Source: Mariniphaga sp. (GTDB lineage: Bacteria; Bacteroidota; Bacteroidia; Bacteroidales; Prolixibacteraceae). From it: a stretch of DNA of 64,000 bases. Positions 1-64,000 of the stretch are shown one piece after another. The notes beneath the pieces were generated by a model. It was not told where the DNA came from, did not search any database, and saw only the letters and a program-made list of their open reading frames with translations. Within the stretch, counting starts at the first letter, position 1. The number at the start of each line of letters is the position of its first letter. The DNA is taken from NCBI GenBank assembly GCA_037128295.1, contig JBAXWR010000004.1, positions 8,423-72,422 on the forward strand, in the 5' to 3' direction. Both the position numbers and the translations under genes were made by a program.

Positions 1-1
1 A

Positions 2-868
2 ATGTGTCCAGACTTCATGTCCGTCAATATTTATCAGCATCCCGTCGAAATGGCTCTCAATCACCTTTACTTTATAATCGGCCATCATCTTTGCCGCATA
101 GGTCAGCTTTCTTGCCGCAGTATTCTGGAGCATGAACATCCCGTTTTTATCGTCCAAATTGGTGATGGCAAAAGCATCAGGCCCCAAATCGTCAAAGAAT
201 TTTTTCTTGGCATCACGATACCCCGCAAAAGTCTTGTGGTAATCGAGATGGTCGTGTGTCAGGTTCGAAAATACCCCACCATCAAATTTAATACCCGAGA
301 TCCGGTTTTGCGCTACAGCATGTGAACTGACCTCCATAAAACAATATTGGCATCCAACTTCGACCATTTCGGACATAAGCATTTGAATCTGAAGCGGATC
401 TGGCGTGGTATGTGTGGCATGAACTTGTTTATTGTCGATGTAATTGCAAACAGTTGACAATAAACCCACTTTAAAACCAAGTTCTTTAAACAGGCGGTAA
501 AGCAAAGTGGCAGTTGTTGTTTTTCCGTTTGTTCCTGTAATCCCGACAACCTTCAGCGACTTTGACGGGTTACCATAATAATTTGAAGCCATGAGGCCCA
601 ATGTTTCAGATGGGTTTTCAGCGATTATCCAGACAACATTTTGATCTGCTTCGGCAGGAAGTTTCTCACAAAGCACAACCTTAGCCCCATTTGCAATGGC
701 AGAAGTGATAAAACGGGACCCATCCTGAGCGGTACCGGGCAAGGCTGCAAAGAGAAAGCCGGGTTTTACCGCCCTTGAATCGAGTGCCATCCCTTCGATC
801 AGGCAATTGCTGTCACCTTTAAGGGTGATGTTTCCGATTCCGTTTAATACTTCTGTTAAAGTTCTCAT
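2..868 (-). CDS. murE: UDP-N-acetylmuramoyl-L-alanyl-D-glutamate--2,6-diaminopimelate ligase, N-terminal ~289 codons (3' end lies beyond window start)
   Basis: Hand translation of the minus strand from the ATG at 868-866 gives MRTLTEVLNGIGNITLKGDS...LKVVGITGTNGKTTTATLLYRLF...FMEVSSHA...NLTHDHLDYH, which carries the Mur ligase P-loop and core motifs. It lies directly downstream of ftsI as in dcw clusters. It is missing from the ORF track because there is no stop codon inside the window. Confidence 0.85.
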   Translation of the reverse strand, partial: MRTLTEVLNGIGNITLKGDSNCLIEGMALDSRAVKPGFLFAALPGTAQDGSRFITSAIANGAKVVLCEKLPAEADQNVVWIIAENPSETLGLMASNYYGNPSKSLKVVGITGTNGKTTTATLLYRLFKELGFKVGLLSTVCNYIDNKQVHATHTTPDPLQIQMLMSEMVEVGCQYCFMEVSSHAVAQNRISGIKFDGGVFSNLTHDHLDYHKTFAGYRDAKKKFFDDLGPDAFAITNLDDKNGMFMLQNTAARKLTYAAKMMADYKVKVIESHFDGMLINIDGHEVWTH

Positions 869-878
869 AGTTTTAAGA

Positions 879-3008
879 TTAACCGAGTGTCAATACAATG
901 CTTTGACCACGTTGTATTTTAGCCCCTGATTTTATCGATTGTGATTTTACTTTTCCCCGGCCTTTGACCGAAACCCTCATTCCATTGGTTTCGAGCAGGT
1001 AAACTGCATCTGTAGCTCCCATCCCTTTAACATTGGGTACGATACCTTTTTGGACTTCCCTGTTGTTGAGTTCCAGACCATCTTCATCAGGTTTTGCTTC
1101 GACCCAATCGGATTTTGTAAAGGCAAATCCGTTAAGGATATCCAACTCGTCCAAAACATTGGCGATATCTTTTTTTCTTCCGGCTGCAATTCCGGGGATA
1201 TCATTCTCAATTTTGGCCTCCGGCAATTCAATTTCTTCGTTAAGCCCTAATTCATAGGCATATACATAATCAGAGATTTTTCTAAACACCGGACCTGCTA
1301 CTGAAGCTCCATAGTAGTCGCCTCCTTTTGGTGCATTGATCACCACGATGCAAGAGTATTTTGGATGATCGGCAGGAAAATAGCCAGCAAAGGATGACTG
1401 ATAAATTGCCTTCCCACCATGGTTGTACCCCTCCTTATTGTTGGCAACCAATGCGGTACCTGTCTTTCCTGCAATTTTATATGCACTGGTTTCCAAAGCT
1501 TTGGCTGTTCCATTGGTCACCACACCTTCGAGCATGGCTTTGGCTTTACGGATTGTTTTGGCAGAACAAATTGACCAGATCAATTTCTCTGTACCAACTT
1601 TTTCGCGAATTGTCCCATTTTCGGTGATTCCTTTGACGAGCCTCGGTTTCATCATCGTACCTCCGTTGGCCACGGCATTGTAAAATGTAAGTGTTTGAAG
1701 TGGTGTTACTTTTAAGGCATAACCATACGAAAGTGAAGCCAATGAAACTCCTGACCAGATTTTGTCGCCAGGCCTTGTAATGTAAGGTTTTGCTTCACCC
1801 TGAATACCAACGTTCAGGTTCTCGAGGATACCTAATTTGGTGACCCGGTCAATAAAGTCGTTCGCGTCATCTGAATAGCTTTGGGTGATCAGTTTGGCCA
1901 AACCAATATTCGATGACAATTCAAAGGCATGTTTGGCCGTAATTTTCCCATGGCCACCCTTTTCATAATCACTGTCTTTGATAATTTTGTCCTTGTATTT
2001 CCATGTCCCATTGCCAGTATCAACGACCGTAGAGGTATCTATTTTCCCATCCTCCATGGCCGCCATTAAAGAAACCAGTTTAAATGTTGATCCCGGCTCG
2101 GAACAGCCGGCATTGCCGATTGCATAGTTTTGATATCCTCCGATTAATTGGCCGTTACTATTCCTTCCGAAGTTTGCAATTGCCTTAATATCACCTGTTT
2201 CTACTTCCATCAGGATTGCCGTGCCATATTCGGCCCTGTATTTTTCCATTTGGAGCCTAAGGGAGTAGGTGACCTGGTCCTGCATTTTGATGTCAAGTGT
2301 TGTAACCACGTTCTTGCCATCGGTGGGGTCGTCTTTGCTGATGACGAACCATCGGCCCGACATATTTTGTTTGACAGCCACTCCATCTTCACCTTTTAGT
2401 TCCTTTTCGAAAGATTGTTCAAGTCCGAAAGCCCCTGCATTTCCTGTGGGGCCCGCCCCCGTTTTTGTTAGTTTTCCCAAAGTCCTCATGGCCAGGTTAC
2501 CCGATGGGTAAACCCGTTCATTTTCCTGTTCAGTGATCAACCCACCATTATTTCTGCCCTTTCTGAGGATTGGGAATTTTCTAACCACCTGTAACTCTGC
2601 GTAGGAGACTTTCCGGGGAGTGATCAGATAATAATGTTTCTTTTGAGAAAAAGCTTTATAGAGTTCAGCCCTATAAGTTGAGGCTGATTTGTCACGTAAA
2701 AATCTTGAAAGGCAGAGTGCAAGTGAATCGACATCATGTTTAAACGTTAATGCCAGAGCAGGAACCCCCATGTCCATGTACAATTCATAATAGGGAATTG
2801 AGGTTGCCAAAGGACTTCCATCGGCAGCACAGATGTCGCCTCGCCTTGCTTCGATTGCAAACTCTTTGATTTCCAATTTTTGGGCTTCCTTGTCCCATCT
2901 TGGCATATGTTGCACAATCACCACCCGGACAAGGATATAGATGGTGGTTATAGCTATAAAGATATAAACACCCAAAAACCTAAATGATATGTCATTACGT
3001 ATATCCAT
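879..3008 (-). CDS. ftsI: Penicillin-binding protein 3-type peptidoglycan D,D-transpeptidase with C-terminal PASTA-like domain
   Basis: 709-aa ORF with an N-terminal TM anchor, a PBP dimerisation region and a transpeptidase domain (STFK at EPGSTFKLV; KTGTA). Its position between ftsL-like and murE fits. Confidence 0.9.
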   Translation of the reverse strand: MDIRNDISFRFLGVYIFIAITTIYILVRVVIVQHMPRWDKEAQKLEIKEFAIEARRGDICAADGSPLATSIPYYELYMDMGVPALALTFKHDVDSLALCLSRFLRDKSASTYRAELYKAFSQKKHYYLITPRKVSYAELQVVRKFPILRKGRNNGGLITEQENERVYPSGNLAMRTLGKLTKTGAGPTGNAGAFGLEQSFEKELKGEDGVAVKQNMSGRWFVISKDDPTDGKNVVTTLDIKMQDQVTYSLRLQMEKYRAEYGTAILMEVETGDIKAIANFGRNSNGQLIGGYQNYAIGNAGCSEPGSTFKLVSLMAAMEDGKIDTSTVVDTGNGTWKYKDKIIKDSDYEKGGHGKITAKHAFELSSNIGLAKLITQSYSDDANDFIDRVTKLGILENLNVGIQGEAKPYITRPGDKIWSGVSLASLSYGYALKVTPLQTLTFYNAVANGGTMMKPRLVKGITENGTIREKVGTEKLIWSICSAKTIRKAKAMLEGVVTNGTAKALETSAYKIAGKTGTALVANNKEGYNHGGKAIYQSSFAGYFPADHPKYSCIVVINAPKGGDYYGASVAGPVFRKISDYVYAYELGLNEEIELPEAKIENDIPGIAAGRKKDIANVLDELDILNGFAFTKSDWVEAKPDEDGLELNNREVQKGIVPNVKGMGATDAVYLLETNGMRVSVKGRGKVKSQSIKSGAKIQRGQSIVLTLG

Positions 3009-3010
3009 AT

Positions 3011-3352
3011 TTACTCTTTGTCAACATAGATTTTCCTTGGTGGCTCTTTTGAGATTCCGATGTCAAGGCCACTATTTTTTACACGTTCGAGAATCACCGA
3101 GTGACGGCCGAGCCTCTGTACCTCGGCAGCCACAGCGATTGAATTTGAACGCAATTCGATCAGACTATCTTCCAGTGCTGTCATTTCGCGGATCACCTTT
3201 TCCGATTTATACCTTAATGATATACTGGACAAAGCCATAATGAAGAACATAAGCAAAAGCATCCAATTGTTCCGGAACCAGTCACTATCCATGAAGGTTC
3301 CATTGAGTAGGCTTTTAAAAGAGAACTTCTTTTTTCGTTTGTTTTCCATCAC
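3011..3352 (-). CDS. FtsL-like cell division protein (small bitopic membrane protein)
   Basis: 113 aa with a basic N-terminus, one TM helix (WMLLLMFFIMALSSISL) and a coiled-coil tail. It overlaps the rsmH stop by 4 nt and precedes ftsI. Confidence 0.7.
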   Translation of the reverse strand: MMENKRKKKFSFKSLLNGTFMDSDWFRNNWMLLLMFFIMALSSISLRYKSEKVIREMTALEDSLIELRSNSIAVAAEVQRLGRHSVILERVKNSGLDIGISKEPPRKIYVDKE

Positions 3353-4251
3353 TTCCTTTTTTCTGCGATTCTCAACTTTGCACTCCTGGCCCTGGGGTTT
3401 TTGTAAATTTCCTTTTCGTCCGGAATGATAATTTTGCGGTTCACCAACTCAAACGGTGAGTTGCTGTTGCCATAAAAATCCTGTTCCAATGCCCCATCAA
3501 TCCTTCCTGAACGCATAAAATTTTTCACAAGCCTGTCTTCGAGTGAATGGTACGACAGCATGACCAATCTCCCCCCGGGCTTCAAAAGATCAGTTGTACT
3601 TTCAAGAAAATCGCTTAAAACGCCTATTTCATTGTTTACTTCGATCCGCAATGCCTGAAATACCATAGCGAGATATTTTTTCTCAATCTTCTCAGGTACA
3701 CAGGGCGCAATTACCTTTAAAAACTGGTTCGTCGTGGTGATCGGCGCTTCTGTTCTGGCTGCTGTGATGGTTGAAACCAGGTGCCGCCAATTTTTGAGTT
3801 CACCATATTCACGGAAAATCTGCCACAACTTTACCTCGCTGTAGGTATTGACAACTTTGGCAGCGTCAAGATCCGACGATTGGTTCATGCGCATGTCGAG
3901 GTTGCCTTCGAACCTGAACGAGAAGCCACGGTCTGGGACATCGAAATCGTGGGACGAGACTCCCAGATCGGCCAATATCCCGTCAACCTGATCAATCTGG
4001 TAATAGCGCAAAAAATTGCGGATGAATTTAAAATTGTGCCGCACAAATGTCAAGCGATCATCAACGATCACATTTTCAGTAGCATCAATATCCTGATCGA
4101 AAGCAATCAACCGGCCACCTTCGAGTTTTTCAAGGATTTTTGCCGAATGCCCCCCTCCACCATAGGTCACATCAACGTAAACCCCGTTGGGCTGAATGTT
4201 CAACCCTTCAATACTCTCTTCGAGTAAAACCGGTATGTGATATTCGTTCAT
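3349..4251 (-). CDS. rsmH: 16S rRNA (cytosine1402-N4)-methyltransferase
   Basis: 300 aa starting HIPVLLEESIEGL...DVTYGGGGHS...DLGVSSHQ-like (DLGVSSHDFD), which are typical RsmH/MraW motifs. dcw context agrees. Confidence 0.93.
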   Translation of the reverse strand: MNEYHIPVLLEESIEGLNIQPNGVYVDVTYGGGGHSAKILEKLEGGRLIAFDQDIDATENVIVDDRLTFVRHNFKFIRNFLRYYQIDQVDGILADLGVSSHDFDVPDRGFSFRFEGNLDMRMNQSSDLDAAKVVNTYSEVKLWQIFREYGELKNWRHLVSTITAARTEAPITTTNQFLKVIAPCVPEKIEKKYLAMVFQALRIEVNNEIGVLSDFLESTTDLLKPGGRLVMLSYHSLEDRLVKNFMRSGRIDGALEQDFYGNSNSPFELVNRKIIIPDEKEIYKNPRARSAKLRIAEKRK

Positions 4252-4288
4252 GTGGTCTTAGATTCTATCGTGATTATTGTAAAGCAAA

Positions 4289-4732
4289 TTATCCGATCAA
4301 TTCAGAGTACATATTCTTATATGCCTCATCATCAAGCAACCATGCTTTATGAATGGCAGGATCCCAAAGTCTGATTTTTTTACCCTGACCTGTAAATAAA
4401 GCATCTTTGGTTATGCCGGCATAAGCCAGCATTTCGTCAGGAATATTCAACCTTCCGTTTTCAGCCATCGGCACCTGATGGATTTCTTCATAATACCGAT
4501 CGATGAACTTGCGTTGAATCGGATCTTTCCGGTCGATCCTACCATCCAATTCTTTTGAATGTTCCTCCCAAGAAGCACGTGGGTAAATGTTCAGACAACG
4601 GTTCTGTAGGTCTTTTTCGATCGCAAACACCGGCTCAACAGCATCACCAAGCTCCTTTTTGTAGGAGGCTGGTAAAACTACGCGGCCTTTACCGTCAACA
4701 GTTACAGGATATTTGCTCGAAAATATAGCCAT
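4289..4732 (-). CDS. mraZ: Division/cell wall cluster transcriptional regulator MraZ
   Basis: The internal ATG at 4732 gives MAIFSSKYPVTVDGKGRVVLPA..., a canonical MraZ N-terminus with the duplicated SpoVT/AbrB-like module. The 22 extra codons of the tracked ORF look non-coding. Confidence 0.88.
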   Translation of the reverse strand: MAIFSSKYPVTVDGKGRVVLPASYKKELGDAVEPVFAIEKDLQNRCLNIYPRASWEEHSKELDGRIDRKDPIQRKFIDRYYEEIHQVPMAENGRLNIPDEMLAYAGITKDALFTGQGKKIRLWDPAIHKAWLLDDEAYKNMYSELIG

Positions 4733-4755
4733 CTGAAATTTACTTCTCAATCGAA

Positions 4756-4808
4756 GTGTAAAAATATAAATATTACACAACATGACAATAGGTGACATTC
4801 TATTACAC
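4756..4808 (-). promoter_or_regulatory. Candidate mraZ promoter/operator: TATTACAC direct repeat (4771-4778, 4801-4808; 30-bp spacing) plus an inverted GTGTAA (4756-4761)
   Basis: Identical 8-mers were counted directly in the sequence. On the coding strand they read GTGTAATA. MraZ proteins are known to bind repeated GTG-containing boxes upstream of their own gene. Confidence 0.25.
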
Positions 4809-5033
4809 CAAATTATTTGAAAGAAAATTTTAACATTCTTATCAACCAGAAAGTTAAAAATGTTAATAACTCAAAATAGCTGTTGATATCTTTGTCGAAG
4901 AAGGTTTTGAAATCCTTATAAAGTCCAATCAGGCCAATGGAAGTCGAAAAAAAATAGTTTCGTTTTGTTTTCATAATTCGAATACCGACTGTTTTTTATT
5001 TTACTTTGGGACGGAAAATAAATTTTCGCAAAA

Positions 5034-5870
5034 ATGGAAAACGAAAGGATTGTCTCTCTTATAAAACCTATTGATTTAAAGGAACTTGTATTGGAAAAAA
5101 ATCCAAAACTTGCAGCCCGGATACCTGGGTTTGTTTATGGCCTTTTGAACAGGTTGCTCCATATCAGGGAGGTGAACGAGATCATCCGAAAGTATGGCCA
5201 TCTGAAAGGGGTTCCATTTATTGAAGCAGTTTTGCAATACTTTGAGGTGAAGGTGGAGCATTATGGGGATGAAAATTTTCCTTCTACCGGAAGGTTTATT
5301 TTTGCCTCAAATCATCCATTGGGTGGTTTTGACGGACTGATGCTGATCAAAGTAGTTAGTGACCGCATGGGAAAATCGTTGTTTCTTGTCCGGGACGAAC
5401 TGACCAAAATTCCCACGCTGACCGATTTGTTTATCCCAATCAATAAATTTGGGGATCAACGCCGCTCGGCAAGTCTAATCAATGAGGCATACAATTCGGA
5501 AAGCCAAATCCTCATATTCCCTTCAGGGTTGGCTTCCCGAAAAATTAAAGGGAAGATCACCGATTTGGTATGGCAGAAGCATTTTATCCAGAAATCGGTT
5601 GAGCATCGAAGGGATGTTGTGCCGGTTTATATCAGCGGAAGAAATTCATGGTTTTTTTATTGGCTGGCCAATTTTCGTAAATTGATAGGTATTAAGTTAA
5701 ATATTGAAATGTTCCTTTTGCCTGATGAATTGTTCAAAAACAGGGGCAAGACCTTTGTGATCAATTTTGGGATACCATTGTCATGGAACAGTTTCGATCG
5801 CACCAGGACACAGACGGAATGGGCAGAAGAGGTGAAAAAGGTTGTTTACGCATTAGCGAGTCAACCATAG
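5034..5870 (+). CDS. Lysophospholipid/PlsC-family O-acyltransferase, GlsA-like (aminolipid second acylation)
   Basis: 278 aa with the acyltransferase block FASNHPLGGFDG and a later FPSG motif. It neighbours a GNAT/OlsB-like N-acyltransferase, the pairing known for Bacteroidota glycine/serine-glycine lipid synthesis. Confidence 0.7.
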   Translation: MENERIVSLIKPIDLKELVLEKNPKLAARIPGFVYGLLNRLLHIREVNEIIRKYGHLKGVPFIEAVLQYFEVKVEHYGDENFPSTGRFIFASNHPLGGFDGLMLIKVVSDRMGKSLFLVRDELTKIPTLTDLFIPINKFGDQRRSASLINEAYNSESQILIFPSGLASRKIKGKITDLVWQKHFIQKSVEHRRDVVPVYISGRNSWFFYWLANFRKLIGIKLNIEMFLLPDELFKNRGKTFVINFGIPLSWNSFDRTRTQTEWAEEVKKVVYALASQP

Positions 5871-5910
5871 GATTATTTTTATTTTCATCTTCTTCACAGG
5901 ATCGAATGTA

Positions 5911-6130
5911 GCGGCTGGCAACTGGCAGCTGGCAGCACCTTCAATTGGGTTTTGTTTCTGATAAAAAAAATCTCTATTAATATCGATATTACAAATTCCG
6001 GATATTTGATAAGCTACTGTATAACAACAGATTATTAATCCAGACAACGGCAAACCGCCAGTTGCCAGTCCCTAAGGACCAACAGCCAGTATTACCCGGA
6101 AAGAGTCCCAGTTGCCAGTTGCCAGCAGCC
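5911..6130. repeat. 220-bp intergenic element bounded by 22-nt inverted repeats made of GCCAGTT-type heptamers
   Basis: IR-L at 5911-5932 (GCGGCTGGCAACTGGCAGCTGG) matches the reverse complement of IR-R at 6108-6129 (GCTGCTGGCAACTGGCAACTGG) at 20/22 positions by my alignment. There is an extra inner copy at 6055-6070 and a perfect 14-bp palindrome TAATATCGATATTA at 5978-5991. Confidence 0.7.
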
Positions 6131-6219
6131 ATATGCCCTTCGGATAAATAAATTCCAGCCTATTCCACATAGAGATTAAAAAATGTTATTTTTGAAGCCA
6201 CAATTCAAGAGTTTGAAAA

Positions 6220-7191
6220 ATGAAGGAAATTATTCCTCCCGTGGCAAGGGAGCTACTCGAAGCAGAGTTGACTGCAGACAAATTCCAACGGAAAACAAAC
6301 AAAGCCGATAACGAGATTTACATTCTTTCGCACCACGATTCTCCAAATCTGATGCGGGAAATCGGGCGTTTACGTGAGTTGACTTTTCGCTCGGCCGGTG
6401 GTGGTATTGGCGAAGAAGTCGATATAGACAAATATGATACATCAGAAGAACATTATTATAATCAATTGATTGTCTGGGATCCAAGTCGCCGCGAAATATT
6501 GGGTGGTTACCGATATATTCATTGTGCAGGTGTTCCACGCGATGAAACCGGTGAAGTTCCATTGGCAACATCCCATCTTTTTCATTTTTCGGACGAGTTT
6601 ATCGACGATTATCTTCCTTATGTGATTGAGTTGGGCCGTTCGTTTGTACAACCCGATTATCAGTCAAGTAAAGCAGGGGCCAAAGCTCTTTTTGCATTAG
6701 ACAATCTTTGGGACGGACTAGGTGCCCTTGTGATCGACCATCCGGATATCAAATATTACTTTGGGAAAGTGACGATGTACCCGCAATACAATCAGCATGC
6801 CCGAAACCTGATCCTCTATTTTTTTGAAAAATACTTTCCCGATCCTGACAAGTTGGTCAGACCAAAGATACCTATGCCCTATTCGGCCGATTTTGCCTAT
6901 CTTGAAGAACTGTTTTCAGGAAAAGGCTACGATGAAGCTTATAAAATCCTTTCGGCAGAAGTGCGGAAATATGGCGAGAACATCCCTCCATTGATCAATG
7001 CCTATATGACCCTCACCCCTTCTATGAAAACTTTTGGGACTGTGATCAGCGATGAGTTTGGGGATGTGGAAGAGACAGGTATCCTTTTGAGCATTGACGA
7101 TATGTACGATACTAAAATCGACAGGCACATTTCGACCTATCTCGAAGAACTTGCTGATAAACAGGAAGATCCAAAGGTGAGGTTTCAGTAA
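6220..7191 (+). CDS. GNAT-family N-acyltransferase, OlsB/GlsB-like (hemolysin-like aminolipid synthase)
   Basis: 323 aa. The N-terminal half resembles lyso-ornithine/glycine lipid N-acyltransferases (LRELTFRSAGGG...ELGRSFV). It is paired with a PlsC-like acyltransferase. Confidence 0.65.
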   Translation: MKEIIPPVARELLEAELTADKFQRKTNKADNEIYILSHHDSPNLMREIGRLRELTFRSAGGGIGEEVDIDKYDTSEEHYYNQLIVWDPSRREILGGYRYIHCAGVPRDETGEVPLATSHLFHFSDEFIDDYLPYVIELGRSFVQPDYQSSKAGAKALFALDNLWDGLGALVIDHPDIKYYFGKVTMYPQYNQHARNLILYFFEKYFPDPDKLVRPKIPMPYSADFAYLEELFSGKGYDEAYKILSAEVRKYGENIPPLINAYMTLTPSMKTFGTVISDEFGDVEETGILLSIDDMYDTKIDRHISTYLEELADKQEDPKVRFQ

Positions 7192-7265
7192 TATGGGGAT
7201 TATAGCTTCTTAAGAGGAGACTGCGTGTTATTTAAGAACTTGAGATAATAAAAAACGGCAGCTGG

Positions 7266-7290
7266 CAACTGGTGGCTGGCTCGTACTAAA
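7266..7290 (+). repeat. Heptamer-repeat copy (CGGCAGCTGGCAACTGGTGGCTGGC) 75 bp past the stop of the 6220..7191 gene
   Basis: Shares the CTGGCAACTGG core with 5911-5936. A short inverse partner TTGCCAGTT lies at 7355-7363. Confidence 0.6.
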
Positions 7291-7373
7291 GGTTGTTTGG
7301 AGTTATAAAGCAGGATACTGTTTTTTTTATTACCTTATCACTAATTGCCAGTTTAAACCTTAATCAATGAATC

Positions 7374-8384
7374 TCAAATGTTCTTTTGCATTCCCGTTTT
7401 TAAATTACTTGCAAATAACATTCCAATTATCTTTTGTGTTTGATCGGGGTAATCGACTTCAACCTTCTGGTCCGATTCAAGCCATTGGCCAATTTTGCCG
7501 AAATGTTTTTCCTTCAGGCTCTTAATGACGGGAACACCCATCAATTCGAGAGCAGCGGCATTGCATTTTTGCTCATATTGTCCTTTCATAGGAACAACCA
7601 TCAACTTCTTTTTTAAATAAAGTGCTTCTGCCGGAGTTTCAAATCCAGCTCCGCACAAAACCCCATTCGAACCTGCCATATCTGCTACAAACTCATCATT
7701 TGTAATCGGGAAAACCGAGATATTTGCCAAAAAATAGGGTTTCTTTGCATGTTTTGAAAAAATATGCCACCTGATGTTTCCAAAATGCGAGAGCTTTTCA
7801 ACAAGCCTTTGGTCATCGTATGCTGGCAGGTAAACCGTATAATAATCAAGTTCTTCAATCCCAATTTCCCTGACCTGTTTTCGAATAACCGGAGTAAAAA
7901 TGAACTCGTCATAGGGCTGAAAATGAAATCCAAAGTGGGCATTTGCCGGTGCATAATTCCGGATGACAAAACGACCAAAATAATCTTTTTTAAGTGGCAT
8001 GGGAACTTTAGCGCTTAACAATGATCCCTGATGACTTAAACTGATACAAGGAACGCCCTTGCTTCGGCAAGCCCAGGCAGAAATTGGTTCAAAATCATTG
8101 ATTACCAGATCATAGTCCTCCACATTCAATTGATTCATTTCGCGTTTCATATTTGGAAGGCTTGCATTGACCGTTGTGCTCCAAAGGTCGATTCCCCCTT
8201 TTTTGCCAAAAGTAAAGCTCAAACCCTTAAACTTAAATTTTACCGGGACACTAAGTTCAACATCGCACTGCGTCCCACTGATCAGAATATCATAATCACA
8301 ATATTGGCCAAGAGTGGGTATGATTTCCCTAGCGCGGCTGATATGGCCGTTGCCCGTTCCCTGTATTGCATAGAGTACCTTCAT
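7374..8384 (-). CDS. Glycosyltransferase (GT-B fold, MGDG-synthase/MJ1255-like)
   Basis: 336 aa. It has an N-terminal G-rich loop (AIQGTGNGHISR) and a C-terminal nucleotide-sugar binding half (GAGFETPAEALYLKKKLMVVP). It starts 15 nt downstream of the phosphoesterase gene on the same strand. Confidence 0.7.
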   Translation of the reverse strand: MKVLYAIQGTGNGHISRAREIIPTLGQYCDYDILISGTQCDVELSVPVKFKFKGLSFTFGKKGGIDLWSTTVNASLPNMKREMNQLNVEDYDLVINDFEPISAWACRSKGVPCISLSHQGSLLSAKVPMPLKKDYFGRFVIRNYAPANAHFGFHFQPYDEFIFTPVIRKQVREIGIEELDYYTVYLPAYDDQRLVEKLSHFGNIRWHIFSKHAKKPYFLANISVFPITNDEFVADMAGSNGVLCGAGFETPAEALYLKKKLMVVPMKGQYEQKCNAAALELMGVPVIKSLKEKHFGKIGQWLESDQKVEVDYPDQTQKIIGMLFASNLKTGMQKNI

Positions 8385-8399
8385 TTATAAAAAATTGTA

Positions 8400-9251
8400 T
8401 TAGTTGCTGAATTCCATCAACATATTTTTAAACAAGTCCTTCACTCCCACATCGACCAATTTCTCAAAATCGGCAACCACAATACCTGGTTCTTCGATAA
8501 AATCGGTCCTGTAATTGAAAATCCCCCATTTACCTTCGTTGTATTCGAGGGCTGTCAGGTTTTCGATCCAGTCGCCCGAATTAAGATAGTTGACCGAGAA
8601 GTTTTCTATTCGTATTTTTCGCATTTCTGGTTTGTGGATATGACCACATACAACCGTATCGACTCCTTTTCTTGCTGCAACATTGGCAACAGTTTCTTCA
8701 AAAGCATTGATAAATTTAACCGCACTTTTTACAGATTCCTTGATCTTCTTGGAGAAGGAAACAGGTTTCAACTTTAAATCCAAAAACCGAAAAGTCCAAT
8801 TGATCATCGTGTTCAAACCAACAAGGAAGTCGTATCCGATGGCTCCCAGTTTTGACAGCCATTTTGAATATTGCATCACAACATCGAACACATCGCCATG
8901 AAAGAACCAGGTTGTTTGACCGTCGAGCTCAAGTTTCAAATCATTGATGATCCTTAACCGGCCAACTTTCATCCCCGTGAAACGTCGCAACATTTCATCA
9001 TGGTTTCCGGTGATGTAATAGACCGTACAACGTTCAGAAGCTAGACCCATCAGGTGTTTGACCACTTTAAGATGCGATTTTGGGAAATAGCGCTTCTTAA
9101 ACTGCCAGATGTCTATAATATCCCCGTTCAGGATCAGAATTTTTGGTTTGATGCTTTTCAGGTACTTTAGTAATTCAACAGCCTGGCAACCAGATGTGCC
9201 CAGATGTACATCGGAAATTACCACTACTTCAACATTTCGTTTATTGTCCAT
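8400..9251 (-). CDS. LpxH-fold calcineurin-like phosphoesterase with lipid-cap insertion (UDP-2,3-diacylglucosamine diphosphatase family or PlcP-like phospholipase C)
   Basis: Metallophosphoesterase motifs are present: SDVHLG, NGDIIDIW, GNHDE, HGD and, after an ~80-aa insertion, GHIHKP. I chose the ATG at 9251 (MDNKRNVEVVVISD). The tracked ORF starts at a TTG at 9278. Confidence 0.75.
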   Translation of the reverse strand: MDNKRNVEVVVISDVHLGTSGCQAVELLKYLKSIKPKILILNGDIIDIWQFKKRYFPKSHLKVVKHLMGLASERCTVYYITGNHDEMLRRFTGMKVGRLRIINDLKLELDGQTTWFFHGDVFDVVMQYSKWLSKLGAIGYDFLVGLNTMINWTFRFLDLKLKPVSFSKKIKESVKSAVKFINAFEETVANVAARKGVDTVVCGHIHKPEMRKIRIENFSVNYLNSGDWIENLTALEYNEGKWGIFNYRTDFIEEPGIVVADFEKLVDVGVKDLFKNMLMEFSN

Positions 9252-9292
9252 TTTCAGTATGAATTTTAATTCAACCAATAAACGGCCAACCA

Positions 9293-9330
9293 GTTACTGA
9301 ACGGTTACAAAACAATGAATTTGTGGTTAC
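9293..9330 (-). promoter_or_regulatory. Three GTAAC (plus-strand GTTAC) direct repeats at 9293, 9304 and 9326 (spacing 11 and 22 bp)
   Basis: Positions counted directly. The repeats are oriented with the downstream minus-strand phosphoesterase gene, 42-79 bp upstream of its ATG. Confidence 0.5.
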
Positions 9331-9406
9331 TTTTATAGGCGATTCGCTACAGCAAAATGATACCAAATTGAAACAACTTGTTAATCAAACTGTAACACTC
9401 ATGGAT

Positions 9407-9529
9407 TATCTTTGCTTTTAAAATAATTACTCGTTTAGTTTTAGTCTGCTCTGTATTGTATGTAGTGTTTACGTTTACTAGTTAAAGGTTCGGAGAGTTC
9501 GGGACAGAGTATCGTCCCGAACTTTTTTT
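9407..9529 (+). ncRNA. Candidate ~105-nt small RNA (promoter box to intrinsic terminator), no ORF
   Basis: An exact TAnnTTTG box (TATCTTTG, 9407-9414) is preceded by TGTAAC (9391-9396). It is followed about 80 nt later by a 9-bp GC-rich hairpin (9497-9505 / 9514-9522) and a T7 run (9523-9529). Both flanking genes are on the minus strand. Confidence 0.3.
9497..9529. terminator. Hairpin GTTCGGGAC-N8-GTCCCGAAC plus T7 run, abutting the GH1 stop codon
   Basis: Perfect 9-bp stem seen in the sequence. The U-tract is on the plus strand only. It may also stop the convergent GH1 transcript. Confidence 0.6.
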
Positions 9530-10940
9530 ATTTCAGAAAATCCTTCCACCAAAATCCAGAATCTTTAACGATACGCTCCTGATTTTTAGGGTCATTGTAA
9601 ACAATTCCAAACCTTGGACGAAAACCTTCAGCCCACTCGAAATTGTCAATAAAAGTCCAGGCAAAGTACCCTTTTATGTTTGCCCCTTCATTTTTTGCCC
9701 TAAGAATCTGTTGAAGATAACGTTTATAAAAATTGATCCGTTGCACATCGTGAACTTTCCCATTAATCAATTGATCAGGAAAAGCTGCCCCATTTTCGGT
9801 AACAATAATCTCTTTGATCGGATATTTAGAAAACTGCTTAATAATGTGGTAGATACCTTCCGGGTAAACTTCCCAACCCATTTCAGTCATTTCGGTTTGT
9901 TCATCAGGATTTACCTTGTTCGCCCAAATAAAAGGTATTAACGAGGGTTTGCTGATTACCCTGAAATAGTTCTGGATTCCAATAAAATCAAAATCAAACT
10001 GAAGTTTTTCCCGATCTCCGGGTTTGACGTATTTTTCAATCTTTCTAAGAAAGTGGAGTTCTTCATGCGGATATCCCATGCCCAACGAAGGTTCAATAAA
10101 TAAGCGGTTGAGCATCACATCAAGCCTTCTGGACGCAAGCTGATGCCTTTGGTAGTTTTTGTAAGGTTCAGTATACGAACATGAAAAAGTCGTCCCTATA
10201 TGGCTATTTTCGGCATTTTTGCGAATAATCCTTCCACCTTCAGCCTGGCAAAGACAGGCGTGGTGGATAGATGCAAGAAACTTATTGATACTGCTTTGGT
10301 TAGGTGCATGCATGCCAGAAAGATAACCTAAGGTTGTAAAACCGGCGGGTTCGTTGAGGACCATCCAGTGCTTGACCCTATCGCCAAACTTCATCGCACA
10401 CAATTCAGTATATTCCGAAAACCACTCAACGATATCCCTATTCGTCCAACCTCCTCGATCATCAAGTTTCTGAGGCAGGTCCCAATGATAAAGGGTTGCC
10501 CAGGGTTCAATACCCTGCGTTAAACATTCGTCAATTAATCTGTTGTAAAAATCAACCCCTTTATCGTTTACTTTTCCGGTTCCATCGGGCAATAATCTTG
10601 GCCAGGAAAAAGAGAACCTGAAGTTTTTGAAGTTCAGGCTTTTTAGTAGTTTTAAATCACGGGAGTACCGGTTGTAAAAATCAATTGCATCGTTACCATT
10701 GGTCTTATCCTTTACATTGCGAGGTTTGTTGGTGAACCGATCCCATATTGATTCACCTTTCCCGTCCTTGTCCCACGCCCCTTCAATCTGATATGCAGCT
10801 GTGGCCACTCCCCATTTGAAATCATTGCCAAAATCTGATTTTGCAATCTCAGGACCACTAAAACCATTTGCAGAAATCGGATTTACACGCCACATTGCAG
10901 CCAGGGTGGCCATATATTTTAAAAATTCAAGACGAACCAT
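9528..10940 (-). CDS. Glycoside hydrolase family 1 beta-glucosidase, secreted
   Basis: 470 aa. GH1 signatures are present: WGVATAAYQIEG, TLYHWDLPQ, acid/base LNEP and nucleophile VTENG. There is an N-terminal signal-like segment. Confidence 0.9.
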   Translation of the reverse strand: MVRLEFLKYMATLAAMWRVNPISANGFSGPEIAKSDFGNDFKWGVATAAYQIEGAWDKDGKGESIWDRFTNKPRNVKDKTNGNDAIDFYNRYSRDLKLLKSLNFKNFRFSFSWPRLLPDGTGKVNDKGVDFYNRLIDECLTQGIEPWATLYHWDLPQKLDDRGGWTNRDIVEWFSEYTELCAMKFGDRVKHWMVLNEPAGFTTLGYLSGMHAPNQSSINKFLASIHHACLCQAEGGRIIRKNAENSHIGTTFSCSYTEPYKNYQRHQLASRRLDVMLNRLFIEPSLGMGYPHEELHFLRKIEKYVKPGDREKLQFDFDFIGIQNYFRVISKPSLIPFIWANKVNPDEQTEMTEMGWEVYPEGIYHIIKQFSKYPIKEIIVTENGAAFPDQLINGKVHDVQRINFYKRYLQQILRAKNEGANIKGYFAWTFIDNFEWAEGFRPRFGIVYNDPKNQERIVKDSGFWWKDFLK

Positions 10941-11035
10941 TCTCTTATTTTACCATAAATTTTAACGGCTATAAGTATTATTTTAGCCTAACTGGCTGCA
11001 AAGATAGTCAGATATAATCAAAACTTTTTGGCTTA

Positions 11036-11069
11036 ATAAGAGAAAGCCCCGTATTAGACCGGGGCTTTT
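11036..11069. terminator. Hairpin AAGCCCCG-N8-CGGGGCTT downstream of the phosphatase gene
   Basis: 8-bp stem at 11044-11051 / 11060-11067 with T-rich flanks on both strands. Confidence 0.55.
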
Positions 11070-11148
11070 ATTTGAGGCTGATTTGTCTTGGATGATCGTT
11101 ACTAGCGGATCATTTTAATTGATAAAGGCAAATTAAGAAGTTTTAAGA

Positions 11149-12093
11149 CTATTTTTTGATCACATATTTATAAACCGTTTCTCCTTTATGGTCAATGAAG
11201 AAAAAAGTGAAGTTCTGATGGGTAACTGTGCAAAGCGTAAATCCAGGGTTTGGGTTGCAAAAAAGTGTGCTATCAGTATTCTTTACAGGTCTTGATTGAG
11301 AAGCAGAGGAGTTTACAATGTAATTCACAGTCTTGCCCTCGGGTTTTATATGCTGAAAATTGTGGATGTGACCGCAGATATAAACATCCGCTTTCCGCTT
11401 TTCAAGAATGACTCCCACTCTTTTTTGCATATCGGTGCGCTCTGCCTCTGCCTTTTCGGTATCAGCATAAACAGGGTGATGTCCTATCACGATTTTCCAA
11501 CGATCTTTTGATACAACCAGAGTCGAATCTATCCATTTAAGTTGTTTCTCGAAATCCTGTTTACCTGCATCAGAGTAATCACTCTCTGTCCTGTATTTAT
11601 CGATAAGGGGAGCTGTATCAATAAAGATAAACAAACATTTATTTCCAGATCTGTCAATGGTTTTCTCAATTGAATAATAGCGTGCAGGCGCTTTCCACCG
11701 ATTGGATAGTTTTGAATAATCTAAAATAGCTTGTACACTTCCGTGATATTCATGATTACCTGAAACGACATACCAGGGGATATTCATCAAAGAAGATGCT
11801 GAATATATGTTTTCAAATTTATCCTTCCATTCGCTATCGACTGTGCTTCTGACCCCATCGTCATGTATTGGATCTCCTGCAACTGCGACAAAATTGATCA
11901 TGTTAAATTCTGCCTCTTTTCCCATTAGTGTTGCAATGTTCTTTTGCTCCGAAACTCCACGTCTGCCCATATCACTTGCAACCATAAAATTCAACGCTTT
12001 GTTTGGTAATTTTACGGGATTGACGAGTACCTGGGCATTTACCAAAGAGACCCACAAAAGCAACGTCAAAATATTACTTAATATTCGCTTCAT
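11149..12093 (-). CDS. Purple acid phosphatase-type (ACP5-like) metallophosphoesterase, secreted
   Basis: Motifs present: GDPIHDDG, GNHEYHG, GHHPVY and GHIHNFQH. The signal peptide starts at the ATG at 12093 (MKRILSNILTLLLWVSLVNAQ). Confidence 0.8.
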   Translation of the reverse strand: MKRILSNILTLLLWVSLVNAQVLVNPVKLPNKALNFMVASDMGRRGVSEQKNIATLMGKEAEFNMINFVAVAGDPIHDDGVRSTVDSEWKDKFENIYSASSLMNIPWYVVSGNHEYHGSVQAILDYSKLSNRWKAPARYYSIEKTIDRSGNKCLFIFIDTAPLIDKYRTESDYSDAGKQDFEKQLKWIDSTLVVSKDRWKIVIGHHPVYADTEKAEAERTDMQKRVGVILEKRKADVYICGHIHNFQHIKPEGKTVNYIVNSSASQSRPVKNTDSTLFCNPNPGFTLCTVTHQNFTFFFIDHKGETVYKYVIKK

Positions 12094-12111
12094 TGAAACA
12101 ATTTTAGAAAA

Positions 12112-12158
12112 CTGTAAATTTATATAAACTCTGCACAACCTCAGTTATGCAGAGTTTA
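12112..12158 (-). terminator. Hairpin AAACTCTGCA-N12-TGCAGAGTTT after the beta-helix lipoprotein gene
   Basis: 10-bp perfect stem (12126-12135 / 12148-12157) followed by an A/T-rich tract on the minus strand. Confidence 0.45.
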
Positions 12159-12176
12159 TGGCGTAAAATTATCTTA

Positions 12177-13808
12177 TTAGTTCGTTCCAAAAGCACCGAA
12201 ACGTGCGGCAGGAACGGGCGTTTTGTACTCAGCACCATTAACAGTTAAGCCCGTTGTTCCATAATAAGGGGCATAAGCGCCTGTAAAGCCTGTGTAGGCT
12301 CCTGTTAATACGGGCGAAGATGCCTGAACATGAAAATTCCAGGTATTGTCATAGGTGAAACTACTCAAATCAACAGAAATGAAGCCATAGTTTACAAACT
12401 TTGGGTCTTTGGCAACATCGCCGGCTGATGCGCTTACAAGACTGTGAAAATCTACTTTTGGCGTTGAAAGACGACCATCATGCCAGTAAGCGGATTGAGT
12501 CGATACATAGCCCATGTAAGAAGTCAATGTTAATGGATTATCCTGTGCCAATGTGCTAAGCTGCGAGCCTGATGCATAGAAATTGTAGTCAATTACCGAG
12601 TTATTATCAGCACCACCTGTTGGACTTGGTTTATCAAATGAGGGTGTCATTGCCATGAATTTACAGTTAACCATCAGGTTATTGAAAACACTTACCAAAG
12701 CACCCTTTTCGATGTAGGCAGAACCGCCCTTAACCCCATTGCGTCTCCAACCAGAATTGATAATGGTATTATTAAATGCCCTAATCAGTGCTTGTCCTCT
12801 TCCTGCTGCGTCATCCTGACCTGAAGATGAGAGTTTTAATCCGTTTGTGTTGGGCGAGAAGATCAGGTTATAGGCGGCATCCACCTTGGAACCAGCTTTC
12901 AAATTGATCGCCTCACCTCCTGTTTGACCTATGGCTATAAATGTATTGTTGGCAATAATACCCTGACCACCCATAAAATAGAGTGCGTCTGACCGGCCAT
13001 TACGAAAAGTGCAATTAGTAATTACATATTTGCCCAATGGATTGCTGGATGTGATGTCCGGGGTGATGTCGCCACCAGCAGTGTAAATTCCTGCCACTGC
13101 AGTTGGAGAATCCGCAACAACATCGCCACCAGTATATTCCATAACAACGTGATCGAACAACATTTCAGAACAGTCTTTAGTTCCTACAATACCTCCCCAA
13201 AGTCCACCAAATGTGTTTGCTGCAATACGTTTGCTCGTAGCAACAGAAAACAGGATCGGATTAGCGGTGGTTCCTTTACAATACAATTTCCCAGCAACCA
13301 AAAATTCTATTCTTGTATGGCTTGCACCAACTCCATTGTCATCAAATATCACCTGAACACCCTCTTCAATTGTCAGCGTTTGTCCTATCGGAACAGTGAC
13401 GTGTCCCGATACATTTACAGTGGCATTTTTCTCCCATACACCTGAAACATTTCCGGAAATGTTATTTAAGGTAGCCCAAGATACAGTAACATCGCATGTT
13501 GCTTTTAGCGAAGTGATCAAAGTACAAGTAACGCTGATTGTTGTACTACCAACACTTAAAGCAGTAATTTTACCGGTATTGTCAACAGTCGCAACAGCAG
13601 GATTTGAAGAAGACCAGATCACCTCCTTATTGGTGGCATCTGCCGGGAAAAACGTAGCCGTTAGAATTTCTGTCACTTCGGGTTTCAGTGTAGTCGAAGT
13701 CTTTGATAAGGTGATCCCGGCCAGATCAATTGTTGTGTCTTTTTTACAACTTGACACGAAAGTTGCCAATAAAAGCACGAAGGAGATTAAAAATAAATTC
13801 TGTTTCAT
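12177..13808 (-). CDS. Surface lipoprotein with Big_2 Ig-like domain and right-handed parallel beta-helix domain
   Basis: Lipobox (FVSSC). A Big_2-like segment (EVIWSSSNPAVATVDNTGKITALSVGSTTISV). Repetitive G/N-rich beta-helix turns (NNTFIAIG, NNTIINSG, FNNLMVNC). Confidence 0.6.
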   Translation of the reverse strand: MKQNLFLISFVLLLATFVSSCKKDTTIDLAGITLSKTSTTLKPEVTEILTATFFPADATNKEVIWSSSNPAVATVDNTGKITALSVGSTTISVTCTLITSLKATCDVTVSWATLNNISGNVSGVWEKNATVNVSGHVTVPIGQTLTIEEGVQVIFDDNGVGASHTRIEFLVAGKLYCKGTTANPILFSVATSKRIAANTFGGLWGGIVGTKDCSEMLFDHVVMEYTGGDVVADSPTAVAGIYTAGGDITPDITSSNPLGKYVITNCTFRNGRSDALYFMGGQGIIANNTFIAIGQTGGEAINLKAGSKVDAAYNLIFSPNTNGLKLSSSGQDDAAGRGQALIRAFNNTIINSGWRRNGVKGGSAYIEKGALVSVFNNLMVNCKFMAMTPSFDKPSPTGGADNNSVIDYNFYASGSQLSTLAQDNPLTLTSYMGYVSTQSAYWHDGRLSTPKVDFHSLVSASAGDVAKDPKFVNYGFISVDLSSFTYDNTWNFHVQASSPVLTGAYTGFTGAYAPYYGTTGLTVNGAEYKTPVPAARFGAFGTN

Positions 13809-13830
13809 TTTGATTTTTGTTTTTAAAAGA

Positions 13831-16551
13831 TTATTGAAATTTGTATCTGATTCCTATCATTATATTTTGTCCGTAAAATTCTTTTCGTTCCACAACACCG
13901 TTGTGATATCTTTCCACATTGACATATGCCTTGTTTACATCATTTTGTTTGACATATTGCATCATTGGTGAATTAAGCAGGTTCGATGCCTTTGCAAAAA
14001 GGGTCAATCCCGATTTAAGTCTTTTTTCGATGGATGCATCCACCTGTGTATATCCAGCTTGCCAACTATCCTGGTCTAAATACCGTGAAACAATGCAAAG
14101 CCTGTCGCCGGTATAGGAAAAAGATAACTGACCGTCCCAGCCGCGGCGATTATCTTTAAAAAGTATTGAAAAATTAGCCACATGTGCTGCCTGCCCGAAA
14201 AGAGGTCTGGTTTGGTTGACATATTCAGTAAGGATTTTTGTTTCTGCATTTGGATCAGGATTGGGTATTACGTGCATTTTTATGGTGGTAATATTGGAGT
14301 TGGTGAAGGTGTAATTCGCCTTCACGCCTAACCATCTGAAATATTTAATAAAGTCTATTTCGGCTCCATAATTGTTTGCATTGCCAAAATTCATTGGCAT
14401 ATAATAAACATCCTGACCAAATCCGTTCATCATCCCAAATTCGATGGGATTTCTAACACTCTTATAGAAGAGGCCAACCATAAACTGTTCTGTCGGATGG
14501 GGAAAGTACTCGTAACGAAGATCGAAGTTACCGGCTGTGGTATGCTTCAGGTCAGGATTTCCACGTTCCTTGTACTCTTCATAAATCCTGCTGTATGGAA
14601 CAATCTCAAAAAAACTGGGTCGGTTGATTGCTTTTGCATAGGACAGGCGTAAATTGGCATCTTTGTGTACGACATACTTAAGATTAAAACTTGGCAGCAC
14701 ATCTACATATTCCTGATTACCTTCATTTCTGGCACCTTCAGTGGTAAATTTCAGGTTATATCCCTGGTTTGTATATTCTGTCCTTAAACCGGCAATAGCC
14801 TGGAGTTTATTTTGAGTTAGCTTACCCATTAAATAACCTGCTCCAATCTTCTCAGTTGCATCATAATTAAGCGGATCGCTGAGGTTCCCAAAACTATTGA
14901 CAGAAAATTTGATTTCGTTGAAATTATTGTAATCTACCCCTTTGGTAATTTCCTGAGGATTTTGCTTTGATTCATCATAAGGCTTGAAATGATATTCATT
15001 GAAATAGCTTGAACGAACCTTGTCCCTGTACATTCCCCCGGCGCTAAGATCAAGCAATGATCCATTTCCCAATTTAACACTTTGAATAATATTGGTATAT
15101 CCCGCCAGATCTTTGTCAGAATTGTGTTCCCAACTACGGTCAGCTCCATCATTTTGGTCAATGCTGGTTTTTCCGTTGATGATCAGCGCATTTATCTGGA
15201 CATTATCCGGGGTCTCATTCAGTGCATTACCATATGACAATGACCAGTCAAGATTTAATTTGTTCTCATTGAAACTGTGAAGGCCTTTGAGTGTAGAGTT
15301 CATGATCGTTTGTTTGTTCCACCTCAGACGTGTTGTTTCTGAACTGAAAGAGATTGCATCCCTAACCTGTGCATTTTTGAAATTCATGTAGGCATTGTAC
15401 CACATCAGTTTGTGATTTGGTGACAACTGAAAATCGAATTTAGCGTGGAGGCCCAAGCGAGTCTGTTGGTTGGAAAAAAAACGGTGTGTAATATTCTGAT
15501 TCCCGTCAGGATTAGCGGATGAACTGTAATTATCACTTGAATTGCCCCTTAGATTATTCTGATAACTCCCTGCCAGCATGATTCCAAGTCTTTCTTTGAA
15601 AATACGATCACCAAATGAGAACCCGGCAGTCAGATTCGGAGTAGCCTTTCCTGCATCCATACGAAGGTTTTTCGTTGTGAAATCTTTCATCTGAACAGGA
15701 TAGGCCAGGCCATATTTTTCATTGGGCGATTTGGGGTTAATGGCAGAAGCATCAAAATACTGATAATCGTTGTTAAAATAAAGCGCGTTGTACCCGGTGC
15801 CCAGATTGGCTGTAACCTGCCTTTTGGCGGGCGCGTCCTTCATGACCATATTGACCGCGCCACCGATTCCGTCGCCTTCCATATTGGCATTCAGTGATTT
15901 GGAAACTTCGAGTCGGTCAAGCAATTCAGAAGGGAAGATGTCAAGTGGGACGAAACGGTTCTTGTTGTCCGGACTTGGAATCTTCATTCCGTTCACCATG
16001 GTGTAGTTGAAACGCTTGTCCATTCCCCGGATAATAGCATATTGACCATCGCCGCTGCTGTTCCGTTCGAGTGCAACCCCTGAAACCCTTTGTACCACAT
16101 TGGCAACCGTTAAATCGGGAGACAGTTCAATGGTTCTGGCACTCACGACATTGATAACCTGATCAGAAAGCCTTTCAGAATTTCTGGCGGCAACCTCTGT
16201 GTTCTTATTCAATTTAGAAACAACATTCACTTCATTCAGTTCAGAACTCTTCTCTGCAAGGGAGAAATCTACAACCAAAACATTATTTCCTTTTGCTGAA
16301 ATCTTCTTTTCGAGCGTCTGGTAACTTAAAAAACTGCAAACTAAGTTGTAATTTCCTTCCGGCACATTTTTAAATGTAAAGGAGCCGTCCAAACCCGAGA
16401 CTGTACCAATTTTAAGTTCTTTGATCAATATCGTGGACCCAACCAGCACTTCGCCGGAGTTCCGGTCGGTTACCATGCCTCTGATTACTGAAGATTGAAC
16501 TGTATGTGAAATAAAAGTTAAAACAAAAAAACAAATAAGAAACCTATTCAT
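13831..16551 (-). CDS. TonB-dependent outer membrane receptor with carboxypeptidase-regulatory-like N-domain (no SusD partner)
   Basis: 906 aa. It has a signal peptide, a CarbopepD_reg-like segment (IRGMVTDRNSGEVLVGSTILIKE), a plug, and a C-terminal barrel ending IGIRYKFQ. Confidence 0.85.
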   Translation of the reverse strand: MNRFLICFFVLTFISHTVQSSVIRGMVTDRNSGEVLVGSTILIKELKIGTVSGLDGSFTFKNVPEGNYNLVCSFLSYQTLEKKISAKGNNVLVVDFSLAEKSSELNEVNVVSKLNKNTEVAARNSERLSDQVINVVSARTIELSPDLTVANVVQRVSGVALERNSSGDGQYAIIRGMDKRFNYTMVNGMKIPSPDNKNRFVPLDIFPSELLDRLEVSKSLNANMEGDGIGGAVNMVMKDAPAKRQVTANLGTGYNALYFNNDYQYFDASAINPKSPNEKYGLAYPVQMKDFTTKNLRMDAGKATPNLTAGFSFGDRIFKERLGIMLAGSYQNNLRGNSSDNYSSSANPDGNQNITHRFFSNQQTRLGLHAKFDFQLSPNHKLMWYNAYMNFKNAQVRDAISFSSETTRLRWNKQTIMNSTLKGLHSFNENKLNLDWSLSYGNALNETPDNVQINALIINGKTSIDQNDGADRSWEHNSDKDLAGYTNIIQSVKLGNGSLLDLSAGGMYRDKVRSSYFNEYHFKPYDESKQNPQEITKGVDYNNFNEIKFSVNSFGNLSDPLNYDATEKIGAGYLMGKLTQNKLQAIAGLRTEYTNQGYNLKFTTEGARNEGNQEYVDVLPSFNLKYVVHKDANLRLSYAKAINRPSFFEIVPYSRIYEEYKERGNPDLKHTTAGNFDLRYEYFPHPTEQFMVGLFYKSVRNPIEFGMMNGFGQDVYYMPMNFGNANNYGAEIDFIKYFRWLGVKANYTFTNSNITTIKMHVIPNPDPNAETKILTEYVNQTRPLFGQAAHVANFSILFKDNRRGWDGQLSFSYTGDRLCIVSRYLDQDSWQAGYTQVDASIEKRLKSGLTLFAKASNLLNSPMMQYVKQNDVNKAYVNVERYHNGVVERKEFYGQNIMIGIRYKFQ

Positions 16552-16599
16552 ATGTTAAATGTGAATTTGATTATTAATAAATGATCCATAATTATATGG

Positions 16600-17616
16600 T
16601 CATGGCTCTGGTACTATATCGAGGACTGTGAAAGTTCCTTTAAGCACTTTGGGTTTTTCTAACCCTGGAATCGTTTCAAAATCGGCCACAGAAAGAAAGA
16701 TGTGGTGTGTTTTTCTGTTGACAGCAATTGTCTTAGCTCCTTTTTGCGTTGGAATGTTCTCCAAAATAGCATAAGAATTCTTGTTAACCTCCTTTACAAC
16801 AGTTACTGTGCCAGCGCCATTAGAGCTGTATGCACATTTCAGGGTTGGATCGAATGCCGCACCATCTGTCTTTTCCCCGGTAGGCAATGTCGTAATTACT
16901 TTTCCTGTTTCTGCATCGACAACGACCATTAGTTTATTGGCACAAACACTGAACAAACGGTGATTTTCGTTATCCAGGGCAAGGCCTGTTGGCTCCTCTC
17001 CCGGCGCAAGGGGCCACACATTTTCAACCTTGAGTGTAATGGAATTGATTACCACGATACTGCTCTTGTTTTCAAGATTGGCGTAAATTCTCCCTTTCCC
17101 GTCAGTTGCCGAGAATTCAGGATTTCCTGTTAGGGCAATGGTAGCAACGATGGCATTGGTTTCTGCATTCAATACGGTAACGTTATCTGAATGACCGTTG
17201 AAAACAAATACCTTTTGGCTGAATGCATCAAAAAGAATTGCGTCTGGACTTTTTCCAGTAACTTCAAGTTTCTGAATAATTTTATAGGTGTTGGTATCAA
17301 AAACGGTAACAGAATTGTCGTTCTTGGTGCTGATAAATCCTTTGTTTAAAGCCGGAGCAATGGCAATGCCATGGACACCGTTCAGCCCTTCAATCTTTCC
17401 AACAAGTTTTCCCTTTACCTCGTCAACAACCTGTACCATGTTTCCATGAGATACGTAAAGACGGCCTGCCGCATCGTCCGAGAAAAGATAATCCCATTTT
17501 TCATCTCCCTGGAGGTGGATCTTGTTGACAATCTTGTACTCGGCCTTTGGCGCATTGCCGGCGAATGTTGAACCTTTAAGCAAAATGACTATGATGAATA
17601 TTGACAGATTTTTCAT
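16600..17616 (-). CDS. YncE-like (YVTN-repeat) beta-propeller protein, secreted
   Basis: 338 aa with a signal peptide and repeated ~40-aa blades (NSVTVFDTNTYKII, DNVTVLNAETNAIV, NKLMVVVDAETGKVI). Confidence 0.7.
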   Translation of the reverse strand: MKNLSIFIIVILLKGSTFAGNAPKAEYKIVNKIHLQGDEKWDYLFSDDAAGRLYVSHGNMVQVVDEVKGKLVGKIEGLNGVHGIAIAPALNKGFISTKNDNSVTVFDTNTYKIIQKLEVTGKSPDAILFDAFSQKVFVFNGHSDNVTVLNAETNAIVATIALTGNPEFSATDGKGRIYANLENKSSIVVINSITLKVENVWPLAPGEEPTGLALDNENHRLFSVCANKLMVVVDAETGKVITTLPTGEKTDGAAFDPTLKCAYSSNGAGTVTVVKEVNKNSYAILENIPTQKGAKTIAVNRKTHHIFLSVADFETIPGLEKPKVLKGTFTVLDIVPEP

Positions 17617-17797
17617 CTTCTTTTTATTTTTTGAGTTAATGAAGAAATGCTTTTAAAATGTTGCACAATGTTAAGCGGCTTTAAAAAAGCTCGCAATGGT
17701 TATTATGCAGTGATAGGCATAGCTATTTTCACTATACCCGGATTAAATAATGTAAGTTGTTGTCTATTAGTTGATTTGTTATTCTATTTTTCAGGGT

Positions 17798-17835
17798 GTA
17801 ACAGAAATGTCACATTTATTTGTTCTTTATGTAAC
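17798..17835 (+). promoter_or_regulatory. GTAAC / GTCAC / GTAAC direct repeats at 17798, 17809 and 17831 (spacing 11 and 22 bp)
   Basis: Positions counted directly. They lie 67-104 bp upstream of the response-regulator ATG (17902) and upstream of an exact -7 box. Confidence 0.45.
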
Positions 17836-17868
17836 GGAGTCTTTCCTACAAAATCGGATGAATTGAAA

Positions 17869-17876
17869 TACTTTTG
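17869..17876 (+). promoter_or_regulatory. Bacteroidota -7 promoter box TACTTTTG (TAnnTTTG)
   Basis: Exact consensus match 26 nt upstream of the ATG at 17902. Confidence 0.5.
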
Positions 17877-17901
17877 AGCATTAATTTACCAAGTCTTGGG
17901 A

Positions 17902-18549
17902 ATGCCATTAAAGCGTATAATAATAGCTGACGACCATGCGGTTGTGAGAACAGGACTGCAGATGATACTTGATGCCACTTGTGATATGACGATCTGTGAC
18001 GAGGCATCAAATGGAAATGAATTATTGGAAAAACTCAGGATAAATCAATACGATTTGGTCCTTCTGGATATCTCAATGCCAGGCAAGGATGCCTTGGATG
18101 TCCTCAAAGAGATCCGTGTAAAATGGGATCAAACACCTGTTGTCATTTTCTCGATGAATCCTGACGAAGTGTATGCAATCAGGATGATTAGAAATGGCGC
18201 ATCGGCTTACATCAACAAAGAGACTGATCCAAAACAAATCATTGCGATATTGCGAACTGTGCTTAGTGGCAAAAAATACTTTACCCAACAGCAAAGCAAC
18301 ATGTTCGCAGAATTGGTCATTGAACCAGAAAAGAATTACAATGCCCTTCTGCATGAAACAATGACTGATCGCGAATTTCAAATATTTTCAATGCTCGCAT
18401 CGGGAATGAAAAAATCGGAGATAGCCGGAAAACTTGCCATTAGTAAACATACAATTGGGAACCACAGAAGCAATATCATGCAGAAAATGAAACTTAAGAC
18501 AAATTCCGATTTAACGTTGTATGCTATTCACAATGGGATCATCAAATAA
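17902..18549 (+). CDS. NarL/FixJ (LuxR)-family two-component response regulator
   Basis: Receiver domain (IIADDH..., DLVLLDISMPGKDA, K in the PVVIFS region) plus a C-terminal LuxR HTH (TDREFQIFSMLASGMKKSEIAGKLAISKHTIGNHRSNIMQKM). The ATG at 17902 is preferred over the TTG at 17896. Confidence 0.9.
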   Translation: MPLKRIIIADDHAVVRTGLQMILDATCDMTICDEASNGNELLEKLRINQYDLVLLDISMPGKDALDVLKEIRVKWDQTPVVIFSMNPDEVYAIRMIRNGASAYINKETDPKQIIAILRTVLSGKKYFTQQQSNMFAELVIEPEKNYNALLHETMTDREFQIFSMLASGMKKSEIAGKLAISKHTIGNHRSNIMQKMKLKTNSDLTLYAIHNGIIK

Positions 18550-18569
18550 TTGATAATGTATTTCAGAGC

Positions 18570-20861
18570 ATGAAAATATTCGGGCGTTTCCTTTATTCAA
18601 TAGTCGTTCTGTCCTTTATTACCCTAACTTTTTCATGTCACAAGCCTTCAACACCATTTCGTCCAGATCCGAAAGCTATAGAAATGGATAGTTTGCTTCA
18701 AACCGCTTTGAGGAAAAGTTTAACTTCACCGGTAATCGCTGCAGGAATTGCAAACCAAGTAGAAGAGCTTGCAAATGAAGTTCATAACGACACAATGATT
18801 GTTAAATCCCAGCTTGTAATGGGCGCAATCTTGCGTCTTGAAGGCAGAAATGAGGAGGCTTTTTCATTGTTTCAAAGTTCACTCCAATTATCCGAAAAAA
18901 TTAAATACGAACATGGAATTTGCCAGTCATTGCTTGAAAGCGGTACTATTGTCTATATACAAGGCCAATATGAAAAATCGGGTGCTCTGTTTAGAAAGTC
19001 ATTGGACCTGGCACAAAAAGGGATGTTTTATGAACTGGAAGCCTCTTCATTGAATAACATTGGAAAATACTTGCACACCACGGGACGTTTCGATGAATCG
19101 GTCGATTATTATAAGCAGGCACTCGAAAAGTTTAAAATAAGTGGGGATTCACTCAATTCAGTCACTGTCTTATTGAACCTCGGGAAAACATATAACATCG
19201 ACAGTGATTTTTATATGGCGCTTAAATGTTATCTTGAAGCGTTTAAGATCTGTAAAAAGAGCGATGATTATTCAAATGTTTCAGAAGTATGCAGTAATTT
19301 AGGTTCATTCTATCTCACACTCGACCAACCCGAAATCTCCCTGGAATATCATAAAAGGGCACTTTTCTATCGGGTTCTACTCGATACACCCGAGGGACTG
19401 GCCAGTTCCTACAACAACGTCGGTAAAGTTTATCTTGTAAAAAACAATCCCGACAGTGCTTTTTTTTATTTTGGCAAATCGCTCAAGTACTGTGATCAGA
19501 TTTCCTATTTGAAAGGAAAAGTAAAGGCTTTGGCCAACATTGGCAAAGTCTGTAACCTTAAATCGGAACATAAAAAGGCAAAAACCTATCTCCAACAGTC
19601 CATGGCTATCGCTGAGAAAAGTGGCTATGTTGCGGGTGTCGCAGAAGCTTTGCTTCAACTGGGGAATACATTTCTTGGCCTGAACCAAATCGATTCTGCA
19701 AAAACAGCCTTCGAAAACTCCTTATTAAAGGCCAATTCAACGAATCTGACAGAAATAAATCATGATGCCTATTGGGGACTTTATCAGTGCTTTCTCAAAA
19801 AAAGAGATGCTGAAAAAGCTCTTGAATATTACAGGTACTTTTCACAGGCAGATAAAAAGAAGATGCAAGCTGAAAATAGTGCCAGGTTGTCGGAATTAAG
19901 AATAAACTTTGAATCTGAAAAGAAGGAAGATGATAATGTACTTCTCCGGAAAGAGAATGAAATTAAGGAAATTACAATCAGGCAGGAGCGTTTTATTATT
20001 TCATTGTTTTTTACTGCCTTGGTATTGACAATGTTGTTGATCATCATGCTTTATACCCGATTCGAAAATAAGCGGAAAGCCAACGAACACCTCTCAATAC
20101 TGAACAAAAAAATTGTAACCCAAAACATGGCACTTGAGAAACTGAACAAAGAACTCAAGAATGCCAATCGGGAAAAGGATAAAGTTTTTTCGATCATTAC
20201 CCATGAATTGAGAAATCCACTTTATTGGTTTCAGAACCTGACAGAAATGCTTTCATTGAAATACATGCAAATGCCACCTGAAAAGGTGCAAAAATCATTG
20301 GGAGCTTTGGACGAGTCAGCAAAAAATGCATTTCACCTGATGGACAACCTGTTGCACTGGTCGCGATCACGCCTCAACCGGATCACGCCTACTATTACTG
20401 ATCATTCGTTGGAAAAATTGATTCACGAATCATCCCGTATGTATGAGACTATTCTGAAACAAAAGAAAATTCAACTTATTATTGATCTGCCAAATGATTC
20501 CTTCATAAAGGTAGATACTGATTTATTTATGTGTGTTGTGCGCAACCTTGTGTCGAATGCAATCAAATACACACCCGAAAATGGAATCATCAAAATCATT
20601 GCAAGGCTTAAAAAGCAGAATTGCATCATCTCAGTAATCGATTCGGGAATTGGAATGGATCAGAAACTTAAGAAATCGATCTTTCACTCTGATAAGGAAT
20701 CAACCTCGGTTGGACTGATGAACGAGAAAGGATCTGGATTTGGTTTAAAATTATGCAAGGAATTTGTAAAGATGAATAAAGGTAAGATCTGGATCGCTGA
20801 CAATATTGAAAGTGGTACCTGCTTTTCCTTCACCGTGCCCTGTGTCATTACAATTAAGTAA
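18570..20861 (+). CDS. TPR-repeat sensor histidine kinase (extracytoplasmic TPR array, one TM, HisKA + HATPase_c)
   Basis: 763 aa. It has a signal/lipobox-like N-terminus, about 8 TPR-like repeats, a TM helix (FIISLFFTALVLTMLLIIMLY), an H-box (FSIITHELRNPL), and N/G boxes (LVSNAIKYT, GSGFGLKLC). Confidence 0.85.
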   Translation: MKIFGRFLYSIVVLSFITLTFSCHKPSTPFRPDPKAIEMDSLLQTALRKSLTSPVIAAGIANQVEELANEVHNDTMIVKSQLVMGAILRLEGRNEEAFSLFQSSLQLSEKIKYEHGICQSLLESGTIVYIQGQYEKSGALFRKSLDLAQKGMFYELEASSLNNIGKYLHTTGRFDESVDYYKQALEKFKISGDSLNSVTVLLNLGKTYNIDSDFYMALKCYLEAFKICKKSDDYSNVSEVCSNLGSFYLTLDQPEISLEYHKRALFYRVLLDTPEGLASSYNNVGKVYLVKNNPDSAFFYFGKSLKYCDQISYLKGKVKALANIGKVCNLKSEHKKAKTYLQQSMAIAEKSGYVAGVAEALLQLGNTFLGLNQIDSAKTAFENSLLKANSTNLTEINHDAYWGLYQCFLKKRDAEKALEYYRYFSQADKKKMQAENSARLSELRINFESEKKEDDNVLLRKENEIKEITIRQERFIISLFFTALVLTMLLIIMLYTRFENKRKANEHLSILNKKIVTQNMALEKLNKELKNANREKDKVFSIITHELRNPLYWFQNLTEMLSLKYMQMPPEKVQKSLGALDESAKNAFHLMDNLLHWSRSRLNRITPTITDHSLEKLIHESSRMYETILKQKKIQLIIDLPNDSFIKVDTDLFMCVVRNLVSNAIKYTPENGIIKIIARLKKQNCIISVIDSGIGMDQKLKKSIFHSDKESTSVGLMNEKGSGFGLKLCKEFVKMNKGKIWIADNIESGTCFSFTVPCVITIK

Positions 20862-20930
20862 AGAAATAATCTATGCGTCCTTATCAGTTATAAACCTTAA
20901 TAATTTAGAGGTCTGTTCAACAGATTCTTC

Positions 20931-20958
20931 TGTAATCGGTATGACTTAATTCTGTAAT
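20931..20958 (+). promoter_or_regulatory. TTCTGTAATCG direct repeat (TGTAAT at 20931 and 20953; 22-bp spacing)
   Basis: Two identical 11-mers counted directly, 72-99 bp upstream of the ATG at 21030. Confidence 0.4.
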
Positions 20959-21029
20959 CGTTTTGTCTTGTTTTGATAAAGTTATGTTAAACAAATGGTT
21001 ATGTAGAATTAACATGTACCCCACATTAT

Positions 21030-23651
21030 ATGGGTAGTTTCGTAGGTGATTTTGTAGTATCCCTGCTTTGCCTTTCCAAATTGGCGCTGTTCTTAATAAT
21101 TAGCGTTTTTAAATTTTTGTTATCTGAGTTAATTGAACATTACAATAATGGCACAATGAAAAATTGGAATAAAGAGATGAAATCAGAGTTCGGTACAATT
21201 CATCAAAATTCAGAAGAGTTGCTGACAAGAATCCATGGGAATTCAGGTTTTCCAAATTCTAACGATGAAGAACTGAATTACATTTGCCATCTGGAGCGCT
21301 CACAGGTAAGTCTGCAATTAAAGGTTGAAGAACTTATGCTCGCAAAGAAAGAGGCTGAAAAAAATGCGTCTGAAAAATATGCAGAATTGTTCCAATTGGC
21401 ACCAGTTGCGTATCTTACACTTTCAAGAGAGGGCAAAATCATTGAACTAAACACTTTCGCATCTCATTTGCTTGGAATTGAATGTACACCCCTAAGAGAT
21501 ATTCATTTTGAATCATTTGTTGATGATGATACCAAACCATTATTCAATCAATTCCTTCACAGAGTGTTAAACAACAATAGCATTGAAGTCTGCGAAGTTA
21601 CAATATTAAAAAAAGGGAGCCTACCACAGTTTATACGACTTACCGGAAAAGCTTCTGCAAATGCTGATCAATATTTATTGACTGCAATTAACATTGCCGA
21701 ACTTAAGCGGGCAGACGAGGCTCTGATTGAAGCAGACTGGAGGTTTTGTGCTTTGTTTGAGAACAGTCCAATTGCAGTTGCATACCATGAAATGATCTAT
21801 GATGAATACAGAAAACCAGTCGATTACCGGTTTCTTGATGCCAATAAAAGCTATCGGGAGCTAACAGGAACCGACCCCCGAGGCAAAACTGTAAAACAAG
21901 CATTTCCAGATATCGAAAACGGTGTTTTTGATTGGATCGGAACTTATGGCAAAGTGGTAAATACTGGGAAAACTATTCGCTTTGAACAATTTCTTCAATA
22001 TAATAATCGATGGTATGATTGTGTTGCTTACACTTACAAGCCAAACCATTTTGTAACTTCTTTCCTTGAAATAACAAAACGAAAAAGTGCCGAAGTAGCG
22101 CTTAAAGAGAGTGAATTAAAGTTCAGGACTGTTGCTGATCAAACGTCTGACTGGGTATATTGGATTGGTGAAGATCAACAAATTTTCTACATGTCCCCGG
22201 CCTGCAAAAAAATTACTGGTTATGATCCGGAAGAATTCCTATCAAAACCTCAGCTAATTAAGGAAATTGTCTATTCGGGTGATTACGATTCAATCCTCAA
22301 CTACAAAAATCAAATATTATTGAAGGAAAATAGGGATAAGGTTTATGATTTGGAAATAAGGGTGGTAAGTAAAGAGGGTGCTTTGGTTTGGATCCACCAT
22401 ATTTCCAGTCCTATATTTAATGAGAACGGGAAATACCTGGGAAGACGAATTAGCAACAGGGATATTACAGAAAAGAAAAAAATGATTACAGACTTGATTA
22501 AAGCGAAAGAACGGGCAGAAGAAAGTGATCGATTGATGTCATCGTTTTTGGCCAATATGAGCCATGAAATCAGAACTCCGATGACTGGCATACTAGGATT
22601 TACAGAATTATTAAAGGAACCCAACCTTTCGGTAAAGGAGCAGATGGAATTTATTCGTATTATTGAGATAAGTGGTACACGTATGCTCAATATTATTAAC
22701 GATATCATGAGCATATCAAAAGTTGAATCGGGACAAATGGAGGTATATCTATCAGAGACAAATATAAATACGCAAATTGATTACCTTTATACGTTCTTCA
22801 AACCCGAGGCAGAAAAAAAAGGTTTACAATTGTTTTTCAAAAAGACATTGTCCTCACAGGAAGCCATCCTAAAAACGGACAAGGAAAAAATCTATTCAAT
22901 TTTAACGAATCTTGTCAAGAATGCGATCAAATTTACACCTAGTGGTTCGATCGAATTTGGTTACGAAAAAAAAGATAAATACCTTGAATTTTTCATAAAG
23001 GATACTGGACCTGGAATTCGCGAGGAGCATAAGCATTTCATTTTTGAAAGGTTCAGGCAGGGAAGTGAATCGCTTAGTCGGAATTATGAAGGTGCAGGAC
23101 TTGGGTTGACAATATCCAAAGCATTTGTCGAAATGCTTGGCGGTAAAATATGGGTTGAAAGTACAGTGGGAAAAGGTTCGATATTTTATTTTACGATTCC
23201 CTATATTGCTCAAATTGAAGAAAAGAAACTCAGTAAAAGTTCTGTTAGCGCTGATAACTGCATTAAAAAACTAAAAATACTTATAGCAGAAGACAATCAA
23301 ATATCCTCGATACTTCTTGGAAAAGTTATGGGCAATTTCAGCAAAGAAGTTCTAAATGTGAACAATGGAATCGATGCAGTTGAGGTTTGTTTCAGCAATC
23401 CTGACATTGACCTTGTTTTGATGGATATTCAAATGCCCCTTATGGATGGTTATGAGGCAACCCGTTTAATCAGGAAATTCAATGCAGAAGTTGTAATTAT
23501 AGCACAATCCGCGTTTGCATTAACCGGCGACCAGGAGAGGGCAATTGCAGCCGGATGCAATAGCTACATTTCAAAACCAATTCAACAAAAGCATTTAACG
23601 GAGTTAATCAGTGCATATTTTAAACAACCCGTGCCCCTCATTCTGAACTAA
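21030..23651 (+). CDS. PAS-domain hybrid sensor histidine kinase with C-terminal receiver
   Basis: 873 aa. It has multiple PAS/PAC segments, an H-box (MSHEIRTPMTGILGF), an HATPase (GAGLGLTISKAFVEMLGGKIWVES), and a receiver (DLVLMDIQMPLMDG). An alternative start at 21156 is possible. Confidence 0.85.
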   Translation: MGSFVGDFVVSLLCLSKLALFLIISVFKFLLSELIEHYNNGTMKNWNKEMKSEFGTIHQNSEELLTRIHGNSGFPNSNDEELNYICHLERSQVSLQLKVEELMLAKKEAEKNASEKYAELFQLAPVAYLTLSREGKIIELNTFASHLLGIECTPLRDIHFESFVDDDTKPLFNQFLHRVLNNNSIEVCEVTILKKGSLPQFIRLTGKASANADQYLLTAINIAELKRADEALIEADWRFCALFENSPIAVAYHEMIYDEYRKPVDYRFLDANKSYRELTGTDPRGKTVKQAFPDIENGVFDWIGTYGKVVNTGKTIRFEQFLQYNNRWYDCVAYTYKPNHFVTSFLEITKRKSAEVALKESELKFRTVADQTSDWVYWIGEDQQIFYMSPACKKITGYDPEEFLSKPQLIKEIVYSGDYDSILNYKNQILLKENRDKVYDLEIRVVSKEGALVWIHHISSPIFNENGKYLGRRISNRDITEKKKMITDLIKAKERAEESDRLMSSFLANMSHEIRTPMTGILGFTELLKEPNLSVKEQMEFIRIIEISGTRMLNIINDIMSISKVESGQMEVYLSETNINTQIDYLYTFFKPEAEKKGLQLFFKKTLSSQEAILKTDKEKIYSILTNLVKNAIKFTPSGSIEFGYEKKDKYLEFFIKDTGPGIREEHKHFIFERFRQGSESLSRNYEGAGLGLTISKAFVEMLGGKIWVESTVGKGSIFYFTIPYIAQIEEKKLSKSSVSADNCIKKLKILIAEDNQISSILLGKVMGNFSKEVLNVNNGIDAVEVCFSNPDIDLVLMDIQMPLMDGYEATRLIRKFNAEVVIIAQSAFALTGDQERAIAAGCNSYISKPIQQKHLTELISAYFKQPVPLILN

Positions 23652-23816
23652 TTAATTATGATTTTATCATTTGAGAATTTTAGTTTTAACCTTCCATTTG
23701 TTTTAGCTTAGTTCCAGAAGTCTCCGTCTATTCCACCATTTCCCCCGAATCTCAATGCCCTTTTCCCATTTGGCCTAATCAGCTACAAATAGGATCAGAA
23801 CGGGGTATTAAATCAT

Positions 23817-23877
23817 TGTAACAAAATGGTAACCGATAATTGACCCCAGTGTAACAGGGGATCATCACTTTTGTAAC
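23817..23877 (+). promoter_or_regulatory. Four (T)GTAAC direct repeats with G at 23818, 23829, 23851 and 23873 (spacing 11, 22 and 22 bp)
   Basis: Positions counted directly. They lie 27-86 bp upstream of the first gene of the phosphonate cluster (ATG 23904). Confidence 0.5.
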
Positions 23878-23903
23878 GTTAAAAACATCTGAAACTTCAT
23901 AAT

Positions 23904-25064
23904 ATGAGAATTTTTGCATTAGGTGGAGCCGGCAAGATTTGTCGTGAGGCGGCACTTGATATTGTCCAATTTGGAATTTTCGATCAGTTGACAATTGGTG
24001 ATTTTGATGTAGATGCAGCCAAGGAAACAGCGAAATGGCTATTTCATCCCAAAGTCGATTATGTCTTTATTGATATAAGAAGCAAAAACGATTCAATTGC
24101 TCTTTTATCTGAATATGATATAGTTATCGATGGTACTACCATATCTCTCAATTCCCTTTCGACTGAATGTATTGCTCATGCAAATTGTCATGGAATCAAC
24201 CTGAACGGATTCGGTGAGGAATACCAATTCAGCGATATTTTCAAATCGAATGGGAAAATTATGGTCCCGGGATTTGGAATGACCCCAGGCATTACCAATA
24301 TGATGGCTGTCTTTGCCTGTGACCAAATGGAGAAAGTAAACATTGTTCGGGTCAGCCATGGTGCCTTTCGCCCGATTGCCTTTTCCGGTTCTATCACCGA
24401 GACGACCATTTATGAATATGACCCGAATTTGCCCGGTCGTACCGTATTCGAAAACGGGCAATTCTTTCAGGTTCCGCCGTTTGCGCGTCCACGGGTTGTT
24501 GAACTGCCGCAACCATATGGTAAAACCCTACAATATATTATACCTCATTCTGAAACATTCACATTGGCAAAATACCTTGAGAACAAAGGGGTTGAATTGA
24601 TTGAGGTTCGTGGAACATGGCCTGTTGAGAATATGTTGCTGATAAAAGCACTGTATAATTATGGGTTTTTGAACAACCCACAAATAACTCTTGATGGCCA
24701 TGAGTTCGGAATTATGGATGCCATCAGCGAATACCTTCAAAAATCGGATAAAGGTAAATCAACAGAATTATTTGGTTATTCACTTCATGTTGAAGTGGAG
24801 GGTATTAAAAAAGGAAAGTTGGTACGACTAACATTGACACATACACACCCATCTTCTGATGGTTCAAATCCAAAATGGAAAGGTTTAAGGGCTTATACCA
24901 GAAATGTAGGAATCCCCATGAGCATTGCGGCTCAATTGATTGCGCAAGGAAAATACAAAGGAGAAGGCGCATTGTATCCTGAGTTTGTTTTCAACCCCGT
25001 AACCGTTTTTGAAGAATTGGCCAAAAGACAAATTTATATTCATGTTGAAGAAGAAATAATCTGA
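23904..25064 (+). CDS. Saccharopine dehydrogenase-like NAD(P)-dependent oxidoreductase (function in this context unknown)
   Basis: 386 aa. It has an N-terminal Rossmann loop (IFALGGAGKICREAA) and a central PGFGMTPGITN motif typical of the Sacchrp_dh family. It is the first gene of the phnX-phnW cluster, 5 nt before phnX. Confidence 0.7.
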   Translation: MRIFALGGAGKICREAALDIVQFGIFDQLTIGDFDVDAAKETAKWLFHPKVDYVFIDIRSKNDSIALLSEYDIVIDGTTISLNSLSTECIAHANCHGINLNGFGEEYQFSDIFKSNGKIMVPGFGMTPGITNMMAVFACDQMEKVNIVRVSHGAFRPIAFSGSITETTIYEYDPNLPGRTVFENGQFFQVPPFARPRVVELPQPYGKTLQYIIPHSETFTLAKYLENKGVELIEVRGTWPVENMLLIKALYNYGFLNNPQITLDGHEFGIMDAISEYLQKSDKGKSTELFGYSLHVEVEGIKKGKLVRLTLTHTHPSSDGSNPKWKGLRAYTRNVGIPMSIAAQLIAQGKYKGEGALYPEFVFNPVTVFEELAKRQIYIHVEEEII

Positions 25065-25069
25065 ATATC

Positions 25070-25864
25070 ATGCAGAAATTGAATAACATAAAAGCAGTCA
25101 TCTTTGACTGGGCCGGAACAATAATCGACTATGGATGTATGGCGCCTACCCAGGTATTCGTTCAGGTTTATAAATCAAAAGGAGTTTTTCTAAGTAATGA
25201 AGAGGCTCGGGGACCAATGGGATTGGCAAAGAAGGATCATATTCGGGAATTGATGCAGTTGGGCTCCATTCAAAAACAATGGATGATTAGATTCAGGCGA
25301 TACCCAACTGAAGCCGACATCGAATCAATATACGCTGAACTGGAGCCTGTTCTTTCAAATATCGTTAAAAACTATACCGCTCCGATCCAGGGTGCTATTG
25401 AACTCATCAACTTGCTTAAATCTCAGGGAATAAAAGTAGGTACTACGACAGGATATGTTGCTGAAATGATGGACAATATATTACCGATTACCACAGCATT
25501 GGGCTTGTTGCCAGACGCCGTTGTGAATTCATCAGAAGTCTCATCAGGAAGGCCTTATCCCTGGATGATCTACCGTAACTGCGAAAAGATGAATGTTTTC
25601 CCATTGAGTAAAATGGTTAAAATCGGTGATACAGTTGCCGATATCCAGGAAGGTGTAAATGCGGGGATGTGGACAATTGGGTTAACAAAATCGGGAAACG
25701 AACTTGGATTATCAATTGCTGAAACTCAAAAGGCAGATCCTGTTTGGCTTCAGGAAAAAATCGCTATTGCCGAACAGAAGTTGCTGGATGCAGGTGCTGA
25801 TTATGTGGCCGATGGGGTTTGGGATTGCTTACCTATCCTTTATGAAATTGACAATCTGATCTAA
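25070..25864 (+). CDS. phnX: Phosphonoacetaldehyde hydrolase (phosphonatase)
   Basis: 264 aa. It has the HAD motif I with the PhnX-specific context (AVIFDWAGTIIDYGCMAP), then GTTTGY, GRPYPWM and KIGDTVADIQEG, closely paralleling characterised Bacillus PhnX. Confidence 0.92.
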   Translation: MQKLNNIKAVIFDWAGTIIDYGCMAPTQVFVQVYKSKGVFLSNEEARGPMGLAKKDHIRELMQLGSIQKQWMIRFRRYPTEADIESIYAELEPVLSNIVKNYTAPIQGAIELINLLKSQGIKVGTTTGYVAEMMDNILPITTALGLLPDAVVNSSEVSSGRPYPWMIYRNCEKMNVFPLSKMVKIGDTVADIQEGVNAGMWTIGLTKSGNELGLSIAETQKADPVWLQEKIAIAEQKLLDAGADYVADGVWDCLPILYEIDNLI

Positions 25865-25892
25865 ATCAGGAATTCTAAATAATACTTTAAGA

Positions 25893-27227
25893 ATGACAAA
25901 AGCAATTTCTCCTGCCATGAGAAAATGGCGTATTCAAATATTTGCAGTCACATGGCTGGCATATTTCGGGATGTATTTTTGCCGCAAGAATTTCAGCGTT
26001 GTTATGCCCGTGATGAGTCGGGAGTTAGGTACCTCAAAGGAGGAATTTGCGTTTGTAATAACCATTTACAGTATCATGTATATGTTGGGTCAGTTTCTGA
26101 GTGGCTATCTGAGCGACCGGAACGGTCCACGGCTTATTGTTGGGATTGGCCTATTGATTGCAGTCATTTCAAATCTCCTGATGGGCTGGATGGGAACTAT
26201 GGGTTCTTTCGTTTTTTTAATGGGATTGAATGGATTTGGACAATCTACGGGTTGGTCAGGACTTGTCAAAAACCTGACACCCTGGTTCAAAAAGAAGGAA
26301 CGCGGCGTGATGATGTCATTCTGGTCAACCTGTTATGTAATTGGAGGAGTAGCCGCAACTGCATTTGCTACTTATTGGCTCACCAATCAGCAATTCCTTT
26401 CAGAATATTCGTGGAAAAGGGCATTCCTTGCTCCGGCAGTTCTTTTATTGGTTATTTCAATCTTTTACATCGTGTTTGACCGGAATAATCCAACGGATGT
26501 AGGATTGGAGACATTTGAAAAAAACGGGATCACAAAAAAAGGTAAGAGAAAGGATAAAGAGGCTCAGATGGCTGTATTAAAAAATGGCGCTGTCTGGATT
26601 GCTGCAGCCATGTACTTCTTTTTAAAATTTACCCGTTATGCATTTCTTTTCTGGCTCCCCCTGTACCTTTCGGAGGCACTTTTCTATTCCGACCAGCAGG
26701 CAGGATATACCTCAATGGCTTATGAAGCATTCGGGTTTCTGGGAGTCCTGGCGGCAGGTTTTGCTTCCGATTATTTATTTAAAGCACGCCGGTTTCCCAT
26801 CAGTTCGATAATGCTTTTTGGATTGGCCATCGTTTTGTTTTTGCAGCCTTATCTAAGTCCATTGGGAAATGTTCCCACTATTATTTCGATCGGGCTTATT
26901 GGGTTTTTCACTTATGGTCCAGACTCGCTAATGTCGGGTGCTGCTGCGATGGATATGGGAAAAAACCATGGTGCAGCTTTGTCTGCAGGTTTGATCAATG
27001 GTGTAGGTTCTGCAGGTCAATTGTTGTCGCCCTTTGCCGTTGCATATGTTTCCCAAAAATATGGATGGAACGCATTGTTTGAGGTATTCGTCATAGTAGC
27101 CTTAATTGCAGCTTTCCTGTTAATCTTTAAATGGAATTATGGAACTGAAAATCAATCTGATGAATCACCAGAATTATCCTCACACCCTGATGAGGAATAT
27201 GTAGAACTGGGTCTGACAACCAAGTAA
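25893..27227 (+). CDS. MFS transporter of the organophosphate:Pi antiporter (GlpT/UhpC) type; candidate 2-AEP permease
   Basis: 444 aa with 12 predicted TM helices and the OPA-type motif (GYLSDRNGPRLIV). It is embedded between phnX and phnW. Confidence 0.75.
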   Translation: MTKAISPAMRKWRIQIFAVTWLAYFGMYFCRKNFSVVMPVMSRELGTSKEEFAFVITIYSIMYMLGQFLSGYLSDRNGPRLIVGIGLLIAVISNLLMGWMGTMGSFVFLMGLNGFGQSTGWSGLVKNLTPWFKKKERGVMMSFWSTCYVIGGVAATAFATYWLTNQQFLSEYSWKRAFLAPAVLLLVISIFYIVFDRNNPTDVGLETFEKNGITKKGKRKDKEAQMAVLKNGAVWIAAAMYFFLKFTRYAFLFWLPLYLSEALFYSDQQAGYTSMAYEAFGFLGVLAAGFASDYLFKARRFPISSIMLFGLAIVLFLQPYLSPLGNVPTIISIGLIGFFTYGPDSLMSGAAAMDMGKNHGAALSAGLINGVGSAGQLLSPFAVAYVSQKYGWNALFEVFVIVALIAAFLLIFKWNYGTENQSDESPELSSHPDEEYVELGLTTK

Positions 27228-27252
27228 TAAATAAAATAAAATTTCATAGAAT

Positions 27253-28356
27253 ATGGACAATAAACTGTTTACTCCAGGCCCTTTAAATACAAAACGATCG
27301 GTGAAGAAAGCCATGCTTCACGATATGGGGTCGCGAGACAAAGAATTTTTGGAGGTTGTAGAAAAAATCCGCTGTGAACTGCTCGAAATTGCAGGTGTGA
27401 GCCGTGATGAGGGGTACGATTCGGTTTTGATGCAAGGATCCGGAACATTTGGAGTGGAATCTGTCATTTCAACAGTTATTCCAGAATATGGCCATTTACT
27501 GTTGATTTCAAATGGTGCATACGGTGACCGGATCGGAAATATGACCCATGTTTACGAGATCAAAACGACAACACTAAATTATAAGGAAAATGTAGTACCA
27601 TCTTATCTCGATGTGGAAGATGCGCTGAAAAAAGATGATTCAATTACCCATGTGGCTTTGGTACATTGTGAAACCACCACTGGCATTTTCAACGACATCG
27701 AAAATGTAGGATATATAGCTCGAAAATACAATAAACAGTTTATTGTTGATGCAATGAGCAGTTTTGGAGCAGTTCCCATTGATTTAAAGGGAATTGGCAT
27801 TGATTTTTTAATATCTTCATCCAATAAATGTATTGAAGGAGTACCTGGGTTTTCTTTTGTCATCTTTAAAACCAGCTCACTTATTAGTTGTAAGGGCAGT
27901 GCCAGAACCGTCTCGCTTGATCTTTACAATCAATGGATGTATATGAAGAATAGTAATCAATTCCGGTTTACTCCCCCAATTCAGTCCATTCTGGCATTCA
28001 ATCAGGCCCTAGAGGAGCTAAAACTTGAAGGTGGTGTCCGGAAACGATCGGAACGCTATCAACAGAATTACAACAGTTTAATCGAAGGAACCGAAGCACT
28101 TGGCTTAACAACTTATCTTGCTAAAAAGGATCAGGGATACATCATCACCTCTTTTCTGTTTCCAAAACACCCGAATTTCGATTTTACCTTATTTTACGAA
28201 AAATTACACGGACGGGGACAAGTCATCTATCAGGGAAAATTGTCGGATACAGATTGCTTCCGCATCGGCAATATTGGCCAGCTTTATCTGGAAGATATTG
28301 ATAGACTGATTGATGCAATACAAGAAGTGCTACTTGAAATGGGGGTCCCGGTATAA
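27253..28356 (+). CDS. phnW: 2-aminoethylphosphonate--pyruvate transaminase
   Basis: 367 aa class-V aminotransferase fold (LFTPGPLNT, SSNKCIEGVPG with the PLP lysine). Clustering with phnX agrees. Confidence 0.88.
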   Translation: MDNKLFTPGPLNTKRSVKKAMLHDMGSRDKEFLEVVEKIRCELLEIAGVSRDEGYDSVLMQGSGTFGVESVISTVIPEYGHLLLISNGAYGDRIGNMTHVYEIKTTTLNYKENVVPSYLDVEDALKKDDSITHVALVHCETTTGIFNDIENVGYIARKYNKQFIVDAMSSFGAVPIDLKGIGIDFLISSSNKCIEGVPGFSFVIFKTSSLISCKGSARTVSLDLYNQWMYMKNSNQFRFTPPIQSILAFNQALEELKLEGGVRKRSERYQQNYNSLIEGTEALGLTTYLAKKDQGYIITSFLFPKHPNFDFTLFYEKLHGRGQVIYQGKLSDTDCFRIGNIGQLYLEDIDRLIDAIQEVLLEMGVPV

Positions 28357-28378
28357 ACCAAATAATAATTCATCAAAC

Positions 28379-28406
28379 TGTAACCTCAGGTTCACAGAAT
28401 TGTAAT
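28379..28406 (+). promoter_or_regulatory. TGTAAC / TTCAC / TGTAAT repeats (28380, 28391, 28402; spacing 11 and 11 bp)
   Basis: Positions counted directly. They lie 58-85 bp upstream of the ATG at 28464. A -7-like GACATTTG follows at 28417-28424. Confidence 0.4.
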
Positions 28407-28463
28407 AACATTCCTTGACATTTGCCAACTGAAAATATAACATACTTGATTAATTAGTAAAAA

Positions 28464-28973
28464 ATGAAAATCAAAGTTTTAATAATAATATTGTATTTGG
28501 TAGGTGGTAAAAGTTTCGCCCAGAATCTGAATAATGTCCAGTATCCTCATATGCAGAAACCATCGGCACATAAGGAAATCAAGCTACCCAATATATTGGG
28601 ATATACCACATTGAAGTGCGATTTTCACATGCACCAATTGCTACTTGAAAAAGGGCTGATCAATGGGGTTGAAGTTTTCAATGAACAGGAGTACTATCCC
28701 ATTGTTCTCGATTGGTGCCTCAATCGAAATATGGCCGTGATCAGCAATTCTGATATTCACGATGTCACAGCTAATAGGAAGAACAAAGCGTTGTATGAGA
28801 TCAGCAATGTTTCAGCCATTCCATTTGATGTAGAAACCTCAAAAGGGGACAAATTATTTATTCCAGCAGATTCCTCAATAATCATGCCTCTTGACTCGTT
28901 CAACTATAAAGGACTGAAAATCAGGAATCTTTTTACGGGTTCAAAATCAAATCTAAAAGTGAACTTACTTTGA
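28464..28973 (+). CDS. PHP-domain phosphoesterase-like protein, apparently internally deleted (possible pseudogene)
   Basis: 169 aa. It has a signal peptide, then LKCDFHMH (PHP metal motif 1) joined directly to a late-domain segment (GLINGVEVFNEQEYYP...NSDIHD). Full-length PHP esterases of this type are roughly twice as long. Confidence 0.4.
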   Translation: MKIKVLIIILYLVGGKSFAQNLNNVQYPHMQKPSAHKEIKLPNILGYTTLKCDFHMHQLLLEKGLINGVEVFNEQEYYPIVLDWCLNRNMAVISNSDIHDVTANRKNKALYEISNVSAIPFDVETSKGDKLFIPADSSIIMPLDSFNYKGLKIRNLFTGSKSNLKVNLL

Positions 28974-28986
28974 TAAATAATTTGTA

Positions 28987-30354
28987 ATGTCAATAAATCC
29001 AGACATATTGGTCACCGAAGGTGATGTAAATTTCTCCGATGAGAGAAGGAGATGGGATCAAGATATAACAGATCCTTTGACCAGAAAGATCCTGGACGAT
29101 GATGCCCGATATTTTCTGCACCAATCGTTGTCGACCCCTTGCCTTGATGTTCTTGAAAAATGCAAAGGAAGTGGGATGATAACGTTATCCGGAAGATATT
29201 TACTTGATTTTCACGGAAATAATGTTCATCAACTGGGTTTTGGGAATGACTTTGTAATTGACCGAATTAAGGAACAAATGGAATCGCTCCCCTTCTCGCC
29301 CCGAAGGTACACCAATCAACCGGCAGTCGAGCTTGCAGAAAAACTGGCAAGTCTGTTGCCTGGTGACCTGAACCGGTGTTTGTTTGCCCCCGGTGGCACC
29401 TCCGCAGTTGGGATGGCTTTGAAGCTGGCGAGGTTGGTTTCTGGGAAATATAAGGTAATATCTCTTTACGATTCTTTTCATGGTGCCTCGCTTGATGCCA
29501 TTTCAGTAGGTGGTGAAGCTGCATTTCGGCAGTATATGGGTCCATTAATGCCTGGTGTTGTCTCCATTCCGCCCCCAACAACCTATCGGGGAATTTTTGG
29601 CCACAGCGAAGCCGATCAGATCAAATATGCCGATTATCTTGAATATGTCATTGAAAAAGAAGGAGATATTGGTGCTTTTATTGCCGAAACGGTGCGGAAC
29701 ACAGATGTACAGATCCCATCAAAAGCTTATTGGCAAAGGGTTAGGGAAATTTGCACCAAACATGGGGTCATACTTATCCTCGATGAAATCCCGATTGCCC
29801 TTGGACGAACCGGCAAAATGTTCGCATTCGAAAACTTCGGTATCGAACCTGACATCCTTTGCCTTGGGAAAGGCCTGGGTGGAGGAATAATACCTTTTGC
29901 AGCAATTGTTACAAGGGACAGCTACAACGTTGCACAGGATGTCTCACTTGGACATTACACACATGAGAAGAATCCACTTGGAAGCGTTGCAGGTCTGGCT
30001 ACAATAACTTATATAGAAGATCACAAATTACTTGAAAAAGTGGCTGAAAATGGATCGTATATGCTTGACAGATTGTATCGGTTAAAAAAACAGTTCCCAT
30101 TAATTGGCGATATACGTGGTTTGGGTTTTCTTTGGGGAATAGAACTGGTTAAAGATCAGTTAACCAAAGAGAAGGCCACAGAAGAAGCAGAAAAGGTTAT
30201 GTACAATTGTATGCGCAATGGGTTAAGCTTTAAGGTTTCGCAGGGAAATGTCCTTCAGCTTTCGCCGGCCCTGACCATTAGCCGCGATGAATTGCAAACA
30301 GCCTTATCCATACTGATGGTCGTATTTGACAAATTGTCCGAACATCAAATTTGA
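28987..30354 (+). CDS. Class-III (fold type I) PLP enzyme; PbfA-like candidate (R)-1-hydroxy-2-aminoethylphosphonate ammonia-lyase, or an aminotransferase
   Basis: 455 aa with class-III aminotransferase motifs (GGTSAVGMALKLAR, LDEIPIALGRTGKMFAFE, CLGKGLGGG). The assignment to PbfA rests on genomic context only. Confidence 0.55.
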   Translation: MSINPDILVTEGDVNFSDERRRWDQDITDPLTRKILDDDARYFLHQSLSTPCLDVLEKCKGSGMITLSGRYLLDFHGNNVHQLGFGNDFVIDRIKEQMESLPFSPRRYTNQPAVELAEKLASLLPGDLNRCLFAPGGTSAVGMALKLARLVSGKYKVISLYDSFHGASLDAISVGGEAAFRQYMGPLMPGVVSIPPPTTYRGIFGHSEADQIKYADYLEYVIEKEGDIGAFIAETVRNTDVQIPSKAYWQRVREICTKHGVILILDEIPIALGRTGKMFAFENFGIEPDILCLGKGLGGGIIPFAAIVTRDSYNVAQDVSLGHYTHEKNPLGSVAGLATITYIEDHKLLEKVAENGSYMLDRLYRLKKQFPLIGDIRGLGFLWGIELVKDQLTKEKATEEAEKVMYNCMRNGLSFKVSQGNVLQLSPALTISRDELQTALSILMVVFDKLSEHQI

Positions 30355-30423
30355 ATCCCTATGTATAATACTAATATAAATACCTAATAATTAATTACAT
30401 ACAAATCATTAAATTCCAATCAC

Positions 30424-30963
30424 ATGTTAATAAACACACATATTATAATTCTGATATTCCTTCTGTTTTCTGGAAGGACTTTTTCGCAGGATGCTTTGGC
30501 AATGTCAGATTCTGGAGATGCCAAAAGCAATGGTTCTTTAACTTCGGGTTTGCCAGTTTTTGAATTCAGGGTATATGCCAATAACAATGATCTCGATGCC
30601 ATCACCAAAGACATGGCAGGTGAGCATATATTGGGTGAGTTGGCTTCCAGAAAATTGTACTTGCTTGAATCAAAATACACGTTCGAAGTGCCGACCGTAC
30701 CGGGCAACCCTCAAACAAGAACAATGGTGCGAAAACCCGTCATTTACGATGCAGTGAAAAAAGTTGAACGTTACTTCAAAAAATCTGTCAAAAAAGGAGA
30801 GGTTCCACTTGAGGCAGCGTCAGAAGAATTCAACAAAGTTTTGGATGTTGCAATCAATGTACTTACCGCCGATACCAGGAACTTCGAAAAAACGATCAGC
30901 AAAACTGAAGATATGGTATCCTTAATCAACCTGTTGACAAAAAGAGTAAACCTCGTGTTATAG
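30424..30963 (+). CDS. Secreted hypothetical protein
   Basis: 179 aa with a signal peptide (ILIFLLFSGRTFSQ). I recognise no motif. Confidence 0.5.
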   Translation: MLINTHIIILIFLLFSGRTFSQDALAMSDSGDAKSNGSLTSGLPVFEFRVYANNNDLDAITKDMAGEHILGELASRKLYLLESKYTFEVPTVPGNPQTRTMVRKPVIYDAVKKVERYFKKSVKKGEVPLEAASEEFNKVLDVAINVLTADTRNFEKTISKTEDMVSLINLLTKRVNLVL

Positions 30964-31006
30964 TCCATAAGAATCAAAAATTAAATTATTGATTTATTGA
31001 TATTTA

Positions 31007-31022
31007 CAGTATAATTATACTG
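31007..31022. promoter_or_regulatory. Perfect 16-bp palindrome CAGTATAATTATACTG upstream of susC-like gene
   Basis: Verified self-complementary by hand. It lies 59 bp upstream of the ATG at 31081 and is preceded by a TTATTGA direct repeat. Confidence 0.35.
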
Positions 31023-31080
31023 CAATATGCCTAAGTTGTGTCAAAAAAAACAAGTATGTATAATTTCTAATTCTTTTAAA

Positions 31081-34000
31081 ATGCAAAGAACTATTATTTT
31101 ATCAATTCTGGTTATGCTGTTTGGAACTTCACTTTATGCCCAAAAAGCAAAAATTGAAGGAACAGTTAAAATCGGCAATGGGGAAACGTTGCCGGGTGCA
31201 ACCGTTCTCCTGAAAGGCACCACAACCGGTGCAATGACCACTGGAGATGGGAAATTCACCCTTATGGCCGAACCCAAGGACATCATTGTCGTTTCTTACA
31301 TTGGATTTGAATCCAAAGAGGTTGCGGTTGGCAATCAAAAAGTTATTGTTATTACCCTTGAGGAGGCAAAAGAGCAGATAAAGGAAGTAATTGTTACGGC
31401 TTTAGGTATCGAAAAACAAAAAAGCACAATTGGATTTGCCGTTCAGGGTGTGAAAGGTAGTGAGATGGTCAAAGCCAGGGAACCCAATGCTATCAATTCC
31501 CTGACAGGGAAAGTGGCAGGATTAACGGTTGGCGCATCCTCCGAAATACTTGGGTCCCCAACTGTTCTGCTTCGCGGATATGCCCCGCTTTATGTTGTTG
31601 ATGGTGTTCCGGTGCAAACCGATACCTGGAATATCAATCCGGACGATATCGAAAGCTACACCATTCTGAAAGGGCCGAGCGCGGCAGCCTTATACGGTTC
31701 AAGAGGACAATATGGTGCTATCCAGATTACTACCAAACGGGGTACTGGCGACAAACGCGGATTTGTGGTTGATTTTAATTCAAGCACCATGGTCGAAAGT
31801 GGTTTTCTGGCTATTCCTAAAGTTCAGGATGAATATGGCCCAGGCGACCATGGAATATACGCATTTGCTGATGGGAAAGGGGGCGGTTTAAACGATGGTG
31901 ATTATGATGTTTGGGGGCCAAAGTTTGATGGGCAATTGATCCCGCAATATGATGGCCTATACACACCAGGAACTTCTTATACCACAACTTTCGCAAATGG
32001 TTCGACCTATAAAGGAAATATTAAACCAACACCCTATATTGCACGGGGTAAAGACAACCTGAAACGTTTTCTTGAGCCAGGCCTTTTATCCAACAACAGC
32101 GTTTCCCTATCGGCAAGTGGCGACAAATACGATCTCCGGTTTTCTGCTTCGCATAGCTACCAGAATGGTATCGTGCCAAATACTTCGCTCAATATCACCA
32201 ACTTTAACCTAACTGGAGGTTACAACATTTCGAAGAAGCTTCGTGTTAGTGCAAATATGGCTTTTAGCCGTCAATACACTCCCAATGTTCCGGACGTCAC
32301 CTATGGACCAAACAGTATTATATACAACATTATAGCCTGGGGTGGGGCTGATTGGAATATTGCCGATATGCGTAACTACTGGCAACCCGGGAAAGAGGGT
32401 GTTCAATCAATCTATGCTGAATATCAACGTTACCACAATCCCTATTTTATGTCATATGAATGGCTGCGGGGTCACTATAAAAGCGACCTAACAGGGAATG
32501 CTGCCATATCGTACAAAGTCAACAATTACCTGAGTTTGCAGGCCCGTACCGCCATTTCAACCTACGACTTGTTCCTGTCTGAAAAACTTCCTTTCTCTGC
32601 CCACCCTTATGGGCGTGAAGCAGGTGAAGGCGATTACCGGGAAGACAAGCGCAACTTATTCGAGAACAATACCGATATTCTTTTATCATACGACCGTTAT
32701 GTCACTCCCAAGATTAGTTTACACGCAACTGCCGGGGGAAATATCCGTTCATATAATTTCAGGAGCAGCTACTCATCGACTGACTATTTGAACGTTCCCG
32801 GATGGTATAACCTGAGCAACTCTAAAAATCCGGTAAAATCGTACAATTACAATGCCCCAATGCAGGTATTAAGCGCCTATGCAACCGCCGACCTTACTTA
32901 CAATGATTTCCTGACATTGTCGTTAACAGGCCGTGCCGATGAAAACTCAACATTGCCTGTTGGCAACAATACTTATTTTTATCCTTCAGTTTCTACAAGT
33001 ATCGAGCTTTCGAAATTAGTGACCATCCCTCACGTTAAAACATGGAAAGTTAGGGGTTCGTATGCCAATGTTGGAAGTGCGCTCACTTCCTCAACAATCG
33101 GATCAACCGACGAAGTTCTCGGATCTACGGTTGTAGGGTATGGAAGCAGTTACAGATCGCCCTATGATGGACCAACCTATAAAAATTCATCTTCTTATGG
33201 CATTAACCTGATCCAGGGAAAACCAGCCGCTACCTATACCAATGCCATTTCAAATCCAAACCTGAAACCAAGTTCAAGTTCGGCATGGGAAGTCGGAACG
33301 GATGTTGGTCTGTTTGAAAATAGGCTCATGTTCGACGCAACTTATTTTTCGAGCATCGATGGCCCACAAATCTTCTCGTTGCCAATTTCGGGGGCGACCG
33401 GATATTCATCGGCACTCGTGAATGGGATCAAAGTTCAGCGGAAAGGGATCGAAATTAGTGTTGCAGGCTCGCCAATACGCAATGCCAAAGGCTTTAGCTG
33501 GGACATTTCGGCAAACTATTCGACCAATCAACAATACCTGAAAGAAATTTATCCTGGCGTTGAAAAACTCAATATCTATTTGAAAGTTGGTGACCGCATG
33601 GATAAAATGTACGGTACGGACTTTGTCAGGACTTCTGACGGGACAATTATAAACGATGCCAGCGGCCGACCAATCAAAAACTCGGTTTCTCAATTCCTTG
33701 GAAATGCAAATTCAAATTGGGTCGGAGCCATTAACAACACGTTGTCGTACAAAAATTTCAGTTTGAAATTTCAGTTTGATGGTCGTTTTGGCGGTTCCAT
33801 TATTGACTATGTTGAAAAGAAAACCTACCAGGGAGGACGACACATCAACACCGTACTTGGTGATATGGGAGCTGCCAGGTTAAACGACACCAAAGGCATT
33901 AAATCGTATGTTGGTCAAGGGGTAGTTGTTAGCAATGGACAGGCAATCGAATACGATTCTGACGGAAATGTGACAAACTACAGCAAACTTCAGTTTGCTC

Positions 34001-34305
34001 CAAATACAACTGTGACTTATCTACAGGATTATATCAGCCGTTACTATGGGACCGATGTGGCAGACCGTATCAGCCGTACTTTTGTCAAATTACGCGAAGT
34101 CGTTCTGACCTACAACTTTCCTCAGGCATTCCTCAGCAAGACTCTAATCAAACAAGCAAGTATCTCTTTCGTTGGCCGTAACCTCTTGTATTTTGCTGAA
34201 AGAAGCGATATCGATATCGAACAATATGCAAATACGAGTGGATCCTCCGGGCTTCAAACGCCAACAACGCGCCGCTATGGGTTTAACCTGAATATCAGCT
34301 TCTAA
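31081..34305 (+). CDS. SusC/RagA-family TonB-linked outer membrane transporter
   Basis: The ATG at 31081 gives a signal peptide (MQRTIILSILVMLFGTSLYAQ). It has a CarbopepD_reg domain (IEGTVKIGNGETLPGATVLLKG), a plug, and a 22-strand-type barrel ending YGFNLNISF. A SusD-like gene follows. Confidence 0.9.
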   Translation: MQRTIILSILVMLFGTSLYAQKAKIEGTVKIGNGETLPGATVLLKGTTTGAMTTGDGKFTLMAEPKDIIVVSYIGFESKEVAVGNQKVIVITLEEAKEQIKEVIVTALGIEKQKSTIGFAVQGVKGSEMVKAREPNAINSLTGKVAGLTVGASSEILGSPTVLLRGYAPLYVVDGVPVQTDTWNINPDDIESYTILKGPSAAALYGSRGQYGAIQITTKRGTGDKRGFVVDFNSSTMVESGFLAIPKVQDEYGPGDHGIYAFADGKGGGLNDGDYDVWGPKFDGQLIPQYDGLYTPGTSYTTTFANGSTYKGNIKPTPYIARGKDNLKRFLEPGLLSNNSVSLSASGDKYDLRFSASHSYQNGIVPNTSLNITNFNLTGGYNISKKLRVSANMAFSRQYTPNVPDVTYGPNSIIYNIIAWGGADWNIADMRNYWQPGKEGVQSIYAEYQRYHNPYFMSYEWLRGHYKSDLTGNAAISYKVNNYLSLQARTAISTYDLFLSEKLPFSAHPYGREAGEGDYREDKRNLFENNTDILLSYDRYVTPKISLHATAGGNIRSYNFRSSYSSTDYLNVPGWYNLSNSKNPVKSYNYNAPMQVLSAYATADLTYNDFLTLSLTGRADENSTLPVGNNTYFYPSVSTSIELSKLVTIPHVKTWKVRGSYANVGSALTSSTIGSTDEVLGSTVVGYGSSYRSPYDGPTYKNSSSYGINLIQGKPAATYTNAISNPNLKPSSSSAWEVGTDVGLFENRLMFDATYFSSIDGPQIFSLPISGATGYSSALVNGIKVQRKGIEISVAGSPIRNAKGFSWDISANYSTNQQYLKEIYPGVEKLNIYLKVGDRMDKMYGTDFVRTSDGTIINDASGRPIKNSVSQFLGNANSNWVGAINNTLSYKNFSLKFQFDGRFGGSIIDYVEKKTYQGGRHINTVLGDMGAARLNDTKGIKSYVGQGVVVSNGQAIEYDSDGNVTNYSKLQFAPNTTVTYLQDYISRYYGTDVADRISRTFVKLREVVLTYNFPQAFLSKTLIKQASISFVGRNLLYFAERSDIDIEQYANTSGSSGLQTPTTRRYGFNLNISF

Positions 34306-34342
34306 TCTTAGGTATAATTTACAAAATTTAAATTACACAGTA

Positions 34343-35833
34343 ATGAAAAATATATTTCTCTTTGTGGTCGTGCTATTCGTGGCATTATCATCATGTCAAA
34401 AATTCTCTGATCTCGAAAAAGATCCAAATCGTCCTGGCAATGTGCCCCCTTCATTGGTCTTTACAAGTGTACTTTACAGCACTTATTATGCCCCCTGGAG
34501 CGATGTACAACGCTGGAACCAGTTCTATTGCAGCAATTATGCCTATTATGCGGAACAGAAATACGACTGGACCACAACGAGCTTCAATTATTCGCAATTG
34601 AAGAATGTCAACCAAATGATTGCTGAAGCAAAACGCATTGGGTTGGCCGATACCAATCCATATTCGGCGATTGGGAAGTTCTACAAAGCATTTTTCTTTG
34701 TGGATATGAGTATGAGACTGGGCGATGTGCCCTTAACCGAGGCATTGAAGAGTTTGGATAACACCATGCCAAAGTACGACACTCAAAAAGCGGTATTCCA
34801 ACAAGTGCTGACATGGCTCGAAGAATCAAATACTGATCTTCAGTCACTGATCAACAGCGGGGACCAAACGCTTACCGGAGATTTCATGCTCAACAACGAC
34901 TTGAAAAAATGGCAAAAAGTAGTCAATTCATACAAATTGCGGGTACTGATTGCTTTGAGCAAAAAAGAATCGGACACAGATCTGAACATCAAAACGTTGT
35001 TTGCAAATGTGGTAAATAATCCGACTAAATACCCTGTAATGACTTCACTTGACGACAATCTGAAATTCACCTACAACAATTCAACCGACAAATATCCGCT
35101 TAATCAGGATAATTACGGTCAGACTGCTACACGTAACAATATGTCGGCTACTTATCTGAATACCCTTGCTTTGTTAAAGGATCCACGCACTTTCATTGTT
35201 GCCGACCCTGCCCCTGCCAAAATTAGAGCTGGATTAACTGCTTCTGATTTTGGTGCTTATGTTGGTGCAAGTTCCGGTGAAAGCCTTGACGATATGTCAA
35301 CTAAAATGTTGAATGGGGAATATTCGTCAATCAGCAAAAGCAAATACTACAGTTCATACGTTGGTGAACCTTGCATCCAAATCGGTTATTCCGAATTGTG
35401 TTTCAATATTGCAGAAGCGATCACTCGGGGTTGGTTATCGGGTAATGCCGAAAATTATTATATCAATGGGATCAAAGCATCCTGGGCATTCCATGGTGTT
35501 GCATCAGTTGACTTAAAATGGGACGCATACTATTCCCAGGCGACTGTTAAGCTGAACGGCACTGTATCAGAGGCACTAAAGCAAATACTGACCCAAAAGT
35601 ACCTTGCTTTTTTCCAGAATTCGGGATGGGAAGCATATAACAACTATCGGCGCACCGGTGTTCCGGCCTTCCTTACCGGAACAGGAACAGCCAATAGCGG
35701 GAGAATTGCTAAAAGGTGGCAGTACCCAAGTCCCGAAAGGACAACAAATTCCGTCAATTACAAAGCTTCTCTGGTCAGTCAATTTGGAACCGAAACTGAC
35801 GATATCAATGCAGATATCTGGATACTTAAATGA
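34343..35833 (+). CDS. SusD/RagB-family nutrient-binding outer membrane lipoprotein
   Basis: 496 aa with a lipobox (VALSSC) and a TPR-like helical core. It lies immediately downstream of susC-like. Confidence 0.85.
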   Translation: MKNIFLFVVVLFVALSSCQKFSDLEKDPNRPGNVPPSLVFTSVLYSTYYAPWSDVQRWNQFYCSNYAYYAEQKYDWTTTSFNYSQLKNVNQMIAEAKRIGLADTNPYSAIGKFYKAFFFVDMSMRLGDVPLTEALKSLDNTMPKYDTQKAVFQQVLTWLEESNTDLQSLINSGDQTLTGDFMLNNDLKKWQKVVNSYKLRVLIALSKKESDTDLNIKTLFANVVNNPTKYPVMTSLDDNLKFTYNNSTDKYPLNQDNYGQTATRNNMSATYLNTLALLKDPRTFIVADPAPAKIRAGLTASDFGAYVGASSGESLDDMSTKMLNGEYSSISKSKYYSSYVGEPCIQIGYSELCFNIAEAITRGWLSGNAENYYINGIKASWAFHGVASVDLKWDAYYSQATVKLNGTVSEALKQILTQKYLAFFQNSGWEAYNNYRRTGVPAFLTGTGTANSGRIAKRWQYPSPERTTNSVNYKASLVSQFGTETDDINADIWILK

Positions 35834-35869
35834 GGTTGAATTTGGGTGAAGTTCAATCTGTTAAATTGG

Positions 35870-35906
35870 AAAACCATTACAGTTTTAGGCTGTAATGGTT
35901 TTATTT
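35870..35906 (+). terminator. Intrinsic terminator AAAACCATTACAG-N7-CTGTAATGGTTTT
   Basis: 13-bp perfect stem (35870-35882 / 35890-35902) followed by ATTT. Confidence 0.75.
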
Positions 35907-35930
35907 ACAATATCTTTCAATTATTTAACT

Positions 35931-36269
35931 ATGAGCAATTTTAATGTACATAAACTTGGAGAAGGGCGATATTATGTAGCACTGCTTTCCAATGAAGGTT
36001 ACGTAATTCTTCGCGGAAATGAATGTTCTGATTTAACAAAAATCAACGAGTCAATAGAAACCATACGGGCAAGTTCAAGCGATCTGTCAAAATACGAAAA
36101 AAAGATATCCAGCGATGGGAAGTTCTATTTTAAACTTCTTGGACCGGACGGGACATTGTTGGCCAGAAGTAAAATTTTTGAAACTGAAGAAGAACGATCT
36201 GTAGGTATTACCTGGGTTAGGCAAAATACTCTTTTTGCAACTGTCCAAAGCTGGAATATCAATCTATAA
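35931..36269 (+). CDS. YegP-family (tandem DUF1508) protein
   Basis: The ATG at 35931 starts the protein. There are two repeats of the Y-(F/V)-x-L-x-x-x-N-G-x-V-(I/L) type (GRYYVALLSNEGYVILRG; GKFYFKLLGPDGTLLARS). Confidence 0.7.
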   Translation: MSNFNVHKLGEGRYYVALLSNEGYVILRGNECSDLTKINESIETIRASSSDLSKYEKKISSDGKFYFKLLGPDGTLLARSKIFETEEERSVGITWVRQNTLFATVQSWNINL

Positions 36270-36306
36270 TTTTTTATTAATCAAATTATTACAATACGCA
36301 TTATTC

Positions 36307-36633
36307 ATGGGAACTTTTATTGTAACAAAAAATGCAGATGGGCACTATTTCATCAAACTTAAAGGGAAGAATGGGAAAGTGATGCTGAATAGCCTGAGAT
36401 ATCTTTCCAAATCGGTCTGTAAAAGTGAAATAGAGACCATTCGTATAACTGCAACAGATAATCTAAAATACGAATATAGAAAAACTTTTGATGGCAAATT
36501 CTATTTCAGGCTTAAATCTGCACTAGGTGAAGTGTTGGGGCACAGTAAATTATTTGATTCGGCAGAATTGCGAGACTCCGAAATAGAAATGGTTAGGAAA
36601 ATTGCACCTGTTGCCATGGTAAGTGTCTTTTAA
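36307..36633 (+). CDS. YegP-family (tandem DUF1508) protein, paralog
   Basis: The ATG at 36307 starts the protein. Repeats: GHYFIKLKGKNGKVMLNS and GKFYFRLKSALGEVLGHS. Confidence 0.7.
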   Translation: MGTFIVTKNADGHYFIKLKGKNGKVMLNSLRYLSKSVCKSEIETIRITATDNLKYEYRKTFDGKFYFRLKSALGEVLGHSKLFDSAELRDSEIEMVRKIAPVAMVSVF

Positions 36634-36657
36634 TCAATAATTTGTCAATAATCAATT

Positions 36658-36697
36658 AAACCGGATAAGGCATAACTGCCCTTCCGGTTTTTTATTT
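36658..36697. terminator. Bidirectional hairpin AAACCGGA...TCCGGTTT plus T-run between convergent genes
   Basis: 8-bp outer stem (36658-36665 / 36683-36690) with further inner pairing. TTTTTTATTTT follows on the plus strand. Confidence 0.6.
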
Positions 36698-36714
36698 TCA
36701 TAACTTTTTTAAAT

Positions 36715-37560
36715 TTACTTGTTCGGGGCTTTTTCTTTGCCGCTTTTTTTGTGTTCTGGCTTGGGTTCTTTATGTCCTATCTGTTCCTGGTCTATATCCT
36801 TGATATCTTGATTTATATCACTAATATCATCGTCATTTTTTGAAAAAAGTGATATTATTAAGTTGCGATATTCCCTATAAAAATCGGGTTGATCGATTTC
36901 CACCAATAAAACAAACTGATCAATTTTATTGAAAATTAGTTTTTTTGATTGTTTGTTAATTTCTTTTATTTTATTGGCCAATTTTTCTTTTTCTTCAACC
37001 TCAACCTGATATTGGACCTTGGCCTCAATAAACCGAAGTAACGCCTCTTCAAGGTTTTTTATCATTTCAGGATTTAATCCGAATCTTTTTTCGAACTTGT
37101 TGATATTTTTTAAATTATCGGGATTTAGCGATGCCTTTATTTTGTTGACAAAGGTGAGTGCATATCCTCCAAACTTATTGGCAATCAGCCAGTTTTTTTT
37201 CGCAATTTTTATTAATTCATCATCAGTACAATTTTGGATGTACTCAAGATTAAGGTGATACAACCTTTGTTGAAGCTTCATTTTCATTTTGTCATTGGCA
37301 AAAGTCTGCATAATCCGGACAATAGTCAAGACCTTTTCTTCCAATTGCTTTCTTCTGATGTTCTTTTCAACGTCAAAAGTTGACAAATCCTTACCAAATA
37401 AAACAAACAGTTCGTCCAATTTTACCTGGTTGGAAACAAGTTGATCGTAAACATGTTGAAATTTGGTATTGTTATGCCAAACTATTGAATATTTGGATAA
37501 TACACCAATTATTTGTGCATTTCTATCCAGTTTTGTTGAAAAATCACTAATTCTTTCCAT
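36715..37560 (-). CDS. Hypothetical coiled-coil protein with acidic/lysine-rich tail
   Basis: 281 aa with no recognisable motif. It lies 60 nt downstream of the PiT gene on the same strand. Confidence 0.5.
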   Translation of the reverse strand: MERISDFSTKLDRNAQIIGVLSKYSIVWHNNTKFQHVYDQLVSNQVKLDELFVLFGKDLSTFDVEKNIRRKQLEEKVLTIVRIMQTFANDKMKMKLQQRLYHLNLEYIQNCTDDELIKIAKKNWLIANKFGGYALTFVNKIKASLNPDNLKNINKFEKRFGLNPEMIKNLEEALLRFIEAKVQYQVEVEEKEKLANKIKEINKQSKKLIFNKIDQFVLLVEIDQPDFYREYRNLIISLFSKNDDDISDINQDIKDIDQEQIGHKEPKPEHKKSGKEKAPNK

Positions 37561-37620
37561 ATTGATTTAATTTTTAGTTTGATGCACCTATTTTAGCAAT
37601 TATTTAGAATTAAAAGTCAT

Positions 37621-38655
37621 TTAGAACATTTTTATAATCCAAAAGATTATAGCTGCCATTGCCATTGAAACAGGAATTGTTAGGATCCAGGCGTACAACA
37701 GGTTGACTGTAACACCCCATCGGACAGCGGAAACCCTTTTTGTAAGGCCAACTCCCATAATTGCACCGGTTATGGTGTGGGTTGTACTTACTGGTATTCC
37801 CAAAGCCTCTGTTCCAAATAACAACATTGCACCAGCACCTTCGGCTGCAACACCTTCAAAAGGAGAAAGCTTGGTGATTTTTGAGCCCATTGTCCGAACG
37901 ATCCTCCATCCTCCGATTAAGGTTCCGGCTGAAATTGCAGTGTAACATCCATAAACGATCCACAATGGAATGGTATGGATTTTACCTTCCACAAAAGTGA
38001 TTTGGGCCCAATGTGGAATGGTTGAAGGATCGGCAGTCTTAAAAAAAACCAGCAAAGATGCAGAGATGATCCCCATGACTTTTTGCGCATCGTTACCTCC
38101 ATGCCCGAGACTAAAAAGTGCGGAAGAAAACAACTGCCCAATTTTGAACCACCGCTGCAACCGAAATGGGTTGAAATTCCTGAAAATCCATAACATTGCT
38201 ATGGAAATGAAATAGGAAAGAATCATACCGATCAATGGGGCAAGAAATATAAACGATGCGATCTTGATGATTTTATCGGAATGGACGACACCCCAGCCGG
38301 CATAGGCAACCGCAGCGCCGGCAAATCCACCGACCAGTGTATGCGAAGAGCTTGATGGAATTCCCAGGTACCATGTTATCAGGTTCCAAATGATTGCGGC
38401 AATCACACCAGCCAGGATCACTTGAAGGTTAATTGATCCTGTGTCAACGACCTTTGCAATCGTATCGACGATATGAAGTTCAAATATTGCATAGGCTGCG
38501 AAGTTAAAAAAAGCTGCCCAGATAACAGCCTGCAATGGAGTTAATACTTTGGTTGATACAACAGTTGCAATCGAATTGGCAGCATCATGAAAACCATTAA
38601 TGAAATCGAAAATAAATGCCAACACAACAATAGAGATCAATAGTGTAAAATCCAT
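37621..38655 (-). CDS. pit: Inorganic phosphate transporter, PiT family
   Basis: 344 aa polytopic protein with the duplicated PiT signature (GFHDAANSIATVVST and GHGGNDAQKVMGI). Confidence 0.9.
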   Translation of the reverse strand: MDFTLLISIVVLAFIFDFINGFHDAANSIATVVSTKVLTPLQAVIWAAFFNFAAYAIFELHIVDTIAKVVDTGSINLQVILAGVIAAIIWNLITWYLGIPSSSSHTLVGGFAGAAVAYAGWGVVHSDKIIKIASFIFLAPLIGMILSYFISIAMLWIFRNFNPFRLQRWFKIGQLFSSALFSLGHGGNDAQKVMGIISASLLVFFKTADPSTIPHWAQITFVEGKIHTIPLWIVYGCYTAISAGTLIGGWRIVRTMGSKITKLSPFEGVAAEGAGAMLLFGTEALGIPVSTTHTITGAIMGVGLTKRVSAVRWGVTVNLLYAWILTIPVSMAMAAIIFWIIKMF

Positions 38656-38718
38656 AGTTTAAATCTTTAGTGTATTACCTTAAAGCAATTAAAAATAATG
38701 AATTATCTCCTAGCGTGT

Positions 38719-38745
38719 GTTACAGAAAGGTTACATTACGGTTAC
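38719..38745 (-). promoter_or_regulatory. Three GTAAC (plus-strand GTTAC) direct repeats at 38719, 38730 and 38741 (exact 11-bp spacing)
   Basis: The plus strand reads GTTACagaaagGTTACattacgGTTAC. The repeats are oriented with the PiT gene, 64-90 bp upstream of its ATG (38655). Confidence 0.55.
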
Positions 38746-38943
38746 GTTATTTGTCCTCTTTTCATCAAATAGGTTGGCAAAATGCTAGAACTAAAACCCA
38801 TTCTAATGTGGGAAATACCCATCATTCAGCTACACTCTCCATTTTAATTCCTCCTTGGTTTTAGCCACCAATTCATTGTCGGGGATTAAGCTGCCAACTG
38901 AAAAATGCATCAATTGAACCCTTTTTTTGTGCTGCCAATCCAC

Positions 38944-39290
38944 CTAAATAACATCTTCCGATTTCTTTTGCTTGAGCGCATAGTAAAGATAGCAAGCAAT
39001 ACCCTGTTTTTCAGCCATTTCGAACAATTCGTTCCAATCTTCCTGGGTAAGGACAGGAATTAAAGTGTTTTCGTTGTCCATTATCCGGTAGTAGGTTTCG
39101 GCCATACACGAGCCTAGGCACTTTGATTTTAAAATGCACCACGAACAAATCCCATTCAGTTTCAAAGGTATATCCTCCCTGATTTTCAATAGGGTAGGAT
39201 GTTCGATCCAAATAGTCTCCAATTTATCCTTTCCTACCTGACCAAAAACATATACTGGAATTGCATTAAATTACCAATACCTTGTAGACA
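38944..39290 (-). pseudogene. Remnant: C-terminal SPASM-domain end of a radical SAM maturase fused to the first ~45 codons of a nucleotidyltransferase-like gene
   Basis: In frame: ...FGQVGKDKLETIWIEHPTLLKIRE...CSWCILKSKCLGSC (CX2CX5CX3C), then MDNENTLIPVLTQEDWNELFEMAEKQGIACYLYYAL and a stop. An upstream stop truncates the radical SAM core. Confidence 0.45.
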
Positions 39291-39401
39291 AGTCATTCTT
39301 GAAAACATTATAATGGAAACAAATTGCGTTTGAATGGCTCCCCATTTCGAAAGGAGGAGTCGTTCAACAGTTTTTATCAGCGTGTATATATTTTTGTGAT
39401 C

Positions 39402-40337
39402 TTATTTTTTTATAAACGCCACAATATTCTCCATAAGTTCTTTTTTAAGTGGCAGATCCGGTAAGGTATAGGTAAGGATATTCTGTTGCCTGTCGAGTGG
39501 TGCTTCTTTCAGGATATGATTCATCCCATTGATGATGACCAGTTTGGCAGATGGCAGGGACTTGGCCAGACGGTTGGCATCATCGATACTGACCTGAATA
39601 TCGGTGGTGCCCTGTAAAATCAATACAGGGATCTTTAGTTTGGCAATCTCTTTTTGCGGGTCGTATTTGATCCATGAAATAATATAGGGTTGTACTGACT
39701 TGCGGAAAAGGGCATTTAATGAACCGGGGGTATTGTCCACGGTCCTTCCCGCAGCCAGTTCGTCAAGAATCGTATTGGTGGCAATGGAGATTGCAGGTGG
39801 CTGGCTTTTCATCTGTTCCCGCATAATCCTATCGGCAGGTTGACCTGCACCTGCAATTGAAACATATTTGTTCACATTCTTTTCCTGTGCTGCAATCATT
39901 CCGATCAACGATCCCTCGCTATGACCAATGATGACGACATTCGCAAATTTATACTCCTTTTTCAAAAAGGTGACCCAGTCTTTTGCATCGTTGACATAAT
40001 TGTCAAAACGGAGAACCTCTTCTTTTAACCCGGCAGACTGACTTTTGGCAATGCCCCGCTTGTCGTACCTTAGGGTAGCGATCCCCTCCTTATTTAAAGC
40101 CATTGCGATCATTTTCAATGAGTTGTTTTTCATTTGCGGATTGTTCCCGTCGCGGTCTGTTGGACCAGAACCTGCAATAAGCAATGCCACACAGTTTTTA
40201 GCATTGGGTGTTGCCACCATCAAGGTGCCTTCGAGGTCACCGGTTGAGGTCTTTAGTGTCACAATTTTCTCGGTCTGTCCGTATCCTATTGTAATTAAGG
40301 ATATTATCAAAAGATGGGTAAGAAGTAGTTTTTTCAT
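39402..40337 (-). CDS. Secreted alpha/beta hydrolase
   Basis: The ATG at 40337 gives a signal peptide (MKKLLLTHLLIISLITIGYGQ). A nucleophile elbow (GHSEGS) is present. Confidence 0.75.
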   Translation of the reverse strand: MKKLLLTHLLIISLITIGYGQTEKIVTLKTSTGDLEGTLMVATPNAKNCVALLIAGSGPTDRDGNNPQMKNNSLKMIAMALNKEGIATLRYDKRGIAKSQSAGLKEEVLRFDNYVNDAKDWVTFLKKEYKFANVVIIGHSEGSLIGMIAAQEKNVNKYVSIAGAGQPADRIMREQMKSQPPAISIATNTILDELAAGRTVDNTPGSLNALFRKSVQPYIISWIKYDPQKEIAKLKIPVLILQGTTDIQVSIDDANRLAKSLPSAKLVIINGMNHILKEAPLDRQQNILTYTLPDLPLKKELMENIVAFIKK

Positions 40338-40346
40338 TGTTTTTTT

Positions 40347-40401
40347 GAAATAAGTTGAAATATAGAGAAATAAATTGAAATATAGAGAAATAAATTGAAA
40401 T
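40347..40401. repeat. ~2.7 tandem copies of a 20-bp unit TTGAAATATAGAGAAATAAA
   Basis: Identical units at 40355-40374 and 40375-40394 with partial copies on both sides, 10-64 nt upstream of the hydrolase ATG. Confidence 0.8.
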
Positions 40402-40483
40402 GATGGAAATTCGATTCTTTGTGAATCTTTGTTCCTTTGTGGCGGAAAAATGAATGTCACACAGACTCGAAGTTACACTTGGA

Positions 40484-41128
40484 TTATTCCTCATGAGGTG
40501 CAATCCTTTGATAAATAAAATACGAATAAACAATAGGTACGATCACAAGTAAAGCGATTACAATTGCCATCATGATCTCCGGCTTTGGGATCACAAAAAG
40601 GGATGCGATACCGGCAAGCCCTCCCCAAAACCAAAGTTTGCCTGCAAATTTATGAGTCTGTATCCAAACTACATCGTTGTTCAATGTCCATGGCACCTTG
40701 ATACCGACAAAATAATTTGGGCGAATGGTTCCCATATAATTCCCAAGAAGTGTAAACAGAAGGTAAACGATGACCGGCAATAACAAACCCATCTTTTCTA
40801 TTCCGTGCAATGTATTGTAAATAACCATTGTATCAATCGCGCCAATCATTACGCACAGAATAACCCTCAGTTTAAAATAGGTATCGCTGAAAAGCTCGTA
40901 GTTCTTTTTCCTTGGATCGATGAATGGCACAACAATCATCAGGAAGTAAATGCCCAGGGGTAAAAAAACATAGACCAGTTTTGAGCCATAACCATTTGGG
41001 TCTCCATCAAAATCGAAATGGGTCGGCATCCTTTCGGGCAGGAGGCTCCAGTTGAGCAGCAAGTAAAAAACAGGGATTGCTGTTAATAAAAACAGGGATA
41101 TCTCCCTAATAACCAATTTAGTATTCAT
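40484..41128 (-). CDS. SdpI/YhfL-family membrane protein with N-terminal DUF1648
   Basis: Polytopic membrane protein. It carries a DUF1648-like LPERMPTHFDFDGDPNGYGSK segment and an SdpI-like C-terminal half (PNYFVGIKVPWTL). An alternative upstream ATG at 41164 overlaps the regulator gene. Confidence 0.7.
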   Translation of the reverse strand: MNTKLVIREISLFLLTAIPVFYLLLNWSLLPERMPTHFDFDGDPNGYGSKLVYVFLPLGIYFLMIVVPFIDPRKKNYELFSDTYFKLRVILCVMIGAIDTMVIYNTLHGIEKMGLLLPVIVYLLFTLLGNYMGTIRPNYFVGIKVPWTLNNDVVWIQTHKFAGKLWFWGGLAGIASLFVIPKPEIMMAIVIALLVIVPIVYSYFIYQRIAPHEE

Positions 41129-41136
41129 TTTTTCAA

Positions 41137-41394
41137 TTATTTGTTGTTGAATTGCATCATCCATTTTACGATCCCGTCAAAGATCGTTGTATTGATCGAG
41201 TATTTCTGAAACTGCCCTTCCCGTACACAGATCACCAGTCCTGCCTGTTTGAGCAGATCAAGGTGGTGAGAAATACTTGGTTTCGACATGCTGAACTGAT
41301 CGGCAATTTCTCCGGCTGTCCGGTCCCCTTTGTTCAGTAACTCAAGTATTTCACGCCTTGTAGGATCGTTTAATGCCTTGAAGAATGTATTCAT
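41137..41394 (-). CDS. ArsR-family autorepressor, SdpR-like
   Basis: 85 aa winged HTH (ALNDPTRREILELL...GEIADQFSMSKPSISHHLDLLKQAGLV). Confidence 0.8.
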   Translation of the reverse strand: MNTFFKALNDPTRREILELLNKGDRTAGEIADQFSMSKPSISHHLDLLKQAGLVICVREGQFQKYSINTTIFDGIVKWMMQFNNK

Positions 41395-41581
41395 ATTTAC
41401 AAAATTGTATAATTAGACAAATATCTAAATAAAATTCGATTTAAATTACATTGGGAATTATTTTTTTAATATTTTTTTGATTTATTCATTGGTTCGTTAG
41501 TATTTTAATATACAGATATTTAGAATCGGCAGACAAATCAGTAGCAAAAGAATCCCTGCAAATTCGAAATACTTCCATAAA

Positions 41582-42040
41582 TTAAACATTATCACCATAT
41601 TCTATCGCAGTTAACCTATCGTCAATAAATCTTATGCCGGCTATCGTATTTAGAAAGGCAACAGGTGATTTGCCATCGAGGAAGAATTTTTCTGTTGTTA
41701 ACCATTGATCAAAACCATCTTTTGACCCAAAAACCGGAATTCCATGTTTAATCAAAGACAGAAGTACAATGACATGCTCTTTAAGGTTTACCTTCAATCT
41801 TGAATTAGACTGCCGGTACGACCTGAATGATCTGACACTTATATTCAGCCATAAAGAAATTACCTCATCGTTCTGATCAGTCATCTCCTTGATCGTATCA
41901 ATATACTCCCAGTTTATATCATTGGTCTGCAACAGATTAAGGATTTCGCTGTCACTTATTCTATCGGGAACACTATTGAGAACCCTGTCATATTTTAAGG
42001 TATCAATGGCTGTTTCCATTTTCAAATATTTTTTAGTCAA
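41582..42040 (-). CDS. Xre/MbcA/ParS-type antitoxin-like protein (DUF2384 toxin-binding domain), no cognate RES toxin gene adjacent
   Basis: The C-terminal segment (FDQWLTTEKFFLDGKSPVAFLNTIAGIRFIDDRLTAIEYG) matches the DUF2384 pattern. The 187 bp downstream contain no ORF. Confidence 0.55.
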   Translation of the reverse strand: MTKKYLKMETAIDTLKYDRVLNSVPDRISDSEILNLLQTNDINWEYIDTIKEMTDQNDEVISLWLNISVRSFRSYRQSNSRLKVNLKEHVIVLLSLIKHGIPVFGSKDGFDQWLTTEKFFLDGKSPVAFLNTIAGIRFIDDRLTAIEYGDNV

Positions 42041-42083
42041 ACAATGTTCGGCAAAATTCCCATTTAAACAAGCAAAATTGCAT

Positions 42084-42581
42084 TTATTTCACTGGGATTG
42101 CTCTTTTCGGGAAGCTACCGAAGAACCTTAAAATCCTTGCGTGGAATTGATGCATCCCGGTTTGAATGGCAAACATTAAAATGCATTTGTGATAAATGAC
42201 ACTGTCGAAATCCATTAGTGCCTTTTCGTATATTCCGGAATTTGCCGAACCTTGTTGTAACCAGATTTTTTTGATTCCTGATGCTTTCAACCCTTCCAGA
42301 ATCACTGCGGTTTTTTCAGGTTTGGTGCAAACGATAGCAGCACCCACCTTTTCAGGTAATTCCGATAAGTGTTTGTAACATTTGATGTTTTCTATCTCTT
42401 CAAGGTTCTTATACATGGGAAAAATCCTGAACCCTTTAGCTATCAGTTCTTTTAATATAGTATTTCCAAACTTTTGTTTAACCTTAGATACGCCATACAA
42501 TACGAAAGGGCCGGATTTCAAAAAATCCTCGATTTGATTTAAAGTAGTTGGTTTATTCACATTAATCCTAATCGCTTCCAT
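42084..42581 (-). CDS. CoA-binding domain protein (YccU/YneT-like)
   Basis: 165 aa with a Rossmann-like CoA-binding pattern (FVLYGVS...GFRIFPMY...AIVCTKPEKT...IKKIWLQQGS). Confidence 0.65.
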   Translation of the reverse strand: MEAIRINVNKPTTLNQIEDFLKSGPFVLYGVSKVKQKFGNTILKELIAKGFRIFPMYKNLEEIENIKCYKHLSELPEKVGAAIVCTKPEKTAVILEGLKASGIKKIWLQQGSANSGIYEKALMDFDSVIYHKCILMFAIQTGMHQFHARILRFFGSFPKRAIPVK

Positions 42582-42639
42582 TTTTAATATTTTATTGTCA
42601 AGACAAATATAATCATAATTGCAAAAAAAATCATTGATC

Positions 42640-43056
42640 TCATTCCCCCATTATCGTCACAAAGATTCTCCGGGGTTCTGCATAATTCCGGAATTCACAA
42701 AGGTAAATGCCCTGCCAGGTTCCCAAATGCAACCTTCCGTTAACGATAGGGATGGTTACAGCAGCACCTAATATTGAAGACTTCAGATGGGCCGACATAT
42801 CATCGCTCCCTTCGTCACGGTGGATAAATATTTTATCGCCATCTGGAACGATCTTATTCATGAACGATTCAAAATCAGTGCGGACTGATGGATCAGCGTT
42901 TTCGTTGATTGTCAATGCTGCCGAGGTGTGCATGATAAAAAAATGGGCAATCCCCGTATTGGGAAGTACCGGCAACTTTGATTCCAATTCTCTGGTGATC
43001 AAGTGATACCCTCGTTTATGCGATGCCAGTATGATTTCTAATTGTTTAATCATCAA
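42640..43056 (-). CDS. yjbQ: YjbQ/UPF0047 family protein (secondary thiamine-phosphate synthase)
   Basis: 138 aa with family hallmarks: HTSAALTINENADPSVRTD, DDMSAHLKSSILG and LGTWQGIYLCEF. Confidence 0.85.
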   Translation of the reverse strand: MMIKQLEIILASHKRGYHLITRELESKLPVLPNTGIAHFFIMHTSAALTINENADPSVRTDFESFMNKIVPDGDKIFIHRDEGSDDMSAHLKSSILGAAVTIPIVNGRLHLGTWQGIYLCEFRNYAEPRRIFVTIMGE

Positions 43057-43164
43057 TATATTATAGTTTTCATTAATAATAATCCTAATTCAATATTCAC
43101 CTTGAATGCAAGTGGCAAGAATTTTTTCGAGGGGTTGGATCATCTTTGGGGAAGAACAGCCAAT

Positions 43165-43190
43165 CGCCAGTTGCCCGCCGCCAGTTGCCA
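43165..43190 (-). repeat. Heptamer-repeat copy (CGCCAGTTGCCCGCCGCCAGTTGCCA) immediately past the stop of the DUF4251 gene
   Basis: Two GCCAGTTGCC cores. Read on the minus (transcript) strand it gives GGCAACTGGCGGCGGGCAACTGGCG. Confidence 0.6.
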
Positions 43191-43195
43191 TTTTC

Positions 43196-43720
43196 CTATT
43201 TCTCTACTGGCTTCTCAACCTTTCCAACTTCACCCATATACGAAATGGAACTCTTCTGGTTGCAGTTGATGTTCAGCGTGGCATTTCCGTCAGGACTCAC
43301 AAAAAGCGATAGTTTATAAACATCTTTAATATCGGAAACCGTAACGTTCACCTCGTATCCTTTTCCGTTTTTCGCTTTGGCAATATTGTATTCTAATGGT
43401 TTTGCCCCGAACTTTATCCCACCATCACCGCCATAATCGACACTGTAAGCCCTTCCGAAATAGGGCATATAACTCTCTATCAATTCAGGGTCGAATTTCA
43501 AAAAATTGTGATTGGTAGTAAGATCGACAGATTCCCATCCTTGCGGCAAAGCCCGGTTTGCCACAAACTCGAAAGTTTTGGTATTGATCAACGAATCAAT
43601 GTAATGGTCTTTTACTATTTTGGCTTTTAACCGAAGTGCTTTCTTTGAGGTATTCTGGCCATACCCTGGTTGGATGACCATCATCAATAATAATATTAAA
43701 AGAACAATCCTGGATTTCAT
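43196..43720 (-). CDS. DUF4251-like secreted protein
   Basis: 174 aa with a signal peptide and a two-lobed beta-rich pattern typical of DUF4251 (FEFVANRALPQG...YMPYFGRAY...). Confidence 0.6.
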   Translation of the reverse strand: MKSRIVLLILLLMMVIQPGYGQNTSKKALRLKAKIVKDHYIDSLINTKTFEFVANRALPQGWESVDLTTNHNFLKFDPELIESYMPYFGRAYSVDYGGDGGIKFGAKPLEYNIAKAKNGKGYEVNVTVSDIKDVYKLSLFVSPDGNATLNINCNQKSSISYMGEVGKVEKPVEK

Positions 43721-43772
43721 GGCAACTGATTTTTATAAACGAAATTCAATTTACAATTCGTGTGCCAAAATA

Positions 43773-45731
43773 TTATTTCTCAATGACCAGCCTATCTTGC
43801 GCCATTCGGTTGTTAAATTGCTGGACAATTGCTTTTAAAAGTTTTTCCTGTTCGGGCAGATCGACCTTTCCCAAAAGATTCTTGAGCAGATAGGGATCTT
43901 CCTTCCGGTTAAAGATACCTGAAATCTTTTCATCGCTTAAATAGAAAACATAATCACTATAGAGGAACTGATAAGAATCTTCGGGGTAGTTGATCACAAA
44001 CCGCGGCGACGATGGATCGAAAAGGTTGTTCCCAAAAGCAATGTATGGTTTCGAATAGTTCATGTATCCCAATATCGATGGCATAATGTCGATCTGCTCA
44101 GCCAATGAGGTATCAACACCCGAAAGGCTGTTGTCGCCTTTATAAAATATCAGTGGCACAGCATGTTCCATCACGTTGGTTTTGTACTCTTTAAAGTCAG
44201 ACTCGGAACAATGGTCGGCAGTGATCACAAAAAGGGTATTTTTAAACCAGGGCATCTTTGACGATTTTTCGAAGAACTCCTTCAAGGCAAGATCGGTATA
44301 GCGGATGCATTTCTGAAGTGGGATATCTTCCTCCGGAAACTGTTGCTGATATTGTTTGGGGACTACAAATGGGTGGTGCGACGAAACGGAGAAAATAGTG
44401 GTCATGAAAGGTTCCTTCATCTTGTTCATCTCATCGGAAAAAAACTGGAAAAAAGGCTCGTCCCAGATTCCCCAGACTCCGTCAAAACCTTCATCATGAC
44501 CATATTCGTTCTTCCCAAAATAGCGCTGGTATCCTGCAATCTTCGTAAAAGCATCGAATCCCATCGAACCATTCGGGGCGCCATGAAAAAATGAGGTCTG
44601 GTAACCCTCTGCATCCAATATGCTTGCAAGGCTGTTGATCCTATTTCCAGACCTTTCGGAAATCACGTAAGGTAAAACTAATGCAGGGATACTAGCTGTA
44701 ACAGAGGGGATCGCATCAATCGATTTACGGCCATTCGCGAAAGCATTTGAAAAAACCAAACTCTTGGTTATCAGTGAATCAAGAAACGGGGTATAACCTT
44801 TGTATTGTCCATTTTTCAGATCTTTGTTCAAGGATCCAACAAATTCGCGGCTAAAGCTCTCAAGGATAATCACAACAACATTATCCTTTTTCAATGAATT
44901 GCCACTACCTATAGGTGGTGGCAATTCATTTCTTACCGGAGTGTAAATCTTATTCATTTCATCATCAGGCAAAAGGTTCATCACCTGAAAAGCTTTCTTT
45001 CCCCATGTTCTGATGACGCAGAATGGTGTATTGGTAACCAACGACATGTCACGTGTCGAGTTCACGTATTTCCCTGCATTGTTCATGTTGATAGGCCGGG
45101 TACTTGGCATATACCCACCGCGCATACCGATCACGCTCAGATAGGCAACCACCAGTAAACCAACTAATGATACTATCCCATATTTCCAGCTCCTTATCTT
45201 AACAACAGTGGGGCGTGGCGTAAAGACAGAATATAGTGATGAAAGTAACAACAATGTAACTATCAATAATACAGCAACATACCAAAAATCATAAAAAAAC
45301 CGAAGGAACAGTTTGTAATTTCCTGCATCATAACCCACAATATCGAACACACTGGCCGTGGTCCGTTTTAAGATAAACCGATAGTAGATAATATCGATAT
45401 GGTTTAATGTAAGTCCGATACCATTAAGGACCATAAAAACCCACTTGAGGAACCGCTGGTATCCATCATGAAATTTAAAGGGAAAGGGAAGCAGGTAAAA
45501 AACAAAGTATATAGCGTTGAGGTACAATACAGCACTAGTGTCGAACATTACCCCGCCCCTCATAATTTGCAAAAAGGAGGAAAAGGTAATATTTGGGAAT
45601 AAAGAGGTATTGAAAAGGTAAAAAATGATCCGCCCTATTGAAAACAAAAGCATGACGAGCGAAAACTGGTAAACCATCACAAGGTATTCGTTTGCCGGAA
45701 CCTTCCTGATTGAATAATTTGACAATTTCAT
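43773..45731 (-). CDS. LtaS/sulfatase-family phosphoglycerol- or phosphoethanolamine-type transferase
   Basis: 652 aa with an N-terminal multi-TM domain plus an extracytoplasmic alkaline-phosphatase-superfamily domain (VVIILESFSREF, SSHHPF, ADHCSE). Confidence 0.75.
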   Translation of the reverse strand: MKLSNYSIRKVPANEYLVMVYQFSLVMLLFSIGRIIFYLFNTSLFPNITFSSFLQIMRGGVMFDTSAVLYLNAIYFVFYLLPFPFKFHDGYQRFLKWVFMVLNGIGLTLNHIDIIYYRFILKRTTASVFDIVGYDAGNYKLFLRFFYDFWYVAVLLIVTLLLLSSLYSVFTPRPTVVKIRSWKYGIVSLVGLLVVAYLSVIGMRGGYMPSTRPINMNNAGKYVNSTRDMSLVTNTPFCVIRTWGKKAFQVMNLLPDDEMNKIYTPVRNELPPPIGSGNSLKKDNVVVIILESFSREFVGSLNKDLKNGQYKGYTPFLDSLITKSLVFSNAFANGRKSIDAIPSVTASIPALVLPYVISERSGNRINSLASILDAEGYQTSFFHGAPNGSMGFDAFTKIAGYQRYFGKNEYGHDEGFDGVWGIWDEPFFQFFSDEMNKMKEPFMTTIFSVSSHHPFVVPKQYQQQFPEEDIPLQKCIRYTDLALKEFFEKSSKMPWFKNTLFVITADHCSESDFKEYKTNVMEHAVPLIFYKGDNSLSGVDTSLAEQIDIMPSILGYMNYSKPYIAFGNNLFDPSSPRFVINYPEDSYQFLYSDYVFYLSDEKISGIFNRKEDPYLLKNLLGKVDLPEQEKLLKAIVQQFNNRMAQDRLVIEK

Positions 45732-45828
45732 ATGATTATAATTTGTTTTTTAGCGGCCAAATGGAACTCGCCATGAGATAATCATGCGTCTGTGTGTGAT
45801 AGGCTCCCATGGCTCGTTTCATGTTGAC

Positions 45829-45860
45829 TTAAAAAATAAAAGCTGCAAAATTAGCAGCTT
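45829..45860 (-). terminator. Hairpin AAGCTGC-N7-GCAGCTT with a U-tract on the minus strand (plus-strand AAAAAATAAA at 45831-45840)
   Basis: 7-bp stem at 45840-45846 / 45854-45860. It lies about 350 nt downstream of the fadD stop and about 100 nt upstream of the LtaS-like start. Confidence 0.5.
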
Positions 45861-46110
45861 ATTTGGATTCATTCCAACATTTAACATTCATTATTATTTA
45901 CACCAATTCTCAGTGATTGTTTTTTCGAATAATTTTTTTTAGTGGCGGCACAATAAATATTTGATCTATGATTTGCATTTCCGCTTGCGCCGCCGGGGTT
46001 GGGGATATCTATGTTCTACATTACTTTAACACCTATGGTATATTGATCGGCGTTGAAATAAATTTTGGATTTCTTGAATGAGAATTTGTCTATAATTTCA
46101 GGACAAGAAA

Positions 46111-46178
46111 CCATTCCTTCGTTCCTTCATTCTCCCTTTCTCTCCCTCTCCCCGTCTCCCTTTTTCGGTCTCCGCTCT
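46111..46178. repeat. Polypyrimidine (plus strand) / polypurine tract
   Basis: 68 nt with 7 purines by my count. The uninterrupted pyrimidine core is 46131-46153 (TCTCCCTTTCTCTCCCTCTCCCC). Confidence 0.8.
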
Positions 46179-46184
46179 ACAATT

Positions 46185-46209
46185 GAGCCAGTTGCCAGCC
46201 GCCAGTATC
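46185..46209 (-). repeat. Heptamer-repeat copy (GAGCCAGTTGCCAGCCGCCAGTATC) overlapping the fadD stop codon
   Basis: Shares the CCAGTTGCCAGC core with 6107-6130. Confidence 0.6.
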
Positions 46210-47995
46210 AATCCTCCTCCCTCGAGGGTGCAAAGATCTCTTCGATAAGGTTCCTGTATTTTGCTTCGATAATTTTTCGTTTCAGCTTCAGGGTTTGCGA
46301 CAACTCACCAGTGGCAGAGGTCCACGGATCCGCAACCAGCCTAAAGCGTTTGATTTCTTCGTGTTGCCCCAATGTTTTATTGATTTCCTTTACATCTTTG
46401 AGAATAGCCGCTATCACTGCGGGTTTATTGATCAGATCGGTATTGTCGGTAAACAGCACCTCATTTTCGGCACTCCATTCGTGCAGGTATTCAAAGTTGG
46501 GGGAGATCAATGCACTGGCAAATTTCTCATGGTCGCCAATTACGATCACCTGCTCGATAAACATCGATTCCTTGAGTTTATTTTCGATCATCTGCGGTGC
46601 AATGTATTTGCCACCTGTAAGTTTGAATATCTCTTTTTTCCGATCAGTGATTTTCAAGTATTTACCTTCATCAAGGATGCCAACATCACCGGTATGGAAC
46701 CACCCATCCTTGTCAATGACCTCAGCAGTCAATTCAGGTTCATGATAATAACCCAACATCAGATTGGGACCTTTGGTGAGTATTTCGCCATCTTCGGCAA
46801 TTTTTACCTGAACGCCAGGCAAAACCGGCCCATTTGTACCCACTTTCATCTCTCTTGTAACCAAGTTGCTTACAGCAATTACCGGTGAAGTTTCAGTTAA
46901 ACCATATCCTTCTAAAACATAAATCTTTGCTGCGGCAAATACCCGAGCAATGCGTGGTTGTAAAGCTGCCCCACCCGAAACCACGATTTGTAGGTTGCCT
47001 CCCAGCGCTGCGCGCCATTTTGAATAGATCAGTTTATCGGCAATAGCCAATTGCATATGATACCAGGGATTAACTTTCATATTGTATTCGTAACTGCGTC
47101 CGAGATCGATTGCCCAGAAGAAAAGTTTTTTCTTAATCCCCTTCAGCATTTTCCCTTTGGTAAGGATACTGTTATAAACCCGTTCGAGCAACCGTGGCAC
47201 GCCACAAAAGATGTGAGGTTGTACCTCCTTGATGGCAGGCATAATTTGTGCAAGCGACTCAACATAGTACATCCCGATCCCTTTGTAGAGAAAGTTGTAA
47301 TTCACGATCCGCTCAAAAATATGGCAAAGGGGTAAAAATGACAATGCCTTATGGGCAGGGCCAAGATCGAAATTATTGGCATGGGCTGTAAAATTCGAAC
47401 AAAGGTTACGGTGTGAAAGCATCACCCCTTTCGGAATACCGGTTGTACCGGAGGTGTAAATCATTGTCACCATCTCGTTTTCACCGATCGACTGTTTCAT
47501 CTGATTCAAGGTAAATGACAACTCTTGTTCATGTTCCTTCCCAAGATTGTACAGATACTCAATATTTGTTGCTCCTTCTATCTTATTGAATGTGAACACT
47601 TTTTCGAGACTTGGAATCTCGCCTACCATCGGTCTCATCTTTTTGAAAAGCTTATCGTCCGAAACAAAGACAAAACGGGCTTCGGCATGGCTAAAAATAT
47701 ACCGGTACTCTTCTTCGCTGATGGTGGGATAAACCGGGACATGCACCGCCCCCGACATCGAAAGTGCCATATCCACAAAGCTCCATTCGGGGCGATTGCC
47801 GGAAACGGTAGCTACGCGATCGCCTCTTTTCAGTCCAAGTGCAATTAATCCCAAAGCCAACAGCTCCGAATTTCGCACAAATTGTTCTGTACTGAACGGA
47901 ATCCATTTATTGTCATATTTCCCGCAAACCGCATCTGTGCGTGGATAATTTTGCATACAATGCTCAAGAATGTCGAAGGTCCGCTTGATTGCCAT
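46208..47995 (-). CDS. fadD: Long-chain-fatty-acid--CoA ligase (AMP-forming)
   Basis: 595 aa with AMP-binding motifs (MIYTSGTTGIPKGVMLSH, GYGLTETS, GWFHTGDVG, KLTGGKYI). Confidence 0.88.
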   Translation of the reverse strand: MAIKRTFDILEHCMQNYPRTDAVCGKYDNKWIPFSTEQFVRNSELLALGLIALGLKRGDRVATVSGNRPEWSFVDMALSMSGAVHVPVYPTISEEEYRYIFSHAEARFVFVSDDKLFKKMRPMVGEIPSLEKVFTFNKIEGATNIEYLYNLGKEHEQELSFTLNQMKQSIGENEMVTMIYTSGTTGIPKGVMLSHRNLCSNFTAHANNFDLGPAHKALSFLPLCHIFERIVNYNFLYKGIGMYYVESLAQIMPAIKEVQPHIFCGVPRLLERVYNSILTKGKMLKGIKKKLFFWAIDLGRSYEYNMKVNPWYHMQLAIADKLIYSKWRAALGGNLQIVVSGGAALQPRIARVFAAAKIYVLEGYGLTETSPVIAVSNLVTREMKVGTNGPVLPGVQVKIAEDGEILTKGPNLMLGYYHEPELTAEVIDKDGWFHTGDVGILDEGKYLKITDRKKEIFKLTGGKYIAPQMIENKLKESMFIEQVIVIGDHEKFASALISPNFEYLHEWSAENEVLFTDNTDLINKPAVIAAILKDVKEINKTLGQHEEIKRFRLVADPWTSATGELSQTLKLKRKIIEAKYRNLIEEIFAPSREED

Positions 47996-48266
47996 AGTCG
48001 TTACATTTTCTGTAAAAGTAAAAATTGTTTGAAAAAATAACTATATTCCGCAATATTTTTGTTTTGGCAACTGATTTCAGATTCAATGCGATACAAAAAT
48101 AATTGCCTCAAACAGTTCACAAAAATGAATGAAAAGAGCAATAAATCATAATTATGGACTTTCAATATATTGATATATAGATATATATACACGTTGTTAT
48201 TTGTAATTAAATATCGTTTTGAGATCTTAAAAAAAGAGTGACCTTTGGTGGTTTTAATATCAAAAA

Positions 48267-48566
48267 GTGGGCATTTTGAAGAAAAAAAGCGACACCCCAA
48301 GGCGCAAAAGGATGAACAAACAGGCACGTTTACAGGCGGCAGTCCTTTGGATGAAGTCATACAATGGCAAAAGTTTGATTAAGGGCTATGCAAAGTGGTT
48401 CGGTGTGGATAAGCTTTGTTCCATCAAGGAACTAAAGATTCTGGGTGTCCCAATTTCTGAGACCCTTGAAAAACAGGTTACCGATTCAGTCAATCAGCGG
48501 AAGACAAAAAAAGGGATAGATTTACCTTTGCCTGCCGATTACAGTCCCTTTGAAGACTATTTATAA
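48267..48566 (+). CDS. Small basic hypothetical protein
   Basis: 99 aa from a GTG start, or 84 aa from the ATG at 48312. I recognise no motif. Coding status rests on ORF length in an otherwise AT-rich spacer. Confidence 0.4.
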   Translation: MGILKKKSDTPRRKRMNKQARLQAAVLWMKSYNGKSLIKGYAKWFGVDKLCSIKELKILGVPISETLEKQVTDSVNQRKTKKGIDLPLPADYSPFEDYL

Positions 48567-48623
48567 ATTGAACTTTTATGTAAATAAAATCCGTACATTT
48601 GAGGTTAATTTCAGACAATTACA

Positions 48624-49345
48624 ATGGAAGAATTTAAAAAGGTTTTGCTCAGTTTATCTCAAACATAATCAACTACGCACCCAAAATAGTAATAGCCCTT
48701 ATCATTTTATTTATTGGAATATGGGTAATTAAACAGATCGTCAGGCAATTAAAGTTGGTTTTGGTTAGAATGAAAATTGACTTATCGTTGATTCCATTTT
48801 TTACTTCATCTACGAGGGTCCTGCTTTATATCATGCTGCTCCTTACTTTTGCTTCAATTATTGGCATCGAAACCACTTCTTTTATTGCGCTGCTTGGTGC
48901 CGCAGGGCTTGCAATCGGATTGGCCTTGCAAGGAAGCCTCACCAATTTTGCAGGTGGGGTCCTTATCCTGATTTTTAAACCTTTTAACATGATTATTAAT
49001 TATTCCAAATCAGAAACCAGGTTGGTAGAATGGGTTTTCTGTATCAGTTATAGCGATAATATCGAGTCTGCGAGGAAACTTATAGCAAATGAAATATTTA
49101 CAGATAATCGGGTCATTAATCAATCTGATCCGTTTATTAAAGTCTCTGCATTGGCAGATAATTCGGTTAACCTACTTGTCCGTGCAGAAGTCCTGCAGAA
49201 ACATTATTGGGATGTCCTATATCTTTACAATGAAAAAATCAAACTGAGATTCGATCAGGAAGGGATCCATTTCCCGTTTCCCCAACATGAAATTCATTTA
49301 TCGGATTCCATTGAAAACCAACTATTGCAAAAAAGGAATTCGTGA
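48624..49345 (+). pseudogene. MscS-family mechanosensitive channel gene, disrupted (frameshift plus internal deletion)
   Basis: The ATG at 48624 gives MEEFKKVLLSLSQT-stop (stop at 48666). The other frame continues IINYAPKIVIALIILFIGIWV..., a typical MscS N-terminus. Adding one A to the A3 run at 48661-48663 restores ...LSQNIINYAPK.... After the pore helix (GGVLILIFKPF), about 45 aa of the beta-domain are missing before IINYSKSETR (junction about 48986-48995). Confidence 0.65.
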
Positions 49346-49426
49346 TTAAATTTGTATTGTTTCCCGGGGTGATATAAACTGATCCGGGGAGTTAGTGCCA
49401 ACAATAAAACTTAATAAATTGAAGTC

Positions 49427-51808
49427 ATGGACGAAAATGCAAACGAAATTGACCAGTTGATTGAGAAACTTGAGACCCTTGTAAAACGACAGGACGTTTT
49501 CTCAAAGGAAATCCAGGAGTTAAGCCACGAGATACACCGGCTTAAATACGCAATTACTTCCGAATCAGCCCCTGAACCAATTGAAGTTGAACCACCCCTC
49601 ATTCCCGATCAACCCAAAATAGAAATACCTGTAAAAGAAACAGTTGAGACTATTAAAGAACCAATAATAAGGCCATTTGGTTCACAAATTTTATATCCAA
49701 AAGAATCCAATCCTGAACCTGAACCAGAGAATGAACGTGTACTCAGTATTGAGAAATTCATTGGAGAGAACCTGATCAATAAAATAGGGATCGTCATTAC
49801 AGTGATAGGCGTTGCGATTGGTGCCAAATATTCGATCGATCATCAGTTGATCAGCCCATTGACACGAATTATTTTAGGTTATCTAGCAGGGCTTATCCTT
49901 TTAGGTTTTGGGATCAGGTTGAAAAGAGATTACAAGAATTACAGTGCGGTACTTGTGAGCGGAGCAATGGCGATCATGTATTTTATTACCTATTTTGCTT
50001 ACAACTTCTACTCACTTATGCCTCAATTAGTTGCATTTGCACTGATGGTTATCTTCACAATTGCTGCTGTGTATGCTGCCATTAAATACAATATGCAGGT
50101 TATTGCGCATATCGGATTGGTTGGGGCTTATGCCGTCCCTTTCCTTTTGAGCAATGATTCTGGAAACGTTATGGTACTTTACAGTTATATGGCCATCATC
50201 AATATCGGGATATTGGTAATTGCTTTCAAAAAGTATTGGAAATCAATTAATTACGCCGCATTTGCCATTACCTGGCTGATCTATATAATGTGGTACGACA
50301 ATGGATATAAAGTAGGTGAGCACTTTGGGTTGGCCTTGACCGTCCTGGCTATCTTCTTTTCTACTTTTTACCTGATTTTTCTGGCTTACAAAATGATCCA
50401 GAATGAGAAGTTTGAAAATGAGGATATCTGGTTACTGCTCACCAATTCATTCATTTTTTATGGGATTGGTTATTCCATTTTGGATTCAAATCCCGAGACT
50501 AAGCATCTGCTGGGTTTGTTTACAATACTAAATGCCTTTATTCACTTGATAGTCAGCATAAATGTTTATAGACAGAAATTGGTTGACCGAAATTTATTCT
50601 ATTTTATTGCAGGATTGGTTCTGGTATTTATTACGATAGCCGTTCCGGTTCAGTTGGATGGAAACTGGGTATCGCTTTTCTGGGTGGGTGAGGCCGTATT
50701 GCTGTTTTGGATCGGAAGGACCAAATGCAATGCGATTTACGAACAGCTTTCCTACATTTTAATGGTTCTGGCAGTTGCCAGCCTTGTGCAGGATTGGGCA
50801 ACCGCCTACAATGCTTTTGTTGTCTATAAACCTGAGACTAGGATAATACCAATTCTGAACATCAACTTCCTGACCTCCCTCTTGTTCATTTTGGCTTTTG
50901 GATACATCACATGGCTGAATTTCAATAAAAAATACTCTTCTCCATTGATTGATAAAGAGGCTTTGAAAGAGTTTGTTTCGTATGCAATTCCACTCGTTTT
51001 TCTCTTCATCCTTTACAATTCGTTCAGGCTTGAAATTACAGTTTATTGGGATCAATTGTATGATTCAACGGCTATCTCAAAACTTGCAGAGGGGAATCTG
51101 AAATCAGAGTTTTATCACGACCTTGACCTGATCAGTTATCGAAAGATTTGGATACTGAATTATTCCTTGTTCTTCCTTACCATCCTGTCCTTTGTGAATA
51201 TTAAAAAACTTAGGAACAAACAATTGGGATTGCTTAACCTTATATTGAACACCATTGCAATAATTGCTTTCCTGGTTCAGGGATTGTATGCGATCAGTGA
51301 ATTGCGCGAAAGCTATCTTGAACAATCCCTGGCCCAATATTATCAAAGGGGCGAATTCAATCTTCTTATCCGATATATCTCCCTGATTTTCCTTGCAGGA
51401 ATGGTTTATTCAGTTTTTCAATACATCCGTCAGGATTTTTTAGGGAAAGATTTAAAAAAGGAGTACGACCTGATGTTTCATGTTATTGTACTTTGGGTTT
51501 TAAGCAGCGAATTGTTCAGTTGGATGGATATTGCCACTTTGACGACCCACTCCTATAAACTGGGCTTGAGTATTTTATGGGGCGTTTATGCTTTATTGCT
51601 AATTTCTTTGGGTATCTGGAAACAGAAAAAGCATTTGAGGATTGGCGCAATCGTCTTGTTTGGGCTCACTTTGATCAAGCTTTTCTTCTATGATATTTCC
51701 CAACTTGACACAATATCAAAGACAATTGTATTTGTTTCTTTGGGAGTCCTTTTGCTGATTATTTCATTTCTCTACAACAAATTTAAAAATCTCATTTTAG
51801 ACGAATAG
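49427..51808 (+). CDS. DUF2339-like polytopic membrane protein with N-terminal coiled coil
   Basis: 793 aa. It has an N-terminal helical/coiled segment, a Pro/Glu linker, then about 20 hydrophobic helices. Confidence 0.65.
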   Translation: MDENANEIDQLIEKLETLVKRQDVFSKEIQELSHEIHRLKYAITSESAPEPIEVEPPLIPDQPKIEIPVKETVETIKEPIIRPFGSQILYPKESNPEPEPENERVLSIEKFIGENLINKIGIVITVIGVAIGAKYSIDHQLISPLTRIILGYLAGLILLGFGIRLKRDYKNYSAVLVSGAMAIMYFITYFAYNFYSLMPQLVAFALMVIFTIAAVYAAIKYNMQVIAHIGLVGAYAVPFLLSNDSGNVMVLYSYMAIINIGILVIAFKKYWKSINYAAFAITWLIYIMWYDNGYKVGEHFGLALTVLAIFFSTFYLIFLAYKMIQNEKFENEDIWLLLTNSFIFYGIGYSILDSNPETKHLLGLFTILNAFIHLIVSINVYRQKLVDRNLFYFIAGLVLVFITIAVPVQLDGNWVSLFWVGEAVLLFWIGRTKCNAIYEQLSYILMVLAVASLVQDWATAYNAFVVYKPETRIIPILNINFLTSLLFILAFGYITWLNFNKKYSSPLIDKEALKEFVSYAIPLVFLFILYNSFRLEITVYWDQLYDSTAISKLAEGNLKSEFYHDLDLISYRKIWILNYSLFFLTILSFVNIKKLRNKQLGLLNLILNTIAIIAFLVQGLYAISELRESYLEQSLAQYYQRGEFNLLIRYISLIFLAGMVYSVFQYIRQDFLGKDLKKEYDLMFHVIVLWVLSSELFSWMDIATLTTHSYKLGLSILWGVYALLLISLGIWKQKKHLRIGAIVLFGLTLIKLFFYDISQLDTISKTIVFVSLGVLLLIISFLYNKFKNLILDE

Positions 51809-51854
51809 GTTTGAATCAAATTGATTATCTTGAGCCCCTTAAAAATACCTGGTT

Positions 51855-53969
51855 ATGAAAAAATATTTTTTACTCTTTGTTACATCCATTATGGCATTGG
51901 TTGCAGTTTCACAAACGAATGTAAGTCCGGTGACGGAAAGCAACCCATTTCTCGAAACTTATCAAACTCCATTTGAAGTTCCCCCCTTTGATGCGATCAA
52001 ACCAGAACATTTTATGCCAGCCCTGAAAGACGGTATCAGTCAGCAAAAACATGAAATTAAGGCTATTACTATAAATGCTGCAGTACCCGACTTTTACAAT
52101 ACCATATTGCCCTTTGATAATTCAGGTGAATTGCTGTCCAAGGTATCACGAGTATTCAATAACCTCAACGGAGCCAATACGACCCCGGTCCTACAGAAAC
52201 TTGCCAGGGAAATTACCCCATTGATGACGAAACACAGGGACAATATTTCGCTTAATCCAGAACTGTTCAAGAGGATCAAAAGTGTGTATGACCGAAGGAA
52301 AGAGCTTAATCTTGACGTTGACCAATTGCGCGTTGTAGAAAAAATGTATAATGATTTTGTCAGGGGCGGTGCTAACCTTTCAGTTGCAGATCAGGCAAAG
52401 TTACGGACAATCAACGAATCTTTGTCCAAACTTAGCCTTCAGTATGGTGAAAATGTTTTGGCTGAAACCAATAAAACTTTTAGGTTGGTGATCGACAAAC
52501 AGAGCGACCTGGATGGTCTCCCCGCTGATGTAATTGAGGGTGCTGCAATTCAGGCAAAGAAAGATACCCTTGAGGGGAAATGGAGTTTTACCCTTCAAAA
52601 GCCAAGCCTTCTCCCATTTCTTCAATATGCGAAAAACCGTGACCTGCGCGAGAAATTATACAGAGGCTATTTTATGCGTTGCGATAATGGGAATGGTTTC
52701 GACAATAAAGCGATCATAAAAAAGATTGTTCAGCTCCGTCAGGAAAAGGCCATTCTGATGGGGTATCGCAATTTTGCTTCTTTTATTTTGGATGAAAACA
52801 TGGCCAAAACGCCGCAAAATGTGGATGCATTTCTTCAAAAGCTTTGGGTTCCGGCTCTGGGACGTGCAAAAAAAGAACTTCAGGAAATGCAGGCCATTGT
52901 CGATCAGGAGGGTGGCAAATTCAAGCTACAATCATGGGATTGGTGGTTTTATGCCGAAAAATTGCGCAAGGCAAAATACGATCTCGACGAGTCGGAGATG
53001 AAACCCTATTTTAGTCTCGAAAATGTCGAAAAAGGGATTTTTTATGTTGCAAACAAGTTATATGGTATCACTTTCGAGAAGAGGTCGGATATACCGGTTT
53101 ATCAGTCTGAAGTTTTGGCATATGAAGTGAAGGAGGCCAACGGTTCTCATCTTGGTGTCCTCTATATGGATTTTCATCCCCGGGATGGGAAAAGAGCCGG
53201 AGCGTGGTGTACAACGTACAGGTCGCAGCAATACCGCAAAGGAAAAAAAATCACGCCGATTGTGTCGATGGTGATGAACTTTACCCGCCCTGCCGGCGAT
53301 GTACCAGCTCTGTTCAGCTTTGACGAAGTTTCGACAGCATTCCATGAGTTTGGCCATGCTTTGCACCGTTTATTGCAGGATCAGCCTTACGACAGGACAG
53401 CAGGTGACGTGCCACGTGATTTTGTTGAGTTGCCATCACAAATTATGGAGAATTGGGCTTCGGAACCACTTGTTCTTAAGGCATATGCCAAACACTATAA
53501 AACCGGTGAAACAATTCCTGACGCACTGATTGCAAAGCTTGAAAAAAGCCGTCAGTTCAATCAGGGTTTCGAAACTGTTGAATACCTTGCAGCTTCGTTG
53601 CTCGACATGAAATATCATACTCCTGCCAATGCCATGATTGGTGATGTCAGGGCATTCGAAAATAAAGTTTTGGCGAAGGAAGGGCTGATCCCTGAGATTT
53701 TGCCGCGTTACCGGAGCACTTATTTTTCACACATCTTTAGCGGAGGCTACTCTGCTGGTTATTATGTTTATATATGGGCGGCTGTACTGGATGCCGACGC
53801 TTTTCAGGCGTTCAAAGAAAGTGGTGACTTGTTTAATCCCGAACTGGCCGGGAAGTTCCGCCAGTTGCTTGCCAAAAGCGGCTCAGACGAGGGGATGAAA
53901 ATCTATCAGCGATTCAGGGGTAAAGATCCTGACATCAAACCTTTACTGGAACGCCGGGGATTAAATTAA
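51855..53969 (+). CDS. dcp: M3-family peptidyl-dipeptidase
   Basis: 704 aa with a signal peptide, the zinc motif HEFGHALH and a downstream E in the FVELPSQ context. Confidence 0.88.
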   Translation: MKKYFLLFVTSIMALVAVSQTNVSPVTESNPFLETYQTPFEVPPFDAIKPEHFMPALKDGISQQKHEIKAITINAAVPDFYNTILPFDNSGELLSKVSRVFNNLNGANTTPVLQKLAREITPLMTKHRDNISLNPELFKRIKSVYDRRKELNLDVDQLRVVEKMYNDFVRGGANLSVADQAKLRTINESLSKLSLQYGENVLAETNKTFRLVIDKQSDLDGLPADVIEGAAIQAKKDTLEGKWSFTLQKPSLLPFLQYAKNRDLREKLYRGYFMRCDNGNGFDNKAIIKKIVQLRQEKAILMGYRNFASFILDENMAKTPQNVDAFLQKLWVPALGRAKKELQEMQAIVDQEGGKFKLQSWDWWFYAEKLRKAKYDLDESEMKPYFSLENVEKGIFYVANKLYGITFEKRSDIPVYQSEVLAYEVKEANGSHLGVLYMDFHPRDGKRAGAWCTTYRSQQYRKGKKITPIVSMVMNFTRPAGDVPALFSFDEVSTAFHEFGHALHRLLQDQPYDRTAGDVPRDFVELPSQIMENWASEPLVLKAYAKHYKTGETIPDALIAKLEKSRQFNQGFETVEYLAASLLDMKYHTPANAMIGDVRAFENKVLAKEGLIPEILPRYRSTYFSHIFSGGYSAGYYVYIWAAVLDADAFQAFKESGDLFNPELAGKFRQLLAKSGSDEGMKIYQRFRGKDPDIKPLLERRGLN

Positions 53970-53995
53970 TACATGATTACAAATTTTATTCAGAG

Positions 53996-54781
53996 ATGGA
54001 ATTATCACGAGATCCAAGGTTGGCAGTGCTTATCGATGCCGACAATGTCCCCTATTCCAATGTGAAGGGTATGTTGGCCGAGATTGCAAAATACGGCACA
54101 CCCACTTTTAAAAGGATTTATGGGGACTGGACAAAGCCAACGGTTGCTGGTTGGAAAAGTGTGCTCCTCGAAAGTGCGATAACACCTGTTCAGCAATACA
54201 GCTATACCTCAGGGAAAAATGCCACCGATTCGGCTATGATTATTGATGCAATGGATATTCTTTATACGGGACGCGTAGATGGTTTCTGTATAGTTTCGAG
54301 CGACAGCGACTTTACACGGCTTGCCATCCGGTTGCGGGAGGCTGGCATGAAAGTTTTTGGTATCGGGGAGAAGAAGACTCCAACCCCTTTTATTGCGGCA
54401 TGTGACAAGTTTATTTATCTTGAAATTATAAAACCTGTGGAAACAGTCGTCAAACAGGTTATTGTTCCGAAAGTGAAATCCAAAACCAAGTCAAAAACCA
54501 AGGAAGTACCGCCTGCCCCTCCGGTTAATGCCATTGAAATTGCCAACAAAGGGCTTGCTAAGGTCATATCCGATAGTATAAACGACCTTGCAGATGAAAA
54601 TGGATGGGCTTTTTTGGGCGATCTTGGAAATCTGATCCTTAAAAAGCAACCCGACTTTGATCCAAGGAACTATGGTTTTAAAAAACTAGTGCCACTGATC
54701 AAAAGCTTCGATCAATTTGAAATAGATGAACGCGAATCGGGGAAAAAGAATACTATTTTGGTTTTTGTGAGAACGAAATAA
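53996..54781 (+). CDS. NYN-domain (LabA-like) protein with C-terminal OST-HTH/LOTUS domain
   Basis: LAVLIDADNVPY...CIVSSDSDFTRLAIRLREAGMKVFGIG matches the NYN pattern. A K/T-rich linker follows, then a LOTUS-like C-terminus (GWAFLGDLGNLILKKQPDFDPRNYGFKKL). Confidence 0.75.
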   Translation: MELSRDPRLAVLIDADNVPYSNVKGMLAEIAKYGTPTFKRIYGDWTKPTVAGWKSVLLESAITPVQQYSYTSGKNATDSAMIIDAMDILYTGRVDGFCIVSSDSDFTRLAIRLREAGMKVFGIGEKKTPTPFIAACDKFIYLEIIKPVETVVKQVIVPKVKSKTKSKTKEVPPAPPVNAIEIANKGLAKVISDSINDLADENGWAFLGDLGNLILKKQPDFDPRNYGFKKLVPLIKSFDQFEIDERESGKKNTILVFVRTK

Positions 54782-54802
54782 ACTTAAGGAAAACATTTTT
54801 TT

Positions 54803-54810
54803 TATCTTTG
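54803..54810 (+). promoter_or_regulatory. Bacteroidota -7 promoter box TATCTTTG
   Basis: Exact TAnnTTTG match 30 nt upstream of the ATG at 54840. Confidence 0.45.
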
Positions 54811-54839
54811 TCAACTCATGTAACCTCTTCATTTTTGCA

Positions 54840-55442
54840 ATGAAAAAAGTAAAACTTAATATACTAGGTTTGTCGTACAGTCAAACACAGACTGGTGCCT
54901 ACGCCTTGGTCCTTTCCGAAGCAGATGGCAACAGAAGGATTCCAATTATTATTGGAGCTGTAGAGGCGCAGGCCATTGCAATTCAACTTGAAGGGCTCAA
55001 GCCACCTCGGCCATTGACACATGATTTATTCCTCAATGTGGCGCTGGCATTTGATATCGAGATTACCGAAGTTTTTATCCACAAATTGGAAGAAGGTATT
55101 TTTTACGCGGAGATTGTTTGCGAGCAGGGGTCAAACCGTATCAGGGTCGATTCCAGGACTTCCGACGCTATTGCATTAGCCCTTCGATTCGAGTGTTCCA
55201 TATTTACGACAGAAGATATCCTGGAAAAGGCAGGGATCATTATGGAGTTTGATGAATCGGGCGACCTGCACGAAAACGGGGTTTCAGACACCAATAAAAG
55301 TCAAAAATCGTCCGAGGCACAAACCCGTTATACGGATTATTCATTGGAAGAGCTTAAAGAATTGCTAAATGAAGCGATTTCCGACGAAGACTATGAGAAA
55401 GCATCGAAAATCAGGGATGAAATCAACCGGAAAAAGCGGTAA
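54840..55442 (+). CDS. Bifunctional nuclease (DUF151) with C-terminal UVR motif
   Basis: The LSEADGNRRIPIIIGAVEAQAIA...PRPLTHDL core plus a C-terminal EELKELLNEAISDEDYEKASKIRDEI UvrB/C-like helix. Confidence 0.8.
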   Translation: MKKVKLNILGLSYSQTQTGAYALVLSEADGNRRIPIIIGAVEAQAIAIQLEGLKPPRPLTHDLFLNVALAFDIEITEVFIHKLEEGIFYAEIVCEQGSNRIRVDSRTSDAIALALRFECSIFTTEDILEKAGIIMEFDESGDLHENGVSDTNKSQKSSEAQTRYTDYSLEELKELLNEAISDEDYEKASKIRDEINRKKR

Positions 55443-55465
55443 AATTATTATTTTTGTAATTATCT

Positions 55466-56260
55466 ATGATTCAATATACTAAACTATTACATCATATTAT
55501 TGAGAATGGGAACCTAAGGGAGGACCGGACCGGAACGGGAACAAAAAGTGTATTTGGTTACCAGATGCGCTTTAATCTTGATGAAGGCTTTCCACTGGTG
55601 ACTACCAAAAGGCTTCATCTGAAGTCGATTATCCATGAACTATTGTGGTTTCTTGCCGGGGATACAAATGTAAAATATCTTCAGGACAATGGGGTTCGGA
55701 TATGGAACGAATGGGCGGATGAAAATGGGGAATTAGGTCCTATTTATGGCCACCAATGGCGTTCGTGGCCTACACCTGATGGGAAATCCATCGACCAGAT
55801 CTCTCGGTTGATCAATGAAATAAATGAAAATCCAACTTCCCGACGGTTAATTGTAAGTGCCTGGAATGTAGGTGATATAGATAAAATGAACCTTCCTCCA
55901 TGTCATTTGCTGTTTCAGTTCTATGTCCATGACGGAAGACTTTCGTCGCAGCTTTACCAGCGAAGTGCGGATGTTTTTCTGGGGGTACCATTTAATATTG
56001 CTTCCTATTCATTGCTGACAATGATGGTTGCTCACGTAACTGGTTTAAAACCCGGCGATTTTGTCCACACATTTGGGGATGCCCATATTTATTGTAACCA
56101 TCTTGAACAGGTAAACCTTCAACTTTCCCGTTCACCTTATCCATTGCCTCAGATGCAAATCAACCCGGATGTAAAATCGATCTTTGATTTTAAATATGAT
56201 GATTTTGAATTGGTTAATTACCAGTCACATCCTCATATTAAGGGTAGTGTAGCGGTTTAA
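55466..56260 (+). CDS. thyA: Thymidylate synthase
   Basis: 264 aa with the canonical motifs DRTGTGT, the active-site region LPPCH and [18 protein letters not shown]. Confidence 0.97.
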
Positions 56261-56294
56261 CTGGCAATAAGCCGAATTCGAAAAACTGATTGTA

Positions 56295-56789
56295 ATGATT
56301 TATCCGAATATAGCAATTATCGTAGCGATAGCCCAAAATTTCGCCATTGGGCTGAACAATGACCTTTTGTTTCATTTGCCCAACGATTTGAAAAGGTTCA
56401 AAAGGATCACTTTGGGCCATGCCGTGATTATGGGGAAAAGGACGCTCTTTTCACTGCCCAAAGGTCCATTGCCAGATCGCCGCAATATTGTGATAACCGA
56501 TATTCCCGGAGAGACTTTTCCTGGTTGCGAAACTGTATATTCGATTGACGAGGCAGTTGCAACAGTAAAAAACGAAGAGTTGGCCTTTGTAATCGGGGGC
56601 GGAATGATTTACAGGCAATTCTATCCAATTGCAGGAAAGCTTTTTCTCACGATGGCTCATCAGGACTTTGAAGCCGACACATTCTTTCCGGAAATTGATT
56701 TTAACGATTGGAACGAGGTTTCGAGGGAAACCTTCTTCGATGAGAAGAACAATTTCAACTACTCAAATATTGACCTGGTGAGGTCATAG
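56295..56789 (+). CDS. folA: Dihydrofolate reductase
   Basis: 164 aa (AIGLNNDLLFHLPNDLKRFKRIT, VIMGKRTFSL-like, VIGGGMIY). It lies downstream of thyA. Confidence 0.92.
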   Translation: MIYPNIAIIVAIAQNFAIGLNNDLLFHLPNDLKRFKRITLGHAVIMGKRTLFSLPKGPLPDRRNIVITDIPGETFPGCETVYSIDEAVATVKNEELAFVIGGGMIYRQFYPIAGKLFLTMAHQDFEADTFFPEIDFNDWNEVSRETFFDEKNNFNYSNIDLVRS

Positions 56790-56800
56790 GACGTGAAGTA

Positions 56801-56843
56801 AAAAAATACCCTCAAAGTTGTAGATACCCTGAGGGTATTTTTC
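56801..56843. terminator. Bidirectional terminator AATACCCTCA-N15-TGAGGGTATT flanked by an A-run and a T-run
   Basis: 10-bp stem (56805-56814 / 56830-56839) between convergent folA and the nucleoside permease gene. Confidence 0.75.
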
Positions 56844-56857
56844 GTCTATGACAGAAT

Positions 56858-58135
56858 TTATGGTCTGAAGGTCATTTCATTTGAAGCTTCTTCAGCCAAA
56901 GCTGCTTTTACGACCTTCCTTTCGTGTTTGTACTTGAAAACAAAAGGGAAAACGATTCCCAAAATCAATGCATAACCAGCAAATACAAACCAGATCATTG
57001 GCCAGTTCTTAACCCCTTCAACAGTGAAATAATCAACAACCCTCCCGCTGATCACACCTCCGAAAAAAGCACCCAGGCCGTTGGTCATGATCATAAATAA
57101 TCCCTGTGCACTTGCCCTGATACCGGGTTCAGTTTCTGTTTCAACGAACAATGATCCGGAAATATTGAAAAAATCGAAAGCCATTCCATAAATAATCATG
57201 GAGAGGATCAAAAGGAAAAGTCCACCTCCCGGATTACCAAGCCCAAACAACCCAAATCGCAGCACCCAAGCAAAAATGCTGATCATCATAACCTTCTTAA
57301 TTCCAAAGCGATGGAGGAAAAATGGTATCGAGAGGATGAAAAGTGTTTCCGAAATTTGTGAAATCGACATCAGCAAACCTGGGTGGGCTACCGCAAACGA
57401 ATCGGCATAATTAGTTCCAAAATCCTGAAGAAACGATCCTCCAAATGTGTTGGTAATCTGAAGAGCAGCCCCTAAGAGCATTGCAAAAACAAAAAATACA
57501 GCCATTTTGGTCTTTTTGAAAAGGATGAACGCATCAAGACCAAGAGCTGATGATAGGGATCTTGTTTTCGTTGATTTAACCGGAGGACAAGCCGGCATTG
57601 TAAAAGCATAAATACCCAGGAACAAGGCAGATCCGGATCCGATATAAAGTTGCAGTGGGCTCAGATTCCAGCCAAAAAGATCAACTACCCACATCGCGCA
57701 AATAAAGCCCACGGTTCCCCAAACCCGGATAGGGGGGAAATCTTTCACCACATCGAACCCTTTTTGCTCAAGCACATTGTATGAAACTGTATTGTTCAGG
57801 GCAATGGTCGGCATATAAGCCATCGCATTGAACAACATGATCATATACATAAGGTTGGGATCAGTAACGGAAGATGCCCAGAAAAGAAGTATGGCCCCAA
57901 CGATATGACACATTCCAAGAACCCTTTCAGCATTAATCCAACGATCTGCAACAATCCCAAGCAAACCTGGCATAAATAGGGACGCAATACCCATTGTAGC
58001 AAAAATGCTCCCAATTTGCCCTCCGCTAAAATGCAATGAATTACCCATATAGCCACCAAGCGAGATCAACCATGAACCCCAAACAAAAAATTGCAGGAAA
58101 TTCATCAATGTAAGTCTGTACTTAATCCCCATCAC
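56858..58135 (-). CDS. MFS nucleoside:H+ symporter (NupG/XapB family)
   Basis: 425 aa with 12 TM helices. The N-terminus LTLMNFLQFFVWGSWLISLG and IVADRW are typical of the NHS family. Confidence 0.8.
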   Translation of the reverse strand: MMGIKYRLTLMNFLQFFVWGSWLISLGGYMGNSLHFSGGQIGSIFATMGIASLFMPGLLGIVADRWINAERVLGMCHIVGAILLFWASSVTDPNLMYMIMLFNAMAYMPTIALNNTVSYNVLEQKGFDVVKDFPPIRVWGTVGFICAMWVVDLFGWNLSPLQLYIGSGSALFLGIYAFTMPACPPVKSTKTRSLSSALGLDAFILFKKTKMAVFFVFAMLLGAALQITNTFGGSFLQDFGTNYADSFAVAHPGLLMSISQISETLFILSIPFFLHRFGIKKVMMISIFAWVLRFGLFGLGNPGGGLFLLILSMIIYGMAFDFFNISGSLFVETETEPGIRASAQGLFMIMTNGLGAFFGGVISGRVVDYFTVEGVKNWPMIWFVFAGYALILGIVFPFVFKYKHERKVVKAALAEEASNEMTFRP

Positions 58136-58167
58136 TTTTATATAATCAGTTTGGTTACAAAATTGAT

Positions 58168-58842
58168 TTAATCATCGTTGATCAGCAACCTACCCAGGTT
58201 TTCAAACCTCGAATGATAATCGTCGATCGAACATTGGATCACTTCAAAAGCTTCGGCGCGGTTGTAAACATGGGTGATCACCGAATTTTTCTCTTCGCCA
58301 GGCAAGTCCTTGTATGTCAGGAAGTAGTGTTTAAGTCGTGTGATGATGGTTTCCGGTACGTCACAAAGATCCTTGAAATGGCCATAAACAAAATCGTTGT
58401 TCAAAACGGCAATAATCTTATCGTCAGCCTCGTTGCCATCGATCATCCTGAACCCACCAATCGGTCGGGCAGTAACAAGGATATCCCCATGATGGATCGA
58501 TTTTTCGGTAAGTACAACAATGTCAAGTGGGTCGCCATCTCCTTTCACCCCTGTTTGTCCGGTTTTGTCCATACTGAACTGACCAATTTTCCTGCCGCAA
58601 TACGTCTGAGGAATAAATCCGTAAAGTGCCGGAACAACATTTGAGTATTGTTGGGGACGATCGATTTTTAAATACCCCGTATCTTTATCGACTTCATACT
58701 TCACTGTATCCGTTGGCACCACCTCAATGAAGGCGGTCACTTTTTCTGGAACCTGATCGCCAATGTGAACACCGTGCCAAGGATGCGATTTGTATCGCAG
58801 GCCCATCAAACGACCAATAGGATCTGAGAATTTATCTGACAT
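58168..58842 (-). CDS. ppa: Inorganic diphosphatase (family I)
   Basis: 224 aa with VVPALYGFIPQT and GDGDPLDIVVL core motifs. Confidence 0.85.
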   Translation of the reverse strand: MSDKFSDPIGRLMGLRYKSHPWHGVHIGDQVPEKVTAFIEVVPTDTVKYEVDKDTGYLKIDRPQQYSNVVPALYGFIPQTYCGRKIGQFSMDKTGQTGVKGDGDPLDIVVLTEKSIHHGDILVTARPIGGFRMIDGNEADDKIIAVLNNDFVYGHFKDLCDVPETIITRLKHYFLTYKDLPGEEKNSVITHVYNRAEAFEVIQCSIDDYHSRFENLGRLLINDD

Positions 58843-59168
58843 GTTGTTTATATATTAATTACAAGCAGTAAAAATATAAATTAGTTATCAAGTTTGAGGA
58901 ATTTTGCAATAAATAAAATTTTGCCTAGAAAAAGTTATGAACAACTTGTTCAAGATTTTAACTTTTATATACATTTCCACTTTCAAAAACAAAAGTGTTA
59001 TTTATTTTTTCTTAGTTTTGTAAAAAGAATTTTGGGACTTCAGGTTTTGTTTTTATTACGTTCAGTGAATCAAAGGACAATACATGAAGGATTGGGATTT
59101 TAGGAGAATCAAAATATGAATTTTATATTAAATTTGTTGGCCAAAGGCTAAAAGTAAATCTTAACATC

Positions 59169-60461
59169 ATGATCGTTAAACTTTTCTCTTCAAAGACTTT
59201 CGCAATTATAATTCCTATTTTTCTGTTATTTGTCCAAGGTGTTCAATCACAGATTGTTAAGCCAGACAAAGACGTTAATGTGACTTTGGAAAGGGACACT
59301 TCATGGGAAATTGGGATTTCTGGCGGCGGATCCAAATTTAGCAGAAGCTTTAATCCTAATGCAGATGCACCTTATAAAAAATTCGATTATTGGAATGCCA
59401 ATTTCAATGCTGGTTTTTCAGCATCAGTGATTAAAAATTTCAGTACTAAATTAAGTGCTGAGGTGGAATTGTTTTCAACAAAACTTACCGGGACATGGAA
59501 CTCCGCGAGCGGATATCCTGTACCGCCAATGGCTATTGCCAATGGTCTTACAATACCAAAGCCTTTTGAAACAGGTGTTAAACAGATTAATGCCTTTGTT
59601 GCTGTTAATTTGAACCAATTGTTTAAACCCCAAAGAACAAACGACAAATGGTACATTTTTGCCAAAGGTGGTGTTGGAGTCGGAATACTTAAAGCAAACA
59701 GCTCGCTTTATAGTTTCCCTAGGCCGAACGAAGGTGTATATTCAACGTTATATGGTGCAGGTGTAGCTTACCGGGTTAATCAGAGTATTAAAATCAAGGC
59801 CGGTTTAACATTCACAAGGGTTTCATCTGACCGTCTCGATGGAATTCATGAATTGATTCCTGGCAAGCCATTAACAGGTTCTGATTCCTACTATTTTTAC
59901 AATATTAAGGAACGGTTCGCTTACCCTTATCTTGCAGTAACTTACAGGCTTGGTAGGAAGAAGAAAAAGAAAAAACAGGTGGAAATCAGGCCTCCGCAGT
60001 TGCGGCCTATGGCTGTGCCTGAACCGAAGGTTCTTAAGGTTCCGGAAGTTAAGATACAACAGCTTATAACGGTCAAGCCAAACATCATTGGCAAAACCTA
60101 CAGCGTTTATTATGGCTTCGACAAATGGGATCTTAGCAAAAAGGCCATGGAGGATCTTGATAAACTGTCAAAAGACATGTTGGATAATCCGCCAACTGAT
60201 GTTGAACTGAAATCACATACCGATAGTCGTGGTCCTGCCAAGTATAACATGATGTTATCAGAGATTCGTGGTAAGATGGCTCAGTATTATATACTTGGAC
60301 ATGGAATAACCCCGGAAAGGGTATCGTCTAAAGGCTATGGAGAAACCCAATTACTTAATAAGTGTGCTGATGGCGTTAAGTGTACCGAAGCTGAACACGC
60401 AATAAACCGTAGAACTGAAACAATTATTAAAAAGAGAAAGGAAGCTGAGGTTGTAAAATAA
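59169..60461 (+). CDS. OmpA-family outer membrane protein (N-terminal beta-barrel, K/P-rich linker, C-terminal OmpA domain)
   Basis: Signal peptide present. The C-terminus has the OmpA peptidoglycan-binding pattern (SHTDSRGPAKYNMMLSEIRG...NRRTE). Confidence 0.8.
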   Translation: MIVKLFSSKTFAIIIPIFLLFVQGVQSQIVKPDKDVNVTLERDTSWEIGISGGGSKFSRSFNPNADAPYKKFDYWNANFNAGFSASVIKNFSTKLSAEVELFSTKLTGTWNSASGYPVPPMAIANGLTIPKPFETGVKQINAFVAVNLNQLFKPQRTNDKWYIFAKGGVGVGILKANSSLYSFPRPNEGVYSTLYGAGVAYRVNQSIKIKAGLTFTRVSSDRLDGIHELIPGKPLTGSDSYYFYNIKERFAYPYLAVTYRLGRKKKKKKQVEIRPPQLRPMAVPEPKVLKVPEVKIQQLITVKPNIIGKTYSVYYGFDKWDLSKKAMEDLDKLSKDMLDNPPTDVELKSHTDSRGPAKYNMMLSEIRGKMAQYYILGHGITPERVSSKGYGETQLLNKCADGVKCTEAEHAINRRTETIIKKRKEAEVVK

Positions 60462-60487
60462 GATCTCTTAAGTGTACTATATTCATT

Positions 60488-60522
60488 AAAAGAGGGCCGC
60501 CAAATAAGCGGCCCTCTTTTTT
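60488..60522 (+). terminator. Intrinsic terminator AAAAGAGGGCCGC-N7-GCGGCCCTCTTTT plus extra Ts
   Basis: 13-bp perfect GC-rich stem followed by a T-run. Confidence 0.85.
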
Positions 60523-60596
60523 AGGCAGGAAGTATCATCTTCCACATCATCACTTTTCATAGATTTTGTGTCGCAACAAATACATATACAATACTT

Positions 60597-60604
60597 TACT
60601 TTTG
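60597..60604 (+). promoter_or_regulatory. Bacteroidota -7 promoter box TACTTTTG
   Basis: Exact TAnnTTTG match about 140 nt upstream of the ATG at 60746, which implies a long leader. Confidence 0.35.
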
Positions 60605-60745
60605 CAGCCATCGTTTCTGTTAAGTTTTGTTTTCCACTATTTGACGTAAATCAGCATTATTGTTGATCATTGGTAAGTTTTTTCGTTCTCATTTGCCTAA
60701 TTTTGTGATTCGATTAAACAACAGATATTGATTTGCGCAATTGAT

Positions 60746-62752
60746 ATGGATACATCACAGGTAATAAAACTGACTGCTATTGTTTTTATGGCAGGTGTGT
60801 TTGGACTGTTAACGGTTTCAGACAAATACAAATCAATGATCGCGATTGTTGTAGTACTTGTCAACGCAGTTATAACTACTGTTCCGGCACTTTTGGCAAT
60901 GACGCAAAATACGCAAACGGGGATTTTTCTTATGCCTCACCTTCTTGGAAATATTGTCATAAAGGTCGATAGCCTTTCGGCCTGGTTTATCCTGATTATC
61001 AATTTCACTTCGATCAATGGTGCCCTTTATGGTAGCGGTTATTTAAAAGCCTATTCCCATCTGAAAATTAACCGGGAGTTGCACTGGATTTTTTATACCC
61101 TTTTCCATATCTCGATGGTTTGGGTCTGCATGTTCGAAAATGGCCTGGCTTTTCTTATCTCATGGGAATTGATGTCGTTATCCTCCTTAATGTTGGTGAT
61201 TTTTGAGTACCAGAAAAAGGAGACACTGAAGGCAGGATTAAACTACATGGTCCAAATGCACCTGAGTGTAGTTTTACTGACATTGGGTTTTATCTGGCTG
61301 TTTATAAGTAGCGGGTCTTTCAACTTCTCCTCCCTGGCCGGATTGGCACAAACCAATCATTCGCTCTGGATATTTATCGTCCTTTTTGCCGGTTTTGCGA
61401 TAAAAGCCGGGTTTATCCCTTTCCATACCTGGTTGCCAAAAGCCCATCCTGCTGCCCCATCTCATGTATCAGGCGTCATGTCGGGAGTGATCGTCAAGCT
61501 GGGTATTTACGGTATTTTAAGGACAATCACCTATCTTCGCTACGATTGGCTCATCATTGGTGAAGTGATCCTAAGCCTTTCAGTTATCACTGCGATTTAT
61601 GGAATTGCCAATGCGGCAGTTATCAAAGATTTCAAAGCCATGCTTGCTTTTTGCACCATCGAGAATATCGGGATCATCGGGATCGGCATTGGACTGGGAC
61701 TGATCGGTATGGGAAATGGCAACCCTGTTTTGGTGATGATAGGTTTCAGTGCTGCTTTGCTGCATACCCTGAACCACTCATTGTTTAAATCGTTGCTGTT
61801 CTTTGGTGCGGGAAGCGTCTATCAGCAAACACACACGCGCAATATGGAGCAATTGGGTGGGCTGATTAAAAAAATGCCATTCAGTGCTATTTTCTTTTTG
61901 ATAGGCGCAATGGCCATCGGAGGCTTGCCCCCATTTAACGGGTTTGTATCTGAATACCTGATTTACTTCGGGTTATTCAAGGGTCTTAATCCTGTTTCAG
62001 GCATTTCACAAGTTGTGCTGATCGTTTTGTCGATAGCAGGCCTTGCAATTGTTGGTGGGATCTCATTGCTCACCTTTACAAAATCCTTTGGGGTCATTTT
62101 TTTAGGGCAGGCCAGATCAGAATTTCACCATGAACCAAAAGAAATTTCATCAATCATGCAATTACCTCAATATATGATAGTTGTCGTGATGCTTTCTGTA
62201 GCTTTGGTTCCGCAATTTTATCTGAACTTTACCTCTCAAATAGTTTCATCTATTTTCCCATTGAATTCTGGTATCAATCCGGAGCAATTTGCCCAAATGA
62301 CCAATAATATGGAAACCATCGGCCTTGTAAGTCTATCTTTTATTGGTCTATTGTTCCTGATGTTTGGACTCCGATGGATTATCCTTCATAAAAGGGAAAA
62401 AGTCGAATATGAAACCTGGGGTTGCGGATATGTTGTTCCAGTGGAAAAAGCACAATACACAGGAAGTTCTTATTCACGTTCTTTTGGCCATCTGTTCAGT
62501 TTTCTTGTCAAAGAGCGAAAGACTTTCAGCAGAATTGCAAAGCCAGAGTTATATCCTGAGAACCGTACATTCTCGACAACATATAATGATTTGTTGGAAA
62601 AATATGTGATTGCCCCGTTGACCAAAAGGACCGTTTTTCTACTGAATTATTTTCAGTTTATCCAAAACGGGAGGATTCAATCGTATGTGTTGTACGGTTT
62701 GTTTTTTGTTATCCTGGTCTTTGTAGGGAGTGCCTTAAACCTGATCAAATGA
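60746..62752 (+). CDS. Proton-conducting antiporter-like subunit (HyfB / NuoL / MnhA family, PF00361-type)
   Basis: About 668 aa and polytopic. Family motifs present: WELMSLSS, HTWLPKAHPAAPSHVSGVMSGVIVKLGIYG, IENIGIIGIGIG and LHTLNHSLFKSLLFFGAG. Confidence 0.8.
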   Translation: MDTSQVIKLTAIVFMAGVFGLLTVSDKYKSMIAIVVVLVNAVITTVPALLAMTQNTQTGIFLMPHLLGNIVIKVDSLSAWFILIINFTSINGALYGSGYLKAYSHLKINRELHWIFYTLFHISMVWVCMFENGLAFLISWELMSLSSLMLVIFEYQKKETLKAGLNYMVQMHLSVVLLTLGFIWLFISSGSFNFSSLAGLAQTNHSLWIFIVLFAGFAIKAGFIPFHTWLPKAHPAAPSHVSGVMSGVIVKLGIYGILRTITYLRYDWLIIGEVILSLSVITAIYGIANAAVIKDFKAMLAFCTIENIGIIGIGIGLGLIGMGNGNPVLVMIGFSAALLHTLNHSLFKSLLFFGAGSVYQQTHTRNMEQLGGLIKKMPFSAIFFLIGAMAIGGLPPFNGFVSEYLIYFGLFKGLNPVSGISQVVLIVLSIAGLAIVGGISLLTFTKSFGVIFLGQARSEFHHEPKEISSIMQLPQYMIVVVMLSVALVPQFYLNFTSQIVSSIFPLNSGINPEQFAQMTNNMETIGLVSLSFIGLLFLMFGLRWIILHKREKVEYETWGCGYVVPVEKAQYTGSSYSRSFGHLFSFLVKERKTFSRIAKPELYPENRTFSTTYNDLLEKYVIAPLTKRTVFLLNYFQFIQNGRIQSYVLYGLFFVILVFVGSALNLIK

Positions 62753-62765
62753 TAGATGCGATATA

Positions 62766-63998
62766 ATGGAAAAATCACTGATTGAAATATTTAACCTGAT
62801 TGCTATCCTCGCTTTTGCAATCCTCCCCTTTTTAAAAACCAATGGACGGGGCATTCTTGCGCTGACTACTATCACAGGTCAGGTCATAATCAGTTCAATT
62901 ATAGCGTCTTCTGTTTATTCAAATGGGTTAATAGATTACAATTATCCGGGTTCCTTTGTTACTGGAATTATCCCAATACGGATCGATTATCTATCAGCCT
63001 GGTTTATGCTGTTGATCAGCTTTACTTTCCTGACCGGAGCCTGGTATGGGATGCAGTATATGAAACAATATGTCAATCAGAGAGATAACATTACCTTGCA
63101 TATTGTTGCCTTTATTTTGGTTTACACAACCTTAATTGATATCTGCACTGTTCAGAATGGCCTTGTGATCCTTATTATCTGGGAGATTATGGCATTAAGT
63201 TCTTTTGTGATCATCATTTTTGAACATTCCAAAAGGGAAACTCTGAAAGCCGGGATCAACTTTCTGATCCAGTCGCATATTTGCATCCTGTTACTTACCC
63301 TTGGTTTTATGTGGGCAAAAGTAAAAACCGGATCCTTCGATTTTTCAGCAATTACTGCATACACGTCAACACAACCTGCTATGACAGGTATGGGCATCTT
63401 TTTGATTTTCTTTCTTGGATTTGCAATAAAGTCTGGTTTTGTCCCATTTCATACATGGCTCCCATTGGCACATCCTGCAGCTCCATCCCACATTTCGGGG
63501 ATTATGTCGGGGGTGATCATCAAAATCGGCATTTATGGGATGTTGAGGATGCTCCTTCTGATCAGGACCGATATGATTGGTATTGGATATTTTATGGTTA
63601 CAATTTCAGTCATCACAGGTGTTTATGGGGTGATGCTGGCCATCGTTCAGCACAATCTGAAGAAATTGCTTGCTTATCACAGTATCGAAAATATCGGGAT
63701 TATCGGTATCGGCATCGGGCTTGGCTGCCTTGGTCTGGGATATGGAAACCAGTTGCTTGTTGTATGCGGTTTTGGCGGGGCTTTGCTCCATACGTTGAAC
63801 CATTCACTTTTCAAGTCATTGCTTTTTTATACTGCCGGGAATGTTTATCAAACTGTTTATACAATGGATATTGAGGCGATGGGTGGCCTTCTCAAAAAAA
63901 TACCACATTCGGGTTACCTGTTCCTGATCGGATCGCTTGCCATTTGTGGCCTGCCACCTTTCAATGGTTTCATATCCGAATTCTTTATTTACAATGGA
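62766..63998 (+). CDS. Second antiporter-like subunit, paralog of the preceding gene (5' 411 codons; continues past window end)
   Basis: Hand translation from the ATG at 62766 gives MEKSLIEIFNLIAILAF...WEIMALSS...HTWLPLAHPAAPSHISGIMSGVIIKIGIYG...IENIGIIGIGIG...LHTLNHSLFKSLLFYTAG. It is not in the ORF track because there is no stop before 64000. Confidence 0.8.
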   Translation, partial: MEKSLIEIFNLIAILAFAILPFLKTNGRGILALTTITGQVIISSIIASSVYSNGLIDYNYPGSFVTGIIPIRIDYLSAWFMLLISFTFLTGAWYGMQYMKQYVNQRDNITLHIVAFILVYTTLIDICTVQNGLVILIIWEIMALSSFVIIIFEHSKRETLKAGINFLIQSHICILLLTLGFMWAKVKTGSFDFSAITAYTSTQPAMTGMGIFLIFFLGFAIKSGFVPFHTWLPLAHPAAPSHISGIMSGVIIKIGIYGMLRMLLLIRTDMIGIGYFMVTISVITGVYGVMLAIVQHNLKKLLAYHSIENIGIIGIGIGLGCLGLGYGNQLLVVCGFGGALLHTLNHSLFKSLLFYTAGNVYQTVYTMDIEAMGGLLKKIPHSGYLFLIGSLAICGLPPFNGFISEFFIYNG

Positions 63999-64000
63999 TT

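Follow-up and report, generated by a model that had tools for sequence, protein, structure and literature searches.

Six promoter regions in the 64-kb window, the whole stretch of DNA analysed here, carry short direct repeats of the type (T)GTAAC, which raises the question of what regulator reads them. A preliminary description had proposed Pho boxes heading a phosphate-starvation regulon. This reading is supported by the gene content, by arrays upstream of pst-phoU-phoBR in relatives and by conservation at plcP. We consider it very likely, with a probability of roughly 0.85, that the six arrays are Pho boxes, operators for the phosphorylated OmpR-family PhoB of this Prolixibacteraceae-like bacterium.

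A recount bore out the unit positions and the 11- or 22-bp spacing described previously: all 18 repeat units were verified (minus-strand sites are numbered by the plus-strand position at which GTTAC starts), and the G-to-G spacings within the six arrays are exactly 11 or 22 bp, without exception. The cores had been given as TGTAAC, TGTAAT or TGTCAC; position 28391 reads GGTTCAC, with TTCAC rather than TGTCAC as its in-phase core, and several units read A, C or G before GTAAC. The 11-bp unit can be written nTGTAAC[A/C]nnn. Strict GTAAC/GTTAC occurs 92 times in the window. Of the same-strand pairs lying no more than 60 bp apart, five are at 11 bp, four at 22, three at 33 and one each at 44 and 55, and only three are at other distances. 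At 11, 22 and 33 bp, 12 same-strand GTAAC pairs are observed versus 0.13 expected from 500 dinucleotide-preserving shuffles of the window (shuffle maximum 2).

A PWM was trained on the arrays of relatives only and scored each site by its best three of four phased units; the six reported sites took the first six places in the window (Table 1). In shuffled intergenic DNA, 0.05 sites scoring at least 13.8 are expected per set on one strand, and the window-wide shuffle maximum has a mean of 12.2 and a 95th percentile of 17.6. The hybrid-kinase and pbfA sites, the weakest of the six, score near this maximum and reach significance only in a search confined to intergenic DNA. Before the other genes of the window there is no array of similar PWM score, in agreement with the earlier remark that phased copies were not seen in front of dcw, thyA-folA, ppa, fadD or the hyfB-like genes. 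As had also been claimed, the repeats share the orientation of the downstream gene (6 of 6); the arrays are located 31-98 bp from the start codons. Spacers vary between units, so the arrays are not simple tandem duplications. The phased-repeat observation is real.

Table 1. Putative Pho-box arrays of the window and the genes that follow them.
Feature	Coordinates	Strand	Units, family or context	PWM score
plcP array, putative Pho box	9289..9332	-	AAGTAACCACA, AATTCATTGTT (degenerate), TTGTAACCGTT, CAGTAACTGGT	22.2
PlcP-like metallophosphoesterase	8400-9251	-	plcP pair spans 7374..9251	
Glycosyltransferase	7374-8384	-	Glyco_trans_1_3; partner of PlcP-like gene	
Response-regulator array, putative Pho box	17796..17839	+	GTGTAACAGAA ATGTCACATTT (degenerate unit) ATGTAACGGAG	19.3
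LuxR/NarL-type response regulator	17896-18549	+	pair spans 17896..20861	
TPR-containing histidine kinase	18570-20861	+	partner of LuxR/NarL-type regulator	
Hybrid-kinase array, putative, weakest site	20930..20962	+	CTGTAATCGGT, ATGACTTAATT, CTGTAATCGTT	15.0
Hybrid histidine kinase	21030..23651	+	PAS, HisKA, HATPase, receiver; without DNA-binding domain	
phn array, putative Pho box	23816..23881	+	six phased positions; units 1, 2, 4, 6 = (T/G)GTAAC	23.0
2-Aminoethylphosphonate catabolism operon	23904..28356	+	four genes, Pfam and NCBIfam	
Saccharopine-dehydrogenase-like protein	23904-25064	+	Pfam	
PhnX phosphonatase	25070-25864	+	NCBIfam TIGR01422, 317 bits, cut-off 220	
GlpT/PgtP-like (organophosphate) MFS transporter	25893-27227	+	Pfam	
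PhnW transaminase	27253-28356	+	NCBIfam NF010006, 475 bits, cut-off 296	
pbfA array, weaker, putative Pho box	28378..28410	+	CTGTAACCTCA GGTTCACAGAA TTGTAATAACA	13.8
pbfA string, co-directional	28464..36633	+	order: 169-aa protein, PbfA, 179-aa protein, SusC-like, SusD-like, two DUF1508 proteins	
PbfA	28987-30354	+	NCBIfam NF049939, 721 bits, cut-off 525	
SusC-like TonB-dependent receptor	31027-34305	+	in pbfA string	
SusD-like lipoprotein	34343-35833	+	in pbfA string	
PiT array, putative Pho box	38715..38747	-	three consecutive 11-bp units ACGTAACCGTA ATGTAACCTTT CTGTAACACAC	26.2
PiT phosphate transporter	37621-38655	-	PF01384	
281-aa protein, family not assigned	36715-37560	-	co-directional, downstream of PiT (string 36715..38655)	

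The array-bearing genes have phosphorus-acquisition or phosphorus-sparing functions, and the gene content agrees with the proposed regulon: PiT, PhnX, PhnW, PbfA, an MFS transporter, a PlcP-like enzyme with a glycosyltransferase, and a SusC/D-like pair. A phosphate regulon is an ordinary kind of regulon. The best-scoring array of the window lies before PiT, its proximal core 68 bp from the start codon; expression of the B. fragilis PiT orthologue, BF3715, falls 52-fold when phoB is mutated (PMC3547664). The phn array, whose units 3 and 5 are degenerate (AATTGACCCCA and GATCATCACTT), has its proximal core 31 bp from ATG 23904. The 169-aa and 179-aa proteins flanking PbfA were assigned to no family; SusCD-like 'PusCD' pairs of F. 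johnsoniae are induced by Pi depletion (PMC8115612). The PlcP-like enzyme and the glycosyltransferase form a phospholipid-to-glycolipid remodelling pair. The start of the plcP-like ORF had been placed at TTG 9278; ATG 9251 (MDNKRNVEVVVISDVHLG) is most likely instead, and the proximal unit therefore lies 46 bp from the start rather than about 20. Induction of plcP has been reported for P starvation in Dokdonia (PMC4796936) and for Pi starvation in F. johnsoniae (Fjoh_4577; PMC8115612), and in Flavobacteriia Pi starvation induces plcP, the glycosyltransferase gene and SusCD-like genes (PMC8115612, PMC4796936). The remaining two arrays precede signalling genes. One is located 65-98 bp upstream of the response-regulator gene. 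The hybrid-kinase site consists of only two CTGTAATCG copies, whose GTAAT cores are separated by 22 bp, and contains no pair of neighbouring units; 0.03 sites of its score are expected per shuffled intergenic set, and the gene is not present in the relatives examined.

The window itself contains no phoB, phoR or pst gene, and for this reason the link from the arrays to PhoB rests on relatives. In all family-level relatives examined (L129, L204, L207, L208, L209, L211), arrays of 3-6 units are found upstream of pstSCAB-phoU or phoBR, where the preliminary description had expected enrichment. They stand before porinO/P-pstSCAB-phoU (L129, L208), before a porin-like gene followed by pstSCAB-phoU-phoB-phoR (L204), before pstS2...phoU-phoB-phoR (L207, L209), and before phoBR and, divergently, PhoU_div-PiT (L211). 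The regulators of L129, L204 and L211 score 276, 324 and 321 bits against NCBIfam NF053854 'PhoB, Bacteroidetes', above its cut-off of 270, and the L204 kinase passes NF053855 'PhoR' with 657 bits (cut-off 500). An unbiased metagenome scan for TGTAAC x3 gave 34 usable cases, and in 3 of them the protein encoded downstream was PstS.

Conservation reaches further at plcP, whose array is kept in relatives L124-L129, L204 and L208. Upstream regions of plcP were surveyed for [GT]TAA[CT] pairs on the gene strand in 80 Bacteroidota species, which are not independent, 21 being Pedobacter. A pair at exactly 11 bp was found in 52 of the 80 and in 18 of 30 name groups; other spacings occurred at 0-8 loci, apart from 22 bp (19) and 33 bp (11), and an 11-bp pair on the opposite strand at 5. 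The remainder of the same 1.4 Mb showed no comparable 11-bp excess. The strict pair is absent at 28 of the 80 loci, including Maribacter, Tenacibaculum and Pontibacter. Pedobacter and Chitinophagaceae carry a TTAAC(A) variant, with TTAAC triples in Chitinophagaceae (e.g. L149, L161). The motif before plcP is conserved phylum-wide. Other OmpR-family regulators lie near plcP at some loci.

That PhoB binds the arrays is what we infer, and a different OmpR-family regulator with a PhoB-like half-site, such as a second phosphate- or envelope-responsive one, could occupy them instead: a 10-11-bp direct-repeat grammar and A/C-rich half-sites are common to the family, and further members lie near plcP at some loci. 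We regard this as improbable, since the arrays precede PhoB/PhoR orthologue operons and Pst, the classical autoregulated Pho core, and the gene set is purely phosphorus-related.

Binding by the local LuxR/NarL-type regulator, a secondary idea of the preliminary description, would imply autoregulation and a private phosphorus-gene regulon. An array does lie in the promoter of this regulator, its gene sits inside the cluster of array-bearing operons, and some NarL-family proteins can use direct repeats. Partner-kinase orthologues that share at least 56% identity make up about 52 clusters, the next identities being 42% and 29%; the pair, always divergent from a TonB-receptor and phosphatase operon, is therefore confined to one family, whereas the arrays upstream of plcP are phylum-wide. 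Moreover, arrays precede pst-phoU-phoBR at loci without a nearby LuxR regulator, and it is the array before this regulator itself that decays, being only partly kept in relatives (GAAAC-N6-GTCAC/T ... GTAAT/GTATT). Head-to-tail 11-bp units are a signature of OmpR/PhoB winged-helix proteins (PMC4415409). The local regulator is thus a quite unlikely binder, and the pair are probably members of the regulon.

Chance, or generic period-11 repeats lacking regulatory meaning, is less likely still. Viral contigs are generally rich in period-11 arrays of three hexamers (89 and 83 stretches for composition-matched control hexamers, at least 120 for TGTAAC), and the hybrid-kinase site is weak by itself; yet TRF-type repeats would not track gene function, the spacers differ between units, and for the whole array set this account is already contradicted by the phasing excess, the orientation and the conservation before orthologous genes throughout the phylum. 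Least plausible is the reading of GTAAC as a -35-like sequence for an alternative sigma factor of the ECF type. The -35 elements of ECF factors often resemble (G)GAAC or GTAAC, but one copy per promoter with a conserved -10 partner would be expected, whereas the arrays have 2-6 copies in exact helical phasing and share no CGT-type -10, and the window contains no ECF sigma gene.

With PhoB as the regulator, a mechanism can be proposed. In the published definition, a Pho box is built of direct-repeat units of 11 nt that are occupied head-to-tail (PMC4415409). If the solved PhoB-DNA complexes are a guide, each 11-bp unit would take one winged-helix domain, and PhoB dimers and oligomers would occupy the units of successive helical turns in head-to-tail order. 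In 8 of 16 arrays, TTTG begins 18-19 nt past the proximal core, versus about 1% per position by chance; it lies at 18 nt in the hybrid-kinase site and at 19 nt in the pbfA array, and in the window neither the phn nor the PiT array has a TTTG at the +19 register. The promoter-proximal unit would stand in fixed register to a TTTG core-promoter element, which would place bound PhoB at the usual -33 element position, recruiting RNA polymerase. Low phosphate, sensed by PhoR, PstSCAB and PhoU, would switch the regulon on. The predicted output comprises PiT; phnX, phnW and the transporter for 2-aminoethylphosphonate catabolism; pbfA with the SusC/D-like outer-membrane import pair; plcP and the glycosyltransferase, replacing phospholipids; and, probably, the hybrid kinase and the two-component system, the latter as a second tier.

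One of the closest known systems belongs to the same phylum. PhoB of B. fragilis (BF1576) binds a pst promoter fragment, and both pstSCAB-phoU and a permease of the PiT type are dependent on it (PMC3547664); the regulators of the relatives pass an NCBIfam model built for this protein. The fragment tested in the B. fragilis work was 512 bp long, and the sequence of the site within it was not defined (PMC3547664); no Bacteroidota Pho-box sequence was found in the literature searched.

The E. coli Pho box (PhoB operator CTGTCAT-N4-CTGTCAY) likewise consists of 11-bp direct repeats in which about 7 positions are conserved and 4 vary (PMC4415409). It is also head-to-tail, oriented with the gene, placed against the core promoter and found before pst, phoBR and phosphonate genes, and its core TGTCAT differs from TGTAAC/TGTCAC at 1-2 positions. 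The putative boxes described here depart from it: their consensus core reads (T)GTAAC, replaced by TTAAC in other Bacteroidota; an array can extend over 4-6 phased positions, some of them filled by degenerate units; and TTTG, a promoter element of the Bacteroidota type, stands as partner in place of a sigma-70 -10 hexamer.

The B. subtilis PhoP box has the consensus TT(A/T/C)ACA, repeated with an 11-bp period, and the TTAAC(A) variant at Pedobacter and Chitinophagaceae plcP is nearly this hexamer. Like the arrays, Bacillus subtilis PhoP boxes and Streptomyces PHO-box units (GTTCACC) comprise at least three units with an 11-bp period, and both the number and the quality of units vary from promoter to promoter, hence the 'simple and complex operators' (PMC4415409). 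They differ from the arrays in phylum, in promoter type and in the lineage of the regulator. The cyanobacterial SphR/PhoB Pho box, reportedly described by Su et al. in 2007, is said to be three tandem PyTTAAPyPy(T/A) octamers with 3-bp spacers. Its first core base would be T where the window has G, and it resembles the Chitinophagaceae TTAAC triples (L149, L161) in its triple units, 11-bp phasing and TTAAC-like core.

The preliminary description proposed a Pho-box-like regulon from (T)GTAAC direct repeats before six genes or operons, and all 18 of its array units were confirmed at their positions, with G-to-G spacings of exactly 11 or 22 bp throughout. Its list of cores (TGTAAC, TGTAAT and TGTCAC) stood as regards position and failed for the unit at 28391, which reads GGTTCAC. 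Strict GTAAC occurs 92 times in the window, counting both strands. Same-strand pairs up to 60 bp apart lie at 11 bp (n = 5), 22 bp (n = 4), 33 bp (n = 3), 44 bp (n = 1) and 55 bp (n = 1), and just three lie at any other distance. The 12 pairs at 11, 22 or 33 bp compare with a mean of 0.13 and a maximum of 2 in 500 dinucleotide-preserving shuffles, so that the phased arrays, which might have proved equally common in shuffled sequence, are not explained by chance. When the arrays were aligned in gene orientation in an 11-bp register, the unit consensus was nTGTAAC[A/C]nnn, with degenerate units occupying the 22-bp gaps. We defined a Pho-box unit as 11 bp of about 7 conserved and about 4 variable bases; the window arrays comprise at least two direct repeats of this unit at exact helical phasing, and all six are oriented as the downstream gene. 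The hybrid-kinase site consists of merely two CTGTAATCG copies, 22 bp apart.

Arrays and neighbouring features in the window, with confidence in the Pho-box assignment
Feature	Coordinates (strand)	Array units	Content	Confidence
PiT	 	38719/38730/38741 (-)	PiT (PF01384)	high
phn (2-aminoethylphosphonate) operon	23904-28356 (+)	23818/23829/23851/23873	saccharopine-dehydrogenase-like protein, PhnX, GlpT/PgtP-like MFS (organophosphate) transporter, PhnW	high
plcP	7374-9251 (-); start most likely ATG 9251	9293/9304/9326 (-)	PlcP-like metallophosphoesterase, glycosyltransferase	high
RR	17896-18549; 18570-20861	17798/17809/17831	LuxR-type response regulator; TPR histidine kinase	moderate
pbfA gene string	 	28380/28391/28402	PbfA, SusC-like receptor, SusD-like lipoprotein, DUF1508 proteins	moderate
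Hybrid kinase	 	20932/20954	hybrid kinase	lowest
Operon divergent from RR	11149-17616 (shared intergenic region to 17895)	 	TonB-dependent receptor, beta-propeller/beta-helix protein, Big_2, phosphatases (purple acid phosphatase, His_Phos_2, Metallophos)	 
Inverted units near plcP	9368-9411 (+)	 	TTGAAACAACT TGTTAATCAAA CTGTAACACTC	 
11-bp GTAAC pair	45243-45264 (+)	 	AAGTAACAACA ATGTAACTATC, within sulfatase-family ORF 43773-45731 (-)	 
ORF fragments upstream of PiT	38800-39400	 	frame-shifted, C..WC...C.G.C pattern	 
Genes adjoining plcP and its glycosyltransferase	5034-7191 (+)	 	Acyltransf_2, GNAT-type (Acetyltransf_5)	 

A weight matrix trained on the arrays of relatives only (53 units), scoring the best three of four phased units, returned the six reported sites as the six best in the window (26.2, 23.0, 22.2, 19.3, 15.0 and 13.8), with the background beginning below 13.5. 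No array of comparable score precedes any other window gene, which bears out the earlier statement that the remaining genes lack phased arrays. The maximum in window-wide shuffles averaged 12.2 with a 95th percentile of 17.6, so that neither the hybrid-kinase site nor the pbfA site reaches window-wide significance; 0.05 sites of 13.8 or more are expected by chance when one strand and intergenic DNA only are considered. Two further groups of units were observed. The GTAAC pair inside the sulfatase-family ORF has no gene downstream in its orientation and may have arisen by chance or represent an internal or antisense site. Farther from plcP than its direct array, some 120 bp upstream of the gene, lie three phased units in inverted orientation (score 13.4), which are also present in L124, a locus from a relative. 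An Rfam scan of the window at the gathering threshold gave no match.

The genes behind the arrays serve phosphorus acquisition or sparing, and PhnX, PhnW and PbfA pass their NCBIfam cut-offs. The window has a G+C content of 40% and encodes SusC/D-like proteins; the nearest NCBI proteins to its PlcP-like protein are named from Mariniphaga, Prolixibacteraceae and Marinilabiliales MAGs, and a sequence-identical PiT protein is found on a contig of MAG GCA_964395475.1. Upstream of PiT, a 746-bp gene-free stretch holds ORF fragments that are possibly a decayed SPASM-type gene; a search of this gap for a PhoU_div remnant found none. The two acyltransferase genes beside plcP, which have no preceding Pho-box array, look like a pair for aminolipid (glycine or ornithine lipid) synthesis.

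The core pst-phoU and phoB-phoR genes lie outside the window, and the preliminary description had expected arrays before them elsewhere. These were present in all six family-level relatives retrieved (loci L129, L204, L207, L208, L209 and L211), a placement expected of an autoregulated Pho core. The Prolixibacteraceae locus L129 has arrays before a porinO/P-pstS-pstC-pstA-pstB-phoU operon and before an OmpR-family regulator that scores 276 bits against the Bacteroidetes PhoB model of NCBIfam (cut-off 270). Homologues of this regulator led to L204, L207, L208 and L209, and a kinase search led to L211; in these five, arrays of 3-6 units precede either a pst operon ending in phoB-phoR or phoBR with a divergent PhoU_div-PiT. 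Their regulators include PhoB-model matches of 324 bits (L204) and 321 bits (L211), and the L204 kinase reaches 657 bits with the PhoR model (cut-off 500). Three array-bearing promoters hold every 11-bp pair in the 20.7 kb of L204 except two, and plcP is also preceded by arrays in relatives bearing pst or phoBR. RegX3 came out nearest among solved structures, ahead of other OmpR-family regulators; this did not aid base-contact prediction.

The plcP promoter allowed the arrays to be followed across the phylum. We aligned PlcP homologues and examined up to 300 bp upstream of the gene at 80 loci from 80 Bacteroidota species, using spacing histograms, as arrays of at least three units gave too few cases. 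Gene-strand [GT]TAA[CT] pairs at exactly 11 bp occur at 52 of the 80 loci, against 5 on the opposite strand; other spacings are found at 0-8 loci, except 22 bp (19) and 33 bp (11). Positive loci span 18 of 30 name groups (21 of the 80 loci are Pedobacter), and the core drifts from GTAAC/GTAAT in Prolixibacteraceae and Cytophagales to TTAAC in Pedobacter and Chitinophagaceae. Over the rest of the same 1.4 Mb, the plcP sites suffice to account for the 11-bp excess. Among the loci sampled across the phylum, L129 alone has pst and phoB close to plcP; the link to pst is therefore one at family level, supplemented by three metagenomic pstS matches. Pedobacter loci (within L131-L194) carry a small conserved ORF (...FFFSPYDL..., with a DDDD/EEDD end) between the TTAAC array and plcP, about 60-170 bp upstream. 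A further conserved element of Pedobacter loci, for example at L147:13112, is TTTAACyTTTTTTAACAA (10-bp spacing) with TTG and TAnnTTTG after it; it lies some 2.9 kb downstream of where plcP starts and upstream of a 245-aa ORF that looks CoaX-like by its N-terminus, and it appears unrelated to phosphorus.

A metagenome scan for TGTAAC x3 returned at least 120 stretches of mixed character, many of them plain tandem repeats. Among the matches listed, 34 arrays were followed within 260 bp by an ORF of 130 aa or more, ten of which were scanned against Pfam, and three of the 34 precede a PstS-type protein, on contigs of 31, 45 and 57% G+C. PstS-type genes make up, by our own rough figure, at most about 0.1% of genes; at that share, finding three among 34 would have a probability of order 1e-5. 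Therefore, the same core would serve pstS well beyond the Prolixibacteraceae-like family. On the 31% G+C marine contig L434, the array TATGTAACAAAAATGTAACATTTATGTAACATATG (8505-8565) lies 60 bp upstream of PstS, which belongs to a 90% cluster of 153 members including Tara Oceans sequences; this is therefore a candidate TGTAAC-type Pho box in an abundant low-GC marine organism. Viral contigs (IMG/VR) likewise gave at least 120 TGTAAC x3 stretches, which first suggested Pho boxes in phages. Two control hexamers of matched composition yielded 89 and 83 stretches there (viral loci L004-L123 and L213-L380 in all), indicating that period-11 arrays are generically common in viral contigs, and the phage idea was therefore dropped. 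Many of the viral TGTAAC arrays are immediately preceded by an inverted GTTACA and adjoin tRNA genes or terminators; one family lies on contigs related to Bacteroides/Porphyromonas transposable phages, and the sole match of another is a cyanophage gene.

These analyses support the reading of the window arrays as a Pho regulon with a (T)GTAAC-type Pho box, the operator predicted from sequence for PhoB. PhoB/PhoP operators are defined by 11-bp units arranged head to tail (PMC4415409). Binding by the local LuxR/NarL-type regulator, whose gene itself lies behind an array, was weighed and rejected: its TPR kinase partner has close orthologues within one family only, whereas the arrays are phylum-wide, precede phoBR and occur in loci devoid of the regulator, which thus does not co-occur with the sites as for a NarL/LuxR operator. 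Its own upstream array is, moreover, the one that weakens in relatives. An ECF-sigma promoter, with a single -35-like GTAAC or GGAAC and a conserved -10 at a set distance from it, was also rejected, given the 2-6 phased copies and no shared ECF-type -10.

With PhoB as the predicted binder, the LuxR/TPR pair takes another place. In every genome examined (the window, L210, L211 and L212) it is divergent from the TonB-receptor and phosphatase operon, which makes it more likely that the pair is under Pho control and regulates this operon locally. The operon itself has no Pho box in the genomes examined. The shared intergenic region contains strongly conserved blocks, GCATAGnTnTTTTCACTA and CAATGG; these are distinct from Pho boxes and may serve as the operator of the LuxR regulator itself. 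PhoB boxes would then switch on the LuxR-type regulator with its TPR kinase, and the hybrid kinase, such that outer-membrane organophosphate scavenging would require phosphate starvation (PhoB) together with a substrate signal (TPR kinase). The proposed grammar would be a [G/T]TAAC core drifting between orders, up to six phased units and a fixed +19 register to TTTG. That the family has this second Pho tier, and that this is the first sequence-level grammar for Bacteroidota Pho boxes, is a tentative proposal to which we give well below even odds.

In B. fragilis, PhoB, on which pst and a PiT-type permease depend, was shown to bind to a 512-bp pst fragment, the site being left undefined (PMC3547664). 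Phosphate depletion in F. johnsoniae induces PlcP, a glycosyltransferase, PusCD pairs and phoB, with no motif reported (PMC8115612), and plcP is P-regulated in Dokdonia (PMC4796936). These responses of orthologous plcP, glycosyltransferase, SusCD-like and PiT genes bear indirectly on the predicted phosphate- and phoB-dependent transcription of the window operons. No published Bacteroidota Pho-box sequence was found in the open-access literature searched. The Pho regulon is a known type of system, and to our knowledge the PhoB site for Bacteroidota had not been written down. As the concept is textbook, the value is practical: Bacteroidota play a major part in recycling organic phosphorus in soils, oceans and guts, and their Pho regulons have hitherto been charted via expression data alone. 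A usable consensus (the 11-bp unit or the phylum-wide [G/T]TAA[C/T], the 11-bp period and gene orientation) would allow direct prediction of Pho regulons from thousands of Bacteroidota genomes and MAGs, with pbfA, SusC/D-like importers and secondary two-component systems among the candidate members.

Some arrays also show a possible register with the promoter. Of 16 arrays from the window and relatives, 8 have a TTTG beginning 18-19 nt past the G of the proximal core, seven of them at exactly 19; chance would give about 1% per position. Within the window, the phn, PiT, plcP and RR promoters have no exact TTTG at that register, and plcP promoters carry TTGG, TTAG or TTGT in its place. Six of the TTTG-register arrays agree with TAnnTTTG, the Bacteroidota -7 element, in 7 of 8 bases counted from offset 14-15. 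If these matches are -7 elements, the proximal unit would take the place of the -33 element, in the same way that the -35 is replaced by Pho boxes in E. coli.

Follow-up and report, generated by a model that had tools for sequence, protein, structure and literature searches.

The hydrolytic PhnWX route for 2-aminoethylphosphonate (AEP), supplemented by the lyase PbfA as an ancillary enzyme, turns several aminophosphonates into the common intermediate phosphonoacetaldehyde (PAA), and the clusters encoding it occur mainly in Gamma- and Alphaproteobacteria and carry ABC importers (Zangelmi et al. 2021, PMC8154272). C–N oxidation of N-methyl-2-aminoethylphosphonate (N-methyl-AEP) to PAA is carried out by the FAD-dependent oxidases/dehydrogenases PbfB, PbfC and PbfD, flavoproteins of family PF01266 (Zangelmi et al. 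2023, PMC10590968), and clusters with the PbfD oxidase and PhnX but without PhnW occur (PMC10590968; PMC13576164). NAD-linked accessories have also been discovered because they turn up repeatedly in clusters for AEP or PAA. PbfF (PF02826) is an NAD-dependent racemase of 1-hydroxy-AEP (HAEP) whose clusters always contain pbfA, against a background pbfA rate of <25% (Ruffolo et al. 2025, PMC12366243), while PbfG/PhpC (PF00107 and Fe-ADH) are HEP dehydrogenases, which act on the alcohol (Piazza et al. 2026, PMC13576164). In Bacteroidetes, PusCD systems co-localise a SusC/SusD pair with phosphoesterases (Lidbury et al. 2020, PMC8115612), and AepP, the OPA-family MFS permease for AEP from Pseudomonas putida BIRD-1, has counterparts beside phnWX or phnWAY (Murphy et al. 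2021, PMC8316502).

The window analyzed here, 64,000 nucleotides of Mariniphaga sp. DNA with Prolixibacteraceae MAGs as its closest relatives, contains a co-directional phosphonate-utilization locus of a Bacteroidia bacterium. It encodes PhnW, PhnX and PbfA, and several aminophosphonates again converge on PAA, but the locus differs from the proteobacterial clusters in its MFS importer, its SusCD module and an extra dehydrogenase of the saccharopine-dehydrogenase type (SDH).

Gene content and extent of the locus

Pfam and NCBIfam profile searches, with scores far above chance, and homologue comparison established that the six plus-strand open reading frames at 23904–30354 are all real, with boundaries as originally given, and bore out all six gene identifications of the preliminary description. 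That description had ended the locus at 30354, which proved too early since it omitted the outer-membrane module; the same strand continues with a 179-residue protein (hyp179), a SusC-like and a SusD-like gene, giving a true extent to 35833. This extension makes the region a Bacteroidota phosphorus-utilization (PusCD-type) locus, and we have high confidence in reading it as a PUS-type locus for the catabolism of AEP and HAEP. A non-coding leader at 23754–23903 (+), probably a promoter/operator region, contains four GTAAC motifs (~23815–23880) and aligns at 77% to positions 1131–1274 of a syntenic contig (L081), where its counterpart lies in front of a Metallophos gene that the window lacks. 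A sigma-70 scan of the leader gave nothing above shuffled sequences.

PhnX, the phosphonoacetaldehyde hydrolase (25070–25864, +), scored 317 bits against a TIGR01422 cut-off of 220, and its translation contains the FDWAGT nucleophile motif and the GLAKK lysine. PhnW, the 2-aminoethylphosphonate:pyruvate transaminase (27253–28356, +), scored 475 bits with NF010006 (cut-off 296) and 453 with TIGR02326 (cut-off 401), so that both enzymes, already thought recognizable, lie above curated equivalog cut-offs. The gene at 28987–30354 (+), a Pfam Aminotran_3 member previously called PbfA-like, is by the same kind of sequence model PbfA itself (NF049939, 720.7 bits against 525), although its best PDB match was a generic class-III enzyme at only ~220 bits. 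Membership of this equivalog indicates that both AEP and (R)-1-hydroxy-AEP are fed into PAA by the locus. The earlier proposal that more than plain AEP is funneled to PAA thus stands for (R)-HAEP, and any extra substrate contributed by the dehydrogenase is putative.

The OPA-family MFS protein at 25893–27227 (+) is a predicted inner-membrane AEP importer and, judged by family and context, is of the AepP kind; the GlpT-like AEP permease mentioned in the preliminary description is indeed a published one. Like AepP, it is an OPA-family MFS protein encoded beside phnWX. Its scores with the TIGR00881, GlpT, UhpC and PgtP models were each below cut-off, and alignment to GlpT (1pw4) showed that R45, K46, R269, Y38, Y42 and Y76 are retained while K80 is replaced by Q and H165 by Y. 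We count this pattern, with the phosphate-binding Arg residues of GlpT kept and K80 and H165 replaced, as a further likeness to AepP (PMC8316502), of which the window protein is a putative counterpart. The window protein is ~28% identical to GlpT. It is equally ~28% identical to the MFS genes of Acidobacteria/Verrucomicrobia loci, and its homologues adjoin phn genes in three loci (L081, L084, L088).

Outer-membrane module and esterase relic

The SusC-like TonB-dependent outer-membrane transporter (31027–34305, +; Pfam CarbopepD_reg_2, Plug and TonB_dep_Rec_b-barrel; cluster c20) is of the PusC type and conserved beside phn genes, and the SusD-like surface lipoprotein (34343–35833, +; SusD-like_2, 230 bits; cluster c27) is of the PusD type and conserved in L001–L003, L005 and L006. 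Preceding them, hyp179 (30424–30963, +), with an N-terminal signal-like segment, has no Pfam or NCBIfam match, and its AF2 model (pLDDT 79) has no Foldseek match; it has 119 homologues, all of those with a taxon name being Bacteroidota, and holds its position before SusC in phn loci (L001–L006, L009, L081, L088). All three genes recur adjoining phn genes in those same loci, and SusCD, esterases and phn genes recur together in L001–L006, L009, L081, L084 and L088. From this synteny we infer a role for SusCD in phosphonate uptake. The window resembles the PusCD systems (PMC8115612) in placing a SusC/SusD pair with enzymes of phosphonate degradation and a transporter for organophosphorus compounds in the inner membrane, and differs from them in its conserved 179-residue partner and in the loss of both esterases of its relatives.

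One of these losses is visible at 28464–28973 (+), where a 169-residue reading frame without a Pfam or NCBIfam match was identified by tblastn and blastn as the relic of a secreted PHP-family phosphoesterase. The intact 362-residue orthologue lies at the equivalent position of the syntenic contig (L081, 7071–8159), and a full-length homologue of 364 residues is found in L009. The frame aligns to the former in three blocks (residues 1–60, 184–232 and 297–362) separated by two in-frame deletions of 128 and 65 codons with microhomology at their flanks. The HMH and SDIHD metal-binding motifs are kept, and DH and NHPG are lost. Loss of two of the four motifs marks the gene as a relic with no pathway contribution here; the truncated esterase noted earlier is truncated, but is not part of the pathway. 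The accessories had been considered unusual in four ways. As the AepP-type permease and PbfA are published, recurrent cluster parts, only the dehydrogenase is really unassigned.

Family, fold and cofactor of the dehydrogenase

The SDH (23904–25064, +; 386 residues) matches Pfam PF03435 (Sacchrp_dh_NADP) and PF16653 (Sacchrp_dh_C) and has no NCBIfam equivalog, the best model being carboxynorspermidine synthase. Its family is sharply delimited: homologues are at least 59% identical across phyla (mean column identity 73%) and form a single 50%-identity cluster with one full-length representative at 578 bits, and the next full-length proteins score ~300 bits at 23–34% identity. We found no description of this family in phosphonate breakdown in the literature searched. 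The AF2 model (pLDDT 88) established the two-domain fold shared with the PF03435 enzymes carboxy(nor)spermidine dehydrogenase, saccharopine reductase and L-lysine 6-dehydrogenase (TM 0.73–0.85), at 14–20% identity in structural alignments; Foldseek gave a TM of 0.85 to carboxyspermidine dehydrogenase and of 0.73–0.81 to L-lysine dehydrogenase (3abi). All characterized relatives of this fold make or break C–N bonds with NAD(P). The Rossmann glycines and H215/E217 are held in common with these enzymes, the latter two residues also occurring in the outgroup and aligning with the H-E-E motif of carboxyspermidine dehydrogenase. One residue, the invariant D33 at the end of strand beta-2, suggests NAD+ as cofactor, Asp replacing the Ser-Arg-Thr with which carboxyspermidine dehydrogenase binds the NADP phosphate. 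Many Arg and His residues are invariant and specific to the family (R14, H96, H152, R195, H295, H313 and R329), and these would suit an anionic substrate. The gene lies in a phosphonate context and not in one of polyamine or lysine metabolism.

This fold invites the reading that the SDH deaminates AEP by a dehydrogenase reaction like that of lysine 6-dehydrogenase, forming PAA, ammonium and NADH from AEP, NAD+ and water; it would then bypass PhnW without any need for pyruvate and set nitrogen free directly. The relationship to 3abi, the lysine 6-dehydrogenase label that JGI gives to many family members, D33, and the primary amine on a CH2 group that AEP shares with the lysine side chain are all consistent with this. 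By sequence, however, the SDH resembles the secondary-amine enzymes more, with carboxyspermidine dehydrogenase detected at E ~1e-13 and the solved lysine dehydrogenase not at all, and together with the neighborhood data below this leaves direct AEP deamination rather unlikely.

Genomic neighborhood of the family

Across 80 genomic SDH loci, 53 of them with full flanks, a true PhnX, PhnW or PbfA gene was present within 10 kb in 51, and direct same-strand adjacency to the SDH was seen for PhnW in 29 loci and for PhnX in 13. The preliminary description had allowed that the adjacency to phnX might be confined to a single genome, but it was met again in at least six phyla, among them Bacteroidota, Bacillota, Desulfobacterota-type lineages, Verrucomicrobiota, Acidobacteriota and Spirochaetota. 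The commonest order, SBP (PhnS2-like)-ATPase-permease-PhnX-PhnW-SDH-DeoR, is that of the Bacillus cereus group, Brevibacillus and Paenibacillus, and these seven genes leave no place in the operon for a PF01266 enzyme. This conserved neighborhood makes it very likely that the SDH is functionally tied to AEP catabolism. As a separate matter of scale, back-of-envelope reasoning, not computation, puts the chance of a phnX within 10 kb of an arbitrary gene at <0.1%.

A phosphonate role could still be denied if the SDH were a polyamine or lysine enzyme hitch-hiking on mobile phn clusters, or served downstream housekeeping of alanine, ammonium or acetaldehyde. True phn genes are missing within 10 kb in 15 of the 53 full-flank loci, some phn-negative loci having only a DeoR regulator, which alone adjoins the SDH in several Clostridia, or distant PhnX-like or PhnW-like genes (~33% identity), and Pfam and NCBIfam resolve the protein only to the level of the general superfamily. 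Yet a PhnS2-like AEP binding protein and ABC transporter adjoin the SDH in many loci without true PhnW, PhnX or PbfA (L013, L014, L028, L065, L068, L076), and same-strand adjacency to PhnW or PhnX spans those phyla in several gene orders, including, in Brevibacillus, a position directly after a PhnX-PhnW fusion. Purifying selection is extreme, as the cross-phylum identity shows, the carboxynorspermidine synthase model reached only 22 bits against a cut-off of 800, and the phn association is absent from the outgroup, none of the four contexts of SDH relatives containing phn genes. The absence of a phosphonate role is accordingly improbable.

PhnW was present in all 38 phn-positive full-flank loci, and not one of the 53 combined the SDH and PhnX without PhnW. 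In contrast to the clusters of PbfD and PhnX, PhnW is therefore never visibly replaced by the SDH, and a direct AEP dehydrogenase would duplicate it, even though in Bacteroidota and Neobacillus-type loci the SDH lies immediately upstream of PhnX, as such an enzyme might.

The constant presence of PhnW would fit equally well with a reaction whose product must still pass through PhnW, for example AEP freed from a conjugate. Secondary amines with an N-(carboxyalkyl) group are what saccharopine reductase and carboxyspermidine dehydrogenase work on, and the SDH could, by oxidizing the other side of the nitrogen, liberate AEP instead of PAA from an N-conjugate, for instance an N-(carboxyalkyl)-AEP of the opine kind; PhnW would then act on the AEP. 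Two of the four outgroup contexts sit among opine-dehydrogenase (Octopine_DH-family), alanine-racemase and glycine-reductase genes, which also fits. Against it, we know of no natural AEP conjugate of this kind, and in Bacteroidota and microcompartment-type loci the SDH pairs tightly with PhnX, not PhnW; we regard AEP release as a doubtful reading, less probable than direct deamination.

A role beside PbfA can be judged from the same survey. The SDH might be a non-homologous analogue of PbfF, an NAD-dependent racemase turning (S)-1-hydroxy-AEP into the (R) form for PbfA, as PbfA is encoded in the window and within 400 bp of the SDH in 7 loci, several of them Syntrophales-type, and PbfF demonstrates that NAD-dependent redox isomerization exists in the pathway (PMC12366243). 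PbfA accompanies the SDH, however, in only 7 of the 53 loci with full flanks and in 16 of all 80, about its background rate, and is absent from the Bacillus, Brevibacillus and Paenibacillus operons, whereas PbfF always accompanies it; characterized members of the fold act on C–N bonds, not on secondary alcohols. Because the SDH tracks PhnW (38/53) and not PbfA, it does not behave as a PbfF analogue, and such a function is very improbable.

Proposed pathway

In the pathway we propose, SusC/SusD, probably with hyp179, would let material that contains phosphonate pass the outer membrane. Its head group would be released in relatives by two esterases, a secreted PHP enzyme and a Metallophos enzyme; in the window genome the former is a deletion relic and the latter is missing. 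The OPA-family permease would import the free AEP or hydroxy-AEP through the inner membrane. By their equivalog assignments, PhnW converts AEP and pyruvate to PAA and alanine, PbfA converts (R)-1-hydroxy-AEP to PAA and ammonia, and PhnX hydrolyzes PAA to acetaldehyde and phosphate. The SDH would oxidize the C2–N bond of an AEP-type amine with NAD+ to an imine whose hydrolysis yields PAA for PhnX. This full explanation, in which the cofactor, reaction and substrate of the SDH are those we infer, seems to us about evenly balanced between right and wrong. The substrate would most probably be an N-substituted AEP such as N-methyl-AEP, and N-alkyl-AEP in particular is put forward tentatively.

Like PbfF and PbfG/PhpC, the SDH would be an NAD-linked accessory noticed through its recurrence in such clusters, from another protein family and, unlike PbfG and PhpC, with no alcohol as its proposed substrate. 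The role proposed for it is that of PbfB, PbfC and PbfD, from which it differs in its unrelated PF03435/PF16653 Rossmann fold, in its predicted use of NAD+ as acceptor in place of O2 or quinone, and in a distribution centered on Bacillota, anaerobic lineages and Bacteroidia. A tightly conserved, uncharacterized family in clusters of this kind across at least six phyla is a promising candidate for an enzyme still missing from phosphonate catabolism and, if the proposal is true, the SDH would be an oxygen-independent counterpart of these FAD enzymes.

Gene content and extent of the phosphonate locus

Pfam and NCBIfam profile scans of the translated ORFs were used to identify the genes of the locus, and the six co-directional ORFs of the preliminary description were all found on the + strand exactly where it had placed them. 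The first encodes a 386-aa saccharopine-dehydrogenase-family protein (23904–25064; PF03435, 31 bits; PF16653, 53 bits), followed by phnX (25070–25864; TIGR01422, 317 bits against a cut-off of 220), an OPA-family (organophosphate:phosphate antiporter) MFS permease gene scoring below the GlpT, UhpC, UhpT, and PgtP cut-offs (25893–27227), phnW (27253–28356; NF010006, 475 bits against 296; TIGR02326, 453 bits against 401), a 169-aa ORF with no Pfam or NCBIfam match (28464–28973), and pbfA (28987–30354; NF049939, 720.7 bits against 525). The end of the locus had been set too early at 30354, as three further genes continue on the same strand to 35833, encoding a 179-aa protein of unassigned family, hyp179 (30424–30963), and, by Pfam matches, a SusC-like TonB-dependent transporter (31027–34305) and a SusD-like lipoprotein (34343–35833). 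The locus is real and, as a whole, a good example of an essentially known type.

PhnX, PhnW, and PbfA each exceed the curated NCBIfam equivalog HMM cut-offs. In the PhnX translation, the HAD nucleophile motif DxxGT is present as FDWAGT and PMGLAKK carries the Schiff-base lysine; we take these to be the counterparts of Asp12 and Lys53 in the B. cereus enzyme. The PLP enzyme, previously called only PbfA-like, is placed in PbfA by its equivalog score, which sets it apart from other class-III aminotransferases (next non-PbfA models at most 283 bits), and this settles its membership as far as sequence can. PbfA is an already published recurrent lyase acting on (R)-1-hydroxy-2-aminoethylphosphonate (HAEP) (PMC8154272).

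The GlpT-like permease for 2-aminoethylphosphonate (AEP) mentioned in the preliminary description is indeed published as AepP (PPUBIRD1_3129), which P. putida BIRD-1 needs to grow on 2-AEP as sole N source; aepP adjoins phnWX or phnWAY in several phyla, Bacteroidetes included, and its product keeps the phosphate-binding residues of GlpT and has lost those contacting glycerol (PMC8316502). The window MFS gene lies next to phn genes, and close homologues occur in the phosphonate loci L081, L084, and L088. Aligned to GlpT (1pw4), the protein keeps R45, K46, R269, Y38, Y42, and Y76 and carries K80 to Q and H165 to Y changes (GlpT numbering). By this alignment, the residue pattern is that described for AepP (PMC8316502), and the two also have co-localization with phnWX in common, while the window protein is only ~ 28% identical to GlpT and likewise to the phn-linked MFS genes of acidobacterial and verrucomicrobial loci. 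Close homologues (53–89% identity) are common in Bacteroidota, and the homologues returned were only unnamed Bacteroidota proteins.

The downstream genes resemble the "phosphate utilisation systems" (PusCD) described in Bacteroidetes, in which SusCD is encoded beside phosphoesterases, enzymes that degrade phosphonates, and a transporter for organophosphorus compounds in the inner membrane (PMC8115612). In gene content, the window SusCD pair beside phosphonate enzymes corresponds to such a system, and the same co-localization was found by Pfam matches and synteny in L001–L006, L009, L081, L084, and L088. In the phn loci L001–L006, L009, L081, and L088, hyp179 precedes the SusC gene throughout, although L088 has no dehydrogenase gene. 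The protein has a signal-like N-terminus and 119 homologues, the few with a taxon name being from Bacteroidota; its AlphaFold2 model is mostly helical (pLDDT 79), and searches returned no Pfam family, no Foldseek match below E = 0.79, and no structural neighbor in the PDB.

A 150-bp leader 5′ of the dehydrogenase gene carries four GTAAC motifs at 23815–23880 (TGTAACAAAATGGTAACC, GTGTAACAGG, TTGTAACGTT) and may be an operator. Its entire length is conserved in the syntenic contig L081 (L081 1131–1274, window 23754–23900). Promoter and terminator scans of 23500–37000, with a tool that does not cover Bacteroidota promoters, gave results no better than shuffled sequences. At the other end, susD is directly followed by a tandem pair of DUF1508 (YegP-like) ORFs (35895–36633; 124 and 132 aa) that overlap slightly and were seen in none of the related loci examined. 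Just beyond the locus, on the − strand (36715–38655), lie a PiT/PHO4 phosphate transporter gene (37621–38655) and a 281-aa ORF without a Pfam match. PiT also flanks the dehydrogenase and phn genes of Syntrophales-type genomes (L033, L065, L077), together with a 222-aa helical protein that looks PhoU/DUF47-like, and its position beside phn loci may be linked to the handling of phosphate freed from phosphonates.

A relic of the PHP esterase gene

The intact arrangement was provided by L081, a metagenomic contig with 81–85% nucleotide identity to the window locus and the gene order Metallophos, dehydrogenase, PhnX, MFS, PhnW, PHP (362 aa), PbfA, hyp179, and SusC. The 169-aa ORF of the window matches residues 1–60, 184–232, and 297–362 of the L081 PHP protein in one frame, indicating that 128 and 65 codons were lost in two in-frame deletions, each with microhomology of a few bases at its borders. 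Of the motifs present in the 362-aa orthologue, HMH and SDIHD are kept and DH and NHPG fall inside the deletions, leaving the ORF with an incomplete PHP His/Asp metal-binding set. An intact 364-aa homologue with a signal peptide is found in a Marinifilaceae MAG (L009), between SusD and PhnX. The Metallophos gene of L081 is likewise absent from the window locus, where the conserved leader directly abuts the dehydrogenase gene. What had been described as a truncated PHP esterase is therefore a relic, and both head-group-releasing esterases of the relatives have been lost here.

Between a GH1 gene (9528–10940) and the phn leader, the window differs from L081 by a ~ 12.8-kb block (10951–23754) that is either an insertion in the window or a deletion in L081. 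It holds genes for a Metallophos protein (11149–12138), a Big_2 protein, a TonB-dependent receptor (13831–16551), a beta-propeller protein, a LuxR-type response regulator (17896–18549), a TPR histidine kinase, and a PAS hybrid histidine kinase.

The dehydrogenase belongs to a tight family that travels with phosphonate genes

The dehydrogenase is 78–94% identical to its homologues within Bacteroidia and 59–67% identical to proteins from Bacillus, Brevibacillus, Paenibacillus, Anaerovoracaceae, Syntrophaceae, and Desulfovibrio, as well as from Verrucomicrobiales, Terracidiphilus, Spirochaetales, and Gemmatimonadota; in a 17-sequence cross-phylum alignment, mean column identity was 73%. Among 1.84 billion 50%-identity representatives, the family is covered by one full-length representative (578 bits), and the next full-length proteins score ~ 300 bits or less at 23–34% identity. 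Longer homologues were considered as gene fusions that might point to a function and rejected, as P0087, P0018, and P0064 proved to be only N-terminal gene-call extensions.

The neighborhoods of the family were surveyed in 80 genomic loci by tblastn and ORF clustering, counting as true PhnX, PhnW, or PbfA those proteins with at least 38, 40, or 44% identity, respectively, encoded within 10 kb of the dehydrogenase gene. At least one of the three was present in 51 of the 80 loci, with PhnW immediately next to the dehydrogenase in the same orientation in 29 and PhnX in 13. When the count was restricted to the 53 loci flanked by at least 8 kb on either side, PhnW was found in 38 and PhnX in 36, but PbfA in only 7 (16 of 80 overall), and none of these 53 loci paired the dehydrogenase with PhnX in the absence of PhnW. 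An AEP-type ABC transporter lies beside the dehydrogenase in many of the loci that have no true PhnW, PhnX, or PbfA (e.g., L013, L014, L028, L065).

The commonest operon, which recurs across the B. cereus group, Brevibacillus, and Paenibacillus, encodes a PhnS2-like binding protein, an ATPase, a permease, PhnX, PhnW, the dehydrogenase, and a DeoR regulator; the first description of the pathway came from B. cereus (PMC10574752). In three Brevibacillus loci (L041, L070, L075), a fused 648-aa PhnX-PhnW protein (cluster c65) is directly followed by the dehydrogenase and DeoR. The surroundings of four outgroup relatives of the dehydrogenase contain no phn genes, and two of these relatives lie instead among genes for Octopine_DH, alanine racemase, alanine dehydrogenase, creatinase-like, and glycine-reductase proteins. 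The adjacency to phnX is thus not unique to this genome, the 80-locus survey together with the outgroup controls rules out a chance neighbor, and the phn association is specific to the tight family.

The loci of the nearest outgroup (L090, L091, L092) sometimes contain two saccharopine-dehydrogenase-fold genes each, with an MR_MLE enzyme also present, and look like an uncharacterized pathway by which anaerobes process opines or other secondary amines.

Fold, cofactor, and candidate reaction of the dehydrogenase

The AlphaFold2 model of the dehydrogenase (pLDDT 88, pTM 0.88) predicts the two-domain fold of the carboxy(nor)spermidine dehydrogenase, saccharopine reductase, and lysine 6-dehydrogenase group, with Foldseek matches to carboxyspermidine dehydrogenase (8deb; TM 0.85, 17–20% identity), P. 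horikoshii L-lysine dehydrogenase (3abi; TM 0.73–0.81, 18%), and saccharopine reductase/AASS (1ff9, 5l78; TM ~ 0.76, 14%). By sequence, it falls outside every characterized subfamily of this group, since no NCBIfam equivalog fits (22 bits for carboxynorspermidine synthase NF043000 against a cut-off of 800), and its PDB sequence matches have E values of 1e-13 or weaker. The characterized carboxyspermidine, lysine, and saccharopine enzymes are NAD(P)-dependent and catalyze imine reduction or amine oxidation at a CH2–N bond. In the dehydrogenase, an invariant D33 at the end of strand β2 aligns with Ser-Arg-Thr of the NADP-dependent carboxyspermidine dehydrogenase, which suggests NAD+ as the cofactor and a catabolic direction. 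H215 and E217, common to the outgroup, align with the H-E-E motif of carboxyspermidine dehydrogenase, while R14, H96, H152, R195, H295, H313, and R329 are invariant only inside the family, an Arg/His set that would be expected for an anionic phosphonate ligand.

Phosphonoacetaldehyde (PAA) and aspartate semialdehyde, which carboxyspermidine dehydrogenase uses as its aldehyde substrate, are alike in having an aldehyde, a CH2, and then an anionic group. Because of this likeness, the favored reaction is oxidation of an AEP-type amine to PAA, in which N-substituted or free AEP, NAD+, and water would yield PAA, an amine or ammonium, and NADH, with PhnX pulling the equilibrium. We tentatively propose, as a possible assignment short of an even chance, that the family is a new "phosphonate breakdown factor", an NAD+-dependent, O2-independent amine dehydrogenase converting N-substituted (or free) AEP to PAA.

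Oxidation of plain AEP is a possible version of this reaction, but it would duplicate PhnW, and in the loci with full flanks the dehydrogenase never accompanies PhnX where PhnW is missing. Release of AEP from an N-conjugate would be a less probable role. On the inference that it is the O2-independent counterpart of PbfB, PbfC, and PbfD, which are FAD enzymes (PMC10590968), its skew towards Bacillota and anaerobes would fit, as would the canonical Bacillota operon, the only arrangement checked in this respect, which has no free slot for an FAD-type (PF01266) gene. A racemase like PbfF, which acts on HAEP, is unlikely, because PbfF has the PF02826 D-2-hydroxyacid dehydrogenase fold and is always found with pbfA (PMC12366243), whereas the dehydrogenase family has PF03435 and PF16653 and shows no dependence on PbfA; it tracks PhnW, with PbfA nearby only at about the background rate. 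PbfF was accordingly rejected as an analogue, and oxidation of an N-substituted (or free) AEP-type amine to PAA remains our preferred reading.

In keeping with the preliminary description, which had seen no known role for this enzyme in phosphonate breakdown, we found no report in the searched literature linking the saccharopine-dehydrogenase family to AEP, phnX, or PAA. The factors described so far are PbfA, PbfB, PbfC, PbfD, PbfF, PbfG, and PhpC. The label PbfE, unlike PbfA–D, PbfF, and PbfG, appeared in no phosphonate paper searched, so the name may be reserved for unpublished work, perhaps even on this family.

Related loci

Six loci from Neobacillus, Peribacillus, Pseudobacillus, and Scopulibacillus (L030, L042, L049, L053, L063, L074) encode, at ~ 11.3–16.5 kb in each, the dehydrogenase and PhnX directly followed, by Pfam, by the shell protein BMC-H, aldehyde dehydrogenase, BMC-H, a PduL-type phosphotransacylase, an unknown protein of 261–279 aa, and EutN. 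PhnW and an ABC or MFS importer lie 5′ in most of them, and in L030, PhnW is downstream. These loci look like a phosphonatase-centered acetaldehyde microcompartment, and, judged by title and abstract, no paper found to name both microcompartments and phosphonoacetaldehyde seems to describe one.

Upstream of the dehydrogenase in L004, L005, and L006 (at ~ 5.4–9.0 kb) is a second module, which encodes a PhnX-like HAD protein (250 aa), a membrane protein of the DUF5690 family, and PbfA; DUF5690 may be another aminophosphonate transporter. A divergent ~ 300-aa protein of unassigned family (c28) is encoded between this module and the dehydrogenase, and it is found ahead of the dehydrogenase in L007 and L009 as well. 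In gut Clostridia, among them Hominibacterium faecale (L010, L022, L024), there is a DeoR gene divergent from the dehydrogenase, then a histidine kinase, an OPA-type MFS, hydantoinase/oxoprolinase-like and HAD proteins, a PhnX-like protein (33% identity), a second MFS, and a PhnW-like protein (32–34%), which looks like a divergent phosphonate-like pathway with no substrate assigned.

A complete 4.95-Mb Bacteroidota genome (L084) carries a rich phosphorus-scavenging locus in the order GDPD, purple-acid-phosphatase-like Metallophos, Metallophos, aldehyde dehydrogenase (PhnY-like), Phosphodiest (PhnA-like), HTH-cupin regulator, PhnW, an MFS of the same clade as in the window, a 280-aa PHP, a Laminin_G protein, SusC, SusD, and fasciclin. 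The MFS-PHP-SusCD module therefore also combines with the PhnWAY route.

Proposed working and significance

In the proposed scheme, SusC, SusD, and hyp179 would take up phosphonate-bearing material. In relatives, periplasmic PHP and Metallophos esterases would then free AEP-type head groups; with both lost, the window strain probably either uses aminophosphonates that are already free or employs other esterases, for which the Metallophos gene at 11149–12138 is a candidate. The MFS would import AEP or HAEP and, since GlpT is an antiporter, possibly does so against phosphate released by PhnX. PhnW, PbfA, and the dehydrogenase would converge on PAA, which PhnX would convert to acetaldehyde and phosphate.

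Among natural phosphonates, AEP and its derivatives are the most abundant, and in oceans, soils, and guts they are a significant source of P and N. PbfA, PbfB, PbfC, PbfD, PbfF, and PbfG were each found in recent years through a recurrent cluster gene that was then tested. By this standard, the dehydrogenase family is a stronger case than most, with at least 59% identity across at least six phyla and a place adjoining PhnW or PhnX in dozens of genomes. As a candidate new enzyme of aminophosphonate catabolism, it is well supported and can be tested directly. It is the new part of a locus that is otherwise a well-built but essentially known example; the family includes well-studied Bacillus species, and it has so far gone unnoticed despite being the last gene of the phnXW operon in Bacillus cereus, the pathway's discovery organism. 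If NAD+-dependent oxidation of aminophosphonates is true, the saccharopine-reductase superfamily would gain a new reaction, and phosphonate mineralization would have an O2-independent entry, relevant to anaerobic sediments and gut communities, by which anaerobes and Bacillota would reach the aminophosphonates that Proteobacteria attack with FAD oxidases.
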